The notes: generated from the sequence alone by a model not told the origin. A DNA stretch of 64,000 bases from an uncultured delta proteobacterium (GCA_963760795.1 CAVXEP010000012.1:288001-352000), one strand, 5' to 3'; shown: positions 1 through 64,000, numbered from the stretch's first letter. Program-made: numbers and translations.

Positions 1-378
1 CATCGAATAGAAAGGGTTGCTGGGGATGAACTCAAGGAAATTGAATCGCTGCGGCGGCTCGATCAGCGTCGAGCTAAAGAACGAGGCGGATTGCCAATTG
101 GGAAAACTGAGCGGAAAGATATACAAGACTGCGAAGGTCAACGCCCAGATCAGCACCAGCAGACTGCCGACGCGCAACGAAAGCCGGACAGCCTCTGCGT
201 ATTTCAATTTACCGAGGCCCGACATCAGAGTAATCATGATGTAGGGGAGCACGGCCATCTGCAGCAACTGGACGTAGGCTGCGCCAACGGCCTTGAGCGG
301 AGCCGTGATCTCGCCGAGGAAAATACCCGTCGCAATGCCCAGACCTAAGCCGAGAAATATTTTTGCCGATAAACTCAT
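1..378 (-). CDS. Dicarboxylate/amino acid:cation symporter (DAACS) family transporter, N-terminal part; runs off the window
   Basis: Not in the ORF track (no stop in window). Manual translation from ATG at 378: MSLSAKIFLGLGLGIATGIFLGEITAPLKAVGAAYVQLLQMAVLPYIMITLMSGLG...FIPSNPF, the typical DAACS N-terminus. Confidence 0.8.
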   Translation of the reverse strand, partial: MSLSAKIFLGLGLGIATGIFLGEITAPLKAVGAAYVQLLQMAVLPYIMITLMSGLGKLKYAEAVRLSLRVGSLLVLIWALTFAVLYIFPLSFPNWQSASFFSSTLIEPPQRFNFLEFIPSNPFYSM

Positions 379-528
379 GAGCAGCCTCAATTAATCTTCA
401 GTGCGGTTGACGTGACGCACCAGGCAACAGTCTTTACCTTAAAGCGACAATTAAAAAAACCTATAATTATAGTAGCAACACGATTCTGACAGGGGTTAAC
501 GACAAGGTAATTATGACAGGGTGGAAGG

Positions 529-891
529 ATGACCACTCTGACAATGAAAGACGAGAAACGACTAGAAGTAATACAACGGGTGGATCGCAAGGAACTGACC
601 GTGGGACAAGCCGCACTGGTGATGGGACTCAGCGAACGGCAATGTTACCGGGTCAAAGCCCGGGTCATTAAGGCTGGAGCCAAGGGCGTGGTTCACGGCC
701 ACCGAGGGCGGCCGTGTAAACGCAGGCTCAAAGACAGTACCGTATGGCGCGTCTTAGAATTAGCCCGAGGGAAATACCAAGGCTTCAACGACCACCCTCT
801 GACCGAGAAGCTCAATGAACAAGAACAGATCTCAGTCGCCACCAACAAGGTGACAGGTGGATTGTTTACCCAGACCGAAAGCTCGTGGTGA
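529..891 (+). mobile_element. Truncated ISNCY/IS1202-like transposase (N-terminal HTH only)
   Basis: MTTLTMKDEKRLEVIQRV...QAALVMGLSERQCYRVKAR...GVVHGHRGRP...YQGFNDHPLTEKL is a transposase HTH region. No DDE domain follows; the sequence degenerates after ~840. Confidence 0.75.
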
Positions 892-924
892 AAAAAAATG
901 AAAAAAAAAAAATTGATTGCTCGT

Positions 925-2500
925 GAGGTGTTGAGGCTTCACAGACCGGAAGATCGCGGCTTGCCGCTCTAACAAGCGCCATCACACCATTGGCTTATAT
1001 CGATATATGACAATAGCATTGTTGTTGGTTATGGCACTTGTCGATAAGAAATATGCAGCTGAGCATCCCAGCGCAAGAAAGTTTTGATTGAATTGGTAGG
1101 TTAATGGATTGTGTTGGGAGTTAGAATTAATGAAGTGATTGTTATGGTGATTGTTGTGTTTATAGTTGTAAGAGACAGATATTGAGAGTAAAAGTGTGGC
1201 AGGTGAGAAATTGAGCTCTGCTCGTTAGTCCTAGTGGGAAATATGGACTGCAATAGCGCATGGGATGGACACTGAGTGTTATCGCCCCGCAAAAACCGGC
1301 GCACATCGTCGCGGAATCGGATTCCACTCCTGACAAGTGTCGACACGAAGCTTCACACTTGATAAGACCCGCGGCATCCCACGCCTCCGCGATCAGCTTG
1401 GTGCCTGCCAACAAGGGATCCGATTCGATATCCCAGAGGACCGGCGGATTCGGCATCGGAAGACCTGCTCTCGTCGCGCGACAGGATAGATGCGAGATCG
1501 AAGCGAAAACCGTCGACGTGCATCTGCGTCACCAATAGCGCAGGCTATCCTGAATCAACCGGCGCACATGGGCTGGTTGGCGTTGAGCGTGTTGCCGCAG
1601 CCGGTGTAATCGGCATAACGCGATTTGTCCTTTTCAAGGATGTAGTAGAAGTTGTTGGCGAAACCGCGATAGCTCAAGGTAGGTCATCACGCTGCCTTCG
1701 GTGGTGTGATTGAAGACCACATCGAGAATGACTTCGATTCCGGCGCTGTGCAGCGCCTTCACCATGTCGCGAAATTCATCGAGCACGTCGAGCGGTTCCT
1801 TGCGCGAACTGTAGGCATGATGCGGCGCGAAAAATGAAACGGCTGGTAACCAGTAGTTGACGCGGCCACCTGGTGCATCCTGAGGATCGAACTGAAAAAC
1901 CGGCAAAAGCTCGACGGCGGTGACGCCAAATCTTTGAGGTAGGGAATTTTTTCGATCAATCCGGCATAGAACCGCTATTCACCGATGCTATGCCTGAGCT
2001 GGGATGACGCGTGAAGCCGCGCACATGAAGCTCGTAGATCACCGTCTCGGCGAAGGGTCGCTTCAGCGGCAAGTCGCCTTCACAGTCGTAGCGAGCGGGA
2101 TCGGCGACGACGCTTTTCATCGCTACCGCGGCATTGTCGCCGGGCCGGCTCGCGGCTTCGCGGTTATAGCGTTCGGGGAACGCCACGGCCAAACCATAAG
2201 GGTCGAGGAGAACTTTCTCGCCATCGAAGCGAAAACCTCGTTCCGGCGCGAACGGCCATGGGCTCGGTAGCCATAAACCTGGCCTGGTTTAAGGTTGGGA
2301 ACAAAGACATGCCAGTAGTGATAGGTGCGGTGCCGGTGAGCATCGAGAGGTATGACCGTTGCCGTCTGCGCGGAGTTTTCGTCGTCGAATAACAACAGCT
2401 CGATCAACGCGGCGTTTTTCGAAAAAACGCTGAAGTTGACGCCACCGGGATAGTCACTGGCGCCGAGAGGAGAGCTCGCGGCTTGCGATTCTGAAAACAC
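925..2500 (-). pseudogene. glgX: Glycogen debranching enzyme GlgX, multiply frameshifted and garbled (possibly sequencing error)
   Basis: Fragments in several frames: GVNFSVFSKNA, YWHVFVP, VIYELHVRGFT, DVVFNHT, HVDGFRFDLASIL, KLIAEAWDAAG; degraded TCHxFTLN and NNNA...WRLLERQAAIFRSVK reach ~925. Confidence 0.85.
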
Positions 2501-2506
2501 TGGCGT

Positions 2507-4830
2507 TCACTTGATCCTGTTGTTAACGGGCTATACGTTCCAGATATCGCGGCAATATTCCCGGATCGAGCGATCCGAAGAAAAGCGGCCAACCGAGCGC
2601 TGTTGAGGATCGACATGCGCGTCAGTTTTTCTGATCGCGGTACGCCTCACTCACTCGCTGTTGGCAGTCCACATAGGCCTGATAGTCGGCCAAGAGCATG
2701 TAGTCATCGCGGTTGAGCAGCGATTCCACGAGCGGGCGAAAAAGCTCGCAATCGCCGTTGGAGAAAAATCCCGAATCGATAAGGTCGATGGCCTCGCGCA
2801 GATCTGGGTTTGCTTCATAAGTGCTGCGCGGGTCGTAACCGTTCGCTTTTACGCTTTCCAACCTCCTCAGCCGTCAAGCCGAACAAAAAGAAATTTTCAT
2901 GGCCCACAGCGTCGCGGATCTCAATGTTGGCTCCGTCCAACGTGCCGATCGTCAGCGCACCGTTCATGGCGAATTTCATGTTGCCTGTGCCTGAGGCCTC
3001 TTTGCCTGCCGTGGAGATCTGTTCTGAAAGATCGGCGGCGGGGTAGACGCGCTGGCCGTTTTTGACGTTGAAGTCCGGCATGAAAACAACCTTGAGAACC
3101 TCAGAGACTTCTGGATCCTGATTGACGACCGCGGCGACGGAGTTGATCAGCTTGATGATCAGTTTAGCCATGCGGTATCCGGGAGCAGCTTTGCCGCCGA
3201 AGATCACAGTGCGCGGCGTTACTGCGGTCTCCGGAAACGCGCTTGAGCTGGTTATAAAGAGTGATGATGTAGAGCACGTTCAGGTGCTGCCGCTTGTATT
3301 CGTGCAGCCGCTTCACCTGAATGTCGAAGAGCGACTGCGGATCCACAGTGATGTCGGCGCGCTTATTGATGAAGGCGGCCAAGGCCGTTTGTTGTCGGAT
3401 TTGGTCGCTTGCCACTCGCGTTGAAAACCCGGATCGTCGACCACTGCTCGATGCGCTTCAAGCTCATCTTCGAGATCCGAAATCCATCGATCGCCGATTT
3501 TGTCGGTGATCAGCGCGCTCAGTTTTGGATTGCTGAGCGCTATCCAACGCCGCGGTGTCACGCCATTGGTGACGTTAAGGAATTTTTCCGGCGCCACGGC
3601 GTAGAAATCGCGGAGCACGGTTTGTTTGAGAAGCTCCGAATGGAGCGCCGCGACGCCGTTGATCGCGTGACTGCCTACGCTCGCAAGATGAGCCATGCGC
3701 ACATATTTTTCCCCGGCTTCATCGATCAGTGACAAGCGCCGAGAAGCTGATCATCGTCGGGATAGCGGGATCGCAATTCGTCGAGGAACCGGCGGTTGAT
3801 CTCGTAAATGATTTCGAGGTGACGCGGCAGAAGCTTGCCGAAAAGCGCCAGCGGCCATTTCTCAAGGGCCTCCGCAAGCAGCGTGTGATTGGTGTAGCCG
3901 CAAGTCCGCTGGGTAATTCTCCCAGGCCTGATCCCAATCCATCAAATGCTCGTCGACGAGAAGCCGCATTAATTCCGCAACGGCAATCGACGCATGGGTG
4001 TCGTTCTATTGCGCGGCCCAATAGGAATCGAACGCGTCGAGCTTTTTGCCCCGTATCAGATGCAAGCGGATCATGTCCTGCAGCGAGCAGGAGACGAAGA
4101 AATACTGCTGCGCCAGGCGCAGTCGCTTGCCAGCCTCAGGCTCGTCATTCGGATAGAGCACTTTCGAGATAGTTTCCGATATGATCTTCTCATCGACCGC
4201 GCCGTAGTAATCGCCAACGTTAAACGCTTCGAAATCGAACGATTCTGCGGCTTCCGCATTCCATAGTCGAAGGAGGTTTGTGGTAGGCACTCGGTAACCG
4301 GGCACAGGAGTGTCGTAGGCGACGCCTTTGACGACTTTTTCGGGAATCCAGCGGATGCGATAGCGGCCCTGCTCGTCGCAATAGCGTTCGGTGCGCCGCG
4401 AACTTATATCGAACGCTATTCGAGCGAACGATCTCGCAGGGGTTGCCGAAGCGCAGCCATTTGTCCGTGAGTTCCACTTGCCAGCCGTCGCGAATCGCCT
4501 GATCAAAAATTCCAAATTCGTAACGTATGCCGTAGCCAATCGCGGGCACGTTGAGCGTCGCGAGCGAATCCATGTAGCAAGCTGCCAAGCGGCCGAGTCC
4601 GCCGTTGCCCAGGCCCGGCTCTTCTTCCTGTTCCAGAAGATCAGCCAAGTTTTGTCCCACTTGGGCGACCGCCTTCTCTGTCGCCTGCCAGATACCGAGG
4701 TTGATCAGGCTGTTGCCCAGATGGGGTTACGTCAAAAATTCAGCTGAGAGATAAGCTACGGCCTTGATCGGTTTTTGCGCCTCGACGATTGCTTCCAGCG
4801 TCTCGCTATGGCGATCCAGAATTCGGTATG
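2507..4830 (-). pseudogene. glgP: Glycogen/starch phosphorylase, multiply frameshifted, N-terminus missing or garbled
   Basis: Fragments [68 protein letters not shown] (PLP lysine motif). Confidence 0.9.
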
Positions 4831-4923
4831 CTGACGACTCAACCCAATAGACCGACCTGACACAATCGCGTTGCTGTTAACAGTCATATTGACGTTGCTA
4901 CGACACAACCGACGCAGCTGGCA

Positions 4924-5205
4924 TCAGTCGAACTTCGCAACCGCATTTATCGGATCGATTTGGTAATCGACCCAACCATCGCGGATGCTCGGCATCCTGC
5001 CGATATGGCTGCGGACTTCGTCTTCAGATTCGCACTCCATAAGCATGTAAAAGCCCGGCACCGTGCCAACTTTAAATGCATGTTCGACGACGACACGTTT
5101 CCGAATCAACTCCCAAGATTCGTCAGCCGGTCCACCTTTGATCAAGGCTATGAATCCGTCACGGCTTTTGTCAGGACGTAAACCGCAGTTGACCATATAT
5201 TTCAT
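4924..5205 (-). CDS. Small protein, muconolactone isomerase/YciI-like dimeric alpha-beta barrel (putative)
   Basis: 93 aa with RBS AAGGAG; pattern GFYMLMECESEDEVRSHIGRMPSIRDGWVDYQIDPI resembles MIase-like C-termini. Confidence 0.55.
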   Translation of the reverse strand: MKYMVNCGLRPDKSRDGFIALIKGGPADESWELIRKRVVVEHAFKVGTVPGFYMLMECESEDEVRSHIGRMPSIRDGWVDYQIDPINAVAKFD

Positions 5206-5583
5206 TTTGTCTCCTTTACCTCTGTATCAGTCGCAAGCTCGGCGAACGGGGCAAAAAACCAGCGACAGAAAAACGGCTAGATCGTTCGCCCCCGCGGGAT
5301 AAAAATAAAGCTTGAATTCAAGCTAGAGGTGATTTTAGCATTGCGCCATGGGAAACCAAGCCACGCGCGGCCAGCCAAAAAAGTTTCATCCAAACGTAAC
5401 ATTTCGCCGCGTGGAATAAATTTCCCCAACCATTCAGGCGTAGTGGTAGAGGCCGCCAAGCAAGAAAAAAGAATGGCATTCAACAGAAGCACAGAGCTCG
5501 CAGCCCTGAACCCTGTCATTCCATGTTAGACATAGGGTCCACAACAATGCCCTGGTTTTCGGCTTTCGCGCTCTAACCCTCGC

Positions 5584-5955
5584 TCATCGTCCCATCCGCC
5601 GGTCGTAGGCGCGTGAGATATCGCTGGCCAATTTCGCATCCCCGCCCTGAGGGCCGCGCGCTGAGATTTCCACGCGGACTCTTCCGTCCGCCTGGGTCAT
5701 GACCATGATCGCCACTTCGCGGCTATCGTTGGCGCCGGTGATAACTCCCCGCGCGCGATCTTCAGACAGGATGCGGATGCCGACATCTTGCGCCGCGCCT
5801 AGGGCAGCGTTCCACGACCGGTCAAAGCTGCTGGCTGCAGGGGCGTAAGCAGGAACCGGCTCGTAGACCACACAGCCCGTGACGATAATCGGCGCCGCTG
5901 CAACGGTTAGTGCAAAACGCGCCATCCCTATGATTATGAAAACTTTTTCTTTCAC
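5584..5955 (-). CDS. Putative lipoprotein
   Basis: AAGGAG RBS before GTG at 5955; lipobox-like IIVTGC followed by a small soluble domain. Confidence 0.6.
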   Translation of the reverse strand: MKEKVFIIIGMARFALTVAAAPIIVTGCVVYEPVPAYAPAASSFDRSWNAALGAAQDVGIRILSEDRARGVITGANDSREVAIMVMTQADGRVRVEISARGPQGGDAKLASDISRAYDRRMGR

Positions 5956-6221
5956 TATGTTGTTCTCCTTTGGTCGTCCGTATCGAAGCGAGACTGCAAA
6001 GAAACGTTGTATGACCCGTCCTATTTGCGCATTCAGCCACATGCGCGCTTCATTCAGACGTCAGGCCGGAAAAAATTCGCTGGCCATGGGACGAATCCCT
6101 TGACGGTAAAAGCCTTGATTCAGACCGTCATTCTCTGGCTCTGATCTCCCGAATTATTGTCATTTCGCTCTGGCGAAGTTTGTCCTTCGACCTGCCGTTA
6201 AGGATTGAGCAATGAGATCCA

Positions 6222-7650
6222 TCACCGCCACCGCAATGTCTGACGCGCGCGCCGCACGACCGCGAAACGCGAGTATATCCCTTCATTGCCATCGCTCGGG
6301 CTGATGCTCACCAGATCGTAAAGCCCGCCGAAGCGGCTATCGCCGCCAGCGAGAGCGCGCAAGCGATTGCCGGCCATGACTTGGTAGCCGTCCAAATGGG
6401 TCCAATGCGGCCATTTTCCGAAACCCCGCTCGCGGCCAAAGCGCGCATATAGATCATAGGGAATGCAAACCAGGCGAAACTCGACCGGGTCCAGACCGAG
6501 GTCGTTCTGGAGGATTTCGCTTCCGCGACGCATGAGCGTGGACTCGATCTCGATACGAGAGTGGCCAACTCGTTTAGCAAACCCCAATGCCGCCAAAAGC
6601 TTTGACGGCGCGTCGGCCGATTCATCTTCGGCGAAGTCTTCCAGCAGCACGGTTTCCGCAGTCGGCGGCGGCAGGTAGCGCGCTCCTCCTGAATTGACAA
6701 AGATCTGCTGAATGAACTGTCCCGCGAGCACCCGACTCTCTTCGGTGTCGAGTTCAGCGGGAATTCCCAGCTCAGCCAGGGCGCGCGAGCGCAGCACCCC
6801 CTCACGTTCCATATCCGGATTGGACGGCACCGGCTGGTCGACATGGGTGTAAATGGCTTCCCGAACCTTGGCCAATTCGGCCAATGGCGCCGTGCGCGCT
6901 TGCACCAGTCCGAGATCGCGAGCCCGCTCGATCACTTGAGGTGGAAACGGCACGGAAAGATCGATGGGACATTGGTAGCGGCTGAGCTCCACCGGGGCGC
7001 TCCCCGGGGCGGCCGCGGCGCCGCTCTCTTTCCAGTCCTGCAGCTCTTTCGCCAGCCGTTGCAGCGCGGCGGCGTCGCCGCGTTCCGCGGCTTCCATGGC
7101 CAGCTGCTCCACTTGAGCCCGATCGCGCTGCGAACCCTTTTGCGAAGTGGCTGCGCTTTTCAGTTCCAGCGCGGCAAAATAGCCGCGCCGCTTGTCATAG
7201 AATGCGCTGCTAGCGCTGTCCAGTTTCGCCAGCGATGCAAAGGCGTTAGTCAACTGAGTGCGAAGTTCCGCTTGCCCTGCCAGGGCCTCCGCTCCAAGGT
7301 GTTTACCGGGTGAGAAGGGTTCAAAAACAACCGCATCCGCGTCGTAGACATCCTTTCCCATGACGGCCAGGTTGCGCATCTTCGCCAGCCCATTGGCGCT
7401 GGCTTTCGATCCGCGCCGACAGCTCGGCCGCTTGCGTCCACTCGCGGTGCAACACCGCCGTGCGGCTGCGGCGCACGAGGTCGTCGATCTCCTCACCGGT
7501 AGATCCAATGGCGCGATAGGCGATTTCATCCAGGGTGGAACTCAAAAGTTCGCGCGCCCGGCGCAGATGGATATCGCGATAGACCGTATCCAACTTAGCG
7601 ACTTCCACCAACAAACCAACAATCTTGATATTGTTTGCATCCTTTGCCAT
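6222..7650 (-). CDS. Hypothetical ~475-aa protein, split by one frameshift near 7390
   Basis: RBS GAGGA before ATG 7650; ORF 7321-7650 joins ORF 6222-7529 by a single indel; protein-like composition throughout. Confidence 0.7.
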
Positions 7651-7719
7651 TAACGTTTCCTCCTATCAAATTTACCAAAAAATTAGATCGATTAGCCCCG
7701 AACCAACATCCAGGATATG

Positions 7720-8958
7720 TCAACCGGTGGCCGTCTCCTCGCTAGCCTGAAACTCTGATGCCATGGAATTCAAAAACGAGAGTCTACTGACATAAAGCCC
7801 GATCGCCGGCAATGCGCTCAGCCCATGGGCAAAAATGCTGAGCAGCACGGTCGCCATGACCGCCAACCGGATTGTCGATTCACCCGGCAGGTTCGCTTGT
7901 CCCTCCAGATAAACCAAACCGAGAACGATGGACGCCAGCCCCCTAGGACCGAACCAGCCCATGAACAGCACAGTCCACCGACTCAGACCGGTGCCGGCGA
8001 GCGCCAGAGCCACCGGCACCATCCGCACCACTGTCAAGCTGAGGACCGCATACAGTACCAGGCTTGGGCTGAAATTTGTCCAGACCCGCCCGACGAACAA
8101 GCCGAATAAAAAGAAAACAAAGAAATTTAGCAACTGTCCCCAATCCTCGGCGAATTCCGTGGCCCGCTTGCCGGCGGGTGCAAAGCCCACCTGGACGGCC
8201 AGCCCGCCAACGTACGCCGCGATGAACATGCTCGCCTCGACGGCCTCGGACACCACCACGCAGAGCAGCGGAAGAGTGACCAGCCCGAGTGTCTGCCGCT
8301 CCGCCGCCATCCAGTTCCTGCGCTGAGCCAGACCCAGCAGCCAGCCGCCGCCCAGCCCGATGCCGAGGCCGACAAACGTACCGTAGGCGAGTTGCTCTTT
8401 GAAGAATCTCGTCAGCACCACGCCGGTGCCTTCGGTGGTACCCACGGCCAAGGCGATAAAGAACATCAGAAAAGGCACCGAGAGCCCATCGTTGACGCCG
8501 GCTTCGACGCTAAGAGACTGACGAATCCGCAGCGGCACCCGCGAGCTGTTGACGATCACCTGCCCAAGGCCGGCGTCGGTCGGCGCCAGGATCGCGGCGA
8601 GGATTCCCGCCTCCCAGACAGACAACCCATCAATGACCACCAAGGCGAAAACCGTTCCGAGTAGGATGGTAAGCAACATACCGGCACTCAGGAGGCGGAC
8701 CGGCAGATTGTAGTTGCCCTTGAGCACTTGCAGGTTGATATGGGCGGCGTCGGTGAAGAGCAGCATGACCAGGCCAAGCTCGGCAATGTGTAGCAACACC
8801 GTCCGCTCAAGCTCCAAGGTGGTCAGTTGCGGCGGCAGTAGGCAGATCAGCAGCCCAGCCGCGGTGAAAAGAATCGGCGCCGTAACGAGGGTTCGCTCCA
8901 ACCGGCGGGAGATCAGACTAAACAAAAGCACGATCAGGATGAAACCAGCGGTGATCAT
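7720..8958 (-). CDS. CPA1/NhaP-type cation:proton antiporter
   Basis: 412-aa polytopic membrane protein with LAPTDA, EAGVNDG and GWFGPRGLAS motifs. Confidence 0.9.
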   Translation of the reverse strand: MITAGFILIVLLFSLISRRLERTLVTAPILFTAAGLLICLLPPQLTTLELERTVLLHIAELGLVMLLFTDAAHINLQVLKGNYNLPVRLLSAGMLLTILLGTVFALVVIDGLSVWEAGILAAILAPTDAGLGQVIVNSSRVPLRIRQSLSVEAGVNDGLSVPFLMFFIALAVGTTEGTGVVLTRFFKEQLAYGTFVGLGIGLGGGWLLGLAQRRNWMAAERQTLGLVTLPLLCVVVSEAVEASMFIAAYVGGLAVQVGFAPAGKRATEFAEDWGQLLNFFVFFLFGLFVGRVWTNFSPSLVLYAVLSLTVVRMVPVALALAGTGLSRWTVLFMGWFGPRGLASIVLGLVYLEGQANLPGESTIRLAVMATVLLSIFAHGLSALPAIGLYVSRLSFLNSMASEFQASEETATG

Positions 8959-9147
8959 ATTAGTTCGACTGTCTGAGCAATCCGGCTCGCGTGGTCCATC
9001 TGCGCGCGGTTTCCCTGGGGCCGATCAACACGCAATTGACACTGATCCCGATGCGCACGCTCAGTGGTTATCTGCAGAGCCCGTTAGATCTCGCCAAGTA
9101 ATCATAAGCGTCGCTCTCACGATAATCTGCGCGCGGAACGCTTCTGA

Positions 9148-10827
9148 TCAGGACGTGCCGCCCGCCTTCGCCTGCAGCGCCTGGTAGCGTGCGATCGCCT
9201 CGCGGTCGTCGAACAGCATGCGCTCGCGCCCCAGTAGTTCATCATACCCCGAGGTTCGCACAACCTCGATCACGCCGGGGTTCAGACCCACTAGCCAACT
9301 CACGATGCCAAGTTCGATAGCGCGCTTCTCGCTTTCTATCAACATGCGCAGCGCCGAATATTCAAGATCGGGCACCCGGCTCATGTCAAACACCACCACG
9401 CGTGGCTTGTACTGTGCGATCAGTGCCAAGATCTGATCCGCGACATATTGCGCATTGACGAAGAACAGGCGCCCCTCAGGCCGCACGATCAGCAAGCCCT
9501 CGACTGTTTCATCGTCGGGGTTTTCGGACGACAGTGGTCGAAGCACGTCAGTACCACGCTTGCGGCCGATGACGGACACGCGCGGATATGCGGTCTGGCT
9601 CGCCAGCCCGATCAGCGACACGATAATGGCCACCACGATGCCCTTGAGCGTGCCGAACACCAGCACACCGGCACAGGCGATCAGCGCCCAGCGAAACTCC
9701 ATCGTGCGCACCTTGCGGATGGCAAGGAATTCCACTGGCTGGATCAGCCCGACCGAGTAGACGATGACCACCGCTGCCATCGTGGCGTTTGGCAGTAATC
9801 CCAACAAGGGTGCCAGCAGCAGCATGGTCGCCGCCGCGGCAGCCGCTGTCACCAGCGACGCCTTTTGCGACCGGGCTCCCGCGCCGCGCACGAGCGCAGT
9901 CTGCGAGGCGCCGCCGCCGCCCGGCATGGCACCGAACAGCGCGCCGCCGAGATTGGCAGCCCCGGTGGCGACCAGTTCGCGGTTGGCATTGATGGGGGGA
10001 TCTCCCGGGACGGTAAAGGCGCGACCCACCGCGATCGTTTCGGTGAAGCTCATCAGCGCCATCCCGAGCGCCCCCGGCACCAACTGCTCGATCAGCGCCA
10101 GATCCGGCAGCGTGAGCGATGGGAATCCTTGCGGAATCAGGCCGATCGTCGAGACTCCCAACGCCTGCAGGCCGAACAACCACGACGCGGCGATGCCGCC
10201 GCCAACCGCGACCAGTGACGCCGGGGAATGCGGCAGGAAACGCTCCATGCTGATCAGCACCAGGAACGTCGCGGCGGCAACCGCGAGCGTCAGCAGCGCG
10301 GTTTCTGGAATGTGCTGCGCGACGCTGACGACGTCGAAGAAGAAACCGCGCTTGGCGATGTGGATTCCCAGAAGTTTCGGCACCTGGTCCAGCACGATCA
10401 CCAAACCGATCCCCGCTTTGAAACCTGTCAGCACCGGCGCGGAAATGAAGTTGGCGACAAACCCCAGACGCATCAGCCTCGCCAGCAACAGCATCGCGCC
10501 GACCAGGGCGGTGAGCGTGGCGGTCGCCGTGACGAGCTTCGCCGGGTCGCCGTCCGGCACGGTCAGACCGAGCTGCGTGCCGGCCAGGATCGCCAGTGTG
10601 GTAGTGGAGCTGACGCTCAACACCCGCGACGAGCCGAGCAGCGCGTAGATCACCATCGGGATGAACGCGGTATACAGGCCGACCGCAACCGGCAAACCGG
10701 CAACCGTCGCGTAGGCCATGGCCTTCGGCAGAACCACCGCCGCGGCCGTCAGGCCGGCGATCACGTCGAAGCGCAATGCGGTGGTGCCGGACTGGCTTGC
10801 CTTTGCGTCTGTCGGATGCTGATTCAT
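9148..10827 (-). CDS. SulP family anion transporter with STAS domain
   Basis: DVIAGLTAAAVVLPKAMAYA...GLY, NRELVATGAAN, C-terminal STAS (LFFVNA...VVFDMSRV). Start placed at MNQHP, downstream of the ppk2 stop. Confidence 0.9.
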   Translation of the reverse strand: MNQHPTDAKASQSGTTALRFDVIAGLTAAAVVLPKAMAYATVAGLPVAVGLYTAFIPMVIYALLGSSRVLSVSSTTTLAILAGTQLGLTVPDGDPAKLVTATATLTALVGAMLLLARLMRLGFVANFISAPVLTGFKAGIGLVIVLDQVPKLLGIHIAKRGFFFDVVSVAQHIPETALLTLAVAAATFLVLISMERFLPHSPASLVAVGGGIAASWLFGLQALGVSTIGLIPQGFPSLTLPDLALIEQLVPGALGMALMSFTETIAVGRAFTVPGDPPINANRELVATGAANLGGALFGAMPGGGGASQTALVRGAGARSQKASLVTAAAAAATMLLLAPLLGLLPNATMAAVVIVYSVGLIQPVEFLAIRKVRTMEFRWALIACAGVLVFGTLKGIVVAIIVSLIGLASQTAYPRVSVIGRKRGTDVLRPLSSENPDDETVEGLLIVRPEGRLFFVNAQYVADQILALIAQYKPRVVVFDMSRVPDLEYSALRMLIESEKRAIELGIVSWLVGLNPGVIEVVRTSGYDELLGRERMLFDDREAIARYQALQAKAGGTS

Positions 10828-10883
10828 GCTGCCTATTCTCGGTTGCTGTGCAAGTTCATCCGGGGTCGATAATTCCTTGCCGC

Positions 10884-11783
10884 CTACAACGTCCGTTTTG
10901 CCGCCGCCAGCTCTTTCAACTTTGCTGCGCTGACTTTCGGATATTTCAGATCGAGCCCGGCCAGCGCATCGATGACCGCTGCGGCAACGATCACCCGCGT
11001 GAACCATTTATTGTCGGCCGGCACGACGTACCACGGCGCCGCTTTCGTCGCAGTATTGCGGATCATATCTTCATAGGCGCTCATGTAATCATCCCAGTGT
11101 TGGCGCTCCTTGGCGTCGTTGGCCGAGAACTTCCAGTTTTTCTCCGGTTGCTCGATGCGCTCGAGAAAACGCTTCTTCTGTTCCTTGTTGGAGACATGCA
11201 GGAAGAACTTGCGAACGGCGACGCCGTTGCGCGTCAGGTAGCGCTCGAAGCTGCGGATATCCTGAAAGCGGTCCTTCCAGATATCCTTTGTGATCAGGTC
11301 CGGCGGCAGCTTCTGCTTCTCTAAAAGCGGCCGATGCACCCGCACCACCAGGGTCTCCTCATAGTAACTGCGGTTGAAGATACCGATGCGGCCGCGCTCG
11401 GGCATACACTTGATACATCGCCAAAGGTAATCGTGGTCGAGGTCTTCGCTGGTCGGCGCCTTGAAGGAGAAAACCTGGCAGCCCTGCGGGTTGACGCCGG
11501 ACATGACATGCTTGATCGCGCCGTCTTTTCCGGCGGCGTCCATCGCTTGAAAGATCAGCAGCACGGCCCAGTTGTCCTGGGCATAAAGCATGTCCTGAAG
11601 CTCGGTCAACACATCGATGCCGATGGCCAGCGCTTCCTTGGCGCTCGGTTTGTCCTCGGAGGTCAGATCGAGGGTGTCGCCGGGGTCGATGTCCTTGAGG
11701 CGAAATTTTTCGTCGGTCACACGGAACGGCTTGGCGAACTTGCGCGCCTTCTTGATCAATTTATTCATGTCTTTGTTGTTCAC
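10884..11783 (-). CDS. ppk2: Polyphosphate kinase 2 family protein
   Basis: FQAMDAAGKDG (Walker A), FNRSYYE (Walker B), PWYVVPADNKW. Confidence 0.93.
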   Translation of the reverse strand: MNNKDMNKLIKKARKFAKPFRVTDEKFRLKDIDPGDTLDLTSEDKPSAKEALAIGIDVLTELQDMLYAQDNWAVLLIFQAMDAAGKDGAIKHVMSGVNPQGCQVFSFKAPTSEDLDHDYLWRCIKCMPERGRIGIFNRSYYEETLVVRVHRPLLEKQKLPPDLITKDIWKDRFQDIRSFERYLTRNGVAVRKFFLHVSNKEQKKRFLERIEQPEKNWKFSANDAKERQHWDDYMSAYEDMIRNTATKAAPWYVVPADNKWFTRVIVAAAVIDALAGLDLKYPKVSAAKLKELAAAKRTL

Positions 11784-11801
11784 AGAGTTACCTCGTTCTT
11801 T

Positions 11802-11863
11802 CTTACCCCTGACCCCTTACCACTTACCCCTTACGTGAGGGGTGAGGCGTGAGGGGTTAGGGG
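11802..11863. repeat. Heptamer tandem repeats in inverted arrangement
   Basis: About five CTTACCC-like units, then about four GTGAGGG-like units, forming a hairpin centred on the CHAD stop codon. Confidence 0.8.
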
Positions 11864-12823
11864 TTGGTTGCTCTCACTTTCCTTCTGATAATTCCCCGCA
11901 TGGTCGTTCGCGAGGCGAAATATCTTCTCGACTTCTTTCGCCTGCAAGCTGTGGCCCTTTTCCACATCCGCCAAAAGTATTCGCACCGCTGGCATCTCAT
12001 TCAGTAAAACCTCCGCCCGCGCCAGCGCTTCGGCAACCGCTCGGTGGAACACTTGACGGTCGTGCCAGACGCCAATGACATCCTGCAAAGCTGCCAGCGA
12101 ATTGAGCTGGGCCTTCAGCGGCCTGGCGCCGACCTCAAAAAGCAGTTCGGTGCGGTATCGCAAAACCTTAGTAGCGATGCGCAAGGCGTGCAAGTCAACC
12201 ACCGCGCAGGTTTCCTGTGCGCGCGCCAAGGCGGATTGCCAAGCGATCCACGCTGCTTGCACGCTGGCGCCGAGCCGCTGCATCAGAATGTCCGGACTTT
12301 CATCGCTGGCTTGTCGCAAAACTCTTTCGGCTCGGTCGGCGTAATCGCCAAGATCCTCGCGCAGCAGCCTTTTTCCCGCCCGGGCGACCTCCTTAGCGCG
12401 TTTCCGCAGCAGGTAGTCGCGGACAATCGTCCAGGCTTGCCGCTTGGCCTCGCTGCGCGTGCGCCGGTGCTGGCGCGCGACGATCTCGAGCAGGACATCG
12501 CAGTTGCGCCATTCACCGAGGACGCGCCGAATCCGCCGAGGCGTCCGGCGCAAGCGTCGCACCTTGGCCGGACGCGGCTTGGGAAACAAGGCATCGATCG
12601 CCTGTTGTAAACGCCGGCTCCAAACGCGCGTATCATGGATAATCTTCGGATTCCCATCCGCGCGCACTTGCGGCGCTAACGCGACAAATTTTTTCAACCG
12701 TTTTCGCACAAGACGCGATAACGATCGACGAGCGTCCAAAGCAACCGGCGTTTCGGCAAGCGCTTCCGGTGCTTGAGTGTTGGCCTCGGCCGATTCAAGC
12801 GGTGGTTCATTCTCCTGTTCCAC
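11831..12823 (-). CDS. CHAD domain protein (polyphosphate-binding)
   Basis: IHDTRVWSRRL, LHALRIATKVLRY and LQDVIGVWHD motifs; Arg-rich; adjacent to ppk2. Confidence 0.88.
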   Translation of the reverse strand: MEQENEPPLESAEANTQAPEALAETPVALDARRSLSRLVRKRLKKFVALAPQVRADGNPKIIHDTRVWSRRLQQAIDALFPKPRPAKVRRLRRTPRRIRRVLGEWRNCDVLLEIVARQHRRTRSEAKRQAWTIVRDYLLRKRAKEVARAGKRLLREDLGDYADRAERVLRQASDESPDILMQRLGASVQAAWIAWQSALARAQETCAVVDLHALRIATKVLRYRTELLFEVGARPLKAQLNSLAALQDVIGVWHDRQVFHRAVAEALARAEVLLNEMPAVRILLADVEKGHSLQAKEVEKIFRLANDHAGNYQKESESNQPLTPHASPLT

Positions 12824-13035
12824 GATTTTTTCTCAGACCGCGATGATCCCCAATAGCCGATCGATTCAATGCGCCATAAAACGTAATTGTTTGGGCGTCA
12901 AAGCCGATTGGAGAACCGCTCGTTCTTTTGGCGGAACACCGTCCACTTCGAGACCGCATAGCCCGCCCTTTTTTAGCCGAATCCCCGTCCCCGCCGTTGC
13001 CGCGCATGGCTCGTCCGCTTCGGCACCTACGTAGA

Positions 13036-13722
13036 CTAGTCGGATGTTGTCCCGCGCGCATACAGGCTCACCAACCGCGCAACCATCACCGCCAGGAAGA
13101 GTTGCCCTCCGACCCCTTCGACGATTGCCAGACCGCGCGCCACATCGCTGCGCGGCACGATGTCGCCGTAGCCGAGAGTGGCGATTGTGACGAAGCTAAA
13201 GTAGATCGCGCTCATGCGTGAGAAATCGCCGGTAACCGCGAAGGTGCCCGGCCAAATCTGTTGGAGAACCCAATAGAAGTTTCCGAAAAAGATCCCGGCG
13301 AGCAGGTAGGCGCTGAGGGCCGCGTACAGATGCTCGGCATCAACCACCGTGGCACGCATGGCGAAGCGCAAAGCAGCAGCCGCCGCAACCAGCCCAATCA
13401 GCGTCCACATCCCGAGTGTCATCGCCGAGAGTGCCGGATGATCAAACCACTCTGTCGCCGGACGTGCCAGCCACAACACGGTTATAATGATCAGTAGAAT
13501 GCGGCGATCTCTCCCCGCGCCGACAGGCATCACCGCGGCAAGCAGGTTGGCCGCGAGAAAAAACTCAATCAGAGATCCCTGCAACTCGAAAGCCGTGACA
13601 ACCGGAGCGGCCACTATCGTAAGCAGCAGCGTGTAGAAAAGAAACCCATAGCGTCGGCGCAAGTAAGCGCGCCCCAGCTCGCGCAAGCCGCCCGTTGCGA
13701 CAACACCGGTATCGTTCATCAC
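13036..13722 (-). CDS. Potassium channel family protein (Ion_trans_2)
   Basis: Filter motif YFSFVTIATLGYGDIVP; start overlaps the stop of the upstream exchanger. Confidence 0.88.
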   Translation of the reverse strand: MMNDTGVVATGGLRELGRAYLRRRYGFLFYTLLLTIVAAPVVTAFELQGSLIEFFLAANLLAAVMPVGAGRDRRILLIIITVLWLARPATEWFDHPALSAMTLGMWTLIGLVAAAAALRFAMRATVVDAEHLYAALSAYLLAGIFFGNFYWVLQQIWPGTFAVTGDFSRMSAIYFSFVTIATLGYGDIVPRSDVARGLAIVEGVGGQLFLAVMVARLVSLYARGTTSD

Positions 13723-14795
13723 GGCTTCTCCGGCATGAAGTAAAATAAGAATGCCATGATGACGTAGACCGTGATCAGCTGCACGCCCTTATACCAGTTC
13801 GATCGCCCGTCCCCCGAAACCATCGCGCCGATCAATACGGCGAGCAACAGAGCGCCAATCTCGGCCCTGCCGAAGGCAAGCTCAAGCGGCTGGGGACCCA
13901 CCGCATAACTCAGGAGCACCAGAGCAGGGGCAATAAATAGCGCGATTTGGATACAACTGCCGAGGGCGATGCCCACGGTGAGATCCAGCTTGTTTTTCCG
14001 CGCCATGGCGATCGCCGAGCCACTCTCGGCGGCGCCGCCGACGATAGCCAGAAAGACGATGCCAATGAAGGTCTGCGTCATACCGAGTGCTTTGCCGGTC
14101 CCCTCGGCGGCGCCGACCAGGATCTCACTCATCCACGCCGCCAATACCGAGGCGACAATCAGGCTGCCGACCGCCCTTGGCATTCCCCAATGCTCGCCCT
14201 CGCCATGGTGTTCTTCCTGACCGCCTGCGGCTGCAAAGAATTCGGGATGAGTCTTGAGCATGAACAGGAGGTACAGCCCATAGGCGATCAAGAGGACGAA
14301 CGCCATGCCCAGGTTGAGAAGTTGCTCTTGGCGCATCGTCGCCTCCGACGAAAAGAAGCGGCTGAATGAACTCGGCACCACCAGGCTGATGACGGCGATG
14401 AGCATCATCGAGCTGTAGAGCCGAGTGGCGCCGGGGTTGTATTCCTGATTGTGGTAACGCAGTCCGCCGAGAAGGAAGGCGACTCCCTGAGCCAGCAGAA
14501 GATTCGCCAGGATCGCGCCGGCGATCGAAGCCCGCACCATGTCGAACAGCCCGGCTTTCAGGGCAACCGTCGCGATGATCAGCTCAGGGGCGTTGCCGAA
14601 GGTCGCGTTGAGCAGTCCGCCGACGGCGTCACCCGTCCGTGAAGCGATGTGCTCCGTCGCCTCGACGATGAGATGGGCAATGGGAATGATCGCCACACAG
14701 GCAGTGAAAAAAATCCATGTGTGCGCCTGCGGCCAAAAGTGCTCAAGCGCGACGGCGATCGGAATAAAGATAAGCAGCCAGTTGATTGTCACCAC
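13719..14795 (-). CDS. Calcium/proton exchanger (CAX/ChaA family)
   Basis: GGLLNATFGNAPELII and GGAAE...GIALGSCIQIALF alpha-repeats; SNWYKG. Confidence 0.92.
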   Translation of the reverse strand: MVTINWLLIFIPIAVALEHFWPQAHTWIFFTACVAIIPIAHLIVEATEHIASRTGDAVGGLLNATFGNAPELIIATVALKAGLFDMVRASIAGAILANLLLAQGVAFLLGGLRYHNQEYNPGATRLYSSMMLIAVISLVVPSSFSRFFSSEATMRQEQLLNLGMAFVLLIAYGLYLLFMLKTHPEFFAAAGGQEEHHGEGEHWGMPRAVGSLIVASVLAAWMSEILVGAAEGTGKALGMTQTFIGIVFLAIVGGAAESGSAIAMARKNKLDLTVGIALGSCIQIALFIAPALVLLSYAVGPQPLELAFGRAEIGALLLAVLIGAMVSGDGRSNWYKGVQLITVYVIMAFLFYFMPEKP

Positions 14796-14876
14796 AAGTT
14801 CCTATGAATTTCGTCGATTAATTTAGATCAGTGAGTGCGTCGATTACCATAGGCTTCTGCAATTCGTTTATGGCTT

Positions 14877-15324
14877 TCATAAAAATAGCGCGCACAGCGC
14901 CGTTATGACCAGGATGCCGGAAAGGTTCAGCCAGACGCCGGCCTTCATCATCTGTGAAATGCGCACCAGCCCGGTTCCGAACACGATTGCGTTCGGCGGC
15001 GTGCCCACCGAAAGTTGGCAGGAAATTTTCGCATGGCGAGCAAGCCATGGAGCACGAACAGGAACGAAACCAGGGCGACGACCGCAGCTACGATGCCGGA
15101 ATAGGCTTTGCCGAGGATAAACTGTCCCTCGAACATCTTGGTCACCCACCACATGCATCGTTGCTGATCAGGATCGTCGACACGAAAGCCATGTGGCCCC
15201 ACATGAAAAGACCGAGGAACAATCCGCTCGCGCTCTGGACAAAATCCAGCCGCGCCGGCCAGTGACTCTTTCGCGCATTAAGGCCCAGACCGGTTCCGGC
15301 AATAACGTCGACTTGATGGTCCAT
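14877..15324 (-). pseudogene. Chimeric remnant: 5' part of frdC fused to the 3' end of an SLC13/DASS transporter
   Basis: 15020-15324 is nearly identical to the start of frdC (24795-25105). 14877-15020 encodes VGTPPNAIVFGTGLVRISQMMKAGVWLN, an SLC13 C-terminal motif. Confidence 0.85.
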
Positions 15325-15467
15325 GGTATTAACCTCCCGAGAAAACGAGATCCTATGTCTCCCTCACCGAAACATCGCGCGCGTCGTCGTACGGACGAGA
15401 AACACCACCGACTACGTCCGCCGCTGCGAAAACTCTGAACAGTGCTTGCGAGGTCTGACAATCACAG

Positions 15468-16322
15468 TTATAAAACGATCTCTCCCGTAGCGGGCACGGC
15501 CAGCACCGGACACGGAGCGTCACGGACCACAAGTTCCGTCACCCTTCCACGCATGGCATCGACGATGCCATTCGTGCCTTCAGTCGCCATAACGATCAGA
15601 TCAGCGCTTTGGGCGCTGTTTAAGATCCTTGCCACCACGTCGCCCTCGCGGCGCAGCTCCTTCCAGACCCAGGCTTTGCCCTCCGGGCGATCGACGCGCG
15701 GAAACTCGTTGCCATTGACGTGAAGAAGGACGATTTCTACGCATTCATCGCCCAATGCTTCGGCGGCGCGGGTCGCCCGGATCACAGCTTCGCGCGAGTC
15801 CGGCATGTAGTCGATAGGCAAGAGAATCCGTCGCAAGTGAATGTCTCCGTCAAGCGAGACGATGCCGCGGCAACCGCGGGGCACGAAGAGCGTCATCGCA
15901 TTCGTCCGACGGGCGACTGCTTGGGCCACGGACGGTTTAAGCCAGAGCGGCAAGCCGCGCCGCCCGCCTGTGGCGAGGACCACTAGGTCCGGTTTTTGTT
16001 TCTCGATTTGACGCATGCTCGTCTTTATCGGGTCTCCTTGCGCGCTTACCTTAATGATACGCACACCGAGCTTTTTGAAAACCATGGACGAGGGCAGCCT
16101 CCCGCTTTCGATCACCTGCCAACGTGCGAGCGTCTTGCGGACCGCGGGGAACTGGGACCAATCTTCCGATTTGCCGCGGCGCGCATGCATAATGATCAAT
16201 TGGGTCTTCCTCAGTAGAGCGATGGCGAGGGCGTGGGCAAACGCCAATTCGCTCGCCTCGGAAAAATCCGAGGGATGAAAAATCGACTTAACAAAAGGGA
16301 TCGTCTGTGCTTGCGTGCTCAT
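15468..16322 (-). CDS. Universal stress protein (tandem Usp domains)
   Basis: IFHPSDFS and ILLPIDY domain starts; DLIVMATEG...VTELVVRDAPCPVLAV. Confidence 0.9.
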   Translation of the reverse strand: MSTQAQTIPFVKSIFHPSDFSEASELAFAHALAIALLRKTQLIIMHARRGKSEDWSQFPAVRKTLARWQVIESGRLPSSMVFKKLGVRIIKVSAQGDPIKTSMRQIEKQKPDLVVLATGGRRGLPLWLKPSVAQAVARRTNAMTLFVPRGCRGIVSLDGDIHLRRILLPIDYMPDSREAVIRATRAAEALGDECVEIVLLHVNGNEFPRVDRPEGKAWVWKELRREGDVVARILNSAQSADLIVMATEGTNGIVDAMRGRVTELVVRDAPCPVLAVPATGEIVL

Positions 16323-16620
16323 GGTCTCGCGCCCCGTGCAGTGCATTTAGCCGCGCCGGTAAAATTTTTGTACTGACGATGGCAGGTAAGGTGATTGGGT
16401 TTCGCCAAGTTACTCAAGGGAGCTCCTGGAAACTAGGTCACGTCGAGTCTTCTCGATCACCAGATATTTCGACCTTCCCTCCATCGCGTCACTCCTACCT
16501 AAATCACTCTAGACTTCACCTCATCTCCCACGCTGTAGGTGATCCCGTCGCCTTTGCGCTACAGAGCAACATTTCAGCGGCTCTACGATGACTTGTAACG
16601 AAGAGCGAAAAGCGCCGCTA

Positions 16621-16636
16621 TTGGACCTTAGTCCAA
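16621..16636. promoter_or_regulatory. Palindromic operator TTGGAC-CTTA-GTCCAA upstream of the USP gene
   Basis: Perfect 6-4-6 inverted repeat; the motif recurs in at least five other leaders. Confidence 0.75.
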
Positions 16637-16928
16637 CCTGGTACCGGCAAGCAATCCGAGCTCGTGTGTTGGTAGGATCGACACAAGCAACGAGAGCTCC
16701 AAACCGGCATCGGTGAAGCCTTCAGTCAGCACAATGCCTATTTATTACCGAGATTCTGAATCAGCTTATTGCGAGCACCAAGGGCAGGCAAATCGCCGTC
16801 GAGACGGGCGAAGAAAATGATTCCAAAGACTGTGCACAATCGGCAGTAATGGGTCGACGCCAGAGCGCTTAGCGCTAATCCGCTAAGAAACAATGAGCTA
16901 GTGAACTGTAACGCTTGATGCGCGTAAA

Positions 16929-16996
16929 CCGTTCATGGTTCGACGTCTCACCACGAAAGGCACTCCTTTGCCGTTCGCCTGAGCTACGTCGAAGGG
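16929..16996. repeat. REP-like doublet
   Basis: CCGTTCATGGTTCGACGTCTCACCACGAA...CCGTTCGCCTGAGCTACGTCGAAGGG: two related hairpin units in opposite orientation. Confidence 0.55.
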
Positions 16997-17378
16997 CTCC
17001 GAAGATTTGAACGCTAAGTTGATGTTACAGTCCACTGGTCATGGAGATCGCCGCGCGACGATCCACATAAGATACGCCCCGCAACGCGGCTCGTGCGTGG
17101 ATCGTTGGGCTTCGAATCTTAAAGTACGGTGGAGTGCAAATCACCGACCGCCGCTGTGCGCAGTGTTGCAAGACGTGAAGGGCGTCAATAGGTATGCGTC
17201 GCCAAGGGTCAGCGTTCTTCGCGCCACCCTCGACTTCACGAGCACCAGCCCGATCCGACCGTATTAGTCCGCTTATAGCATTGAAATCGTGCAGGGATGC
17301 ATGCGGAAGGGACACTTTATGCGCTCATTATGAGCTCAATGAGCTCGCTCACAACTCCACCGCACTATCCCGCTTGCA

Positions 17379-18035
17379 TCAATATTTGGATAGAGTGGCC
17401 AGTAAGTTCCGCGTGCCCGCAGGCGGCTGTACTCTGCCGCTAAGAATCTCTCCCGCTGTAACCGGCTTGCCGTAATAGCCGGCGTTGAAGTCATCTTTCG
17501 TACCCATGCTGGTGCCCTCGAGGGAAACGCCGGCAAATAGTCCCTGGCTCTGGCTGTAACTGTACATCGCTGCCTGCAAAGCTACGCCGCCCTCGGCCGT
17601 GCGTCCTAGAGGACCCGCCGCTATGCTGAGGTTCCCACCAAGCGTGACGTTGGCCTGTTTGGCAAATGCGTCAACAGCAGCCGGAGTGTTGAGGATAATA
17701 ACGAATTCGGTGATCTCGACCCCAGCTTGAAAACCGACGCCAAGTCCCCCCGTACCGATCGAGGAGGGGGCGCTCCAACCTTTTTCCGTCCGCGCAACGA
17801 CAACTCCAGTACCGCCCCTGGCACTACCAATAAACCCGGCCTTTGTGACGGTAAGAATCGCCACACCTCTGGCTGCGCGTAGGACGGCGGGCGGAATTCC
17901 TTTCTCCGGGATCGCCTCAAACCGTTGAATGATGGCCGCTGCTTGATCAACATCTGCCTGCATCGCATCGCGCGGAGAAACCGTAGCGCAGGCGCTGAAC
18001 AATGCTGCGGCGATCACACAAATAATTGCCTTCAT
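17379..18035 (-). CDS. SYLF/Ysc84 lipid-binding domain lipoprotein
   Basis: Lipobox FSAC; KAGFIGSARGGTG, GFQAG and SQGLFAGVSLEG motifs. Confidence 0.88.
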   Translation of the reverse strand: MKAIICVIAAALFSACATVSPRDAMQADVDQAAAIIQRFEAIPEKGIPPAVLRAARGVAILTVTKAGFIGSARGGTGVVVARTEKGWSAPSSIGTGGLGVGFQAGVEITEFVIILNTPAAVDAFAKQANVTLGGNLSIAAGPLGRTAEGGVALQAAMYSYSQSQGLFAGVSLEGTSMGTKDDFNAGYYGKPVTAGEILSGRVQPPAGTRNLLATLSKY

Positions 18036-18216
18036 GACAAACTCCTTTTATCTGACATTGCATCGATTCGTTGGATTCTGTGGCTGAAACTGCGCTTTCT
18101 GCCTACTCGGCGCGGCAGTTGGAAATTTACTCGGACTATTAGTCAGCTCATACCATTGCAATCGTGAGAAGTCTATTGAAATCATGGGAGAGTTTTTGGA
18201 CAGCTTCACATCTCTT

Positions 18217-18342
18217 TTAGCATCCCGGAAATTTTCTCTGCCCCGGACCGGTCGAATATTGAAGAGGCAAAAGATAATAGCAGAACAGCCCTAGCAACGG
18301 ACCACCGAATAGGCCGATGGGTTTTATCATCGCGACAGTCAT
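18217..18342 (-). pseudogene. N-terminal remnant of an SLC13/DASS transporter (41 aa)
   Basis: MTVAMIKPIGLFGGPLLGLFCYYLLPLQY resembles the first helix of SLC13 transporters; premature stop follows. Confidence 0.5.
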
Positions 18343-18486
18343 TCAGCGCCCACAGGCAACGCAACGAAGTTGGCGACTAGCCCCGGCATCATGAAACAAG
18401 TGGGGTTCACCACGTACCCATTGTAGTAGGCATCCGGGAACCTCGCGGTCTGCTAGGAAGTCATGCTCCATCCGGAATGGGTTCGA
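18339..18486 (-). pseudogene. Deletion scar: aspA 5' end fused to the 3' end of a Dcu C4-dicarboxylate transporter
   Basis: SNPFRMEHDFLADREVP/DAYY (AspA N-terminal pattern RxExDxLxxREVPADAYY) runs into YVVNPTCFMMPGLVA (Dcu C-terminal NHSFMxPGL-like). Confidence 0.65.
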
Positions 18487-18535
18487 TCGTCTCCACTCTC
18501 ACTCTGCGAGGCGCGCGCCGAGGCACCGGCGGCGG

Positions 18536-19984
18536 TCAGCGCAGCATTACCCAGGGCACGATGATCACCATATAAACGCCGAGGTAAATGAGCCCGAAGA
18601 TCGCGCCGAGACGCCACCAGTCAGCCGACGGTATGAAGCCGCTGCCGTAATACACCGGGCTCGGCCCTGTACCATAGGGCGTAATGATTCCCATGATGCC
18701 GAGTTGGAGACATAGCAATAGCGCCATCTTCTCGACCGGCATACCTGGAATCGACGCGCCCACCGCCAGCAGCACCGGCAACACGGCGGTCACATGCGCG
18801 GTCACGCTGGCGAACAGGTAATGGACAAAATGATTGACGAGCGCAAGCACGATGATCGCCATCACCGGAGTCATTCCGCCCAGTTGGGCTCCGACAGTTT
18901 CGGCGAACCACTTGATAAATCCAACCCGCGCCAGACCGTCGGCGAGCGCCACCAGCGTGGCAAACCACGCAAGCGTGTTCCAGGCGTCCTTGTACGAGGT
19001 CATGTCGCTCCACTTGATGACGCCCGTGATCAGCAGCAGGCCGATGACGACCAGCGCGACCGTGGTCGCATTCATCAAGTCGGCGCCAAAGACCCACAGC
19101 AGCAGTGCGGTCAGTACGAATACCAGCAGCAGGATTTCATTCCTTGTCAGGCCGCCCATCTTGGCCAGTTCACCCGCCGCCCATTTCGGTATTTCTTCTC
19201 CGGCCTTGATCTCGGGAGGATAGAGCCAGTACGCGAGCAGCGGCACCAGCGCGAGCAGGATGAGCCCGGCGGGAATGAATGCGAAAAACCAGGTGATCCA
19301 CTCAAACTCAATATTGACGGTCTTCTTGACTATTTCGATCGCCAGTACGTTTGGCGCGAGACCGGTCATGAACATCGAGCTGGTCACGCAAGTGGCGGCA
19401 ATGGCGACCCACATGAGATAGGAGCCGATCTTGCGCGCTGACGGGTCATTCGGCTTCGAGTCATACAACGGCGGCAAGTTGCTGATGACCGGGTAGATCG
19501 TGCCGCCGCTACGCGCGGTATTGGACGGCGTAAACGGGGCGAGGGCCAAGTCGGCGACCAAGACTGCGTAGCCCAGCGTTAAGGTTTTCCTGCCCATGGC
19601 CTGCACCAGAATCAGCGCGATACGCTTGCCGAGTCCGGTCTTGTCATAGCCGAGAGCAAACATGAACGCGCCGAAGATCAGCCACACCGTCGTGTTGGAG
19701 AAGCCGGAGAGCCCCCATGCGAGCGATGCATTGGCCGGATTGAAGCCAGGCTTAGCGAGCTGCTCCGGGCTGTAGAACGCGTATTCGGAGAGCAGAATGA
19801 CGATGGTTACACCGATCAACCCGATGGCGCCGCCGGGCAGTGGCTCAAGAATCAGGCCGACTATGACGCCGACAAAAATCGCGAAGTAATACCATGCATA
19901 CTGCGGCAGCCCCGGCGGGGCGGGGATGAGAGCGATAACGATCGCGACCGCAACGGGCGCAAAATGTTTCCAGGTGAGATTCAT
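18536..19984 (-). CDS. DASS family dicarboxylate antiporter (CitT/TtdT type)
   Basis: TGLGKRIAL, PSNTARSGG, MFMTGLAPN, LFASVTAH, TPYGTGPSPVYYGSG. Confidence 0.92.
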   Translation of the reverse strand: MNLTWKHFAPVAVAIVIALIPAPPGLPQYAWYYFAIFVGVIVGLILEPLPGGAIGLIGVTIVILLSEYAFYSPEQLAKPGFNPANASLAWGLSGFSNTTVWLIFGAFMFALGYDKTGLGKRIALILVQAMGRKTLTLGYAVLVADLALAPFTPSNTARSGGTIYPVISNLPPLYDSKPNDPSARKIGSYLMWVAIAATCVTSSMFMTGLAPNVLAIEIVKKTVNIEFEWITWFFAFIPAGLILLALVPLLAYWLYPPEIKAGEEIPKWAAGELAKMGGLTRNEILLLVFVLTALLLWVFGADLMNATTVALVVIGLLLITGVIKWSDMTSYKDAWNTLAWFATLVALADGLARVGFIKWFAETVGAQLGGMTPVMAIIVLALVNHFVHYLFASVTAHVTAVLPVLLAVGASIPGMPVEKMALLLCLQLGIMGIITPYGTGPSPVYYGSGFIPSADWWRLGAIFGLIYLGVYMVIIVPWVMLR

Positions 19985-20008
19985 GTTGCCTCCTGATCGA
20001 ATCGCAGT

Positions 20009-20749
20009 CTATTTCCATCCCGCCGTGACCATTTTACGCCGCAGAAACGCGATCTGCGTCGCCAACGGCAGATTTTTCGGGCAAACGTCGTGGCAGGCGA
20101 GCAGCGACATGCAGCCGAACACGCCGTCGTCATCGCCGATCAATTCGTAATAGTCCGCATCGTCACGGCGGTCGCGCGGATCGATCCGAAAGCGGGCGAT
20201 CTTGTTGAGCCCCACCGCGCCGACAAAATCTTCCCGCATGCGCGCCGTGCCGCAACCCGCAACGCAGCAGCCGCACTCGATGCAGCGGTCGAGCTCGTAG
20301 ATCTTTTCCGCCAGCTCCGGCTCCATCCTTTCTTCGAGACGGCGCAGATCCGGCTCCTGCTCCTTCATGTGCAGCCAGCTCTCCAGTCGCTCGCTCATGC
20401 CGCGCATCCAGTTGCCCGTGTCCACCGACAAGTCCGCGATCAGTTCGAACACCGGCAGCGGCGCCAGCGAGATCTCAGCGCCGAGGTTTTTCGTCAGCGT
20501 GCGGCAGGCGAGGGTCGGGCTGCCGTTGATCAGCATGCCGCAACTGCCGCAGATGCCGGCGCGGCAGACAAAGTCGAACTGCAGGGACGGATCTTGCTTC
20601 TCGCGGATCTCGCTCAAGGCGATGAACAGCGTCATATTTTCAGCTTCTTCGAGCTCGTAAGTCTGCATGCGCGGCACGCTGCCGGACTCCTGCGGGTTGA
20701 AGCGTAGAATGCTGATCTTCAGCGCGCGCCGCGCGGCTTCATTTTTCAT
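20009..20749 (-). CDS. frdB: Fumarate reductase iron-sulfur subunit
   Basis: CRAGICGSC...C, CIECGCCVAGC and CMSLLACHDVC cluster motifs; RBS GGAGGA before ATG 20749. Confidence 0.93.
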   Translation of the reverse strand: MKNEAARRALKISILRFNPQESGSVPRMQTYELEEAENMTLFIALSEIREKQDPSLQFDFVCRAGICGSCGMLINGSPTLACRTLTKNLGAEISLAPLPVFELIADLSVDTGNWMRGMSERLESWLHMKEQEPDLRRLEERMEPELAEKIYELDRCIECGCCVAGCGTARMREDFVGAVGLNKIARFRIDPRDRRDDADYYELIGDDDGVFGCMSLLACHDVCPKNLPLATQIAFLRRKMVTAGWK

Positions 20750-20802
20750 CTCCGTCCTCCGATATGGTTTGCAAATTCCCTTGCTTCGAGACTGAACGTC
20801 AC

Positions 20803-22206
20803 TCACATTCCCGGAGTGATCATCTCTTCGGGCTTGATCCACTTGTCCATGTCCTCAGCCTTGACCAGGCCCAGCGCCAGCGCGGCTTCCTTGAGAGTAG
20901 TGCCCTCGGCGTGGGCCTTCTTGGCGATCTTGGCGGCGTTGTCGTAGCCAATGTGCGGATTGAGCGCGGTGACCAGCATCAGGCTTTTATTCATCAGCTC
21001 GTCGATGCGCGCAGTGTTAGGCCGGAGGCCCGCGATGCAATGGTGCGTGAAGCCCTCGACCCCCTTGGCCAAAAGCTTGGCCGAGTGAATGAAATTGTGG
21101 ATGATCAACGGCTTAAAAACGTTAAGCTCGAAGTTGCCGCTGGCGCCGCCGACATTGACAGCCACGTCGTTGCCCAAGACCTGGGCGCAGATCATGGTGA
21201 GAGCCTCGCTCTGGGTCGGATTGACCTTGCCGGGCATGATGGAGCTGCCGGGCTCGTTCTCCGGAATGCTGATTTCGCCCAGGCCGGCGCGGGGACCCGA
21301 GGCCAGCCAACGCACGTCGTTAGCGATCTTCATCAGGGAACAGGCCAGGGTCTTGAGTGCTCCATGAGCAAAAACCAATGCGTCATGGCCGGCCAAGGCT
21401 TCAAATTTGTTAGGGGCGCTGACGAAGGGCTGCCCGGTGAGCGCGGCGATCTTGGCTGCGCCCTTGGCGGCGAACTCGGGATGCGTGTTGAGGCCGGTGC
21501 CCACCGCCGTGCCGCCCAGCGCCAGCTCGTAAAGGTGGGGCAGGGTCATGGCGATGCGCTGTATTCCGTGGTCCACCATCTGCGCCCAGCCCGAAATCTC
21601 TTGACCGAGGCTCAGCGGCACCGCGTCCATCAGGTGGGTGCGGCCGATCTTGATCACCTTGTCGTAGGCGCTCGCCTTGTCGTCGAGGTTCTTCTTCAAA
21701 TCCTTCAACGCCTCGACCAGGCCGGCCAAAACCTCCACGGCGGCAATATGCATGGCGGTGGGAAAGGTGTCGTTGGAGCTTTGCGCTTTGTTGACGTCGT
21801 CGTTGGGGTGGATCGGTTTCTTGCTCCCCATCACGCCGCTGGAAATTTCGATTGCCCGGTTGCTGATGACCTCGTTGACATTCATATTGGTCTGGGTGCC
21901 CGAGCCGGTCTGCCAAATGACCAGCGGAAAATGGTCGTCAAGCCTTCCCGAGATAACTTCGTCGGCGACCTGCGTGATTAGGTCGCCCTTTTCATTGTCC
22001 AGAAGTTTCAGCTCGACATTGGCCATGGCTGCGGCCTTTTTCAGGATGCCGAAGGCCTTGATAAGCTCTCGCGGCATCGTGTCCCGCCCCGCCCCGGCCT
22101 GGAAATACTTCAGCGAACGCTCAGTCTGAGCCCCCCAATAACGGTCCGCCGCGACCGCAATTTCACCCATGGTATCTTTTTCGATGCGAGTGTCAGCCAT
22201 TGCCAT
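20803..22206 (-). CDS. fumC: Class II fumarate hydratase
   Basis: [38 protein letters not shown] signature. Confidence 0.96.
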
Positions 22207-22237
22207 GCTCCTTTCTTCTGCCGCTCCTTCCGGAGCG

Positions 22238-22265
22238 GTTCAAAGTTCAAGGTTCAAAGTTCAAC
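22238..22265. repeat. Heptamer tandem repeat (GTTCAAN)x4
   Basis: GTTCAAA GTTCAAG GTTCAAA GTTCAAC in the frdA-fumC gap. Confidence 0.85.
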
Positions 22266-22284
22266 GTCAGACCCGGAACTAAAG

Positions 22285-24264
22285 CTAGAGTCTTTCGTCA
22301 ATCCGTTCATTCCTGCCGCGGAGAGGTTTGGGCAACAGATGTTCGTAGGACATCAGCTGCTCTTGCACCGCGAAACGGTCGGCGCCGTCGCGGCGCTGCT
22401 GAAGCGCTTCGATCTCGGCGAGACGCTTGGCCGTGTCGGGATGGTCGATGTGATCCTTGGCGCCGTAGCCGCGCCAGCCGGGCGGCAGCTCCATCTTCAT
22501 GATGTCGAGTTGTTCGTAGGCGAGGGACGGCAGGGTGTCGGTCTCTGATTTCCAAGTGGCTAGAGTGCGATTCAGCCATTGGGCGTCGTTGCGGCGCGGA
22601 AAGTCCTCGCGGAAGTGAGCGCCGCGGCTTTCGGTTCGCTGGAGCGCGCCATAGGCGACACACAGTGCCATCTTGAGCATCTTCTGCACCCGATAGGCCG
22701 TCACCAGTTCGGGATTAGCGCCGCGCGCCTTGTAGCGCAGGCCGATGTTGCGACTGCGCAACGAAAGCTGCTGCAGTTCGTGCACCGCCTCCTCCAACAC
22801 TGGGCCTCTGCGAAAGATGCCGACTTTATTAGTCATGATCGTCTGCATCTGGGCCATGACCGCAGCGGCGTTTTCCGTGCCGCGGCCGTCGACCAAGGCA
22901 TCGATTTTTGCTTGCTCGCGCTGCAGCGTTTCCTGAATGAGACCGGTAGGAATACTCGCGCCCGGGTCGGACCGCTCGCAAAAATCAGCGATGAACTCGC
23001 CGACGATCATGCCGGCCGCCACCGTCTCGGCCACCGAGTTGCCGCCCAAGCGGTTAAAGCCGTGCATGTCCCAGCAGGCCGCTTCGCCGGCCGAAAACAA
23101 TCCCTTCAAGGTCGGGCTTTCGCCGGTGTGGTTGGTGCGCACGCCGCCCATGGTGTAGTGCTGCGCCGGCCTGACCGGCACCCACTCCTTCACCGGATCG
23201 ACGCCGAGAAAATAGTGGCAGATTTCATAAACCTCGCGCAGGTTGTGTTTGATGTGGTGTTCGCCCAAGAGCGTGATGTCCAGCCAGAGATGATCGCCGA
23301 AGGGTGTTTTGACGCCCTTGCCTTTGGCGATGTGCTCTTCCATGCGGCGCGAGACCACGTCGCGCGAGGCAAGCTCTCTTTTCTCCGGCTCGTAATCCGG
23401 CATGAAGCGATGGCCGTCGACATCTTTCAATAACCCGCCGTCGCCGCGGGCGCCCTCGGTAAGCAGAATTCCGGGAGGAAAGGCCGGCGTCGGGTGAAAC
23501 TGCACCGCCTCCATGTTGCCCAGGGCAGCAACGCCGGTCTCCAGCGCGATGGCGGTCGGAATACCTTCGGAGATCACCGCATTCGTCGTCACACGATAGA
23601 GCCGCCCTGCTCCGCCGCCGGTAATCGCGGTGGCCTTGGCGACGTAAGCAGCCAGCTCCCCGGTAACAAGATTTCGCACCACGGCGCCGTAACAGCGACT
23701 GCCGTCGTGGATCAACGCGATTGCCTCGGCCCTTTCATGCACCGGTATTTTCTGGGCAATCGCCTGATCGCTCATCGTATTGAGCATGGCGTGGCCGGTG
23801 CCGTCCGAAACAAAACAGGTGCGCCACTTGTTGGTGCCGCCGAAGGCGCGCTGAGCGATCAGGCCATGGGCTTCGTCGCGCTCGGTGATGGTGACTTTTT
23901 GGCCGTTGATGATGACGTCGCGATCGCCCTTGGTCACCCGGCTCCAGGGCAGGCCCCAGGCCGCCAGCTCGCGCACCGCTTTGGGCGCGGTATTGACGAA
24001 CATCCGCACGACTTCCTGATCGGCGCCCCAGTCGCTACCGCGGACGGTGTCTTCGAAGTGAATGTCTTCGTTGTCGCCTTGACCCTTGATCACATTGGCA
24101 AGACTGGCCTGCATGCCGCCCTGCGCCGCGGCTGAATGCGAACGCTTGGGCGGCACCAATGAAAGAATAATCACGTCGTGGCCGCGCCGTTTGGCGCCGA
24201 TGCCGATGCGCAGTCCCGCCAGCCCGCCGCCGATGACCAAAACGTCTGTGTAAATTATTTTCAT
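22285..24264 (-). CDS. frdA: Fumarate reductase flavoprotein subunit (Wolinella type)
   Basis: [16 protein letters not shown] (FAD histidine), [36 protein letters not shown]. Confidence 0.95.
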
Positions 24265-24331
24265 GGCTTACTTCTTCCTTTTGAAATGTTCGTCAGAAGT
24301 ACTTCAAGAAATTCTCTCCTGCCAAGCAACC

Positions 24332-25105
24332 CTAGCGTTGCTGCGCCGGCGCGCCGTAGGACGGCACATAGCGCTCGCCAAGCCGATCGCGGCGCTCGTG
24401 GCCGAGCTTCATGTACGCCGCCAGGGTCAGCAGTCCGAGCGTCAAGAAAAATATCGTGATTGCCCACTTGAGCCGTTTGAGTATTGTGCGCGTCCGATTC
24501 GGATCTTCGCCTTCGAACCAGCCCCACTTTACCGCCAACCGGTAAAGTCCGACGCCGCCGTGCAGTTCGACGGCAAACAACAGGATCAGATACAGCGGCC
24601 ACCAGCGGCCGCTCCACACGCGCTCCGCCGATTCGTAAGGGCCGATGTCGCCGGGATGCATGAGCATCTGGTATAGATGAACCGAAGCCAGAAAGAACAG
24701 CGCAAAGCCGGTCCACGCCTGCACCCACCACAGCGTGGTGTCCTCATGGCGCAGCATTTGCCGGTGGCTGGCGAAACTTTTGTATTCTTGAAAGTTCGCA
24801 GGAAATTTTCGCATGGCGAGCAAGCCATGGAGCACGAACATAAACGAAACCAAGACGACGACTGCAGCCACGATGCCGGGATAGCTTTTGCCCAGGATAA
24901 ACTGTCCCTCGAACATCTTGGTCACCCACCACATGGCATCGTTGCTGATCAGGATCGTCGACACGAAAGCCATGTGACCCCACATAAAAAGCCCGAGGAA
25001 CAAACCGCTGGCACTCTGGATAAGATCCAAGCGCGCCGGCCAGTGACTTTTTCGCGTTTTCTGGTCCAGACCGGTTCCGGCAATGACATCGACTTGATGG
25101 TTCAT
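24332..25105 (-). CDS. frdC: Fumarate reductase cytochrome b subunit (single diheme anchor)
   Basis: ARLDLIQSASGLFLGLFMWGHM, HGLLAMRKFP, ELHGGVGLYRLAVKWG; five TM segments. Confidence 0.92.
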   Translation of the reverse strand: MNHQVDVIAGTGLDQKTRKSHWPARLDLIQSASGLFLGLFMWGHMAFVSTILISNDAMWWVTKMFEGQFILGKSYPGIVAAVVVLVSFMFVLHGLLAMRKFPANFQEYKSFASHRQMLRHEDTTLWWVQAWTGFALFFLASVHLYQMLMHPGDIGPYESAERVWSGRWWPLYLILLFAVELHGGVGLYRLAVKWGWFEGEDPNRTRTILKRLKWAITIFFLTLGLLTLAAYMKLGHERRDRLGERYVPSYGAPAQQR

Positions 25106-25125
25106 GGTATTGCTCCTCGTCTAAC

Positions 25126-25251
25126 AATTACACGCTGATTACTTTCAACGAGGTCGTCACTGGCGAGAAGCCCGACTGGGTATTCGGGCGCCAGCTGTGC
25201 ATGCACTGCGAACACCCAGCTTGCGCGTCGGCTTGTCGATCTGCGCCGTGA
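25126..25251 (+). pseudogene. Fragment of a 4Fe-4S dicluster protein (HybA/FdnH/NrfC-like)
   Basis: Manual translation NYTLITFNEVVTGEKPDWVFGRQLCMHCEHPACASAC then stop; CMHCxxPxCxxxC motif. Confidence 0.7.
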
Positions 25252-25300
25252 TGCCGGCGGGCGAAAGATCGCCTTGACCTTGTGCTACCGCATAACACAG

Positions 25301-25316
25301 TTGAATCTTGGTCCAA
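25301..25316. promoter_or_regulatory. Operator variant TTGAAT-CTTG-GTCCAA upstream of frdC
   Basis: Two mismatches to the consensus in the left arm; ~195 bp before the frdC start. Confidence 0.6.
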
Positions 25317-25385
25317 CATGAAAACACTGAACCTTAACCCAAAGTTCATACGATTGGCTCAACCTGCTGACGGTTCGATAACCGG

Positions 25386-26809
<1,424 letters not shown>

Positions 26810-26851
26810 AGATCCTCCTCAAACGATTCTGCCCGTGATTCTTTTCATCAC

Positions 26852-27008
26852 TAACGGTTTACTGAAAAACCCGGATTGCAGGCTGCTCAAAAAGATCTCA
26901 GAGGCGAGGCGCGCGAAAAATCGACGAGCGGAGGCGTACATCGGCGGTACGTTGACACGAGGCGATTGAGCGCAACGAAGCATATGAGTCTTTTTCAGCG
27001 GCCTGCTA
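26852..27008. mobile_element. MITE-like element, copy 1
   Basis: TA-flanked, imperfect terminal inverted repeats (CTGAAAAA...TTTTTCAG); near-identical copy at 59182-59335. Confidence 0.8.
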
Positions 27009-27461
27009 AAGATGTCCCACCGAGTCGTGGCAGCGCAGGCAAGCGAGTTGCCCGCCGGCCGGCGCCGGATGTGCCGGCTCGATGGCGCCGACAATCTCCC
27101 CGTGGCAGTTGCGACAGGCTTGCTCGGCGATCTCCCGGCTGTGCGGTTTGATTTGAATATTGTCTTCGTAGCCGCCGGTGGTGAAAAAGAACGAATGCCA
27201 GAAGCCGTTGGACGCCTTCGTCGCATACTTGCCGATGAAGTTCGCCGGCGTGTGGCAGCTGTTGCAGGTGGCAACGGCGCGGTGCGATGATTTGAGCCAG
27301 CCGTCGTACTGTTCGCTCATGACGTGGCAGTTGGCGCAGGCCGCCGGGTCATCGGTCAAATAGGACCAGCCCCGGGCATACGCGAAGGTGTAAGCGCCGA
27401 TACCGACAGCGATGCCGATAATCACCCCGAGCAGGATTCCTTGGATGGTGCGAGGTTTCAT
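27006..27461 (-). CDS. nrfH: Cytochrome c nitrite reductase small subunit (tetraheme quinol dehydrogenase)
   Basis: N-terminal TM helix; CANCHVM, CNSCH, CRNCH, CLRCHDSVGH; upstream of nrfA. Confidence 0.94.
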   Translation of the reverse strand: MKPRTIQGILLGVIIGIAVGIGAYTFAYARGWSYLTDDPAACANCHVMSEQYDGWLKSSHRAVATCNSCHTPANFIGKYATKASNGFWHSFFFTTGGYEDNIQIKPHSREIAEQACRNCHGEIVGAIEPAHPAPAGGQLACLRCHDSVGHL

Positions 27462-27522
27462 CTTGTTGCCGGCCTCGGCCTGTGGAGTATTCGCCGCTAG
27501 GGATATCACTCGCGTTACGCCG

Positions 27523-27549
27523 TTGATATCAGGGATTCCCTGATTTCAA
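27523..27549. promoter_or_regulatory. 27-bp inverted repeat upstream of nrfH
   Basis: TTGATATCAGGGA-T-TCCCTGATTTCAA, 12 of 13 arm positions paired. Confidence 0.5.
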
Positions 27550-27755
27550 TTGCTAAATCCTGCGACGGCAAGCGCCGCGGCGAAGAACATCACCGGAGCG
27601 GGGAGGCGTCCAACGTTGCTCCACCGCGACCGCGATGGGCACTTGCCTGCGGGTTCGGGTTTCATGATCGCAATTCTGTCAGCAGTTGACCTTTCTTAAA
27701 GAAATCGACTGCCTGAACAATCTCCGCTCCTTGCAAATGTCAGTTATCGCCGGTG

Positions 27756-28541
27756 CTAGGTATCTTCAGATTGTCCCGCATACCACGTGACTGCCCGGCT
27801 CCGCCAATCAAAACGGATCGCCAGGAGGCGCAAGAGAAACGTTAGTCCAATTGCCAAGAAAGCCGCCCTTTCCACTTCCATGTGTGCCGCGGTCGCGAGA
27901 ACAACAAAACAGATACAACCGACAAGCGCGGTCAAGGCATAGAACTGGCCAGGCTTGAAAAGGAGAGGCACTTCGCGCGTCAGCACATCGCGCAGCAAGC
28001 CGCCGCCAACTGCGTTTATGGTCCCCACCAAAATAGCCGCGAGAACCGATAGGCCTGCATTCAAAGATTTCTGCGCCCCGACAACGGCGTAGATACCTAG
28101 ACCGAGAGCATCCACCAAAGACAACACGGTTGCGTACGTCCAAGTCAGCCGCCGTTCGAGACCGCTCAGTTGAAACGCCACTCGCGAGTTTCGCTGGGCG
28201 TCTGTCTCGTAGGGGACTTCGGCTCGCACAGCCGGCGCCGGAACGCCGCTCAGAATGCGCCGGACCGGCGGCACAAAGCGGCCGATGACAATCGTTCCTA
28301 AAACCGCCGCCATGATCACTGGCATATAGTAAAGCTCAGTCAGGACCGTCGGTGGACCCGCCTGAATGAAGATACCGTCACGGATTAGCCCGCCGCCCAC
28401 GGCCGTTGTAAATGCCAGGGCAAAGACACCGATGATATCGTAGCCACTGCGCATACCCGCCAGGGCACCGGTAATGGCGAACAAGGATGTCGCCACCAAG
28501 TCGAAGGCCAGCGGAAGTTGGAACTCGGCTGGCAGCATCAC
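27756..28541 (-). CDS. TRIC/UPF0126 (YadS-like) membrane protein
   Basis: FAITGA, TAVGGGLIRD, DALGLG and NAVGGGLLRDVL twin repeats. Confidence 0.9.
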   Translation of the reverse strand: MMLPAEFQLPLAFDLVATSLFAITGALAGMRSGYDIIGVFALAFTTAVGGGLIRDGIFIQAGPPTVLTELYYMPVIMAAVLGTIVIGRFVPPVRRILSGVPAPAVRAEVPYETDAQRNSRVAFQLSGLERRLTWTYATVLSLVDALGLGIYAVVGAQKSLNAGLSVLAAILVGTINAVGGGLLRDVLTREVPLLFKPGQFYALTALVGCICFVVLATAAHMEVERAAFLAIGLTFLLRLLAIRFDWRSRAVTWYAGQSEDT

Positions 28542-28565
28542 ATCTCCATGACCGGGCGGCTGCGT

Positions 28566-28760
28566 TCAGGACATGAGCCAGACAATAATGGTGCCCCAGG
28601 TGGTGAGCAGGATGTGGCCGAATGCCACCGAACCGGAATAACCGAGGACGGCTACGGGGCTACCGGACTTTTCTTGCACAGCGGCGAGCGCCGCCGTCAT
28701 CGTTTGCGCCCCCGCCAAACCGCCAGCAGCAGAGGATCGAGCTTCAGTACATAGCGGCCC
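28566..28760 (-). pseudogene. C-terminal remnant of an AspT-family antiporter
   Basis: GRYVLKLDPLLL/GGLAGAQTMTAALAAVQEKSGSPVAVLGYSGSVAFGHILLTTWGTIIVWLMS*, homologous to the ends of 37829-39535 and 41340-43031. Confidence 0.8.
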
Positions 28761-28818
28761 GTACTAGATTCTGGTGAGTTTCGAACGCCCGCCTCCATTG
28801 GCCGGACCGCGGTTATTT

Positions 28819-29256
28819 TTACTTGCGCGGCTTCGCCTTCTGCAGCTCGGCCCGGTAGGAGATACCGTCCTTCCCCTTGCCCTCGGCTTTCAGCATGGAT
28901 TGCTCCTTGGTCTTGTCGGTAAAAAGCTGGATCGTTAGGTTGCCCTTTTCTCCTTGAGCAACCGCTTTGCCGTCTTTGACGGTCAAATTGCCCTTGCCGC
29001 TGAACACGCCGACGGTCCGATAACTGACAAATTCGTAATCTCCGTTATCTTGGATGCTGACGTTCACCCAATCATCATTTGTCGCTTTCGGCGTTCGAAT
29101 CATGAGTCCTTCCCATTTTCCGGCGATACTCTTAATATCGGCAATCTGCGTGGGCGACCACTGGGTCTTTTCCGCCGAAAACGCAACACAAACGAGCGCT
29201 GCTTGGACTGCGACGACAAACCCGCTGACTCGGACAAAACCCATAATTCGTCTCAT
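28819..29256 (-). CDS. Hypothetical exported beta-rich protein
   Basis: GGGGAG RBS; signal-peptide-like N-terminus; IAGKWEG motif. Confidence 0.65.
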   Translation of the reverse strand: MRRIMGFVRVSGFVVAVQAALVCVAFSAEKTQWSPTQIADIKSIAGKWEGLMIRTPKATNDDWVNVSIQDNGDYEFVSYRTVGVFSGKGNLTVKDGKAVAQGEKGNLTIQLFTDKTKEQSMLKAEGKGKDGISYRAELQKAKPRK

Positions 29257-29288
29257 AAAATCTCCCCTATGACTTGAATCTAATATTC

Positions 29289-29380
29289 CCCGCAGCTTGC
29301 TGCGGGCACAAAATTGCTGGGGTTTCCAAAGGGGGTTGAACATCCCCTTTGGTCGCGAGCGGGGTCATACCCCGATCGCG
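29289..29380 (-). terminator. Cluster of three GC-rich hairpins after the RND operon (terminator or REP-like)
   Basis: CCCGCAGC/GCTGCGGG, CCAAAGGGG/CCCCTTTGG and CGCGAGCGGGGT/ACCCCGATCGCG, starting ~30 bp past the OMF stop. Confidence 0.45.
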
Positions 29381-29409
29381 AAATGCCCGTTGATTGACTT
29401 GAACTTCAA

Positions 29410-30810
29410 TCACGGCTGCCACCCGCCGCCGAGAGCGCGGTAGAGTTGCACCACGGCGTTGATTTGATCGCCGCGAGCGCGCGCGAGCAACAGTTCCTGG
29501 TCGAAGAGCTGCTGGTCGGCGATCAAAATCTCCAGGTAGTTCGCCAGCCCAGTGTCATAGCGCAGGCGCGACAGGCGCGCGGCATTTGCCAGAGCCTGAA
29601 CGCTGATTTCCAACTCGAAGCGCACATCTTTGAGCTTTTCAATATTTACCAGCGAGTCGGCTACTTCGCGGAAACCGTTCTGCGCCGCCTTCTCGTATTG
29701 AGCCAGCGCCTGGTCAAAGCGCGCCTTGGTGCCTTCATAGTTCCAGAATATGCGCCAGCCCTGGAAGATCGGCTGGAATAGACCGCCAGAAACCGACCAA
29801 ATCGCCGTGCGCCTGTCAACGATGTTAGAGAGTTCGTGGCTGTTGCTGCCGAGCGCGGCGCTGAGCGAGAAGTTGGGAAAGAACAGCGCCTTTGCCGCGC
29901 CGATGTTGGCATTGGCGGCCACCAGCAATTGCTCCGCGCTTTGCACGTCGGGACGCCGTTCGAGCAACGCCGATGGCAAACCGGTGGGAATCGCCGGTGG
30001 CTGGTACTGGTCGGTTAAAACCGTCCCCCGCGGAATCGCGCCGGGATTACGCCCTTGCAGAAAGCTGATGAGATTTTCTTGAACGGCAATCCGGCGTTCC
30101 AGATCGGGAATAACCGACGCGGTGCGCGAGCGATTGGCGATCGCCTGGTCCAGCTCAAGCTGATTGGAAACGCCGCCGTCAAGCCGTCTCTGGTAGTATG
30201 CCACTGTCTCGTCATTGACTCTCAAGGTCCGCCGGCTGATCTCTAGCTCCAGGTCAAGCTCGCGCAACGAGAAATAAGACTGGGCGATATCGGCGATCAA
30301 GATGATCATTACACCACGCCGGTCCATTTCGCTGGCGAAGTAAACAGCGTTAGCCGCTTCCGCTTCACGCCGAACCCTGCCGAACACATCCATCTCCCAC
30401 ACCATACCGAAACCGGCGGCCCAATTTTGGTACGTGCGGCTGGCGCCGAATGACTGCGGTGGCTCGCTCAGCCGCGAGACCTGCTGCACGCTGCCGCCGC
30501 CGTTAAAACTGACTTGAGGATAAAGAAAGGAACGCGCGACTCCGATTTGGCTCCGCGCCTCCTCCACACGGGCGGCAGCGGTGCGCAAATCGTAGTTGTT
30601 GCGCAAAGCCTCACGGGTCAGTTCCTGGAGCACCGGATCCTTGAAGACTTCCCACCAGGCAACATCCGCAAGCGACTCCGGCGTTGGTGTTCCCTGCAGC
30701 CCCCGGTAGTTATCCGGGGTTGAGACTGGCGGACGACTATAGTCGGGGCCAACGGCGCATCCGGTGAAAAAGAGACAAACAACGACCGCGCTGAGAACAA
30801 CTCGCCTCAT
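29410..30810 (-). CDS. RND efflux outer membrane factor lipoprotein (NodT/OprM type)
   Basis: FTGCAVGPDY lipobox, WWEVFKDP, LLERRPDV, LYRALGGGW. Confidence 0.93.
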   Translation of the reverse strand: MRRVVLSAVVVCLFFTGCAVGPDYSRPPVSTPDNYRGLQGTPTPESLADVAWWEVFKDPVLQELTREALRNNYDLRTAAARVEEARSQIGVARSFLYPQVSFNGGGSVQQVSRLSEPPQSFGASRTYQNWAAGFGMVWEMDVFGRVRREAEAANAVYFASEMDRRGVMIILIADIAQSYFSLRELDLELEISRRTLRVNDETVAYYQRRLDGGVSNQLELDQAIANRSRTASVIPDLERRIAVQENLISFLQGRNPGAIPRGTVLTDQYQPPAIPTGLPSALLERRPDVQSAEQLLVAANANIGAAKALFFPNFSLSAALGSNSHELSNIVDRRTAIWSVSGGLFQPIFQGWRIFWNYEGTKARFDQALAQYEKAAQNGFREVADSLVNIEKLKDVRFELEISVQALANAARLSRLRYDTGLANYLEILIADQQLFDQELLLARARGDQINAVVQLYRALGGGWQP

Positions 30811-30811
30811 C

Positions 30812-33800
30812 TTAATGTGCCCCTTCATGAGTTGGCACCGCCGGAAGCGCATCCGCGGCTGATTTCTTTTTTCTCCCCAAGCCCTCGACGAAGGAGAAGT
30901 TGCCGGGTATCAGAAACACTCCCAGAAACGTAGCAACCAACATTCCCCAGAAGACCGCGGTACCCATGACGTTCTGCGCGCCGGCGCCGGCGCCGCTCGC
31001 GAGCATCAGGGGTACGACACCCAGGATGAAGGCAAACGCGGTCATGAGAATCGGCCGGAAGCGCAGCCGTGCGGATTCCAGGGCGGCTTCCTGAACCGGC
31101 ATGCCTTCATCGTGTTTCGCTTTGGCGAACTCGACGATCAGAATCGCGTTTTTAGCGGCAAGACCGATCAGCATGATATTGCCTACCTGGACGTAGACAT
31201 TATTGTCGTAGCCCATCAGCCAGACGCCGAAGAACGAGCCCAAAACAACCAGTGGCGAGCCCAGCAAGACCGCCCACGGCAGGCGCCAGCTTTCATACAT
31301 GGCGGCCAGCAGGAGAAACACGAAAACGATTGCGAGACCTAAGGTCGGTCCCGCCGGCGGCGCAACTTTTTCCTGATAGGAAAGACTTGAATAGGCAAAG
31401 CCCATCTCCTTTGGCATCGTCTGCTTAAAGACCTCCTCCAGTGCAGCCAGGGACTGGCCGGAGGTATAACCGCGGCCCGACACGCCGTTAATCTCGACCG
31501 AGCGAAACAGGTTGAAACGCAGCGTGATCTCGGTGCCGCCTTCAGAGGTAATGTTAATTAGGGTGGAAAGCGGGATCATCGTATTGGTGGTGCGGCTGCG
31601 CACATAAATATCACCGATATCTTTGGGCTTGCGGCGATAGTCGGCCTCGGACTGCACGTAGACACGGAACAGACGGCCGAAACGGTTAAAGTCGTTTACA
31701 TAGCTGCCGCCCATGCTGGCCGATAGCGCTTGAAATGCTTCGTTGATCGGCACCCCGAGCTTGCGCGCCTTCTCGCGGTCGAGATCCACCTTCACTTGAG
31801 GATAGCGGGGATCGAAGGAAGTGAAGAGATTGGCCAGCTCGGGCCGTTTTCGCGCTGCCTCGAGAAACTGCCGGGTATTATCGCCGAGCTGCTGCACGGT
31901 AAGCGCGCCACTGCGGTCCTGCAGCAAAAAATTAAACCCGGCCGACGCGCCAAAGCCGGAGATCGTCGGAATGTTGAAGGGAAAGATGATCGCCTCAGAA
32001 ATGTTCGCCACCTGCCTCTGCAAATTAGCCATCATGCCGCGCACATGGAGCGCGTCGGAAGAGCGCTCGTCCCATGGCTTCATACGGACGAAAATCGTCC
32101 CGAAATTGGGTTGATAGGTGCTCGTGACCACGCCGTAGCCGCCAATGGTCGTGAAAGAGTCAACGCCTTCGGTTTTGCTCAAGATCTGCTCGACCTGGGA
32201 TAGCACCCTACCCGTGCGTTCGAGAGACGCCGCGGGCGGCAAGGTGACGTTGACCCCGAAGAGTCCTTGGTCTTCTTCTGGGATGAACCCCGCCGGCAGC
32301 GCGCTGCCGAAAAGGCCGGCGCCGACGGCCACCGCGGCGACGATGACAATGGTAAGTATCGACCGTCGCACCAGCAATTGTACGACGCCCATGTATGAGT
32401 TCGTGGTGCGATCGAATACGCGGTTGAACCAGCCGAAGAATTTTCCCAGCGGCCCCCTGGCCGGGCCGTGGTGCGCCTTGAGCAGCATGGCGCAGAGCGC
32501 CGGCGCAAGCGACAACGCGGCGAAAGCCGAGAGCAACACCGAAATCGCGATGGTCAAGGCGAATTGCTTGTACATCTGTCCGGTGAGACCGCCGACGAAA
32601 GCGACCGGCACGAAGACCGCCGAGAGAATAAGCGCGATGCCGACAACCGGAGCTGAGACTTCCTTCATCGCTTGGATGGTCGCTTCCTTCGGGTTCAACC
32701 CATGCTCGATGTGGTGCATCACGGCTTCGACCACGACGATGGCGTCGTCGACGACAATGCCGATGGCGAGCACCAGGCCGAACATCGAGAGAGTGTTCAC
32801 CGAGAAGCCGAGCATCGGGAAAAAAATGAACGTGCCGATCAGCGACACGGGCACGGTCAGTAGCGGAATGATCGTCGCGCGCAGGTTTTGCAGAAAGATA
32901 AAAACCACCAGTGTCACCAAGATGATCGCCTCGATGAAGGTATGTACGATGCCTTCGATGGAGGCATTGACCGCCGGTGTGGTGTCATAGACGATCTTGT
33001 AGTCCATGTCCGGCGGAAACAGCGCTTTACCCTGGCGCAGGGTCTCGTAGATCGCTTCGGACGCCTTGAGTTGATTTGCCCCTGGCAACAGATAGACGGC
33101 CATCGTGCCGGATGGCTTGCCGTCGAGCCGTCCGAAGGAGTCGTAGTTCTGCGAGCCTAACTCGGCACGTCCGACGTCCTTGACGCGGATCTGCGCGCCG
33201 GTGGCAGTCTCGCGGATGATGATGTTTTCGAATTCGTCGGCATTCACCAATCGCCCGGGGGCGCTCACCGTGTAAGTAAATTCCTGGTCTTTCGGTGACG
33301 GCGCGGCGCCGACGCGCCCGGCCGGGGCTTGCAAGTTCTGCTCTTTGATTGCGTTGATCACATCGGCAGGTGTGAGCGCGAGTTTCGCCAATTTGTCGGG
33401 GCGCAGCCAAATGCGCATGCCATAATCCGCGCCGCCGAAAAGATCGACCTGGGCAATGCCGGGTATGCGCAGCAGCTGATCGCGCAGGTTGATGCCGGAA
33501 TAGTTAATCAAAAAGTTCGCATCGTAGCTCCCTTTGGGCGAGTAGATAGAGATGAGCATCAGAATGCTCGGGCTCTGCTTTTTGACCGTGACACCCTGCT
33601 GGACCACCTCCTGCGGCAGTCGCGCCTGAGCCGACGAGACCCGGTTTTGCGTCAGCACGTTGGCCGTGTCCTGGTCGACGCCGACTTCGAAGTTGACATC
33701 GAGCTGCATGCGGCCGTCGCTGGTGTTCGACGACTTCATGTAAATCATCCTGTCGACGCCGTTGACTTCCTGCTCGATCGGCGTCGCCACCGATTGTTCC

Positions 33801-33970
33801 ACCGCCACCGCGGAAGCGCCCGGGTAGGTCGCCGTGACTCGAATCGAAGGCGGCGCCAGGAATGGGTACTGCTCGATGGAGAGACCGGTGAGGCTGAACA
33901 GTCCCATCAAAACTAGCAGGATCGAAATGACGATAGCGACGATGGGCCGGCGGATGAAAAAGTTTGCCAT
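30812..33970 (-). CDS. HAE1 RND efflux permease
   Basis: FFIRRPI, AIGIVVDDAIVVVE, GLAAKNAILIVEFA, RFRPILMT. Confidence 0.96.
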   Translation of the reverse strand: MANFFIRRPIVAIVISILLVLMGLFSLTGLSIEQYPFLAPPSIRVTATYPGASAVAVEQSVATPIEQEVNGVDRMIYMKSSNTSDGRMQLDVNFEVGVDQDTANVLTQNRVSSAQARLPQEVVQQGVTVKKQSPSILMLISIYSPKGSYDANFLINYSGINLRDQLLRIPGIAQVDLFGGADYGMRIWLRPDKLAKLALTPADVINAIKEQNLQAPAGRVGAAPSPKDQEFTYTVSAPGRLVNADEFENIIIRETATGAQIRVKDVGRAELGSQNYDSFGRLDGKPSGTMAVYLLPGANQLKASEAIYETLRQGKALFPPDMDYKIVYDTTPAVNASIEGIVHTFIEAIILVTLVVFIFLQNLRATIIPLLTVPVSLIGTFIFFPMLGFSVNTLSMFGLVLAIGIVVDDAIVVVEAVMHHIEHGLNPKEATIQAMKEVSAPVVGIALILSAVFVPVAFVGGLTGQMYKQFALTIAISVLLSAFAALSLAPALCAMLLKAHHGPARGPLGKFFGWFNRVFDRTTNSYMGVVQLLVRRSILTIVIVAAVAVGAGLFGSALPAGFIPEEDQGLFGVNVTLPPAASLERTGRVLSQVEQILSKTEGVDSFTTIGGYGVVTSTYQPNFGTIFVRMKPWDERSSDALHVRGMMANLQRQVANISEAIIFPFNIPTISGFGASAGFNFLLQDRSGALTVQQLGDNTRQFLEAARKRPELANLFTSFDPRYPQVKVDLDREKARKLGVPINEAFQALSASMGGSYVNDFNRFGRLFRVYVQSEADYRRKPKDIGDIYVRSRTTNTMIPLSTLINITSEGGTEITLRFNLFRSVEINGVSGRGYTSGQSLAALEEVFKQTMPKEMGFAYSSLSYQEKVAPPAGPTLGLAIVFVFLLLAAMYESWRLPWAVLLGSPLVVLGSFFGVWLMGYDNNVYVQVGNIMLIGLAAKNAILIVEFAKAKHDEGMPVQEAALESARLRFRPILMTAFAFILGVVPLMLASGAGAGAQNVMGTAVFWGMLVATFLGVFLIPGNFSFVEGLGRKKKSAADALPAVPTHEGAH

Positions 33971-33973
33971 GGC

Positions 33974-35215
33974 CTATTTTCCCCCCGCTCCCTTGGCCTT
34001 GCTCTCGGCCGGCGGCGCACTTGCGGGAGGCGCACTTGCCGGCGGCGAAGGTGCTTCTTCGAGCTTCACCGTCTTGGCGCTGACCTGCACCCCCGGCTTC
34101 ACTTTTTGCAGCCCTTCCACGATGACCTTTTCGCCCGGCTTCACTCCCGAATCGATGACCCAGAGATTGCCGACCCGTTCGCCGGCTTTGACCATGCGCT
34201 GCTCCACAGTATTGTCCGGCTTTACGACCATGACGTTGTAGAGCCCTTGAATCTCCTGCACCGCGAGTTGAGGCACAAGCAGGGCGTCTTCCTTGAGATC
34301 GGTTACGAACCGGGCTTTCCCATACTGGCCCGGGCGTAAAATGAGCTGGGGATTGGGAAAGCTGAACTGCCCGGTCAGGGTGCCGGTGGCAGCGTCCACG
34401 GCCCGCTCAATCGCATCGAGACGACCTTTGTGGGCAAAAACGGTTCCGTCCGCAAGGATCAGCTCGACGCCGAATTTTTTCTCGAGGGACTTATCTTTAC
34501 CACCGGCGCTCGCCCGCGCGAGTCTTAGATATTCCGCCTCGGCGATCGCGCAGCGGAACAGGATCGGGTTGACCTGCGAGATGGTGTTGAGCAGGGTATT
34601 TTCACCGCGCCCGACCAAGGCGCCGACTTTCTTCTGCGTCGTCCCGATAAGCCCGTCAACCGGCGAGGTAACTGTCGTGTAAAGGAGTTCGAGTTTGGCT
34701 TTCGCAACCACCGCATCGTAAGCTGTAACCTGAAAGCGAGCGGCATCTTGCGCGGACAACGCATTGTCCAATTCCTGTTGACTAACGGCCTTCTGCGCGG
34801 CCAGCGGTTTATATCGGGCGACATCGTTATTGGTTTTATCCAGTCGCGACTGAGCCGTCGACAGGTTGGCCTGGGCTTGAGCCAATGCCGCCTCAAGCTG
34901 CTGCGGGTCAATCTTGTAGAGCAGTTGTCCTTTCTTAACGAATGAACCCTCGGTGAAGTTAACGGAAGCAAGGTAACCTTCCACGCGCGCGCGGATCTCT
35001 ACGTCCTCCGAACCCAGCGTGGCGCCGACAAGCTCGATGTAAATCGGCACGTCTTTTTGCACGACTGCGGCTACCTGAACCTCTGGCGGAGGAGGCGGCG
35101 GGGGCGGCTCTTTTTTTGAGCAGGCAACGGTAGCCGCTAGAACAAGGCAAGTGATAAGAGTCGCCAGCAGCCCCGCAGATCGCTCTCGACTCAACCCAGC
35201 ATCAAGACAAATCAC
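33974..35215 (-). CDS. RND periplasmic adaptor (MFP)
   Basis: Lipobox VAC, EIRARVEG, VKKGQLLYKID, LRPGQY, GEKVIVEGLQK. Confidence 0.93.
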   Translation of the reverse strand: MICLDAGLSRERSAGLLATLITCLVLAATVACSKKEPPPPPPPPEVQVAAVVQKDVPIYIELVGATLGSEDVEIRARVEGYLASVNFTEGSFVKKGQLLYKIDPQQLEAALAQAQANLSTAQSRLDKTNNDVARYKPLAAQKAVSQQELDNALSAQDAARFQVTAYDAVVAKAKLELLYTTVTSPVDGLIGTTQKKVGALVGRGENTLLNTISQVNPILFRCAIAEAEYLRLARASAGGKDKSLEKKFGVELILADGTVFAHKGRLDAIERAVDAATGTLTGQFSFPNPQLILRPGQYGKARFVTDLKEDALLVPQLAVQEIQGLYNVMVVKPDNTVEQRMVKAGERVGNLWVIDSGVKPGEKVIVEGLQKVKPGVQVSAKTVKLEEAPSPPASAPPASAPPAESKAKGAGGK

Positions 35216-35381
35216 GATATCCCCCCAAACTTTCTATGCGCTGATTGCTCAATTGTTTCCTGACATTCGTCAGCGGATTTCGGTCGCGCAAAAGTGCCGC
35301 TATCAGCTTCACTAAGCATACGTGAGCGACCAACCTGGTCAACCGTAAATCTTAATTATCAAAACGTCGCGATCCCGTACA

Positions 35382-35397
35382 TTGGACCTTAGTCCAA
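35382..35397. promoter_or_regulatory. Palindromic operator TTGGAC-CTTA-GTCCAA upstream of the RND operon
   Basis: Identical to 16621-16636; flanks CA/TG extend the symmetry. Confidence 0.75.
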
Positions 35398-35550
35398 TGA
35401 TGGCGCGTACGTGAACTAGCGTTTAGGTGGTCGGGAAAGTTCTATTCCATCAATCCATCCTGTGCAACATCTCGCGCCGGTAATCGTGGCGCTACCGATC
35501 GGTGCGGTCGCGTCAATGATGGCAATGCCATTCTGCCTCCGATAAAATTT

Positions 35551-36981
35551 TTACAGCAGCGGGAAATCGTAGTTAAGAATAAATCGATAATCGTGCTGGC
35601 TGTCTTTGGGGCCTTGATACTGATGCACCCGGGAGTAACGGAATCGCCACGAGAATCCTTTGAGAAAACTCCACTTGGGACGCCATTGGAAATCGGCGTT
35701 AAATTCGTTTTGATCTGCGACGCCGGCTTTTGTCAATGGATCGACTCTGCCCCAGCCATGAACGAAAAGTGCGTAGGCGGACACCCCTTCCAGACCAAGA
35801 CGAGAGAAGTCGTAAGATAACTTGGTGACGACTGCTTGTTCTTCCGCCCGATTGAAATCCTGTACCTGGCTGCTGGTGTAACCCGGATAGCCGCTCCAGG
35901 GGTTTTGCATGTCATCGCTACGTAATGTGTTCGTGTAACCGAGCGTGAAAACCGCGCTTTTATAACTCACGTCGCTCTTCACGCCGACCTGATTGGTGAT
36001 AAACGAACGGCCATTAAGTTCCTTCCTCACACTGCGCTGGTCCGCCACCTGAAAAGCCATCAACGCGCCGAGCTCCTTGGTGATGGGCAAGCTGTACTTG
36101 GTCTCGGTGTAGAAAATATTGATGATGTCGTTCGAATAGTAGTTGACGGCGCCAAGGGAAAATTTCCCGTAGGTAAATGTGCCGCCAGCCACCGCGACGC
36201 CGCGCTTCACGTCGGCGCCGGCGTCCTTCGACATCCAGACGAAGTCATCCGAGTTGCGCTCTTTGATCTTGGTGATGTAGCCGCCGCCGTAGCGGAATCC
36301 CGGCGCGCCGTCCTTGCCGCCAAAATTTCCCTGCAGTGTGTAACCCTCAAACGTGTTGGGGCTCATCCGAGCGTCGTTCTTGCCGATAAACGGCGTGTCG
36401 TATTCGTAGCGGTAGAGATTGACGACATGATCTTCAAAGAGCTTCACCCGCGCGTAGAGCTGGCCCAGCACGCTGAATATCCATGCTGGCCCGGCTTGAG
36501 CAATAGCGTGCCGTCCTTCTCCTGCGGGCCATAGAGATTTTCTGACCAATAGAAGAGTTGTGCCGACCATCACCCGGTCGAGCAGCCAGCCGGATTTGTA
36601 CGCCAGCGCGCCGCCCATCGCCCAAGCCGCGCTGACGCTGTTGTCGAAATTGTCGCGGCTGAAGTAAAAGCTGCGCAGATTGAGGTCGAGCTCGGTATCG
36701 CGAAAAAACGCCGGGGTGTCCTTTAATTCCTCCTTGAGCCAGGGAAAAAATCCTGGTCGGCGAATTCGTTCCCTGAAGGAGCGCTCGATGGGCGTAATAA
36801 TTTCATCGACTGAAGTCGGCGTCGGCTCTTCTTGCGAGATCACGTCCTGGGCCCAGCTCCGTGCAGCCGAGCCGAACAGCAGGAACAGTATCAGCGCTAT
36901 CGTTAACATCACAAACATCGCGCGCGGCGCTAGCCGGCGCCCAATCGGGGAAACCATCAATGGACCTTTTTGCTCATTCAT
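35551..36981 (-). CDS. OprD family outer membrane porin (compensated frameshift at ~36480-36560)
   Basis: LNLRSFYF, NDARMSPNTFEG, DFNRAEE, C-terminal YRFILNYDFPLL. The plausible segment YWSENLYGPQEKDGTLLLKPGQHG lies in another frame. Confidence 0.85.
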   Translation of the reverse strand: MNEQKGPLMVSPIGRRLAPRAMFVMLTIALILFLLFGSAARSWAQDVISQEEPTPTSVDEIITPIERSFRERIRRPGFFPWLKEELKDTPAFFRDTELDLNLRSFYFSRDNFDNSVSAAWAMGGALAYKSGWLLDRVMVGTTLLLVRKSLWPAGEGRHAIAQAGPAWIFSVLGQLYARVKLFEDHVVNLYRYEYDTPFIGKNDARMSPNTFEGYTLQGNFGGKDGAPGFRYGGGYITKIKERNSDDFVWMSKDAGADVKRGVAVAGGTFTYGKFSLGAVNYYSNDIINIFYTETKYSLPITKELGALMAFQVADQRSVRKELNGRSFITNQVGVKSDVSYKSAVFTLGYTNTLRSDDMQNPWSGYPGYTSSQVQDFNRAEEQAVVTKLSYDFSRLGLEGVSAYALFVHGWGRVDPLTKAGVADQNEFNADFQWRPKWSFLKGFSWRFRYSRVHQYQGPKDSQHDYRFILNYDFPLL

Positions 36982-37014
36982 GACTCACCTCCAACAAATT
37001 GGATTACTCGACCT

Positions 37015-37824
37015 CTAATAACCACGATCTTCCCAGACCAAGGGCGGACTCTGCCAATCGAATCGGATCGCGAAAACACGCAAAAAAAATGTCGTGGCAA
37101 TCGCCATCAGCGCGGCGGCTTGAACCTCCATGCGCACCCAGTAGACCAGTGAGACAAACAGCGCCGAGCCGACTACCGCCGCCAGGGCGTAAAACTGGCC
37201 AGGCTTGAATAACAGTGGAACTTCCCGGGTGAGCACATCCCGCAACAACCCGCCGCCGACCGCATTGACGGCGCCGACGAGAATCGCCGAACCGATCGGC
37301 AGTCCCCGATCCAGTGATTTCTGCGCGCCGACGACCGCGTAAATGCCCAGGCCGAGGGCATCCACCAGAGATAAGGTTAAACCGTATGTCTTTGCCAGGT
37401 GCTGCTCTAGATTGATTCGTTCGAAAATACTTTTTTGACCGGACCCGGCTTGCGGACCGCTCGACCGCGGCGGCAATTTGTCTGTCGATGAGCCCATTTC
37501 ACTTTGAGGCATTGGCACGACGCTAAGGATGCGCCGGACCGCGGGTACGAAGCGGCCGATCAATATTGTCAAAAAAACCGCCAACGTGACCAGAGGCAAA
37601 TAATAAACTTCGGTGATCGCCACCGGCGGGCCCGAGGAGATAAAAACTCCATCCCGAACCAGGCCGCCGCCTAAGGCTGTGGCAAACGCCAGGGCAAAAA
37701 CTCCGATGATATCGTAACGGCGCCGCATGCCGGCTAATGCACCGGTAATCGCAAACAAGAATGTTGCCGTCAAATCGAAGGCCACCGGAAGATGAAATTC
37801 GCCGCTTAAAGTTATAGCGCGCAT
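37015..37824 (-). CDS. TRIC/UPF0126 membrane protein (paralog of 27756-28541)
   Basis: Same twin-repeat motifs; starts 4 bp after the aspT stop. Confidence 0.9.
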   Translation of the reverse strand: MRAITLSGEFHLPVAFDLTATFLFAITGALAGMRRRYDIIGVFALAFATALGGGLVRDGVFISSGPPVAITEVYYLPLVTLAVFLTILIGRFVPAVRRILSVVPMPQSEMGSSTDKLPPRSSGPQAGSGQKSIFERINLEQHLAKTYGLTLSLVDALGLGIYAVVGAQKSLDRGLPIGSAILVGAVNAVGGGLLRDVLTREVPLLFKPGQFYALAAVVGSALFVSLVYWVRMEVQAAALMAIATTFFLRVFAIRFDWQSPPLVWEDRGY

Positions 37825-37828
37825 GGCC

Positions 37829-39535
37829 TCAGTTCCCCGCCGACATCAATGCGACGATGACCGGTCCCCAGGCCGTCAGCACAATGTTGCCGACGGCGTA
37901 AGGCACTGTGTAGCCCAAGGCGGGCAGCTTGCTCTGCGCCTCGTCCTGGATCGCGCGCAGCGCGGCGGTCATCGTGCCGGCCCCGGAGCAGGCGCCCAAG
38001 AGAATAACCGGATTCATCTTCAAGACGTAGCGGCCAAAGAGAATGGCCACGATGTGCGGCAGCAAGGCTGCCACGAAACCTACGAAGACGAGGCTGATGC
38101 CGGACTTCTGCAGGCCGGAAATAAAGCTCGGCCCCGCCGTCAAGCCGACCACGCCGATAAACACGCTCAAGCCAACCATGTCGAAAACCCACATCGCCGC
38201 CTCGGGAATGCGACCGAACGCCGGAAACACAGAGCGCAGCCAACCGAACACCAGTCCCATGATGAGAGCGCCGCCGCTGGCGGTGAGCGTGATTGGCAGT
38301 CCGGCGACATTCACAGTCAGGAGGCCGACCAGCCCGCCGAGCACGATGCCGGTGCCGACGAAAACCATGTCGGTCGCCGTGGTTGGCCAATCAGCGTAGC
38401 CGATTACGCCCACGGCTCGATCGACATCGCCTTTGGCGCCCAACAGGCCCAGTAAGTCACCGCGTTCAACCTGCATCGTCGGAGTAACGGGCATCTCCTG
38501 TCCGGCGCGCATGAGCTTACGCACAAAGACGCCGCGAAACTGCGTCCGCCAGGGCTCCGACTCGGCGAGTTCCCTAAGAGTTTTACCGACGAGCGCCTTA
38601 TTCGTCAGCACCACGTCCAAAATTTCCACGGGAAAATCGAGTAGCTCTTTGTCATCGACTTCGGGGCCGATGACCGTTCCGCGCCCGACCAGAACCTCTT
38701 CTCTGGCGGTTACCACGATTACGTCGTCGAGATGAACGACCGTGTCAGGACCAGCCTCGATGATCGCGCCGCCGCGACGGATGCGCTGAACAAAAACCCG
38801 AACATCCTTGGGCATGGCTTCAAGCGTGGCGACAGTCTGGTTGACGAGCTTTTCGTTGGCCACGCGGTAGGCGCGCACGCCGAAGGCGCGGGAGGCCGAG
38901 ATAATTCCGGGCTGCGCCTCCACTCCGCCCGACACCTGCGCCTGCATTTTCTTGGCCTCGTCCTTGAGATTTATTCCCATCAACTTCGGCCCAATGTTCG
39001 GCAGGAACCAAACAACCGCAGTGGTTCCGACAAGATAAGTGACCGCATAAGCAACTGGAATATTGTTCAGCAGTCGGGCTTTCTCTTCCGCCGAAATCGC
39101 CAGGCGATTGATCGCGTCGCCCGCCGTGCCGATCACAGTGGACTCGGTAAAAGCCCCAGCCAGCAGGCCGGCTGCCGTGCCGATGTCGTAGCCAAGAAAC
39201 TTCGCCGCGATGAACGCGGTAACGAGACAAGTGGTGCAGAGAACCAAGGTGAGCGCCAATTGCGACAGCGCATCTTTCTTGAGGCCGCGAAAAAATTGCG
39301 GACCGACTTTATAGCCGGTGGTAAATAGAAATAAATCGAAAAAGACCGTCTTTACGAGTGCCGGAACTTTGATGTCGAGCTGTCCGATGATAACGCCGGC
39401 GAACAGAGTGCCGACAACAGTTCCCAGGCTGAAGCCGCCGATCTTAATTTTACCGATAGAAAAGCCGATGGCGAGCGCGAGGAAGATCGCCAGCTCCGGA
39501 TTTTGCTGCAGGGCTTTGACGAAGTAGTCCATCAT
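37829..39535 (-). CDS. aspT: Aspartate:alanine antiporter (AAE family)
   Basis: NPELAIFLALAIG, GYKVGPQFF, TrkA-C-like central loop, PALGYTVPYAVGN; next to aspD. Confidence 0.92.
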   Translation of the reverse strand: MMDYFVKALQQNPELAIFLALAIGFSIGKIKIGGFSLGTVVGTLFAGVIIGQLDIKVPALVKTVFFDLFLFTTGYKVGPQFFRGLKKDALSQLALTLVLCTTCLVTAFIAAKFLGYDIGTAAGLLAGAFTESTVIGTAGDAINRLAISAEEKARLLNNIPVAYAVTYLVGTTAVVWFLPNIGPKLMGINLKDEAKKMQAQVSGGVEAQPGIISASRAFGVRAYRVANEKLVNQTVATLEAMPKDVRVFVQRIRRGGAIIEAGPDTVVHLDDVIVVTAREEVLVGRGTVIGPEVDDKELLDFPVEILDVVLTNKALVGKTLRELAESEPWRTQFRGVFVRKLMRAGQEMPVTPTMQVERGDLLGLLGAKGDVDRAVGVIGYADWPTTATDMVFVGTGIVLGGLVGLLTVNVAGLPITLTASGGALIMGLVFGWLRSVFPAFGRIPEAAMWVFDMVGLSVFIGVVGLTAGPSFISGLQKSGISLVFVGFVAALLPHIVAILFGRYVLKMNPVILLGACSGAGTMTAALRAIQDEAQSKLPALGYTVPYAVGNIVLTAWGPVIVALMSAGN

Positions 39536-39651
39536 TGCTATCTCCTGGTCGTCATGGCCGCGTCATCTTCGCATCCATTTCCTCAACGGTTTTATGCCAA
39601 CGTTCTGTCGATCTACCTGGCACTCTCGCGCCCGCGATGGCGCTACTCAAG

Positions 39652-41295
39652 CTAGCGTTTCGCCTTGGGCGCCTTCCTGGCCCCGGCCGGCGCGACGCTC
39701 TTGCCCGTGGCTGCCTCATAGGCGAGGCGGTAGCCGCGCGCAATCGCGCGCACCGCCCGGCCGATGTCGTCGTAAACATGATCATCCAGGTTCGCGAACG
39801 ATATGCGCACCGACCAGTCCGGCGCGGCAAAGCCGCTGCCGTTGAGCAGCACGATGCCGTGGTCCTCGGCCAGCCGGAACACGATGTCGAGCGGATGGAC
39901 GTTGGCCTTCATCCACTTGACGGCATCTTCGCCCAGGTTCTTGCGGGCAAAGAACTCGAAGTCGATCAGGCCATAATAGTAGTCGAAGAGCGGGTTCTCG
40001 CCGACTTCGATGCCCAGCCCCTCGATGGTCGCCCTAACCCGGTTCTTGACGATGCCGATGCAGGCTTTCTGGTAGTCTTTTTTTTCGTCCATCAACTCGC
40101 TCAGCGAAAACAGCGTCATCATGACCTGCTGCGGTAGCGACAGTCCCGCCGTGTGATTGAGCGCGACGTCGCGGCTGTCGGCGACGATGCGGTCGATGAA
40201 CGCGATCTTGCGGGGCTCGAGCGACAGTCCGCCGTAGCGCTTGTCCAGCAGCTTCTTGATCGGCTCGGGATGCTTCGCGATCATTTCGTCGAAGATGTTG
40301 TCCTCGTGCACCGCGATCGTGCCCAGGCGCCAGCCGGTGCAGCCGAAGTACTTGCTATAGGAGTAGACGCCGATGGTGTTCCTGGGGAACTCGCCCATCA
40401 GCGAGCGGAAGCCGGGCACGAAGGTGCCGTAGACGTCGTCCGTCAGCAGGATCAGATCCGGCCGCTTCTTGAGCACGTCGCCGATCTTCTTGATTGTCTC
40501 GGGCGAGAGCGCCACGGCGTACGGGTTGCCCGGGTTGACGATAAAGAACGCCTTGACCTTCGGGTCGAGAAGCTTTTTGAGCTCTTCATCCGTGTATTGG
40601 AACCGGTTCTCCTGCGGCGCGGCGACCTCGACGAAATGGAGGTCGTAGTCCTCCAGATGCGCCATCTCGATATACGGGGTGAAGATCGGCACGCCGAGCG
40701 CGATCGTGTCGCCGGGGTTGATAATCCGGTTGCTCTTCAGCGACTTGAAAATGTAGCACATGGCGGCGGTGCCGCCCTCGACCGCGTAGAGCTTGAACGT
40801 GCCTTTCGGGTGAGGGTTTCCGCACATCGCCCACTGCAGGTACTCGTGGACGATCTGCTCGTTGTGCACCAGCATGCGGTCCGGCACCGGATAGTGGTCG
40901 CCGATGATGGAGTCCACCAGCTCGTGCACGAACTTGTCCGGGTCGAAGGCGAACTTCTTCACGGCCCACGGCACCATCGCCTGTAGAAAGGGCGCACCCG
41001 GCATGTCGTCGTGCTTGGTCAGCCAGGCTTCAAGCCGCGCGGCGATGCCCGCTGCCTTGGGCATGCCGCCCACGCCCGGCGGCAGGTCGAGCACGCGCTT
41101 GCTCTCCGTGACCGCGAACTGCCCGAGCAGGAAGAACGCCTCGCGCGGCTCGGTGGCGACCCAGTTTGGGTTGCCGCGACCGGCGTTCAGGTACGAGCTG
41201 GATGATTCCAGCGCGGCCTTCGTCGCCACCTTGGCGAGGAAGTCCTTGATCTCGAACGGGCCCAGCTTCTCGTATTGGGTAAAGTCGGTGGTCAT
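39652..41295 (-). CDS. aspD: Aspartate 4-decarboxylase
   Basis: LNAGRGNPNW, EGGTAAMCYIF, TDDVYGTF, YSYSKYFGCTGWRLG (PLP lysine), HTAGLSLPQQ. Confidence 0.95.
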   Translation of the reverse strand: MTTDFTQYEKLGPFEIKDFLAKVATKAALESSSSYLNAGRGNPNWVATEPREAFFLLGQFAVTESKRVLDLPPGVGGMPKAAGIAARLEAWLTKHDDMPGAPFLQAMVPWAVKKFAFDPDKFVHELVDSIIGDHYPVPDRMLVHNEQIVHEYLQWAMCGNPHPKGTFKLYAVEGGTAAMCYIFKSLKSNRIINPGDTIALGVPIFTPYIEMAHLEDYDLHFVEVAAPQENRFQYTDEELKKLLDPKVKAFFIVNPGNPYAVALSPETIKKIGDVLKKRPDLILLTDDVYGTFVPGFRSLMGEFPRNTIGVYSYSKYFGCTGWRLGTIAVHEDNIFDEMIAKHPEPIKKLLDKRYGGLSLEPRKIAFIDRIVADSRDVALNHTAGLSLPQQVMMTLFSLSELMDEKKDYQKACIGIVKNRVRATIEGLGIEVGENPLFDYYYGLIDFEFFARKNLGEDAVKWMKANVHPLDIVFRLAEDHGIVLLNGSGFAAPDWSVRISFANLDDHVYDDIGRAVRAIARGYRLAYEAATGKSVAPAGARKAPKAKR

Positions 41296-41339
41296 TGGTT
41301 TCTCCTCCTGTTATTTTTCATGTTAGAGAAATGTCCCCG

Positions 41340-43031
41340 TCACGACAGCAGCATGATGATGACCATGCCCCAGATCGTCAGGAGCGTGTTGCCTACGGCG
41401 TAGGTAACGGTGTAGCCGAGCGCGGGCACCTGGCTCTTGGCTATATCGCAGACCAGTCCCAGCGATGCCGTCGTCGTGCGCGCCCCGGAAACGATGCCGA
41501 GCGTGAGCGCGTCGTGGAAGCGGAACAGGTACTTGGCGGTGAACATGCCGAGGAGCAGCGGCACCGTGGTGGCGACCACGCCCCACAGGAACAGGCCGAT
41601 GCCCTGCGTCTTCAGGCCGTTGACGAAGCCCGGGCCGGCGGAGATGCCGACGATGGCGATGAAGATGTTCAAGCCCACCGAGTTCATGAACCAGACGGTC
41701 GGCGTCGGGATGCGCCCGAAAGACGGGCGCACCGAGCGCAGCCAGCCGCCGATGATCCCGGCGACGAGCGCGCCGCCGGCGGTCGACAGCGTCAGCGGCA
41801 CCCCGGCCACCGTGAAGACCAGCGCGCCGATCAGCGCGCCGATGACGACGAAGGCGCCGACGAACGCCATGTCGGTGACGTCGGTCGGACGATCCGCGAC
41901 GCCGAGCATCTTGGTGGCGGCGGCGACGTCCTGCGTGCGGCCGACGAGGGTGAGCAGGTCGCCGCGGTTGATCTCGGTGTTCGGCAGGACGGGAATATCG
42001 GTGGCGGTCGCGCCGCGCGTGATCTTGCGCAGGAAAACGCCGCGCGCGTCGGGGCGCCCGGCCAACTCGGTCAGCGTCTTGCCGTCGACATCCTTGTTCG
42101 TCACCAGAACGTCGACGCCTTCCACCGGCACGGCGAGCAGCTCGCGGTCCTCGACTTCGACCGCTGCCTGCAGCACCGTCACCAGCACTTCGCGTTCGCC
42201 CGCGACCGCGACCACGTCGCCCTCTTTCAGGACGGCGTCCGCGGTCGCTTCGATGATCTGGCCATCGCGGCGGATGCGCAGGATGAACAGGCGCGCATTG
42301 GGCACCATCGCCTCCGCCTCGGCGACCCTGAGGCCGGCCGCCTTGCCGCCGGTCTGCACCTTGTACGCGCGCACCGCCCAGCGGTGCCAGGCCGTGCCGG
42401 GCCCGCCGATCTCCTTCTTGCCGCCGCCCTGCTTCTCCTCGTAATCCCTGCAGGCGGCGACGAGATCGATGCGCAGCAGCGCGGGGCCGAAAATGGCGAT
42501 GACGATCGCCGAGCCCATGGTGCCGAACATATAGCTCACCGCGTACGCGACCGGTAGGCCGTCGATTAGCGCCTTGGCTTGGTCGGCGGCCAGGCCCGCT
42601 CGATTGATCGCGTCCGTCGCCAGCCCCATCGACGCGGAGATGGTCTGCGAACCCGCGTAGAGGCCCGCCGAATAGCCGAGATCGTAGCCGGCCACTTTCG
42701 CGACCACGACGGCGGTAATCAGGCAGAACACGCATTGGACCACCGAGAAGAGCGCCTGCGGCACGCCGTCCTTGGCGATGCCGCGCACGAACTGCGGCCC
42801 GACGCCGTAGCCGACGGCGAACAGGAACATGAGGAACGAAAACGCCTTGAGCGGTTGGTTGATCGTGATGCCGATCTGCCCAATCACCACGCCGGCGATC
42901 AGGGTGGAGGTCACCGATCCCAGGCCGATGCCCTTGTAGGTGAACTTGCCGAAGTAGTAGCCGAGAGCGAGCGCGAGAAAGATCGCGATCTCCGGGTTGG
43001 TACGCAACGTTGTCGCAAACCATTCAAACAT
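41340..43031 (-). CDS. aspT: Aspartate:alanine antiporter (AAE family), second paralog
   Basis: [41 protein letters not shown]. Confidence 0.92.
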
Positions 43032-43086
43032 ATTGTCCTCCGTTCAGCTTAGCCCATCGCCTTTGTGGTTTGACCGTCGTCGCAGT

Positions 43087-45828
43087 TTAACTGTCATTAA
43101 GTTTACCTTTCCGCTTGGCCAGCACCGAAGGTTTGAGCAGCTTCAATCCATGGGCAGCGTGATAGCCGTGAATCTCTTTCACGTCGAGTTTGCGCATGAA
43201 GGTGATGGTATCTGCGGTGATGACCTGGCCCGGCACCATGATCGGGAAACCGGGCGGATACGGAATCACAAAGTTTGCCGACACCAGCTCTGGGCCTTTC
43301 TTGAGCCGGTCGTCAATCTCCTTGCTCGCCAGCCTGATGAATTCGCAATTGGCGTCGTCGTAGGCCATGTAAAACGGTTGCCGCATATGGCCCTCGTTGC
43401 TTACGCTCTTGGGTTTTTCGCGGAAAGCATCATGGAAGCGACTGAAGTTGGGCAGGTCGGGTACGTCGGTCATCAGCGATTTCACCCGCGCGGCAAATTC
43501 CGCCTGCTCTTCGCGCCCCCCCTGGGCGAAGCGCTGCTCGATCTCGCGCGATAGATCGGCGAGCACTTTGATGAGCAGCGCGCCATCGCTGCGCGTGTTG
43601 TTAATGTTGGTCTGGACCAGGATGCTGTTACGCGAAGTCTTATTGATCTGAATATCGAAGCGTTCCGCCAGCAGGTTCTTGAACTGGGTGCCGTCGAAGC
43701 CCGCCGTGCCGCAGACCAGCGTCAACCGGGTTGGGTCGAGGGCGAACTCGTCGTTGTTCCAAGCCTCGACGACGTCCCGCCAGGTGGAATTGGGCGGTCC
43801 ATAATCTTTGATTCCGGAGGCGCGGTACTCGGCCGGGACCATATCGGCCGCAGTGGCGATATGAAAGTACTTGGAGATGAGCGGATGGTTGTTCACCTCC
43901 CGGCGAATTTTGAACGCCAGCTCGGTGGCTTTCATGGTGAGCTCGTAGCCTTCCAACTCCATTTGCCGCCGGGCGATGTCCAGCGATGCGATAATCTGCT
44001 GGTTCGGCGACGTCGAGGTGTGCGTGAAGAAGGCTTCTTCGAACGGCCCTTCGACCTGATGGAAGTCCTCGTCCCATATCAGAATGATCGAGCCCTGACG
44101 CAGTGCCGACATCGATTTGTGCACCGAGTTGGTCTGGTAGACCCGGATGCGCACTTTATCGGGGTCCGGCAGCAGCTGCATGTCGAGCAGCTTCGGGCTT
44201 TTTGGGTCGAGCTTGCCGGCTTTTGCGACAAACGCCTTGTACTCTTCACGATAGGCAGGGTCGCGGTAGCGCTCCGTCAGCGCCGCCGCCGCGCCCATGG
44301 CCGTGCGCGAGCGGTGAAACGCGTTGAAGCGGGCGAAACCAAACCATGCTTCGTCCCACAGGAAGATCAAGTCCGGTTTAATGGCGAGGCATTCCTCCAT
44401 GACGCGCCGCGGATTGTACATATGGCCGTCAAAGGTGCAGTTGGTCATATCGACCGCCCTGACGCGATCGAGCGTGCCTTCGGCTTTGCAATCGAGCAGT
44501 GCTTTCTTGATCGTGCGCAGCGGCACGGCGCCGTACATCGAGTACTGTGTAAGCGGATAAGCCTCGACGTAATAAGGCTGCACCCCCGCCAGCACGAAAC
44601 CATAGTGGTGCGATTTGTGGCAGTTGCGGTCGACAATCACGATATCGCCCGGTTTGCAGATCGCCTGCACGACAATTTTGTTGGATGTCGACGTGCCGTT
44701 GGTGCCGAAGTAGGCGCGCTTGGCGCCGAACGCCCGTGCCGCGTACTCATGGGCTTTCTTGATGTTGCCGGTGGGTTCGAGCAGGCTGTCGAGTCCGCCG
44801 CTGGTCGCCGACGACTCGGCGAGAAACAGATTCATGCCGTAGAATTGGCCCATGTCGCGGATCCAGTTGGAGCGGAAGATCGACTTGCCGCGCGCCACCG
44901 GCAGCGCGTGAAACGTGCCGATCGGGCGTTGCGCATAGCGCTTGAGATTGGAGAAAAACGGCGTGTCGTAGCGATCATTGACGCCGTCGAGGATCGAGAG
45001 GTGGACCTCCGTAATCTCTTCAACGCTGTGAAAGATGCGCCGGATCGGCGCCACCGTGTCGCTGCCGGCAATTTTCTCAGCGCCTCGATCCGTGAGCAGA
45101 TAAATGTCCAACTCGGGGCGAAACTTCTTAATTAACCGGGCGAGGGTCGTCGCCAGCGCCCCAGACGCAATGGCAGCCGGATCGACATTCGAATTGCGCA
45201 TCAGAAAGTCGCGCATCACCGTTAGCTCATGGTGCGAGCGGAATTGGAAGCCGTCGTAAATGACGACCGCCTGGACATTGTGGTTGAAAATCGTCCCGAT
45301 GACGCCGTCTTCGAAGCTGCCGACCTGGACGATCTCATAATGAAAAATATCTTCCGGGCGCCGCAGCCGCTTCAGATCGTTGCGCGCCCGTTCCCAGGTG
45401 CTCGGGTCGTTGGGCGTGACCACCAGCACTTCGAAGTACGGTTTGCGGCTATCGCCGGTCTGGCCGTCGGGCGGCAAGACATCGAGAGGGCGGGACTCGC
45501 TTTCCTGCAAAGGGTCCCAAGCACCGCTATCGTGGCGGTAACCGCCGGTCAGCAGCGAATTGGAAATTTTTTGCACGAGCCGTGCGAACACGCCCGCATT
45601 AGCCTCACCCAGCGATTCCCGAACAGTCGCCATCAGGCGCGACCCTGGGTAAGCCCAATAGCTCTCCAGCGGGCTGATTTCCGCCAAAAGTTCGGCGGCC
45701 TGGGCGTGCAATTGGTCTACGGCTTGGCCCTGCGCAATCGCCGCCTCCAAGGCTCGCCCCACCGAGTTCATCTCCGACCAGCGATCGATTCTCGCTTCGG
45801 CCGCCGAAAAAAAATCTTTAAGATCCAT
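43087..45828 (-). CDS. Orn/Lys/Arg decarboxylase (group III, PLP) with long N-terminal extension
   Basis: GTNGTSTSNKIV, DRNCHKSHH, NCTFDG, WDEAWF, SVHKS (PLP lysine), TSTSP, PYPPGFP. Confidence 0.92.
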   Translation of the reverse strand: MDLKDFFSAAEARIDRWSEMNSVGRALEAAIAQGQAVDQLHAQAAELLAEISPLESYWAYPGSRLMATVRESLGEANAGVFARLVQKISNSLLTGGYRHDSGAWDPLQESESRPLDVLPPDGQTGDSRKPYFEVLVVTPNDPSTWERARNDLKRLRRPEDIFHYEIVQVGSFEDGVIGTIFNHNVQAVVIYDGFQFRSHHELTVMRDFLMRNSNVDPAAIASGALATTLARLIKKFRPELDIYLLTDRGAEKIAGSDTVAPIRRIFHSVEEITEVHLSILDGVNDRYDTPFFSNLKRYAQRPIGTFHALPVARGKSIFRSNWIRDMGQFYGMNLFLAESSATSGGLDSLLEPTGNIKKAHEYAARAFGAKRAYFGTNGTSTSNKIVVQAICKPGDIVIVDRNCHKSHHYGFVLAGVQPYYVEAYPLTQYSMYGAVPLRTIKKALLDCKAEGTLDRVRAVDMTNCTFDGHMYNPRRVMEECLAIKPDLIFLWDEAWFGFARFNAFHRSRTAMGAAAALTERYRDPAYREEYKAFVAKAGKLDPKSPKLLDMQLLPDPDKVRIRVYQTNSVHKSMSALRQGSIILIWDEDFHQVEGPFEEAFFTHTSTSPNQQIIASLDIARRQMELEGYELTMKATELAFKIRREVNNHPLISKYFHIATAADMVPAEYRASGIKDYGPPNSTWRDVVEAWNNDEFALDPTRLTLVCGTAGFDGTQFKNLLAERFDIQINKTSRNSILVQTNINNTRSDGALLIKVLADLSREIEQRFAQGGREEQAEFAARVKSLMTDVPDLPNFSRFHDAFREKPKSVSNEGHMRQPFYMAYDDANCEFIRLASKEIDDRLKKGPELVSANFVIPYPPGFPIMVPGQVITADTITFMRKLDVKEIHGYHAAHGLKLLKPSVLAKRKGKLNDS

Positions 45829-46106
45829 CGTCCTTCTCCCTTTTATTCAAATTGAGAACGCCGGTCGCGCTCTCCCACTTTGCTTACTGCCAAATCGATC
45901 ATGCTTCGATGAGCGCCGGATGAAATCCCAGCAGCGTGTGACCGATTTCTTCCTCTCCTTCGAATAGTCACAACCAGGATTTTCCAGCGAACCGAAAAAT
46001 CCATCCTGTCGCCAAACCGCATGGCATTCGCATGTTGCCAACACACCGCGAAGTTGTATTAGCAATTTCTAAAAGCCCCGATATTAAACTTTGGTAAGTC
46101 TGCTTT

Positions 46107-46466
46107 CTAAGAACTTACCCATGTTCGCGCTTCGGTCTGGCGCGACGGAGTGAAGAATTCGATAGCCGTGGCGCGAAATCCCTTGGCGGTAAAAGCGAGC
46201 GCGTCGTCTTGCCATTTTTCATCGCCGACGATAGCCATTTTCTCGATGTTTCGACCCTGATCCATCATGAAGCTCACGTCTCCCCAGTCTGCGCGCCGCT
46301 CCCAGCCTTCGAATGCTTCGAGAATAACCAGGGCGTGGACCTTCCCCTCCCGCTCGATGGCTTCCTTGGCAATCTCGATGATCCGATCATAATCGGCTTT
46401 ATTGAACATTCGCCGTACTTTTAGCTGCAGGAGTTTTCCCGCCGTATCGATTATTTCCACCGGCAT
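46107..46466 (-). CDS. SpoIIAA-like (STAS/SEC14) protein
   Basis: LEAFEGWE...WGD...IEKMAIVGDEKW...EARTWV pattern. Confidence 0.85.
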   Translation of the reverse strand: MPVEIIDTAGKLLQLKVRRMFNKADYDRIIEIAKEAIEREGKVHALVILEAFEGWERRADWGDVSFMMDQGRNIEKMAIVGDEKWQDDALAFTAKGFRATAIEFFTPSRQTEARTWVSS

Positions 46467-46946
46467 AGCCCTATCTCCACGCAACTGTCTTTCTTACGTT
46501 CGGGGTTTGAATTGAGAAAACGCTAACGCGAGTAACTTAATTTGAATGGTTTCTGATATGCATCGGGAATACCCTGGTTTCCCGCTTCGAAATCCCTTAG
46601 GGGTAAAGCGCGGCTCCAGCCGAGATATCCATCACCTCGCGTGCAAGTGTGAACTTGCGCCCTGTAACCATCGACACCAGTGACTCTCCTGTGCGTAACT
46701 TCCGAAGTGGACACAGATCGGGCACATCAATGATTATTTATTGGCTCAAAAATTCATCGCGCTTGCCTGGTCCTGCATGCTGCCTAGCGCGAGGTCGGAA
46801 AGGCGCCGGTCCGGGTAACCACCGCCGACGTCGCAGTGCGCCCCCATGAACCGGCAAACCGAGGCGACAGCGCTGTGTATAGCTCATGTCAGGTTCTCAA
46901 CCAGTGTCGAGGATCGGGTGAAAGCAAGACCATTCTCGCCCGGCCG

Positions 46947-47020
46947 TTTTTCACGGGAGGCAGCAGAGCGAACGGAGCTCTTAAAAAAAGTCTCGGTTAA
47001 CTCCGCCGGCTCCTGCCAAA
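46947..47020. repeat. Nonamer-unit hairpin element (family also at ~51495-51522, 62803-62886, 63273-63341)
   Basis: TTTTCACRGGAGGCARCAGAG... left arm with a complementary CTC...CTCCG...CTCCTG arm. Confidence 0.65.
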
Positions 47021-47063
47021 TTGAAGTCCTCGCCGCTCCAGCCTCGACACTCGTTGCGCGTCG

Positions 47064-48035
47064 CTAATGCTTCACCTCCACCCAAGTCTTGTCTGGGTTA
47101 TATTCCTTCATCGCCGCGGCAACAGCCGCGGTCATTTTGCCCAAGTCTTTTTGAAAGACCTTGCCGTCATGATTGACGATGAAACTCATGACGCCGGAGT
47201 TTCCATACGTCGCGGGGTATGCGACCAAGGCAAAGCCGCCGATCATTTTTCCTTTGACGAAGTAGCTGTACGCTCCGCCGGATGCGTCTTTTCCTTGCGC
47301 CGTCAGAATTCTGTAGTAATAGCCGTGATAGGGAACCGGCTTATCGCTCGCTTTATAGCCCTGGCTCCTTGCCTCGGCGACAAACCGCCCTAGTGGGCTT
47401 TGCGCCTCGCCTGCCTTGGCTTCCCAGTAAAGACCGTTTTTTTTGCCCGGGTCGCTGTGAAATTTCTGCGCGTATTCCAGCAGCGCATTGCGGTCCCGGT
47501 CTTTGGTCGCGTATTCGCGCTGGGCATCGACGTAGGCCAACGACACCTGGATGGCGTCCAGCTCATTCTGTCCAATGCGCCGGTTGAGGATTTCTTCTCT
47601 GCCCTTGTCGGCGTCGAACACCCAACCCTCGGCTTTCTTGACCAGCGGAATTGGATACGGCCATTCGCTTTTACCGACCTTGACGATGCGGTTTTCGCCT
47701 TCGCTGACGATGCTGACCTTTTCGTCATAGAGTGCCAAAAACCGCTCACGCCTTTGCTTGTCCGCCGCCGCGTCGCCGGAAAACAACACTTCTTTGGCGT
47801 GGGCGCCGTAGATCGCCAAAAGCTCCTTTTCGTCGTTGTTCTTAGCAGCAGCAATGGCGGCTTTCACCGCCTCTTCGGGGGTCGCGAAACTCTTCTGCTT
47901 TGCCGGTGTCGCGGCCAACGAGAGCTGGCATAGGGTGAGTGCCAAAATAATCATCGCCCCGAACGCGGACCATTGCCGGCGTGGGTATTTGTTCTGATTT
48001 GCGCCGAGATCGTGAAGCATCGCTTCTTCCTCCAT
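47064..48035 (-). CDS. DUF2950 family protein
   Basis: WPYPIPLVK, EILNRRIGQNE, YVDAQREY, PYHGYYYRIL, GFALVAYPATYGNSGVMSF. Confidence 0.9.
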   Translation of the reverse strand: MEEEAMLHDLGANQNKYPRRQWSAFGAMIILALTLCQLSLAATPAKQKSFATPEEAVKAAIAAAKNNDEKELLAIYGAHAKEVLFSGDAAADKQRRERFLALYDEKVSIVSEGENRIVKVGKSEWPYPIPLVKKAEGWVFDADKGREEILNRRIGQNELDAIQVSLAYVDAQREYATKDRDRNALLEYAQKFHSDPGKKNGLYWEAKAGEAQSPLGRFVAEARSQGYKASDKPVPYHGYYYRILTAQGKDASGGAYSYFVKGKMIGGFALVAYPATYGNSGVMSFIVNHDGKVFQKDLGKMTAAVAAAMKEYNPDKTWVEVKH

Positions 48036-48108
48036 GAAATGAGATACGCGGGTCGAGGGTCAGGTGTCGAGGGAATTTTCACTCGACACTCGTCGCTCGC
48101 TACTTTTC

Positions 48109-49353
48109 TTACCGGCGGCGTCCGCCGCCACCACCGCCGCCGCCTCTTGAGCCGCCGCCACCACCACCTCTTGAACCGCCACCGCCGCTAGACCGGCTCG
48201 CGCTGCCGCGTTGACTAGCGCTACTGGCGGCACCTCCACCACGCTCCATGCCTTGATAGGCGCCGCCCCGGTTGCTGCCACCGCCGCGGTCGCCGCCGCC
48301 ACCGAGTTGACTCGCGCCACCGCGGTCGCCGCCGCCACCGAGTTGACTCGCGCCACCGCGATCCGCTGTGGCTGGACGATTGCCGCCGCCCAATTCGCCC
48401 GCGCCGCCACGATCGCCAAGGCCGCCTTGGTCGGCTCGGCCGCGAAACTGCTCGCGCGACTTGATCGCATCGTTAGTGCCGGCTTTGTTAAACTTTTGCG
48501 CCGTCCCTTGATCGCGATAAGAAACACCCTTGCGGTGCTCGGCGTTATGCTGCCACCTGCCCTGGTCGCCCGCCGGCCGAGTTTGCCCTTTATTGCGATC
48601 GATGTTGTTGTTGATGTTGGTGTTTCGGCTATTATTTATGTTGACGTCTCCGCCGCCCCAATTGCTATTGCCCCAGGCATAACCCCATGCTGCGCCCATG
48701 GCCATACCCGCGCCAAACCATAACATCGACGAAGCTACGTAACCTGGTGGATAGTAGGCATAAGGGGGATAGGCGGGGTAGGGCCACCCGCCGTACACCA
48801 CTGTGGGATTATATGTCGGTACGTAAATCACCTCTGGATTCGCGGGTTCGATCTTGATGATTTTCTCCTCGACGATGACCTTCTGCTCGTTGGTCGTCTT
48901 GAGATTGCCAGCCGCCTGCGCCTTGGCGCGCATGCTTTGGATCGTATCGAGAACCTTTTTTTGATCCGCCAAAAAGGCATCGCCCAACTTTTGCGTCCAG
49001 TCGAGCTTCTCGCTCATCATGGTGAGCACCTGGGGAAAGTTCACCAGGGATTTCACGCTTGGGTCCCAGTTCTGTTTCTCGAGAGCCGCAGTCAGCGCGT
49101 CCCCCTTCAGACTCGCATTTTGCTTGGCAAACCGCTCCGCTTGAACGATTTCCAACGGATAAGTCGAAGCCATCAAGATTTGCGCTATGAGATCGTCGGG
49201 GTGCAGCGCGATGGGCGCCACTACCTGCTCCAGTTCTTCCTGTTTGAAAACCGCGGTGCCCTCGGGCTGCTGCGCGATCAATGACGGAGGCGCCGCCAGT
49301 AGCACCACCAGGAGCCAGCTCAACCGACGCATTAATCCTCGTCTTGTTTTCAT
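48109..49353 (-). CDS. DUF3300 family protein with Gly/Arg-rich tail
   Basis: APIALHPDDL...ASTYPLE, WDPSVKSL, YVPTYNPTVVYG, WQHNAEHRKGVSY; tandem DRGGASQLGGGG repeats. Confidence 0.9.
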   Translation of the reverse strand: MKTRRGLMRRLSWLLVVLLAAPPSLIAQQPEGTAVFKQEELEQVVAPIALHPDDLIAQILMASTYPLEIVQAERFAKQNASLKGDALTAALEKQNWDPSVKSLVNFPQVLTMMSEKLDWTQKLGDAFLADQKKVLDTIQSMRAKAQAAGNLKTTNEQKVIVEEKIIKIEPANPEVIYVPTYNPTVVYGGWPYPAYPPYAYYPPGYVASSMLWFGAGMAMGAAWGYAWGNSNWGGGDVNINNSRNTNINNNIDRNKGQTRPAGDQGRWQHNAEHRKGVSYRDQGTAQKFNKAGTNDAIKSREQFRGRADQGGLGDRGGAGELGGGNRPATADRGGASQLGGGGDRGGASQLGGGGDRGGGSNRGGAYQGMERGGGAASSASQRGSASRSSGGGGSRGGGGGGSRGGGGGGGGRRR

Positions 49354-49823
49354 GATTTTCCTTCCCGGTTTCCCGAAACACATCTCTGCTGAGCGCTCGT
49401 CACGATGCCGCGAGCAAATCGATCCCGGCCGCGTCGATCTCCTGCATCTTGATTCGGACATTTTTAGTTTTCACTGTGGCATTTTGAACACAAGTAACGT
49501 TGCGCACTCGCTCTCTGCTACAACGCCGTGTTGCAGCGACGTTATCCGTGTTTGCCTTGCCATGCAGCTTCTTTTTATCAGCGCCAAGCAGCATCTGTCC
49601 AGTGCCAAACCCTTCCGCCACGACCGCGATCACAATAGATTGCATCGACTCCTGTTCTGGTGGTCCACGGCGCGTTCGCGACCCGTGGGCAACAGCAGCG
49701 CCGCCGGCAAACTTAGCCTCATCAGCGCAAAGGTCGTCCGGCACTACAACTCCCATGCGGTCACTACCCCTTAGTAAAGGATGCGGAAGTGCTTATTTGA
49801 TTGCGCGCGGCCGAGCGGGATTT

Positions 49824-50942
49824 TTACCTCTCATCGTTGCCGTTGTCATGCTTGACCGTTGCGGCAGCCACCTCACTCCCGGCTACGGCTGCGGGCGCCG
49901 TGGCGTCGATCCAAGCATTCAATAAGGTGTAGGCCACCGCGAGCACTACCGGACCGACGAACAACCCGATCACGCCGAAGGCGAACAGCCCGCCGATCAC
50001 GCCAGAGAAGATAAGCAAAAGCGGCAGATCGGCGCCGCGCCGAATCAATATGGGGCGCAAAACATTATCCATTGTGCCGACAACCGCGGTCCAGACCAAA
50101 AGCACCGTGCCCAAGGCGGCATGGCCAGCCCAGTATAGCCAGATCACTGCGGGAACCATCACCGGCATCGGTCCGATCTGCGCGATCCCCAAAAACAGCA
50201 TGACCGCGGTCAGGATCACCGCGTAAGGGATGCCGACCAGCGCCAGGCCGATGCCCGCAAGGACCGACTGGACCACAGCCGTTACCACGACGCCGAGAGC
50301 CACGCCGCGAATCGCTTGGGCGGCGAGACGAAGCGCGTTCTCGCCCCGCGCGCCGCCAAGGCGGGCGGCGAATCGGCGCGCATAGTCGGCGGCTGTCTCG
50401 CCGTTGACATATAGAATGGCAGCGATGAGCAGTGTTAGCGCGAAATGGAAAAGCATCAGTCCCAGTCCGCCGACCTGGCTGACGAACCAGCCGACGACAT
50501 TGTCGACATACGGCAGTCCGTGGACAGCCAACCCCTCGGCGCCGCCGGCGGCAAGCCTGCGCCATTCCGATGCGATCTTCGCGCCGACCACGGGCAGACG
50601 CTCGACCCAATCAGGCGGGGGCGCAAGGGCGAAGGAAACCAGAGACTTTGATCCAGCGGCAATATCCAGTGAGTGATCGACGACGGTGACGACTGCGACG
50701 GTGATCGGCGCGATCAGAATCGCCATCGCGGCGACGATCATGACCACCACCGCGAGGGACCGCTTGCCGCCTAGCCATGACTGCGCGCCAAGCAACAGCG
50801 GCCAGGTCGCCACGACGATCATAATCGCCCAGATCAGCGCCAACAGAAATGGCTTGAGAATCCAAAAGCTGGCGCCGATGAGCAGGCCGATAAACAGCAA
50901 CAGCAGAGTGTTGTGAGTCAGATCTCGCGATGCATTGTTCAT
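49824..50942 (-). CDS. AI-2E family transporter (YdiK-like)
   Basis: PFLLALIWA...VATWP, GVVVTAVVQ, DNVLRPILI, GLFVGPVVLA. Confidence 0.9.
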   Translation of the reverse strand: MNNASRDLTHNTLLLLFIGLLIGASFWILKPFLLALIWAIMIVVATWPLLLGAQSWLGGKRSLAVVVMIVAAMAILIAPITVAVVTVVDHSLDIAAGSKSLVSFALAPPPDWVERLPVVGAKIASEWRRLAAGGAEGLAVHGLPYVDNVVGWFVSQVGGLGLMLFHFALTLLIAAILYVNGETAADYARRFAARLGGARGENALRLAAQAIRGVALGVVVTAVVQSVLAGIGLALVGIPYAVILTAVMLFLGIAQIGPMPVMVPAVIWLYWAGHAALGTVLLVWTAVVGTMDNVLRPILIRRGADLPLLLIFSGVIGGLFAFGVIGLFVGPVVLAVAYTLLNAWIDATAPAAVAGSEVAAATVKHDNGNDER

Positions 50943-51049
50943 TCGCTCCCTCCGGCCGGTCGATCTAGTTTTTGATCGAACCCGCTACCGGGTTCTTAAT
51001 CCGATATCAGGCCGTGCGTGCCGTTTTACTGTTAAGATCTTTTACTGGC

Positions 51050-51245
51050 TGGTGCCGATATCGACAAACGAAGCTAAGTAGGAGCTAACCCCATCTTGAT
51101 TCCTTAGCACCACACCGCCCACGCCCCCCGCCAGTGCAATCCCTGCTTCAGCCGCCACGTAGGTTCCCGCTCACTTCGCGCTGTCCGTCAAATTGTATAC
51201 GTCCCCAGTAGCGCTCGCTTTGCTGATGCCGAAATCTACCACGTC
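51050..51245 (-). pseudogene. Remnant of a small beta-rich protein (DUF1134-like)
   Basis: VVDFGISKASATGDVYNLTD/AGTYVAAEAGIALAGGVGGVVLRNQDGV across a frameshift. Confidence 0.55.
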
Positions 51246-51366
51246 AAACCGTCGATGGAGAACGCGCCTCGCCAAGCGCTTGCCAACCGCCCCACTCTCG
51301 TGCCGCGATAGTCGGTCGCTCTCTTTGGGCTGAGCTAGTTCTAGCGAATAGTTAATAAGCTGCATA

Positions 51367-51382
51367 TTGGACTTTGGTCCAA
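51367..51382. promoter_or_regulatory. Palindromic operator TTGGAC-TTTG-GTCCAA
   Basis: Symmetry extends to ATATTGGAC-TTTG-GTCCAATAT (51364-51385). Confidence 0.78.
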
Positions 51383-51634
51383 TATAGAAAAGCTCACTTG
51401 GATAATGGGGCCTCGCCTTGCTCTCTCAACAAAACAGCAAGCGCTACAACGATTAGGATAGTCTCGTGACGCAGGTTGCTGAAAGAAACTTCATCTCACA
51501 GGAGCTAACAGAGGCAACAGAGTTTTTCATCGAAACCAATTCTATTCTCAAATCGCGCCTCGGAAATTCCAACAGCAGTGTTTTAACCCAGCGTCTCATT
51601 TTTTCGTCACTTAAGCTTTGCGAAAACTTTGGTG

Positions 51635-54178
51635 TCATGATTTATCCGATGATTTGGCGACGGGTGCGGCGAGATCCATGCTCGCATCGGGCGCCTGATC
51701 GCGCACCAGCCGCACCTCACGTTGGGGAAAGGGAAAGGATAATCCAGCGGCGATCACCGCGTCGTACACGGCCGTCGCCAAATCGCTTCTGATGGGTGTT
51801 GGCGGACGGGATTGATCCGTCCACACCCGCAACTCGAAATTGATCGAGCTGTCACCGTAACTCAAGAAAACTGCCTCCGGCGCCGGATGCTTGAGGACCT
51901 GCGGATGCGCCGCCGCCACGCCTACGAGTAGATCGACCACCTTCTTGGGGTTGGCGCCGTAGTTCACTCCTACCGGAAGATCGACGCGCCGCAGCTTGTC
52001 ACTCAGCGTCCAGTTGGTCACTTTCTCGGTGACCATCTGCGAATTGGGCACGATAATGTCGGCCCCCTGCAGCGTGTGCAAGACGCTCGCGCGTATACCG
52101 ATGCGGCGAACTACGCCCTGAAGAGTGCCGACCTCGACTGTATCGCCGACATGGATCGGCCGTTCGAATAGCAAAATAAGACCGGAGACAAAATTATTGA
52201 CGACACTCTGCAGCCCAAAACCGATGCCGACGCTGAAGGCGCCGGCCAGAAGGCTTACCTTGGAAAAATCCACCCCGAGCACACCTAGTGCCGCGACGAA
52301 TCCGAGGGCGAGAATAATGTAATTGAGCAAGCTGGAAGTGGCGTAGGACATACCCGGGGCGAGATCGATTCTCGGGTAGACATCTTCCTGTAAAACGAAG
52401 CGCAGAAAGCGTGACAACAAGTACGCCAGCCAAACGGTCAGAACAAATTCTAGGACATTGCCGATGGAGATGGAAAGCGAGCGGCGCTCTAGCTTGGTTG
52501 CAAGCAGGGCCTCCGCCAAAGACCACGCGGGATCGAGAAGACCGAGATAGCTCAGGTAGCGGATCAACCAGCCCCCGACCATCATCCAAATGAGCAGCCG
52601 ATAAATCCGTCTTTCCAGAAGTTCTCGATGGTGCGCAACCATCTGTAGCGAAGACAACGGCCACACACGCAACGCCAGGGCGAGCAAGCCGGCGCAAACT
52701 TGAAGAGACGCAAAGAATATCAATGCCAGGACGCCCCCAACAAAAATACCCGGGGTCAATAGCCGCGCCAGGCGCGTATAGCCTGCCACCGCCGCCAATA
52801 GCCCGACAAGGAGAACGATGTTGAGAAGAAATCGAGCTAACTTCAGGTCGATCAGACCGGAAGAGTCCGCTCTCGCAGCAATGATCTCCCGATAGTGGCG
52901 GCGCATCGAGTACAGCACGATGATCGCGGCGAGGGTTTCGGCGACCAGAATCGCCTGACCGATCACTTGTATGCCCGCAAAGGTCTGGCGTAGGGCATCG
53001 ACGGCAAACAGAAAACAGCACATGTAGAGCGCGAACGCGACCGCGGCACTGATCATTGGCCGCGCCAGGCGGAGCATCGGCGCCAGCGCTACGACTGTCA
53101 GCAATTGTCGCACGACGGTGGGCAACTGAAAAAATAAAGGCGCGGTCACAAAAACCAGAGTCGTGGCCAACGCCGCTGCGTAGGGGCGCTCGAAGACCAA
53201 GATCGCCGACGATGCACCCACGCCGGACTTTTCCCACACCGCGATCGTGCGCCGCGCCGCCGAGAACACCAAGGCTAAGAAAAGGAAGATAGCGGGATGG
53301 AGAGCCCCGCCCTGACGCGGATCGCGGATGTATTCGGCAACATCTGTCCAATATGCGCCGGCAATCTTGCCGACATGCTCGGGCAGCGCGGCGACCGCAT
53401 CGGACCATAAATCGATCGTCCAGATCGGCGGCGCGTCGCGCGAGAGGATACCGGCGACGGCTTTCTGCTGAAAATCGGCAATTCGCTGCAGCGCTGTCCC
53501 ACATCTCGTCGTTTCCGCCGCCACCCGGCTTTGCAGATCTAAGATGTTGGCACGCTGCGCCTGCAAAGGCACCTGGGCATCGACAATAACTGTGAGCGTT
53601 GCATCCATCTGCTGCAGAATCGGACCGGGGGCCTTTGCCGCTTGCGCCGACGCGCGACTACTACTCCAAAGTTTTTCCAATTCAGCGAGTCGATTCAACG
53701 AATCCTGTAGCTTGGTGGCTTCCAGCGTCAGCGCGTTCAGCCATCCGGTCACCTGCAATTGCGTGGCCTGCCATAGCTGTTGCTCGTTCTGCAATGTCTC
53801 GAGGGTAGGCTCCGCTTCCAGGGCCTTTGTCGTGGCGGCGAATTGCGCGTCCAACTTCTCGCTCAATTCAGGAAGCGTCTTGGCGATGTTTTCGATTTGC
53901 GCGCTGGGCTTTGCGCCCGCTGTCAGATTACCGATTAGGTTGGATACTGCGGTGGCCCATGTGGCAATATCGGCGAGCGGGATCGTAGCCGGCGCTGCCG
54001 CTGCCGCGGGCGTCGGTGGGGCCGGTGGTTGTGCTGTCTCCGTTTTCTTTTGTTCCGCCGCCTCGACTAAAATTGCCGGCAGCGAACAGGCAACGAGCCC
54101 GGCGATAAGTGAAGCGCAGAGCAACGATCGCACCGATCCGCGAGATCTTTTGACGAATGTGAGATCTTCCTGGTTCAT
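51635..54178 (-). CDS. MscS-family mechanosensitive channel with large periplasmic/TM N-terminus (MscK-like)
   Basis: GIGFGLQSVVNNFVSGLILLFERPIHVGD, IIVPNS, FPFPQREV. Confidence 0.92.
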   Translation of the reverse strand: MNQEDLTFVKRSRGSVRSLLCASLIAGLVACSLPAILVEAAEQKKTETAQPPAPPTPAAAAAPATIPLADIATWATAVSNLIGNLTAGAKPSAQIENIAKTLPELSEKLDAQFAATTKALEAEPTLETLQNEQQLWQATQLQVTGWLNALTLEATKLQDSLNRLAELEKLWSSSRASAQAAKAPGPILQQMDATLTVIVDAQVPLQAQRANILDLQSRVAAETTRCGTALQRIADFQQKAVAGILSRDAPPIWTIDLWSDAVAALPEHVGKIAGAYWTDVAEYIRDPRQGGALHPAIFLFLALVFSAARRTIAVWEKSGVGASSAILVFERPYAAALATTLVFVTAPLFFQLPTVVRQLLTVVALAPMLRLARPMISAAVAFALYMCCFLFAVDALRQTFAGIQVIGQAILVAETLAAIIVLYSMRRHYREIIAARADSSGLIDLKLARFLLNIVLLVGLLAAVAGYTRLARLLTPGIFVGGVLALIFFASLQVCAGLLALALRVWPLSSLQMVAHHRELLERRIYRLLIWMMVGGWLIRYLSYLGLLDPAWSLAEALLATKLERRSLSISIGNVLEFVLTVWLAYLLSRFLRFVLQEDVYPRIDLAPGMSYATSSLLNYIILALGFVAALGVLGVDFSKVSLLAGAFSVGIGFGLQSVVNNFVSGLILLFERPIHVGDTVEVGTLQGVVRRIGIRASVLHTLQGADIIVPNSQMVTEKVTNWTLSDKLRRVDLPVGVNYGANPKKVVDLLVGVAAAHPQVLKHPAPEAVFLSYGDSSINFELRVWTDQSRPPTPIRSDLATAVYDAVIAAGLSFPFPQREVRLVRDQAPDASMDLAAPVAKSSDKS

Positions 54179-55875
54179 GGCGAGGTGGATTGCGGCGGCG
54201 GCTTCTCGAACGCGGCCACGGCATCCGGGAGCTGACTGAAGAGTTTACTAACGTCGACCTTTTGACTTGTCACGGTGGCCAGCGTTTCACGCAAGGGCAG
54301 GTGCGCTTTCGCCACAACGACCTCGATACCGCGGGCGCGCAGCTGCGCCACATACTCGCGCACCTGCTCAGCGGCGGTGATGTCGATGCTCGGAATAGCG
54401 CGGGCGTCGAGTATCACCTGCCGTACCGGATGCTGCTCCTGCGCGATAAAATGCTCGAGGCGCTCGATGAAGAAGCGCACGTTCGCAAAGATTAGCGGGC
54501 CATAGAAACGATACACCACCAGCCCGGGAATCGTATCCGCCGCATCGTCATCACCGACATCGTGCATCGTGGCCGAGCCCTGCTGGCGCCCGAGCAGCGC
54601 GTCCTGCGGACGGACGATCTCCGCCAGCACGCCGAGCAGCGAAAGTACGACGCCGAAGAGGATACCCGGGAGCACGCCCAGCGCGAGAACGCCAAAGGTG
54701 GTCGACGCCGCGACGATCATGCTGAAACCGTGCAATCGCCACAGATGCTGATACACTCGCGGATCGACCAGCGTCACGCCGGTAAAAACGAGGATGGCCG
54801 CGATGGCCACGGATGGAATCGTCGCGATCCACGGCGCGAGCAGGAAGACGAACGCCGCCACCAGCGCTGCGCCGAGGAAGCTGACCATCTGCGTGCGCCC
54901 GCCGGTGCCGTCGTTGAGCAGCGAGCGGGTCTGACTGGAGCCGACTGCAAAGCTGCACACCAAGCCCGCGGCGGCATTGGCCGCGCCAAACGCGATCAAT
55001 TCGCGGTCGGGATTGATCTGGTAGCCATGCTTGGTTGCAACGGAACGTCCGAGCACCACGCCTTCGGAAAATACCAGCAGGGCAATGCCGATGGCCGCGG
55101 TGAACAGCGGGGTCGCATCCGTGATGTGCAAGTGGGGCCGCACCGCGTCGGGCAGGTGCAGGTCCACCGTGCCGATCACCGGCACGCCGAGCGCGGAAAA
55201 ATCCACGAGCCGTCCTGCGATCATTGCCAGCACGAAAACAGCGACCGCCCCAGGTACTTTCGGAACTTTCCATCGGCACAGCGCCAGCACTGCGATGCAC
55301 GCGAGACCGACGAGCAGCGTTCGCGCGTGCGTTTCGTCGAGCCGCGTTGCCCATTCCCACAGGCGCAACAGCGTGTTGTCCTCCTCCAGTCGAATGCCGG
55401 AGAATTTTCCGATTTGGCTGCCGACGATGACGACCGCAGCGCCGTTCATGAAACCGAGCATCGCCGGACTGGAGAGGAAATCCGCTGCGATGCCGAGCCG
55501 CAATCGCGCCATGAGGAACAGCACGCCGGCTGTGAGAAATGCTAGCACCGCCGCTAGCGTAGCGGCTTTGCCCGCGTCCGCCGCTGCGAGCGGGCCGATG
55601 GCCGCGCCGACGAGCAGCGCAATCGCCGCGTCTGGACCCACGATGAGGTGACGCGAACTCGTGAACAGCGCGAACACCACCATTCCCGCCACCGCCGCAT
55701 AGAAGCCCGCGGCCGGCGCACATTTCGCGAGTTCCGCATACGCGAAGGCCGACGGAATCGTCACCAGGGCGACGACGAGTGCCGCGAGCGCATCGTGCCG
55801 AAAATGCGCACGCTCGTAAGCCCAGAGCAGTGCCGCGCCCGGCAGCCACCTACCAAGTCGTTCGCCTGCCGTCAT
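54175..55875 (-). CDS. SulP family anion transporter with STAS domain
   Basis: IPSAFAYA, VGPDAA, DRELIAFGAAN, YRFYGPLIFAN; stop overlaps the mscS start. Confidence 0.92.
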   Translation of the reverse strand: MTAGERLGRWLPGAALLWAYERAHFRHDALAALVVALVTIPSAFAYAELAKCAPAAGFYAAVAGMVVFALFTSSRHLIVGPDAAIALLVGAAIGPLAAADAGKAATLAAVLAFLTAGVLFLMARLRLGIAADFLSSPAMLGFMNGAAVVIVGSQIGKFSGIRLEEDNTLLRLWEWATRLDETHARTLLVGLACIAVLALCRWKVPKVPGAVAVFVLAMIAGRLVDFSALGVPVIGTVDLHLPDAVRPHLHITDATPLFTAAIGIALLVFSEGVVLGRSVATKHGYQINPDRELIAFGAANAAAGLVCSFAVGSSQTRSLLNDGTGGRTQMVSFLGAALVAAFVFLLAPWIATIPSVAIAAILVFTGVTLVDPRVYQHLWRLHGFSMIVAASTTFGVLALGVLPGILFGVVLSLLGVLAEIVRPQDALLGRQQGSATMHDVGDDDAADTIPGLVVYRFYGPLIFANVRFFIERLEHFIAQEQHPVRQVILDARAIPSIDITAAEQVREYVAQLRARGIEVVVAKAHLPLRETLATVTSQKVDVSKLFSQLPDAVAAFEKPPPQSTSP

Positions 55876-56189
55876 GACGTGATGTTTTCATTAAACTGGG
55901 CTCAATTCTAGTAAATCGTACACATGCTTATTGCAGGGCTGTCTTTGCCTGAGCGGTATAACTATTAGTGAGCCGCCGTTAGCTGCCACAAAAGCGGATC
56001 GGCTTAGTCCGGCGACGGCTTACACAATAAAGTCCAAATCGATTGCAATATTCATTAGCTATCTCACCTTAACAAGGTAAAGTTTCCCGCCAACCCCTGC
56101 CGAGCCCGGCGGGTTATCTCGCTGTCGATTCGGCGAATCCTGCCGGCGCTTTCGGGCTGAAGTTGATGCCGATCGCGGCCTAAGCTTTG

Positions 56190-56570
56190 CGCGTTCTTTG
56201 AGCTTTAGATTGATCCAGATATCGACAAATTTTGCGAAGTCGGGGTCCGGTGCGAGGGGATAAGCGAGCGGCACTTTGATGGGGCGAGGCATAGGCACGA
56301 CCACCGCAAGTTCGGGGTGTAGCAATGTCCACGCAGAGCCCTGCTCAGCCGTCAGCACCAGCGCGTCGAGCTTTTTGCCTTCGGGTCCGAACATAGCCGC
56401 TATGGAATTTAGCGGCACGACTTCAGCAGCAGGAAGTTCGGTTTTAACTTTGTCGAGGTAGTACGGCACATTGGGCACGCCTATACGCAGCCGGCCTAGC
56501 TGGCGCACGCTTCCCCAATTGGCAAACTGATCGCGCCGGTAATCGGCAACGACGAAAGCGAGAGTCTCAA
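56190..56570 (-). pseudogene. Fragment of an amino-acid substrate-binding domain (type seen C-terminal to DAACS fusions)
   Basis: ETLAFVVADYRRDQF...AEQGSAWTLLHP...VPLAYPL...FVDIWINLK, lacking the N-terminus and a normal C-terminus. Confidence 0.6.
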
Positions 56571-56659
56571 AGCATGGCGAGCACAGGCCAAAAAATCGAA
56601 ATTAAAATATTCCGCGGGAGCTGCCTGATAGGCCGCTACCAAAAGCATGCTAAAGCGAA

Positions 56660-57271
56660 CTACTTGTCACCCACCCGTCGACCTTCGGTCACTTTGCGAG
56701 TTTCGGCGACCTTGTGCCAGCTGTCCCAGTCCACCAGCAGCATGGCATCGGCTCCAGAAACCAGGTTAAGCTGTGTACCCTTGAAGATAAAAACTTTTCC
56801 GGGAACCTCCGTGACTCTCTTAAAGCTCTTGCCGCCTTCGACCTCGCTGGCAATATAGTACCGACTGTCGTTTACGTTCGGGTCCGCGACAAAAGGAACT
56901 TCAGCACCGCCCTCTCTAAAGTTCACTTTAATCCAATTCGGGCCTGCTGCCGTGACCACACCAGGAGTCAACATCGGTACTACGAACGACTGCGTTGCCG
57001 TGGGGTCTTTAACTTGGGCGACAACCTGCGTCGAGACATAGAATTGCACCTTTTTGAGATCGTCTTCGCTCAGGCTGAGAGCCTGCCGATGGGTGTAATT
57101 TTGAAAAGGAAGTGTCGTCGGGCCCGACGCGCAGCCGACAAGAAAAAAGAAGAGAGACACTGCCAGGCAGCCTTGAAGGTTTTGCCAGTGGTTCGAGCAT
57201 GTCCGAGAATCCACGAACACAGATGCCAGTTGCGGGGTCGATCGCATGCCGCGTTTTTTTTGGACTTCCAT
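56660..57271 (-). CDS. Hypothetical lipoprotein
   Basis: Lipobox LVGC preceded by a hydrophobic run; the start may be mis-set. Confidence 0.6.
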   Translation of the reverse strand: MEVQKKRGMRSTPQLASVFVDSRTCSNHWQNLQGCLAVSLFFFLVGCASGPTTLPFQNYTHRQALSLSEDDLKKVQFYVSTQVVAQVKDPTATQSFVVPMLTPGVVTAAGPNWIKVNFREGGAEVPFVADPNVNDSRYYIASEVEGGKSFKRVTEVPGKVFIFKGTQLNLVSGADAMLLVDWDSWHKVAETRKVTEGRRVGDK

Positions 57272-57352
57272 TGATACAACTCCTTTGTGCCGACATTGAA
57301 ACGCTTCCTCGGTCTGCGAGGCCAGTGGACATTGCCTGCCATCACCAACATT

Positions 57353-58219
57353 TTATTCGGGTAACCCGTTGAGCAGATACATGGACAGAATCGCCGCGCT
57401 GGGTTTGCCGAAGGCGCCAAACCACCGGTCGTAAATTGGCACAATGTTGCCCGAGCGGTAGATCTCAGCCAATGTCCGGTTTACCGCCAGCCTGAACGCC
57501 GCGTCGTTGCGCCGCACCATGAATCCGTAAGGCTCATACGAAAACAGGATGCCCGGCAGCGCAAAACGCGACGGATCTTTCGAGGTAACCGCTAGTCCGA
57601 CTAAGATACCGCGATCCGAGGCGAATGCATCCGCTGAACCCTTTTCGATCGCCGCGACCCCTTCCACGTGATTTTTCACGGGAACGATTTTGACCGCAAC
57701 GAATTCCTCCTTGAGATATTTATCCAACGCGGTCTGCGTCGTGGTCCCTGGAATGACGGCGATACGTTTATCGGCGAGATCGGCCACCGCGCCAAGCTTC
57801 AAGCTGGACGAAGTCAACAGGCCGCCGCCGTCGACGAACGTCATTAAACTGAAATCGACTTTTTCCTGGCGCGAAAGACTGGCGGTGCTCGTGCCGCACT
57901 CGATATCCACCTTGCCCGATGCCACCATTTCAAGTCGATTCGCGGTCGTGACCGGAACCCAATTGAGTTTCAGACTGACCCCGAGTTGCTTTTGGATGGC
58001 ACTGGCGATCTGCGTGCAGAGATCGATGGAATAACCCACCGGCCGCCGATCCGGTCCTGGAAAGGAAAATGGCGGCGCCGACTCAAGGTAACCTAAGGTA
58101 AATGTTTCGGCCGTTTTGATCTTCTTGAGCGTCCCGTCCAATTCCTGACCGGGCGCCGCACCGACCATCATCATGGCCGACACAATTAGAGTCGCGCCGA
58201 TTATCTTGATATTCGTCAT
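57353..58219 (-). CDS. Polar amino-acid substrate-binding protein (GltI-like)
   Basis: GTLKKIK, PPFSF, GYSIDLC, VDIECG...R, EPYGFMVRRND. Confidence 0.9.
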   Translation of the reverse strand: MTNIKIIGATLIVSAMMMVGAAPGQELDGTLKKIKTAETFTLGYLESAPPFSFPGPDRRPVGYSIDLCTQIASAIQKQLGVSLKLNWVPVTTANRLEMVASGKVDIECGTSTASLSRQEKVDFSLMTFVDGGGLLTSSSLKLGAVADLADKRIAVIPGTTTQTALDKYLKEEFVAVKIVPVKNHVEGVAAIEKGSADAFASDRGILVGLAVTSKDPSRFALPGILFSYEPYGFMVRRNDAAFRLAVNRTLAEIYRSGNIVPIYDRWFGAFGKPSAAILSMYLLNGLPE

Positions 58220-58394
58220 CTGCTTCTCCTTAAACTAAAAGTGAAATTGAGACATTGAAACGTCCCGCCATAACTTTAAACGCAAAATCAAATATGAAAC
58301 AACTCAAGATCTCGAATCCGGCCCGGAAACTGGTTCCCTGGCCCTGGTAAACAGAATTGAAATCAATATAGGCCGAAGTCGGAGGCCGCGTATA

Positions 58395-58410
58395 TTAGAC
58401 TTTGGTCCAA
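58395..58410. promoter_or_regulatory. Operator TTAGAC-TTTG-GTCCAA upstream of the SBP gene
   Basis: One mismatch from a perfect palindrome; ~175 bp before the start. Confidence 0.72.
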
Positions 58411-58535
58411 TGTGGAAAAATAAATTAAATCTCTGCTGCTGTCCGGGATCAAATCAAAACATCAGCTCCCTTAGTTCTTTGCTCTCTGCGCCGGGCATTT
58501 TCACTCGACACTCGACACCCGACACTCCTGCGCGC

Positions 58536-59126
58536 CTACTGCCCCGATCGATCAAGCGCGCTTATTGCGGCAGCGATGTCCTGGCTCAAGCGCGCGAGCG
58601 CGCGGCTGTGGGCGGCGGCGAGCGCATCGTAGCTTTTCACTGGCACGGTTTCGCGCGCGGTGGTGCGTCCTGGTTCGGTCTTGCCGTCCTTGGTCCGGCG
58701 CACGGTCCAGACCGCGTCGACAATTGCTGCCTCGCCCGGCGCCGACTGAAAGCTTTGCACCTCGATGGCGACGCGATAATCGGTGTCCGCGCTCAACGAC
58801 TGCGCCGCCAAGGTCACGCGCGGCGTGCCCAGCATCAGCACGAGATTATCGGCGATCACGCGGGCGATATTATTTTGCAGCGGCGCCGCCCAGCGGTTGA
58901 ACTCTTCCAGTCGCACTTGATTCGGGCCGATGTCGACAACGATCTGCGGCCGATCGACCACGGCGGGCACGGACACCGGACCCACCGCTACCGATAGTTT
59001 GGCTGGCGTCGCAGCAGGCCCGTTCGTAGCGCTTAGGGTATAAAAGCGCGACGGCGGCGTGGACCCGCAGCCGGTCGCGAGAGCGGCGAGGGCGCAGACA
59101 GAAGCAAGAGCGGTGCGGTGGCGCAT
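58536..59126 (-). CDS. pqiC: PqiC family lipoprotein
   Basis: ATGC lipobox, RFYTL, VDRPQIV, RWAAPL; follows pqiB. Confidence 0.88.
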   Translation of the reverse strand: MRHRTALASVCALAALATGCGSTPPSRFYTLSATNGPAATPAKLSVAVGPVSVPAVVDRPQIVVDIGPNQVRLEEFNRWAAPLQNNIARVIADNLVLMLGTPRVTLAAQSLSADTDYRVAIEVQSFQSAPGEAAIVDAVWTVRRTKDGKTEPGRTTARETVPVKSYDALAAAHSRALARLSQDIAAAISALDRSGQ

Positions 59127-59181
59127 TGGATTCTTACCTTTCAAATGTTTCAAGTGAACGACTTCACCAGGGATCCTTATC

Positions 59182-59335
59182 TAGCCGGTTGCTGAAAAAC
59201 CTAGATTGCAGACTGCTCAAAAAGATCTCAGAGGCGAGGCGCGCGAAATTTCGACGTGCGCAGGCGTACGCCTGTACGTTGGAGCGAGGCGATTGAGCGC
59301 AACGAAGCATATGAGTCTTTTTCAGCAGCCTGTTA
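59182..59335. mobile_element. MITE-like element, copy 2
   Basis: TAGCCGGTTGCTGAAAAA...TTTTTCAGCAGCCTGTTA; interior matches 26852-27008. Confidence 0.8.
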
Positions 59336-61006
59336 GGGCTTCTCCTCGCTCTTGCCCCGCAGCAGCGCTTCGGGATGTTGCTCTAGATAGTCGGTCAATA
59401 TGCGCAACGATCGGGCGGCGCGGGCCATCTCCTGCAGGGCGTCGCGCAAATCCTGCTGAGCCGGCGCATTAGGACCTACGAGTGTGGCATCCGCGTTTTT
59501 GAGTACGCCGTCGGCGCCGGAAAGTGTGCGGCGCAATTCCTCGATGGTAGTTCTCAAACCGGGGGTGACTTCTGCGTCAATACGGTTCACTGCCTTGTCG
59601 GCCGATTTCAGCGTTTGATCGAGAGAGGCGAGCGCTTTGGTGAGATCGGTGCCAATCGCTTCGTAAGGCAAATTGTCGAGCTTGGCGAGAATGCCGGTCA
59701 CCTTTTGCTCGAGATCCGTGATTGCTCCCGGCATCACCGGGAGCTCCACAGGGTCCCGGCTCCAGTCAATTTTCGCTTTGGGCGCGTTCGGAAAGAAATC
59801 GAAGGCGACAAACAGCTGGCCGGTGAGCAGGTTGCCGCTGCGCAGCTGGGCGCGCAGCCCGCGCTGCTCGACCAAGCGCCGCATGATCGCCTGGCGCTCC
59901 AGTGCGTTGCCCTGGAGCATTTTGCCGATGTCCGCTTTATTTGGGCCCAAGCGCGCGACCAGACGCTCGGGATAAGACACCACCTCGACCCGCGCTCGAG
60001 TGTTCATCGTCGCCGGGTCTATGGCGAGGCCGACATCGGTAACCTCGCCCGCCGGCAACCCGAGCAGGGTGACGGGCGCGCCCACGGACAACCCGCGCAG
60101 CGATTCGCTGAAATGGAGCACATAGCGCGTTGAGATGGACTCCGGCTGCTTCATTGCGGTGGTTTGGTCGGCGTAGAGCGTGAAGACCGTGTTCGCGGCG
60201 GCGGGCTCCGTGTTGGCAGCAAATGATGGCGTATTGAACGCGAGACCGCCGGCGAGCACCGCGATGAGAGATTGCGTGCGCACTTCCACTCCGCCCGCGC
60301 CGATTGACGCATCGATGCCGCTCGCGTTCCAGAAGCGGGTGCCGGGATTGACGTATTTGTCGTAGGGCGCGTTGACGAAAATCTTGATCTCGATTTCCTT
60401 GCCGTCGGCTGCGAGGCCATAGGCGACGACCTGCCCCGCCAGCAGCCGGTGGTAATAAATCGGCGAGCCGATTCCTAGCGAGCCGAGGCTATTGGCCTTG
60501 AGAACGAACTGCCGGCCCGCTTGACCGCCGGTGATGATCGGCGGCACATCGAGCCCGGTGTATTGGCGTTGCGCCTTGTCGGACTTGCCGAGCTCGAAAC
60601 CGATGTAGTTGCCCGAGAGCAGGGTGCCTAGGCCTGATACTCCGCTCAGCGTGACCCGCGGCTCGACGACCCAAAACTTGGCATCCTCGACCATCAGCCC
60701 CGCCGCGCTTTTATCGATCTTCGCCGTCACTTCTACCTTCGTGTGGTCGGCGGAGAGCTTCACCGCCGTCACCTGGCCGATGTTTACGTCCTTATACTTG
60801 ATGAAAGTCTTGCCGGCCTCTAACCCCTCTGCGGTTTTGAAGACGATGTTGATGGTCGGGCCCTCGCTCATGATGCGCTGGATGGCAATACCAGCAGCCA
60901 CCACTGCGGCGAGGATCGGGATGATCCAGACGATCGAAATCCGCGTGCCTCGCTTGCGCACGACGGTGGCCTGCGGCAAGTCGTCGCGATCGATGCTCTC
61001 AGCCAT
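59333..61006 (-). CDS. pqiB: PqiB (three MCE/MlaD domains)
   Basis: VWIIPI, AEGLEAGKT, FWVVEPR, TRFWNASG, GLRAQLRSGNLLTG, LTDYLEQHPEALLRG. Confidence 0.93.
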   Translation of the reverse strand: MAESIDRDDLPQATVVRKRGTRISIVWIIPILAAVVAAGIAIQRIMSEGPTINIVFKTAEGLEAGKTFIKYKDVNIGQVTAVKLSADHTKVEVTAKIDKSAAGLMVEDAKFWVVEPRVTLSGVSGLGTLLSGNYIGFELGKSDKAQRQYTGLDVPPIITGGQAGRQFVLKANSLGSLGIGSPIYYHRLLAGQVVAYGLAADGKEIEIKIFVNAPYDKYVNPGTRFWNASGIDASIGAGGVEVRTQSLIAVLAGGLAFNTPSFAANTEPAAANTVFTLYADQTTAMKQPESISTRYVLHFSESLRGLSVGAPVTLLGLPAGEVTDVGLAIDPATMNTRARVEVVSYPERLVARLGPNKADIGKMLQGNALERQAIMRRLVEQRGLRAQLRSGNLLTGQLFVAFDFFPNAPKAKIDWSRDPVELPVMPGAITDLEQKVTGILAKLDNLPYEAIGTDLTKALASLDQTLKSADKAVNRIDAEVTPGLRTTIEELRRTLSGADGVLKNADATLVGPNAPAQQDLRDALQEMARAARSLRILTDYLEQHPEALLRGKSEEKP

Positions 61007-61640
61007 GCAGCCCCTCCCTGTTTCCAAGCGAATCCCAAATCAAGCGCGGGTCGAAGGACTCCGCCGCAATCATCGTCAACACCACCACCGCCGCAAAAAA
61101 CAGCACCCCGGCACCGGGCTCGACAAACATCAGCGGCTGGAGCTGTACAAGAGCAACGGTAAAAGTGACGACGAACACATCGAGCATCGACCAGCGGCCG
61201 ATGAACTCGACCATTCGGTACAGCCGGGTGCGCTCACGGCTGCCGAGCTGCGAGCCGCGCTGCACCGTAATCAACAGATAGGCGAGCGCCACCAGCTTGC
61301 CGAACGGGATTATTATGCTGGCGATCAACACGATCAGCGCCAGCGGCCACGATCCCGAAGTGTAAAGAAACACCACACCTCCCATGATATTTTCGGCATC
61401 GACGGAACCGAGCTTTGTCGAGCTCATTACCGGCAGGACGTTGGCTGGAATAAAACAGATTGCCGCGGCGATGAGCAGCGCCCAGGTGTATTGAATGGAA
61501 TGGTGGTGGCGCCACTCGAGGTTGTCGCCACAGCGCGGACAGTAGCCCGGCTCGGCCGGATCGGCCGGCCGCAACAGCAAGCCGCAGGTTTCGCAGGAAA
61601 CCAGTCCCGCCTGGGCTGCAGTGAGTGGGGTGGTGCTCAT
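60999..61640 (-). CDS. pqiA: PqiA family protein (C-terminal-half type)
   Basis: CETC...CPRC, IPANVLP, GRWSMLDVFVV, FDPRLIWD. Confidence 0.92.
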   Translation of the reverse strand: MSTTPLTAAQAGLVSCETCGLLLRPADPAEPGYCPRCGDNLEWRHHHSIQYTWALLIAAAICFIPANVLPVMSSTKLGSVDAENIMGGVVFLYTSGSWPLALIVLIASIIIPFGKLVALAYLLITVQRGSQLGSRERTRLYRMVEFIGRWSMLDVFVVTFTVALVQLQPLMFVEPGAGVLFFAAVVVLTMIAAESFDPRLIWDSLGNREGLHG

Positions 61641-61781
61641 AATTTTCCGTGCGTAATCGTTTTCGCAGCTTGCGCAACGCCTCGAGGGCGCGATCAGTCG
61701 CGGCCCGACAAATCAATGTCATTTCCGCCTCGTGCGTTTTGCCGTGAATTCTCCGGTTCCGATTCTCCTTCCGACAACGAT

Positions 61782-61814
61782 TTGAACGGCTTGAACGGTT
61801 TGAACGACTGGAAC
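61782..61814. repeat. Nonamer tandem repeat (TTGAACGNN)
   Basis: TTGAACGGC TTGAACGGT TTGAACGAC TGGAAC between the two pqiA genes. Confidence 0.8.
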
Positions 61815-61840
61815 TCTATTTTGGTTGCGCCGCCGCCGCG

Positions 61841-62485
61841 CTATGCTCCCCCAACGCCGGTCGCGTCGGTGCGCGCCGGCATTTCGCCTTCGGCCCATTC
61901 AACCCGTTGCCAGACCTCGCTCGGATGGAAGGTGACCATGATCGCGGCAAACAGAAAGATCAGCGCCCCGACCGCATAGATGCCGATGCCGGGCTCCACC
62001 GTCGCCACCTCGGCAATTTTGATCAGCGCGACCAGGATACCGAGCATCATCACCTCGCTCATCGACCAAGGCTGCATGGACTCCGCCCAGCGCAGCAACT
62101 CTCCGACCCAGTGCGGCGCCGGCGGCCGCCGCACAGCGATTAATACCGTCAGCATGAACAGGATGTAGCTTGCCGGAGCGATCACCGCGCAGAAAGCAAC
62201 GACCATGGCGGTCACATCCTGCCCTTGGAGCCACATCTCGTAGGCGCCGCCGATGATCGTCGTGCTCGCCTGGCGCCCGACGGCCGAGAGCCCCATCAGC
62301 GGTGACGTATTGGCGACGATTAATACGATGGCAGCCGTGAGCGTAAGCGCCAGCGTGCGGTCGATCGAATCGGTTGGCGCCGAGGCGAGAGTGTGACCAC
62401 AGCGCGGGCATCGCGCCTTACCGCCGGGCGGCAGTGGCGGCAACCGCTGTAGCAGATCGCAATCGGGGCAGGCGACGGTTTCCAT
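61841..62485 (-). CDS. pqiA: PqiA family protein (N-terminal-half type)
   Basis: CPDCDLL...CPRCG, PWSMSEVMMLGILVALIK. Confidence 0.92.
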   Translation of the reverse strand: METVACPDCDLLQRLPPLPPGGKARCPRCGHTLASAPTDSIDRTLALTLTAAIVLIVANTSPLMGLSAVGRQASTTIIGGAYEMWLQGQDVTAMVVAFCAVIAPASYILFMLTVLIAVRRPPAPHWVGELLRWAESMQPWSMSEVMMLGILVALIKIAEVATVEPGIGIYAVGALIFLFAAIMVTFHPSEVWQRVEWAEGEMPARTDATGVGGA

Positions 62486-62623
62486 AAACGGTTAGCGTGA
62501 GCGTTGAATAAAAGTAAAAGGTTGAAGAAACGTTACCAGGGCTTTCTACCTCAAACCTGAGCGTTAAAATCCCGAGAAGACATGACTCCCCTTCCAATTA
62601 GCAAATAGCCGGAAGCCTGTATG

Positions 62624-62639
62624 TTAGACCTTGGTCCAA
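62624..62639. promoter_or_regulatory. Operator TTAGAC-CTTG-GTCCAA upstream of pqiA
   Basis: One mismatch from a perfect palindrome; ~140 bp before the start. Confidence 0.72.
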
Positions 62640-62959
62640 TACCAAAGAGACGCAAAACTTCTGGGAGAAAAACCGAAATTAGAATAAACCAATTCGACCA
62701 ACCCCCAACACAGCTGACTCACCCTCCTAGCCCGTAAGAAGCCCCGCGGACCGAAAAGAGACGAGGGTCGAGGGTCGGCTGTCGAGGAGAAGTCACGCGC
62801 GACTTTTTCACAGGAGGCAACGGCGGAAACGAGCTTCCCCCAAAAATATTTCATCTCTGTCATCTCCGCTACCTCTGGTAAAAAAGTTTTAATAGCGAAA
62901 TCCGGAAACCGCTGGGCTTCCCAGCCCCGACCACAGAAAACCAATAACAGCGCGCGGTC

Positions 62960-63260
62960 AGCGGTCCGTGAACGTAATCAGCGCCGCCGGGCCGCTGCCG
63001 ATGACTTGTTCGGGCGGGATGCCATATCCCGCTCGGAACAGATGCGCATAAAATAACGCCGCCGCCAGAGGCGATGAAGGTCTTGAAGCCGTTGGCGCAC
63101 ATGCGGCACGAGCTCCTTCGCGCCTTTCGCACTGTCGCGCTTCGCGAAATCCACGATGGACTGCTTGGCCTTGGCGTCGTTCCAGGAGATCAGCGGATCG
63201 CTCTGGGCATGCCCCTCGGCGCACCAGCAAGAATAAATGCAGCGGCCACCATTCTGTTAA
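62960..63260 (-). pseudogene. HAD-family hydrolase remnant with internal deletion
   Basis: AQSDPLISWNDAKAKQSIVDF joined directly to ELVPHVR/NGFKTFIASGGG/YGIPPEQVIGS; the DxDGT motif region is missing. Confidence 0.7.
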
Positions 63261-63376
63261 ATCGGTCTCTGCAAACAGCAGGCAACAGAGGCAACAAAGG
63301 TTTTTTACCATCTCCGTTATCTCCGTTGCCTCCGGTAAAAAATCAGTAAGGGATCGACACTTCTCCCTCGGCACAT

Positions 63377-64000
63377 TTAGAAAACCATCTGCATCCGCAG
63401 ACCGAGGATGGTTGCCGGGCCGATGCTCTTTTTACTGATGATCGCGGGCAGCGGGCTAAGGGCGAATTTGTTCTTCTGCGCGCCTCTGACAACCTGGATA
63501 TCCGGCGTCACCATGAGCCACGGCGTTAGGCGATATTGTAGAACGCTTCAAACCCATACTCGTCGCGCAACAGCTTGGTGCTCTGAAACAAACCCTGAAG
63601 TTTCGGATTGTTGACATCGATGTAGTAAAAACCCAAGCCGTAGCGATCATTGTGGCGGTTGGGAATCACGCCCTTGCCACCGATGCCAATGCTGTAAAAG
63701 AAATGCATGAAGTTGGGATTGCCGTCCGAAGCGCCGAAACGTCCGAACACCCCGATACCCTCACCGGAACCTTTTTTCGGCTCGTAGAGATACTGGTCGA
63801 AGTTGTAGTAGACGTTCCATGAGCCCTTCTTGCCTTCGAGTCCGCCGTTTTCAAAGATGAAGCGCGCGTTCTGATCGATGGAAGTGAATTTCTTGTTGGA
63901 AAAACTCGCGCCGAAAAGCTGATGGCCGGTGCGGCCGAAAAAACCCGTCGTTACGCGCCCCTCACCGGCGACTGTTAAATTATTCCCATCCAAGTCATCG
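63377..64000 (-). CDS. Carbohydrate porin (OprB family), C-terminal part, frameshift near 63528
   Basis: YYNFDQYL, GIGVFGRFG, RHNDRYGLG, EAFYNIA/TPWLMVTPDIQ...GLRMQMVF*. Confidence 0.85.

Follow-up and report, generated by a model that had tools for sequence, protein, structure and literature searches.

The locus considered here raises a simple question: what reads a 16-bp palindrome that recurs, nearly unchanged and in one orientation, between the genes of an uncultured soil bacterium? We think it very probable that a single sensor-controlled regulator, whose gene lies shortly past the window (by which we mean the whole stretch of 64,000 nucleotides analyzed), docks on it. More specifically, and with a probability that we put at roughly 0.8, the box would be the operator of a two-component regulator encoded on the same contig (C12), which would activate from about -43.5 and place the units of a ~97-kb region under one signal.

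Copies of the palindrome in the window and the genome

A pattern search of the 64-kb window returns nine rows, three of which are reverse-strand readings of the same palindromes. The near-identical intergenic copies described in a first-pass annotation of this DNA are borne out: there are five exact copies of TTRGACYTTRGTCCAA, at 16621, 35382, 51367, 58395 and 62624, and one with two mismatches, at 25301; 100 dinucleotide shuffles average 0.09 and never give more than 1. All read on the plus strand, while the genes downstream lie on the minus strand, the copies being intergenic and upstream of these genes or operons. The measured distance to the next minus-strand start codon is 139–425 bp, in agreement with the ~140–425 bp given earlier. 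The layout is 6+4+6, with two inverted half-sites, as would suit a dimer of helix-turn-helix (HTH) domains. The features are as follows, with distances counted to the next start codon, bit scores from a matrix built on relatives only, and gene groups named by Pfam.

16621-16636, minus strand: predicted operator box TTGGACTAAGGTCCAA (gene direction), exact, intergenic, 28.4 bits, 275 bp before usp
16592-16602, minus strand: -10-like element TTCGtTACAAG, 19-29 bp downstream of the box (logo positions 35-45)
7720-16346, minus strand: genes after box 16621, namely Usp, Na/Ca exchanger, K+ channel (Ion_trans_2), CHAD, SulP/STAS, Na/H exchanger
25301-25316, minus strand: degenerate copy with 2 mismatches, 196 bp before frdC, <12 bits, doubtful
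17379-25105, minus strand: frdC (Sdh_cyt), frdA, fumarase C, frdB, DASS dicarboxylate carrier, Ysc84-like
35382-35397, minus strand: predicted operator box, exact, 30.4 bits, 167 bp before the HlyD-type RND adaptor gene
35353-35363, minus strand: -10-like element TTTGaTAATTA, from the 57-site alignment
25459-35215, minus strand: genes after box 35382, namely HlyD adaptor, AcrB pump, OEP, hypothetical, Gly_transporter, NapC/NirT-type cytochrome, cytochrome c552 (NrfA-like)
46084-46099, minus strand: apparent decayed operator ACTTACCAAAGTTTAA ahead of the genes for the SpoIIAA-like protein and the decarboxylase, aligned with an exact box of the relative G019, <12 bits
51367-51382, minus strand: predicted operator box, exact, 39.4 bits (the best of the genome), 425 bp before the AI-2E transporter gene
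51338-51348, minus strand: -10-like element TTCGCTAGAAC, from flank and 57-site alignments
35551-50942, minus strand: genes after box 51367, namely AI-2E, DUF3300, DUF2950, SpoIIAA-like, Orn/Lys/Arg decarboxylase, unknown, aminotransferase, Asp-Al_Ex, Gly_transporter, OprD porin
58395-58410, minus strand: predicted operator box, exact, 35.7 bits, 176 bp before the SBP_bac_3 gene
51635-58219, minus strand: genes after box 58395, namely SBP_bac_3, two hypotheticals, SulP/STAS, MscS-like channel
62624-62639, minus strand: predicted operator box, exact, 32.5 bits, 139 bp before pqiA
62595-62605, minus strand: -10-like element TTTGCTAATTG, from the 57-site alignment
58536-62485, minus strand: pqiA, pqiA-like, MlaD-domain (pqiB-like), ABC_trans_aux lipoprotein

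The limits of the 7720-16346 group, which keeps to one strand throughout, are predicted operon limits. Several of the sites recur in relatives: the RND adaptor orthologue is also preceded by a box in G018 and G019, as is the SBP_bac_3 orthologue in G003, and the 62624 site can be aligned, flank included, with G003. The frdC copy, which had been counted as a site, is indeed a two-mismatch copy, but it is degenerate and probably not the functional box. Five of the seven relatives with an frdC orthologue carry an exact box 99–125 bp before it, a position from which the 25301 copy is displaced, and opposite the exact frdC box of G018 the alignment shows a ~20-bp gap in the source genome. As for the weaker copies proposed earlier, 46084 is, judging from its alignment, the decayed orthologous site of the exact G019 box, while those at 5526 (with a 5-bp spacer) and 56032 (a half-site in the wrong orientation) are doubtful, each scoring below 12 bits.

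Searching the entire 6.58-Mb genome yields eight exact copies and one with a single mismatch, all of them on C12 between 263,643 and 360,170 (~97 kb); no exact or one-mismatch copy lies outside that interval. The scoring matrix, for which 48 sites were used, all of them from relatives, likewise finds ten distinct sites of the C12 region at 20.8–39.4 bits, the best match elsewhere reaching 16.6. The idea of a regulon across this island is thereby supported, but not a scattered layout, the sites being confined to one stretch. Here, too, the relatives agree: in each well-assembled genome of the genus the 16-bp palindromes are confined to one stretch of 97–152 kb, nearly all on one strand, and G018 has a pair of boxes, separated by 28 bp, that face outward toward divergent genes. 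Two objections foreseen in the first-pass annotation do not hold. The motif is not common inside coding sequences, 49 of 57 sites from six genomes falling outside crude ORF calls. A longer mobile repeat (REP or MITE) was considered and rejected, since mean column identity over 176-bp windows is 51%; the invariant part is the box with a few flanking bases, and beyond about TA..TATAC the flanks cannot be aligned.

The box as part of a probable promoter module

Read in gene direction, the sites have the form TA-TTGGACYAARGTCCAA-TATAC, and at a constant distance behind this comes a -10-like cTTCGnTAgAwt. In a logo of the 57 sites covering -89 to +106, just two blocks rise above 0.35 bit, one at -1 to 21 and the other at 35 to 43, and it is the second that reads cTTCGnTAgAwt. 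We take this downstream block to be a probable -10 element, although the T expected at the last hexamer position is weak (17/57 sites). The single orientation of the copies had been ascribed to the asymmetric spacer. The orientation itself stands, but not the spacer as its sole cause; a directional promoter module, made up of operator and -10-like element, would seem to account for it. The distance from box center to -10-like element is 31.5 bp, which would put the center of the palindrome near -43.5. Binding of a dimer to a near-palindrome does not by itself explain that the central AA always faces the gene.

Each strong copy would, on the reading that we prefer, be one half of such a module, with the regulator dimer bound to TTGGACYAARGTCCAA in place of a -35 box and most likely recruiting RNA polymerase in class-II fashion. 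An unlikely, though still appreciable, alternative is that the same regulator binds the box but represses, blocking the polymerase over the -35 region until a signal removes it. The box does occupy the place of the -35 element, StyR is reported to be able to repress from other sites (PMC2442086), and EL222 boxes situated inside the promoter core are described as repressing (PMC10521638). On the other hand, there is no conserved -35-like hexamer (positions 17-22 read TATACn), which is typical of activator-dependent promoters. DosR, moreover, is reported to activate from the same center, its box at hspX being “centered around -43.5” with a suboptimal -35 (PMC13486717), and StyR, a phosphorylation-dependent dimer, from an essential site “about -40” from the start (PMC2442086). 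Activation remains the favored reading.

A candidate regulator and kinase beyond the window

The first-pass annotation had placed a NarL/LuxR-family regulator outside the window, and a protein with receiver and GerE domains, tied to the box by adjacency and co-occurrence, is in fact encoded 8 kb past the window's end, on the upstream border of the stretch that carries the sites. This response regulator of 232 aa (C12 360,384-361,079) has an N-terminal receiver (Response_reg, 4e-28) and a C-terminal LuxR-type HTH (GerE, 8e-20), and belongs to the NarL/FixJ family; it is nearest to StyR (1yio, E 7e-58), then to FixJ (5xso, 3e-44), with DevR (3c3w) at 1.2e-14. Directly upstream, on the same strand, lies an ORF for its putative partner, a FixL-like histidine kinase of 986 aa with several PAS domains, HisKA and HATPase_c, the catalytic core of which matches that of FixL at 1e-53. 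Pfam finds only PAS families as input domains, with no GAF match at E<=0.001. The PAS domain at residues 487-611 is nearest to the heme-PAS domains of DosP (1e-13 to 4e-14) and FixL (~1e-11 to 1e-12), and one of its histidines, which may be the heme ligand, aligns with the His of the DosP “ahpey” stretch. The signal could be low oxygen or redox state, read through a heme-type PAS domain; another possibility is a periplasmic ligand, given the ORF with an ABC_sub_bind domain that overlaps the kinase at its start.

An exact box stands 214 bp downstream of the regulator gene in the source genome. Of the 12 same-genus genomes with a regulator match, 10 have an exact box as well, 100–511 bp downstream of the best such match. 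Among 24 genomes of the genus, 12 have both regulator and motif, none the regulator only, five the motif only and seven neither, counts that overstate the support because kin genomes are not independent. The five motif-only assemblies, G010 with its 13 exact sites included, are all fragmented (320–850 contigs), absence here meaning no regulator match at E<=1e-30. In other genera of the order, neither regulator nor motif is found in any of 16 genomes. Directly behind a box in the source genome, and likewise at five of ten cross-phylum loci examined, is a receiver-only gene.

Recognition helix and DNA specificity

A search for a regulator with a DosR-like recognition helix had been recommended, and the C12 regulator provides one. 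Its helix, VEKTVKVHRARV, starts with the EKTVK common to DosR and to EL222, in which it reads EKTVKmHR. The EL222 consensus is given as RGNCYWWRGNCY (PMC10521638), and the RGACYTTRGTCC within the box meets it exactly. DosR is reported to read GGGACT/TGTCCC by way of K179, K182 and N183 (PMC13486717); its primers encode AEKTVKNY, and its consensus oligonucleotide contains GGACTAAAGTCC (PMC5999986). The 12-bp core GGAC-N4-GTCC is common to this oligonucleotide and the box, as the first-pass annotation had pointed out.

The pairing of helix and box extends well beyond the genus. Across 80 loci from several phyla, picked by regulator similarity only, the core GACYAARGTC occurs in gene orientation at the regulator's 3' end in 19, with 23 matches in 74.5 kb and none reversed; away from that end there are 14 forward and five reverse matches in 560 kb. 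Where the position of DosR K179 is a lysine, the box lies beside the regulator gene in 18 of 32 loci, as opposed to one of 48 with any other residue. This correlation offers a simple rule for predicting the operators of such regulators, and suggests that a widespread regulator subfamily, present in at least five phyla, relies on DosR/EL222-type recognition (a lysine-bearing EKTVK helix reading RGNCY half-sites). Together with adjacency and co-occurrence, it leads us to predict that the C12 regulator binds the box.

One might suppose instead that the operator is real but bound by some other protein, be it an unrelated dimeric regulator or a second LuxR-type protein, encoded at C1:163,527, whose helix SEKTVKTH also starts with EKTVK. 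The five motif genomes lacking a regulator match would fit such a binder. We consider it improbable, given that the box directly follows the C12-type regulator gene both in the genus and across phyla, at the counts given above, while the nearest motif-like match to the C1 gene scores 13.4 bits and is 19 kb off.

RNA and chromosome-organizing alternatives

A perfect inverted repeat with a four-nucleotide loop could also act as RNA, with an 8-bp stem and YAAR tetraloop that steer the processing, stability or attenuation of read-through transcripts or 5' leaders. The copies lie between co-directional genes, so that read-through RNA would contain them. There is just one recurrent arm variant, a C to T change at position 14 in gene direction, in the promoter-proximal half-site, and with it the sense strand can still form a G-U pair (5/57 sites, the mirror change 0/57). 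Such a role is nonetheless very improbable. Six of 57 sites have a single arm change that breaks a pair, and the two-mismatch copies at C12 270,188 and 313,301 are both uncompensated. What is conserved is not pairing only but the sequence, near-invariant over the 57 sites and across phyla, and it fits the protein-binding consensus sequences of EL222 and DosR. No U-tract follows the box in the 57-site alignment, Rfam gives no match at gathering score in the 64-kb window, and the fixed-distance -10-like element sets the box upstream of the predicted start.

That the palindromes are chromosome-organizing sites (parS-, matS- or NBS-like) marking one domain is scarcely credible: their gathering in one 97–152 kb stretch per well-assembled genome, nearly all on one strand, would fit, but orientation tracks local gene direction, divergent pairs included, the spacing to the -10-like element is fixed, in other phyla a lone copy stands behind the regulator gene, and no partition-protein family appears among the Pfam-scanned genes around the sites.

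Comparison with known systems

The preferred reading, an activator of the NarL/FixJ family at a -43.5 operator, invites comparison first with DosR/DevR of Mycobacterium tuberculosis, itself of the NarL family. The DosR oligonucleotide contains the box core in the form GGAC-(T/C)AA(A/G)-GTCC (PMC5999986), and the DosR box at hspX is described as centered near -43.5 over a poor -35 (PMC13486717), a value that here would follow from the spacing to the -10-like element. Both proteins share the EKTVK helix start, and the targets here include Usp and anaerobic respiration genes. The C12 regulator would, from these comparisons, be DosR-like in DNA specificity and promoter geometry, yet it is not a DosR orthologue (DevR E 1e-14 vs StyR 7e-58). 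Its arms are TTGGAC, whereas the DosR box has GGGAC with longer flanks. DosS/DosT-type kinases are GAF-heme sensors, in contrast to the PAS-bearing, GAF-free kinase found here, and the DosR regulon is scattered whereas this one is contiguous on one strand.

EL222, the light-activated LOV-HTH protein of Erythrobacter litoralis, has a nearly identical helix (EKTVKmHRglV vs EKTVKvHRarV), and beyond its 12-bp consensus, the C120 operator has TTTAGTCCA in common with the box (PMC10521638). It differs in being a one-component protein with LOV input, where a phospho-receiver is present here, and it is not known to have a linked kinase or a regulon island. StyR of StyS/StyR, which with TodS/TodT serves aromatic degradation, is the closest solved structure by sequence, but its helix, EvTVK, is without the lysine that tracks the box, and its target is a single catabolic operon with IHF-dependent architecture. 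FixL/FixJ resembles the present pair in kinase core, in a PAS domain closest to those of the heme-binding kind and in the overall likeness of FixJ to the regulator; the FixJ helices, however, read spRTvEVHR or spRTiEVYR as against vEKTVKVHR. The receiver-only gene behind the box recalls FixT, described as a receiver-domain inhibitor induced by FixLJ (PMC7078487; bioRxiv 2024.02.05.579008), but its product has only two Cys, making an Fe-S FixT type unlikely.

Wider implications

If the C12 regulator acts as proposed, one signal would switch on at least nine co-directional transcription units over ~97 kb. These include Usp, ion channels and exchangers, the RND pump, an NrfHA-like nitrite reductase, amino-acid decarboxylase/exchanger genes, Pqi envelope genes, an aquaporin and the receiver-only protein. 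From the sequence, we regard the regulon prediction as sound and of a known kind, though unusually compact: a block of ~100,000 bases with low-oxygen and stress genes. Our literature search found nothing on regulation in this soil lineage, for which the locus now offers a testable circuit of sensor, regulator, operator, promoter geometry and target list. The target set predicts a means of coping with anoxic or stressful soil microsites through respiration of nitrite and probably fumarate, decarboxylase/exchanger pairs, ion channels, Usp and envelope genes.

Only tentatively, and with the odds somewhat against the full picture, we suggest that the box may form an ancient module together with the kinase, the EKT(V/I)K-helix regulator and the receiver-only gene, undescribed in print and common to Binatia, Desulfobacterota, Verrucomicrobiota, Acidobacteriota and Planctomycetota. 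It might be a low-oxygen or dormancy switch analogous to DosR, with targets elsewhere that include Usp, polyphosphate kinase 2 and phosphoketolase. In the Binatia genus the whole regulon would have been gathered into a co-directional “regulon island” of 100–150 kb, with 10–20 activator-dependent promoters, gained or lost as a unit. A whole regulon within one single-strand stretch of ~100–150 kb is unusual, and could serve as a model for the way in which regulons come together and disappear.

Distribution of the box

A pattern search of the window for TTRGACYTTRGTCCAA (mean of 0.09 matches in shuffled sequence) recovers six copies of a 16-bp box, 139–425 bp upstream of minus-strand genes. The first-pass annotation had reported these copies, their upstream positions and the identities of the first genes behind them, and pattern search, gene map and Pfam agree with it on all three. 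The copies are listed here with the units that they precede, first gene leading.

Box copies in the window, with the minus-strand genes behind them (Pfam)
16621, + strand, 0 mismatches: Usp, with Na/Ca, K+, SulP and Na/H transporters
25301, 2 mismatches: Sdh_cyt (frdC, fumarate reductase)
35382, + strand, 0 mismatches: RND pump, adaptor first, then NapC/NirT-type and c552 (NrfA-like) cytochromes
51367, + strand, 0 mismatches: AI-2E, DUF3300/DUF2950, Orn/Lys/Arg decarboxylase, aminotransferase, Asp-Al_Ex exchanger
58395, + strand, 0 mismatches: SBP (SBP_bac_3), SulP, MscS-like channel
62624, + strand, 0 mismatches: PqiA, in a set of PqiAB-like genes

The window spans positions 288,001–352,000 of contig C12. 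Across the whole 6.58-Mb assembly the pattern occurs eight times exactly and once with one mismatch, and all nine copies fall on the + strand of C12 between 263,643 and 360,170; from ~257 to ~364 kb of this contig almost all genes run on the minus strand. The genome scan by weight matrix that had been proposed was run with 48 sites taken from five relatives only, and it places ten distinct sites of this C12 stretch at 20.8–39.4 bits, as against 16.6 bits for the best site elsewhere in the genome. Copies at 25301, 5526, 46084 and 56032 fall below 12 bits with this matrix. The weaker copy at 5526 and the half-site at 56032, both put forward earlier, are accordingly rejected as sites; the third weak copy, at 46084, is a decayed form of an exact site in the same-genus genome G019.

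The 176-bp neighbourhoods of the copies have a mean identity of only 51% and share nothing but the box and a handful of bases beside it; the copies therefore do not belong to a longer repeat, mobile or otherwise, a possibility that the first-pass annotation had itself raised. Rfam gives no match within the 64-kb window, and no tRNA gene that might mark an island border lies in the 60 kb flanking it. The low-coordinate end of the island (window 1–5500) contains many short ORFs, one of which (4006–4539) matches positions 93–221 of a 713-position glycogen phosphorylase model; together they resemble a phosphorylase gene that is broken or frame-shifted.

A candidate regulator at the edge of the stretch

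Nine genes of the genome encode GerE domains, and one of these (C12 360,384–361,079) borders the site-bearing stretch on its upstream side, 8 kb past the window end, supplying a candidate for the NarL/LuxR-type regulator expected outside the window. Its 232-aa product consists of a receiver and a LuxR-type HTH; the gene before it encodes a kinase of 986 aa containing HisKA, HATPase_c and several PAS domains, and downstream come a box, at 214 bp, and then a 131-aa receiver-only gene. Its nearest relatives among solved structures are StyR (E 7e-58), FixJ (3e-44), NarL (6e-16) and DevR (1e-14).

The linkage recurs in the genus. Taking a match at E<=1e-30 as presence of the regulator, 24 same-genus genomes divide into 12 with both regulator and motif, none with regulator and no motif, seven with neither, and five in which the motif was found without a regulator (G005, G010, G012, G015 and G022, assemblies of 320–850 contigs each). 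In 10 of the 12 genomes with such a match (G019, G023, G009, G002, G013, G008, G017, G018, G003 and G004) an exact box lies 100–511 bp downstream of the best one.

The recognition helix of the C12 regulator reads VEKTVKVHRARV, as compared with EKTVKMHR in EL222, EVTVKVHR in StyR and PRTVEVHR in FixJ. For EL222, one report gives a 12-bp consensus, RGNCYWWRGNCY, which the box core RGACYTTRGTCC meets exactly, and a best operator containing CCTTTAGTCCA (PMC10521638). DosR, according to a second report, reads GGGACT/TGTCCC through K179, K182 and N183 (PMC13486717), and published mutagenic primers for DosR encode AEKTVKNY, the consensus oligo containing GGACTAAAGTCC (PMC5999986). At the box, the C12 regulator could act as a repressor instead of an activator. 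Binding of the box by a different protein, a paralogue encoded on contig C1 whose helix also contains EKTVK, is disfavored, that gene being without any linkage to the box.

Returning to the C12 regulator, the core of its kinase resembles FixL (~1e-53), and PAS residues 487–611 are similar to the heme PAS domains found in DosP and FixL; one histidine there aligns with a DosP histidine and may be the heme ligand. An oxygen or redox signal is a reasonable guess from these resemblances, to which we would give slightly less than even odds. Over its first ~316 nt the kinase ORF is overlapped in another frame by a 400-aa ABC_sub_bind ORF (region past the window end, 8986–12832; C12 360,986–364,832), which may represent a periplasmic solute-binding-type sensor domain of the kinase, split off by a frame error.

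Proposed promoter anatomy and orientation

When 57 sites with <=1 mismatch from the genome under study and from G018, G003, G019, G013 and G017 are oriented and stacked, the consensus in the gene direction is TA-TTGGACYAARGTCCAA-TATAC. After 13 unconserved positions there follows a second conserved block, cTTCGnTAgAwt, at positions 35–45; outside the box and this block no position between -89 and +106 exceeds 0.35 bit. We infer that the second block is a -10 region, in which a G may correspond to an extended-10-like position; the last hexamer position is weakly conserved. If this is right, the palindrome would be centered at about -43.5, 31.5 bp before the -10 region begins, and the box would occupy the place of an otherwise absent -35 element.

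An RNA hairpin is the disfavored reading of the same palindrome. The sequence is nearly invariant, such changes as occur are uncompensated, and the box lies upstream of the inferred start and matches a protein-binding consensus, although the one-sided C-to-T variation (5 vs 0 of 57 sites) is what a hairpin tolerating G-U pairs would also show. With box and -10-like block at a fixed distance read as a directional promoter unit, the constant orientation remarked upon in the first-pass annotation is explained. In G018, two boxes 28 bp apart face outward, toward two divergent genes, a PLD-type one at 77 bp and a glycosidase gene at 164 bp, so that orientation is set by the gene and not by the chromosome; a chromosome-organizing role for the box is contradicted by this tie to genes. 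Two opposite-orientation pairs occur in G018, 28 bp (C14 651,364–651,407) and 165 bp (554,603–554,783) apart, the first of them in a divergent intergenic region and read as back-to-back promoters.

Genes behind the box

Outside the window, box-preceded genes include by Pfam an aquaporin, Lnb_N, a receiver-only gene and a second DUF3300/DUF2950 pair. The first such pair (window 47064–49461) stands behind the box at 51367, and the second (C12 356,857–359,077; 4857–7077 of the region past the window end) behind the box with a single mismatch at C12 359,626.

Fumarate respiration had been proposed as a target. In five of the seven relatives that have an frdC orthologue, an exact box lies 99–125 bp upstream. 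In the window, ~20 bp are missing at ~25130–25200 relative to G018, exactly at the position of the G018 frdC box, and the gap may be either a real operator deletion or an assembly error. Since that position is gapped and the copy at 25301 is both degenerate and separate from it, control of fumarate reductase by the box is doubtful in this genome.

Between 37829 and 45828 an Orn/Lys/Arg-type decarboxylase, a class I/II aminotransferase-fold protein and an Asp-Al_Ex exchanger are clustered, an arrangement reminiscent of decarboxylation-driven exchangers that build up a proton gradient independently of respiration. The minus-strand ORF of 566 aa lying between aminotransferase and decarboxylase (41323–43023) has an unusually low third-position GC of 0.47, as against ~0.7 in its neighbors, and no Pfam hit; a second reading frame and a 420-aa + strand ORF overlap it, and the gene call is uncertain.

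Conservation within and beyond the genus

Pattern searches find the exact box in 23 of 31 same-genus genomes (the genome under study and the unpublished G004 counted) and in none of 16 genomes from other genera of the order; a reversed control pattern was found in none of the genomes searched. Clustering also recurs, with 19 of 20 copies in G018 inside C14 510–663 kb and all six in G003 inside C9 5–40 kb. Because only 3 of 48 site flanks from relatives could be aligned across the site to this genome, site orthology was judged through the downstream proteins. Orthologues of the RND adaptor, SBP, pqiA, decarboxylase and window-end genes are box-preceded in other genomes, and regulon membership is partly conserved.

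As an independent test outside the genus, we compared 80 loci of other lineages, taken solely by similarity to the C12 regulator among the matches listed, the nearest of which is a Binatia MAG. The core GACYAARGTC, in gene orientation, stands at the 3' end of the regulator in 19 of these 80, labeled Binatia, Desulfobacterota-type, Verrucomicrobiota, Acidobacteria, Planctomycetaceae and, once, Mesorhizobium. The 3'-end zones hold 23 core matches in 74.5 kb, none reversed, and the remainder of the loci 14 forward and 5 reverse in 560 kb. With the helix residue assigned by tblastn column extraction (a strict helix regular expression gave no match), the box is present at 18 of the 32 loci with Lys at the DosR K179 position, as against 1 of the 48 that have a different residue. 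Behind the boxes of ten loci examined are five receiver-only genes, others for phosphoketolase, PPK2, Usp and a metallo-beta-lactamase-fold protein, and one without a Pfam hit. Some regulator loci, L015, L065 and L026 among them, have between two and four palindromes resembling the box at a greater distance from the regulator gene (three in L015; four TTGGAC-N4-GTCCAA variants in L065), which may point to small regulons of local extent beyond the genus.

An operator for a NarL/FixJ-family regulator is of a textbook kind. Less ordinary are a whole predicted regulon within one co-directional stretch of ~97 kb (152 kb in G018) and a regulator-box-receiver module conserved across phyla, with recognition of the DosR/EL222 type. 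Four 16-mers of the motif have no occurrence in the main texts of the literature searched, where one 12-mer core appears in two papers, one on DosR and an unrelated one on mouse; the term "FixJ box" is absent from that literature, and looking there for systems like DosR in other phyla brought up nothing but ecology papers on other subjects. Parts of window 50000–59000 are present in metagenomes of soil, bog and mine drainage (12 studies, best share 0.42), which is not evidence of habitat, and three RNA runs (contigs) contain 10–13% of the stretch's words.
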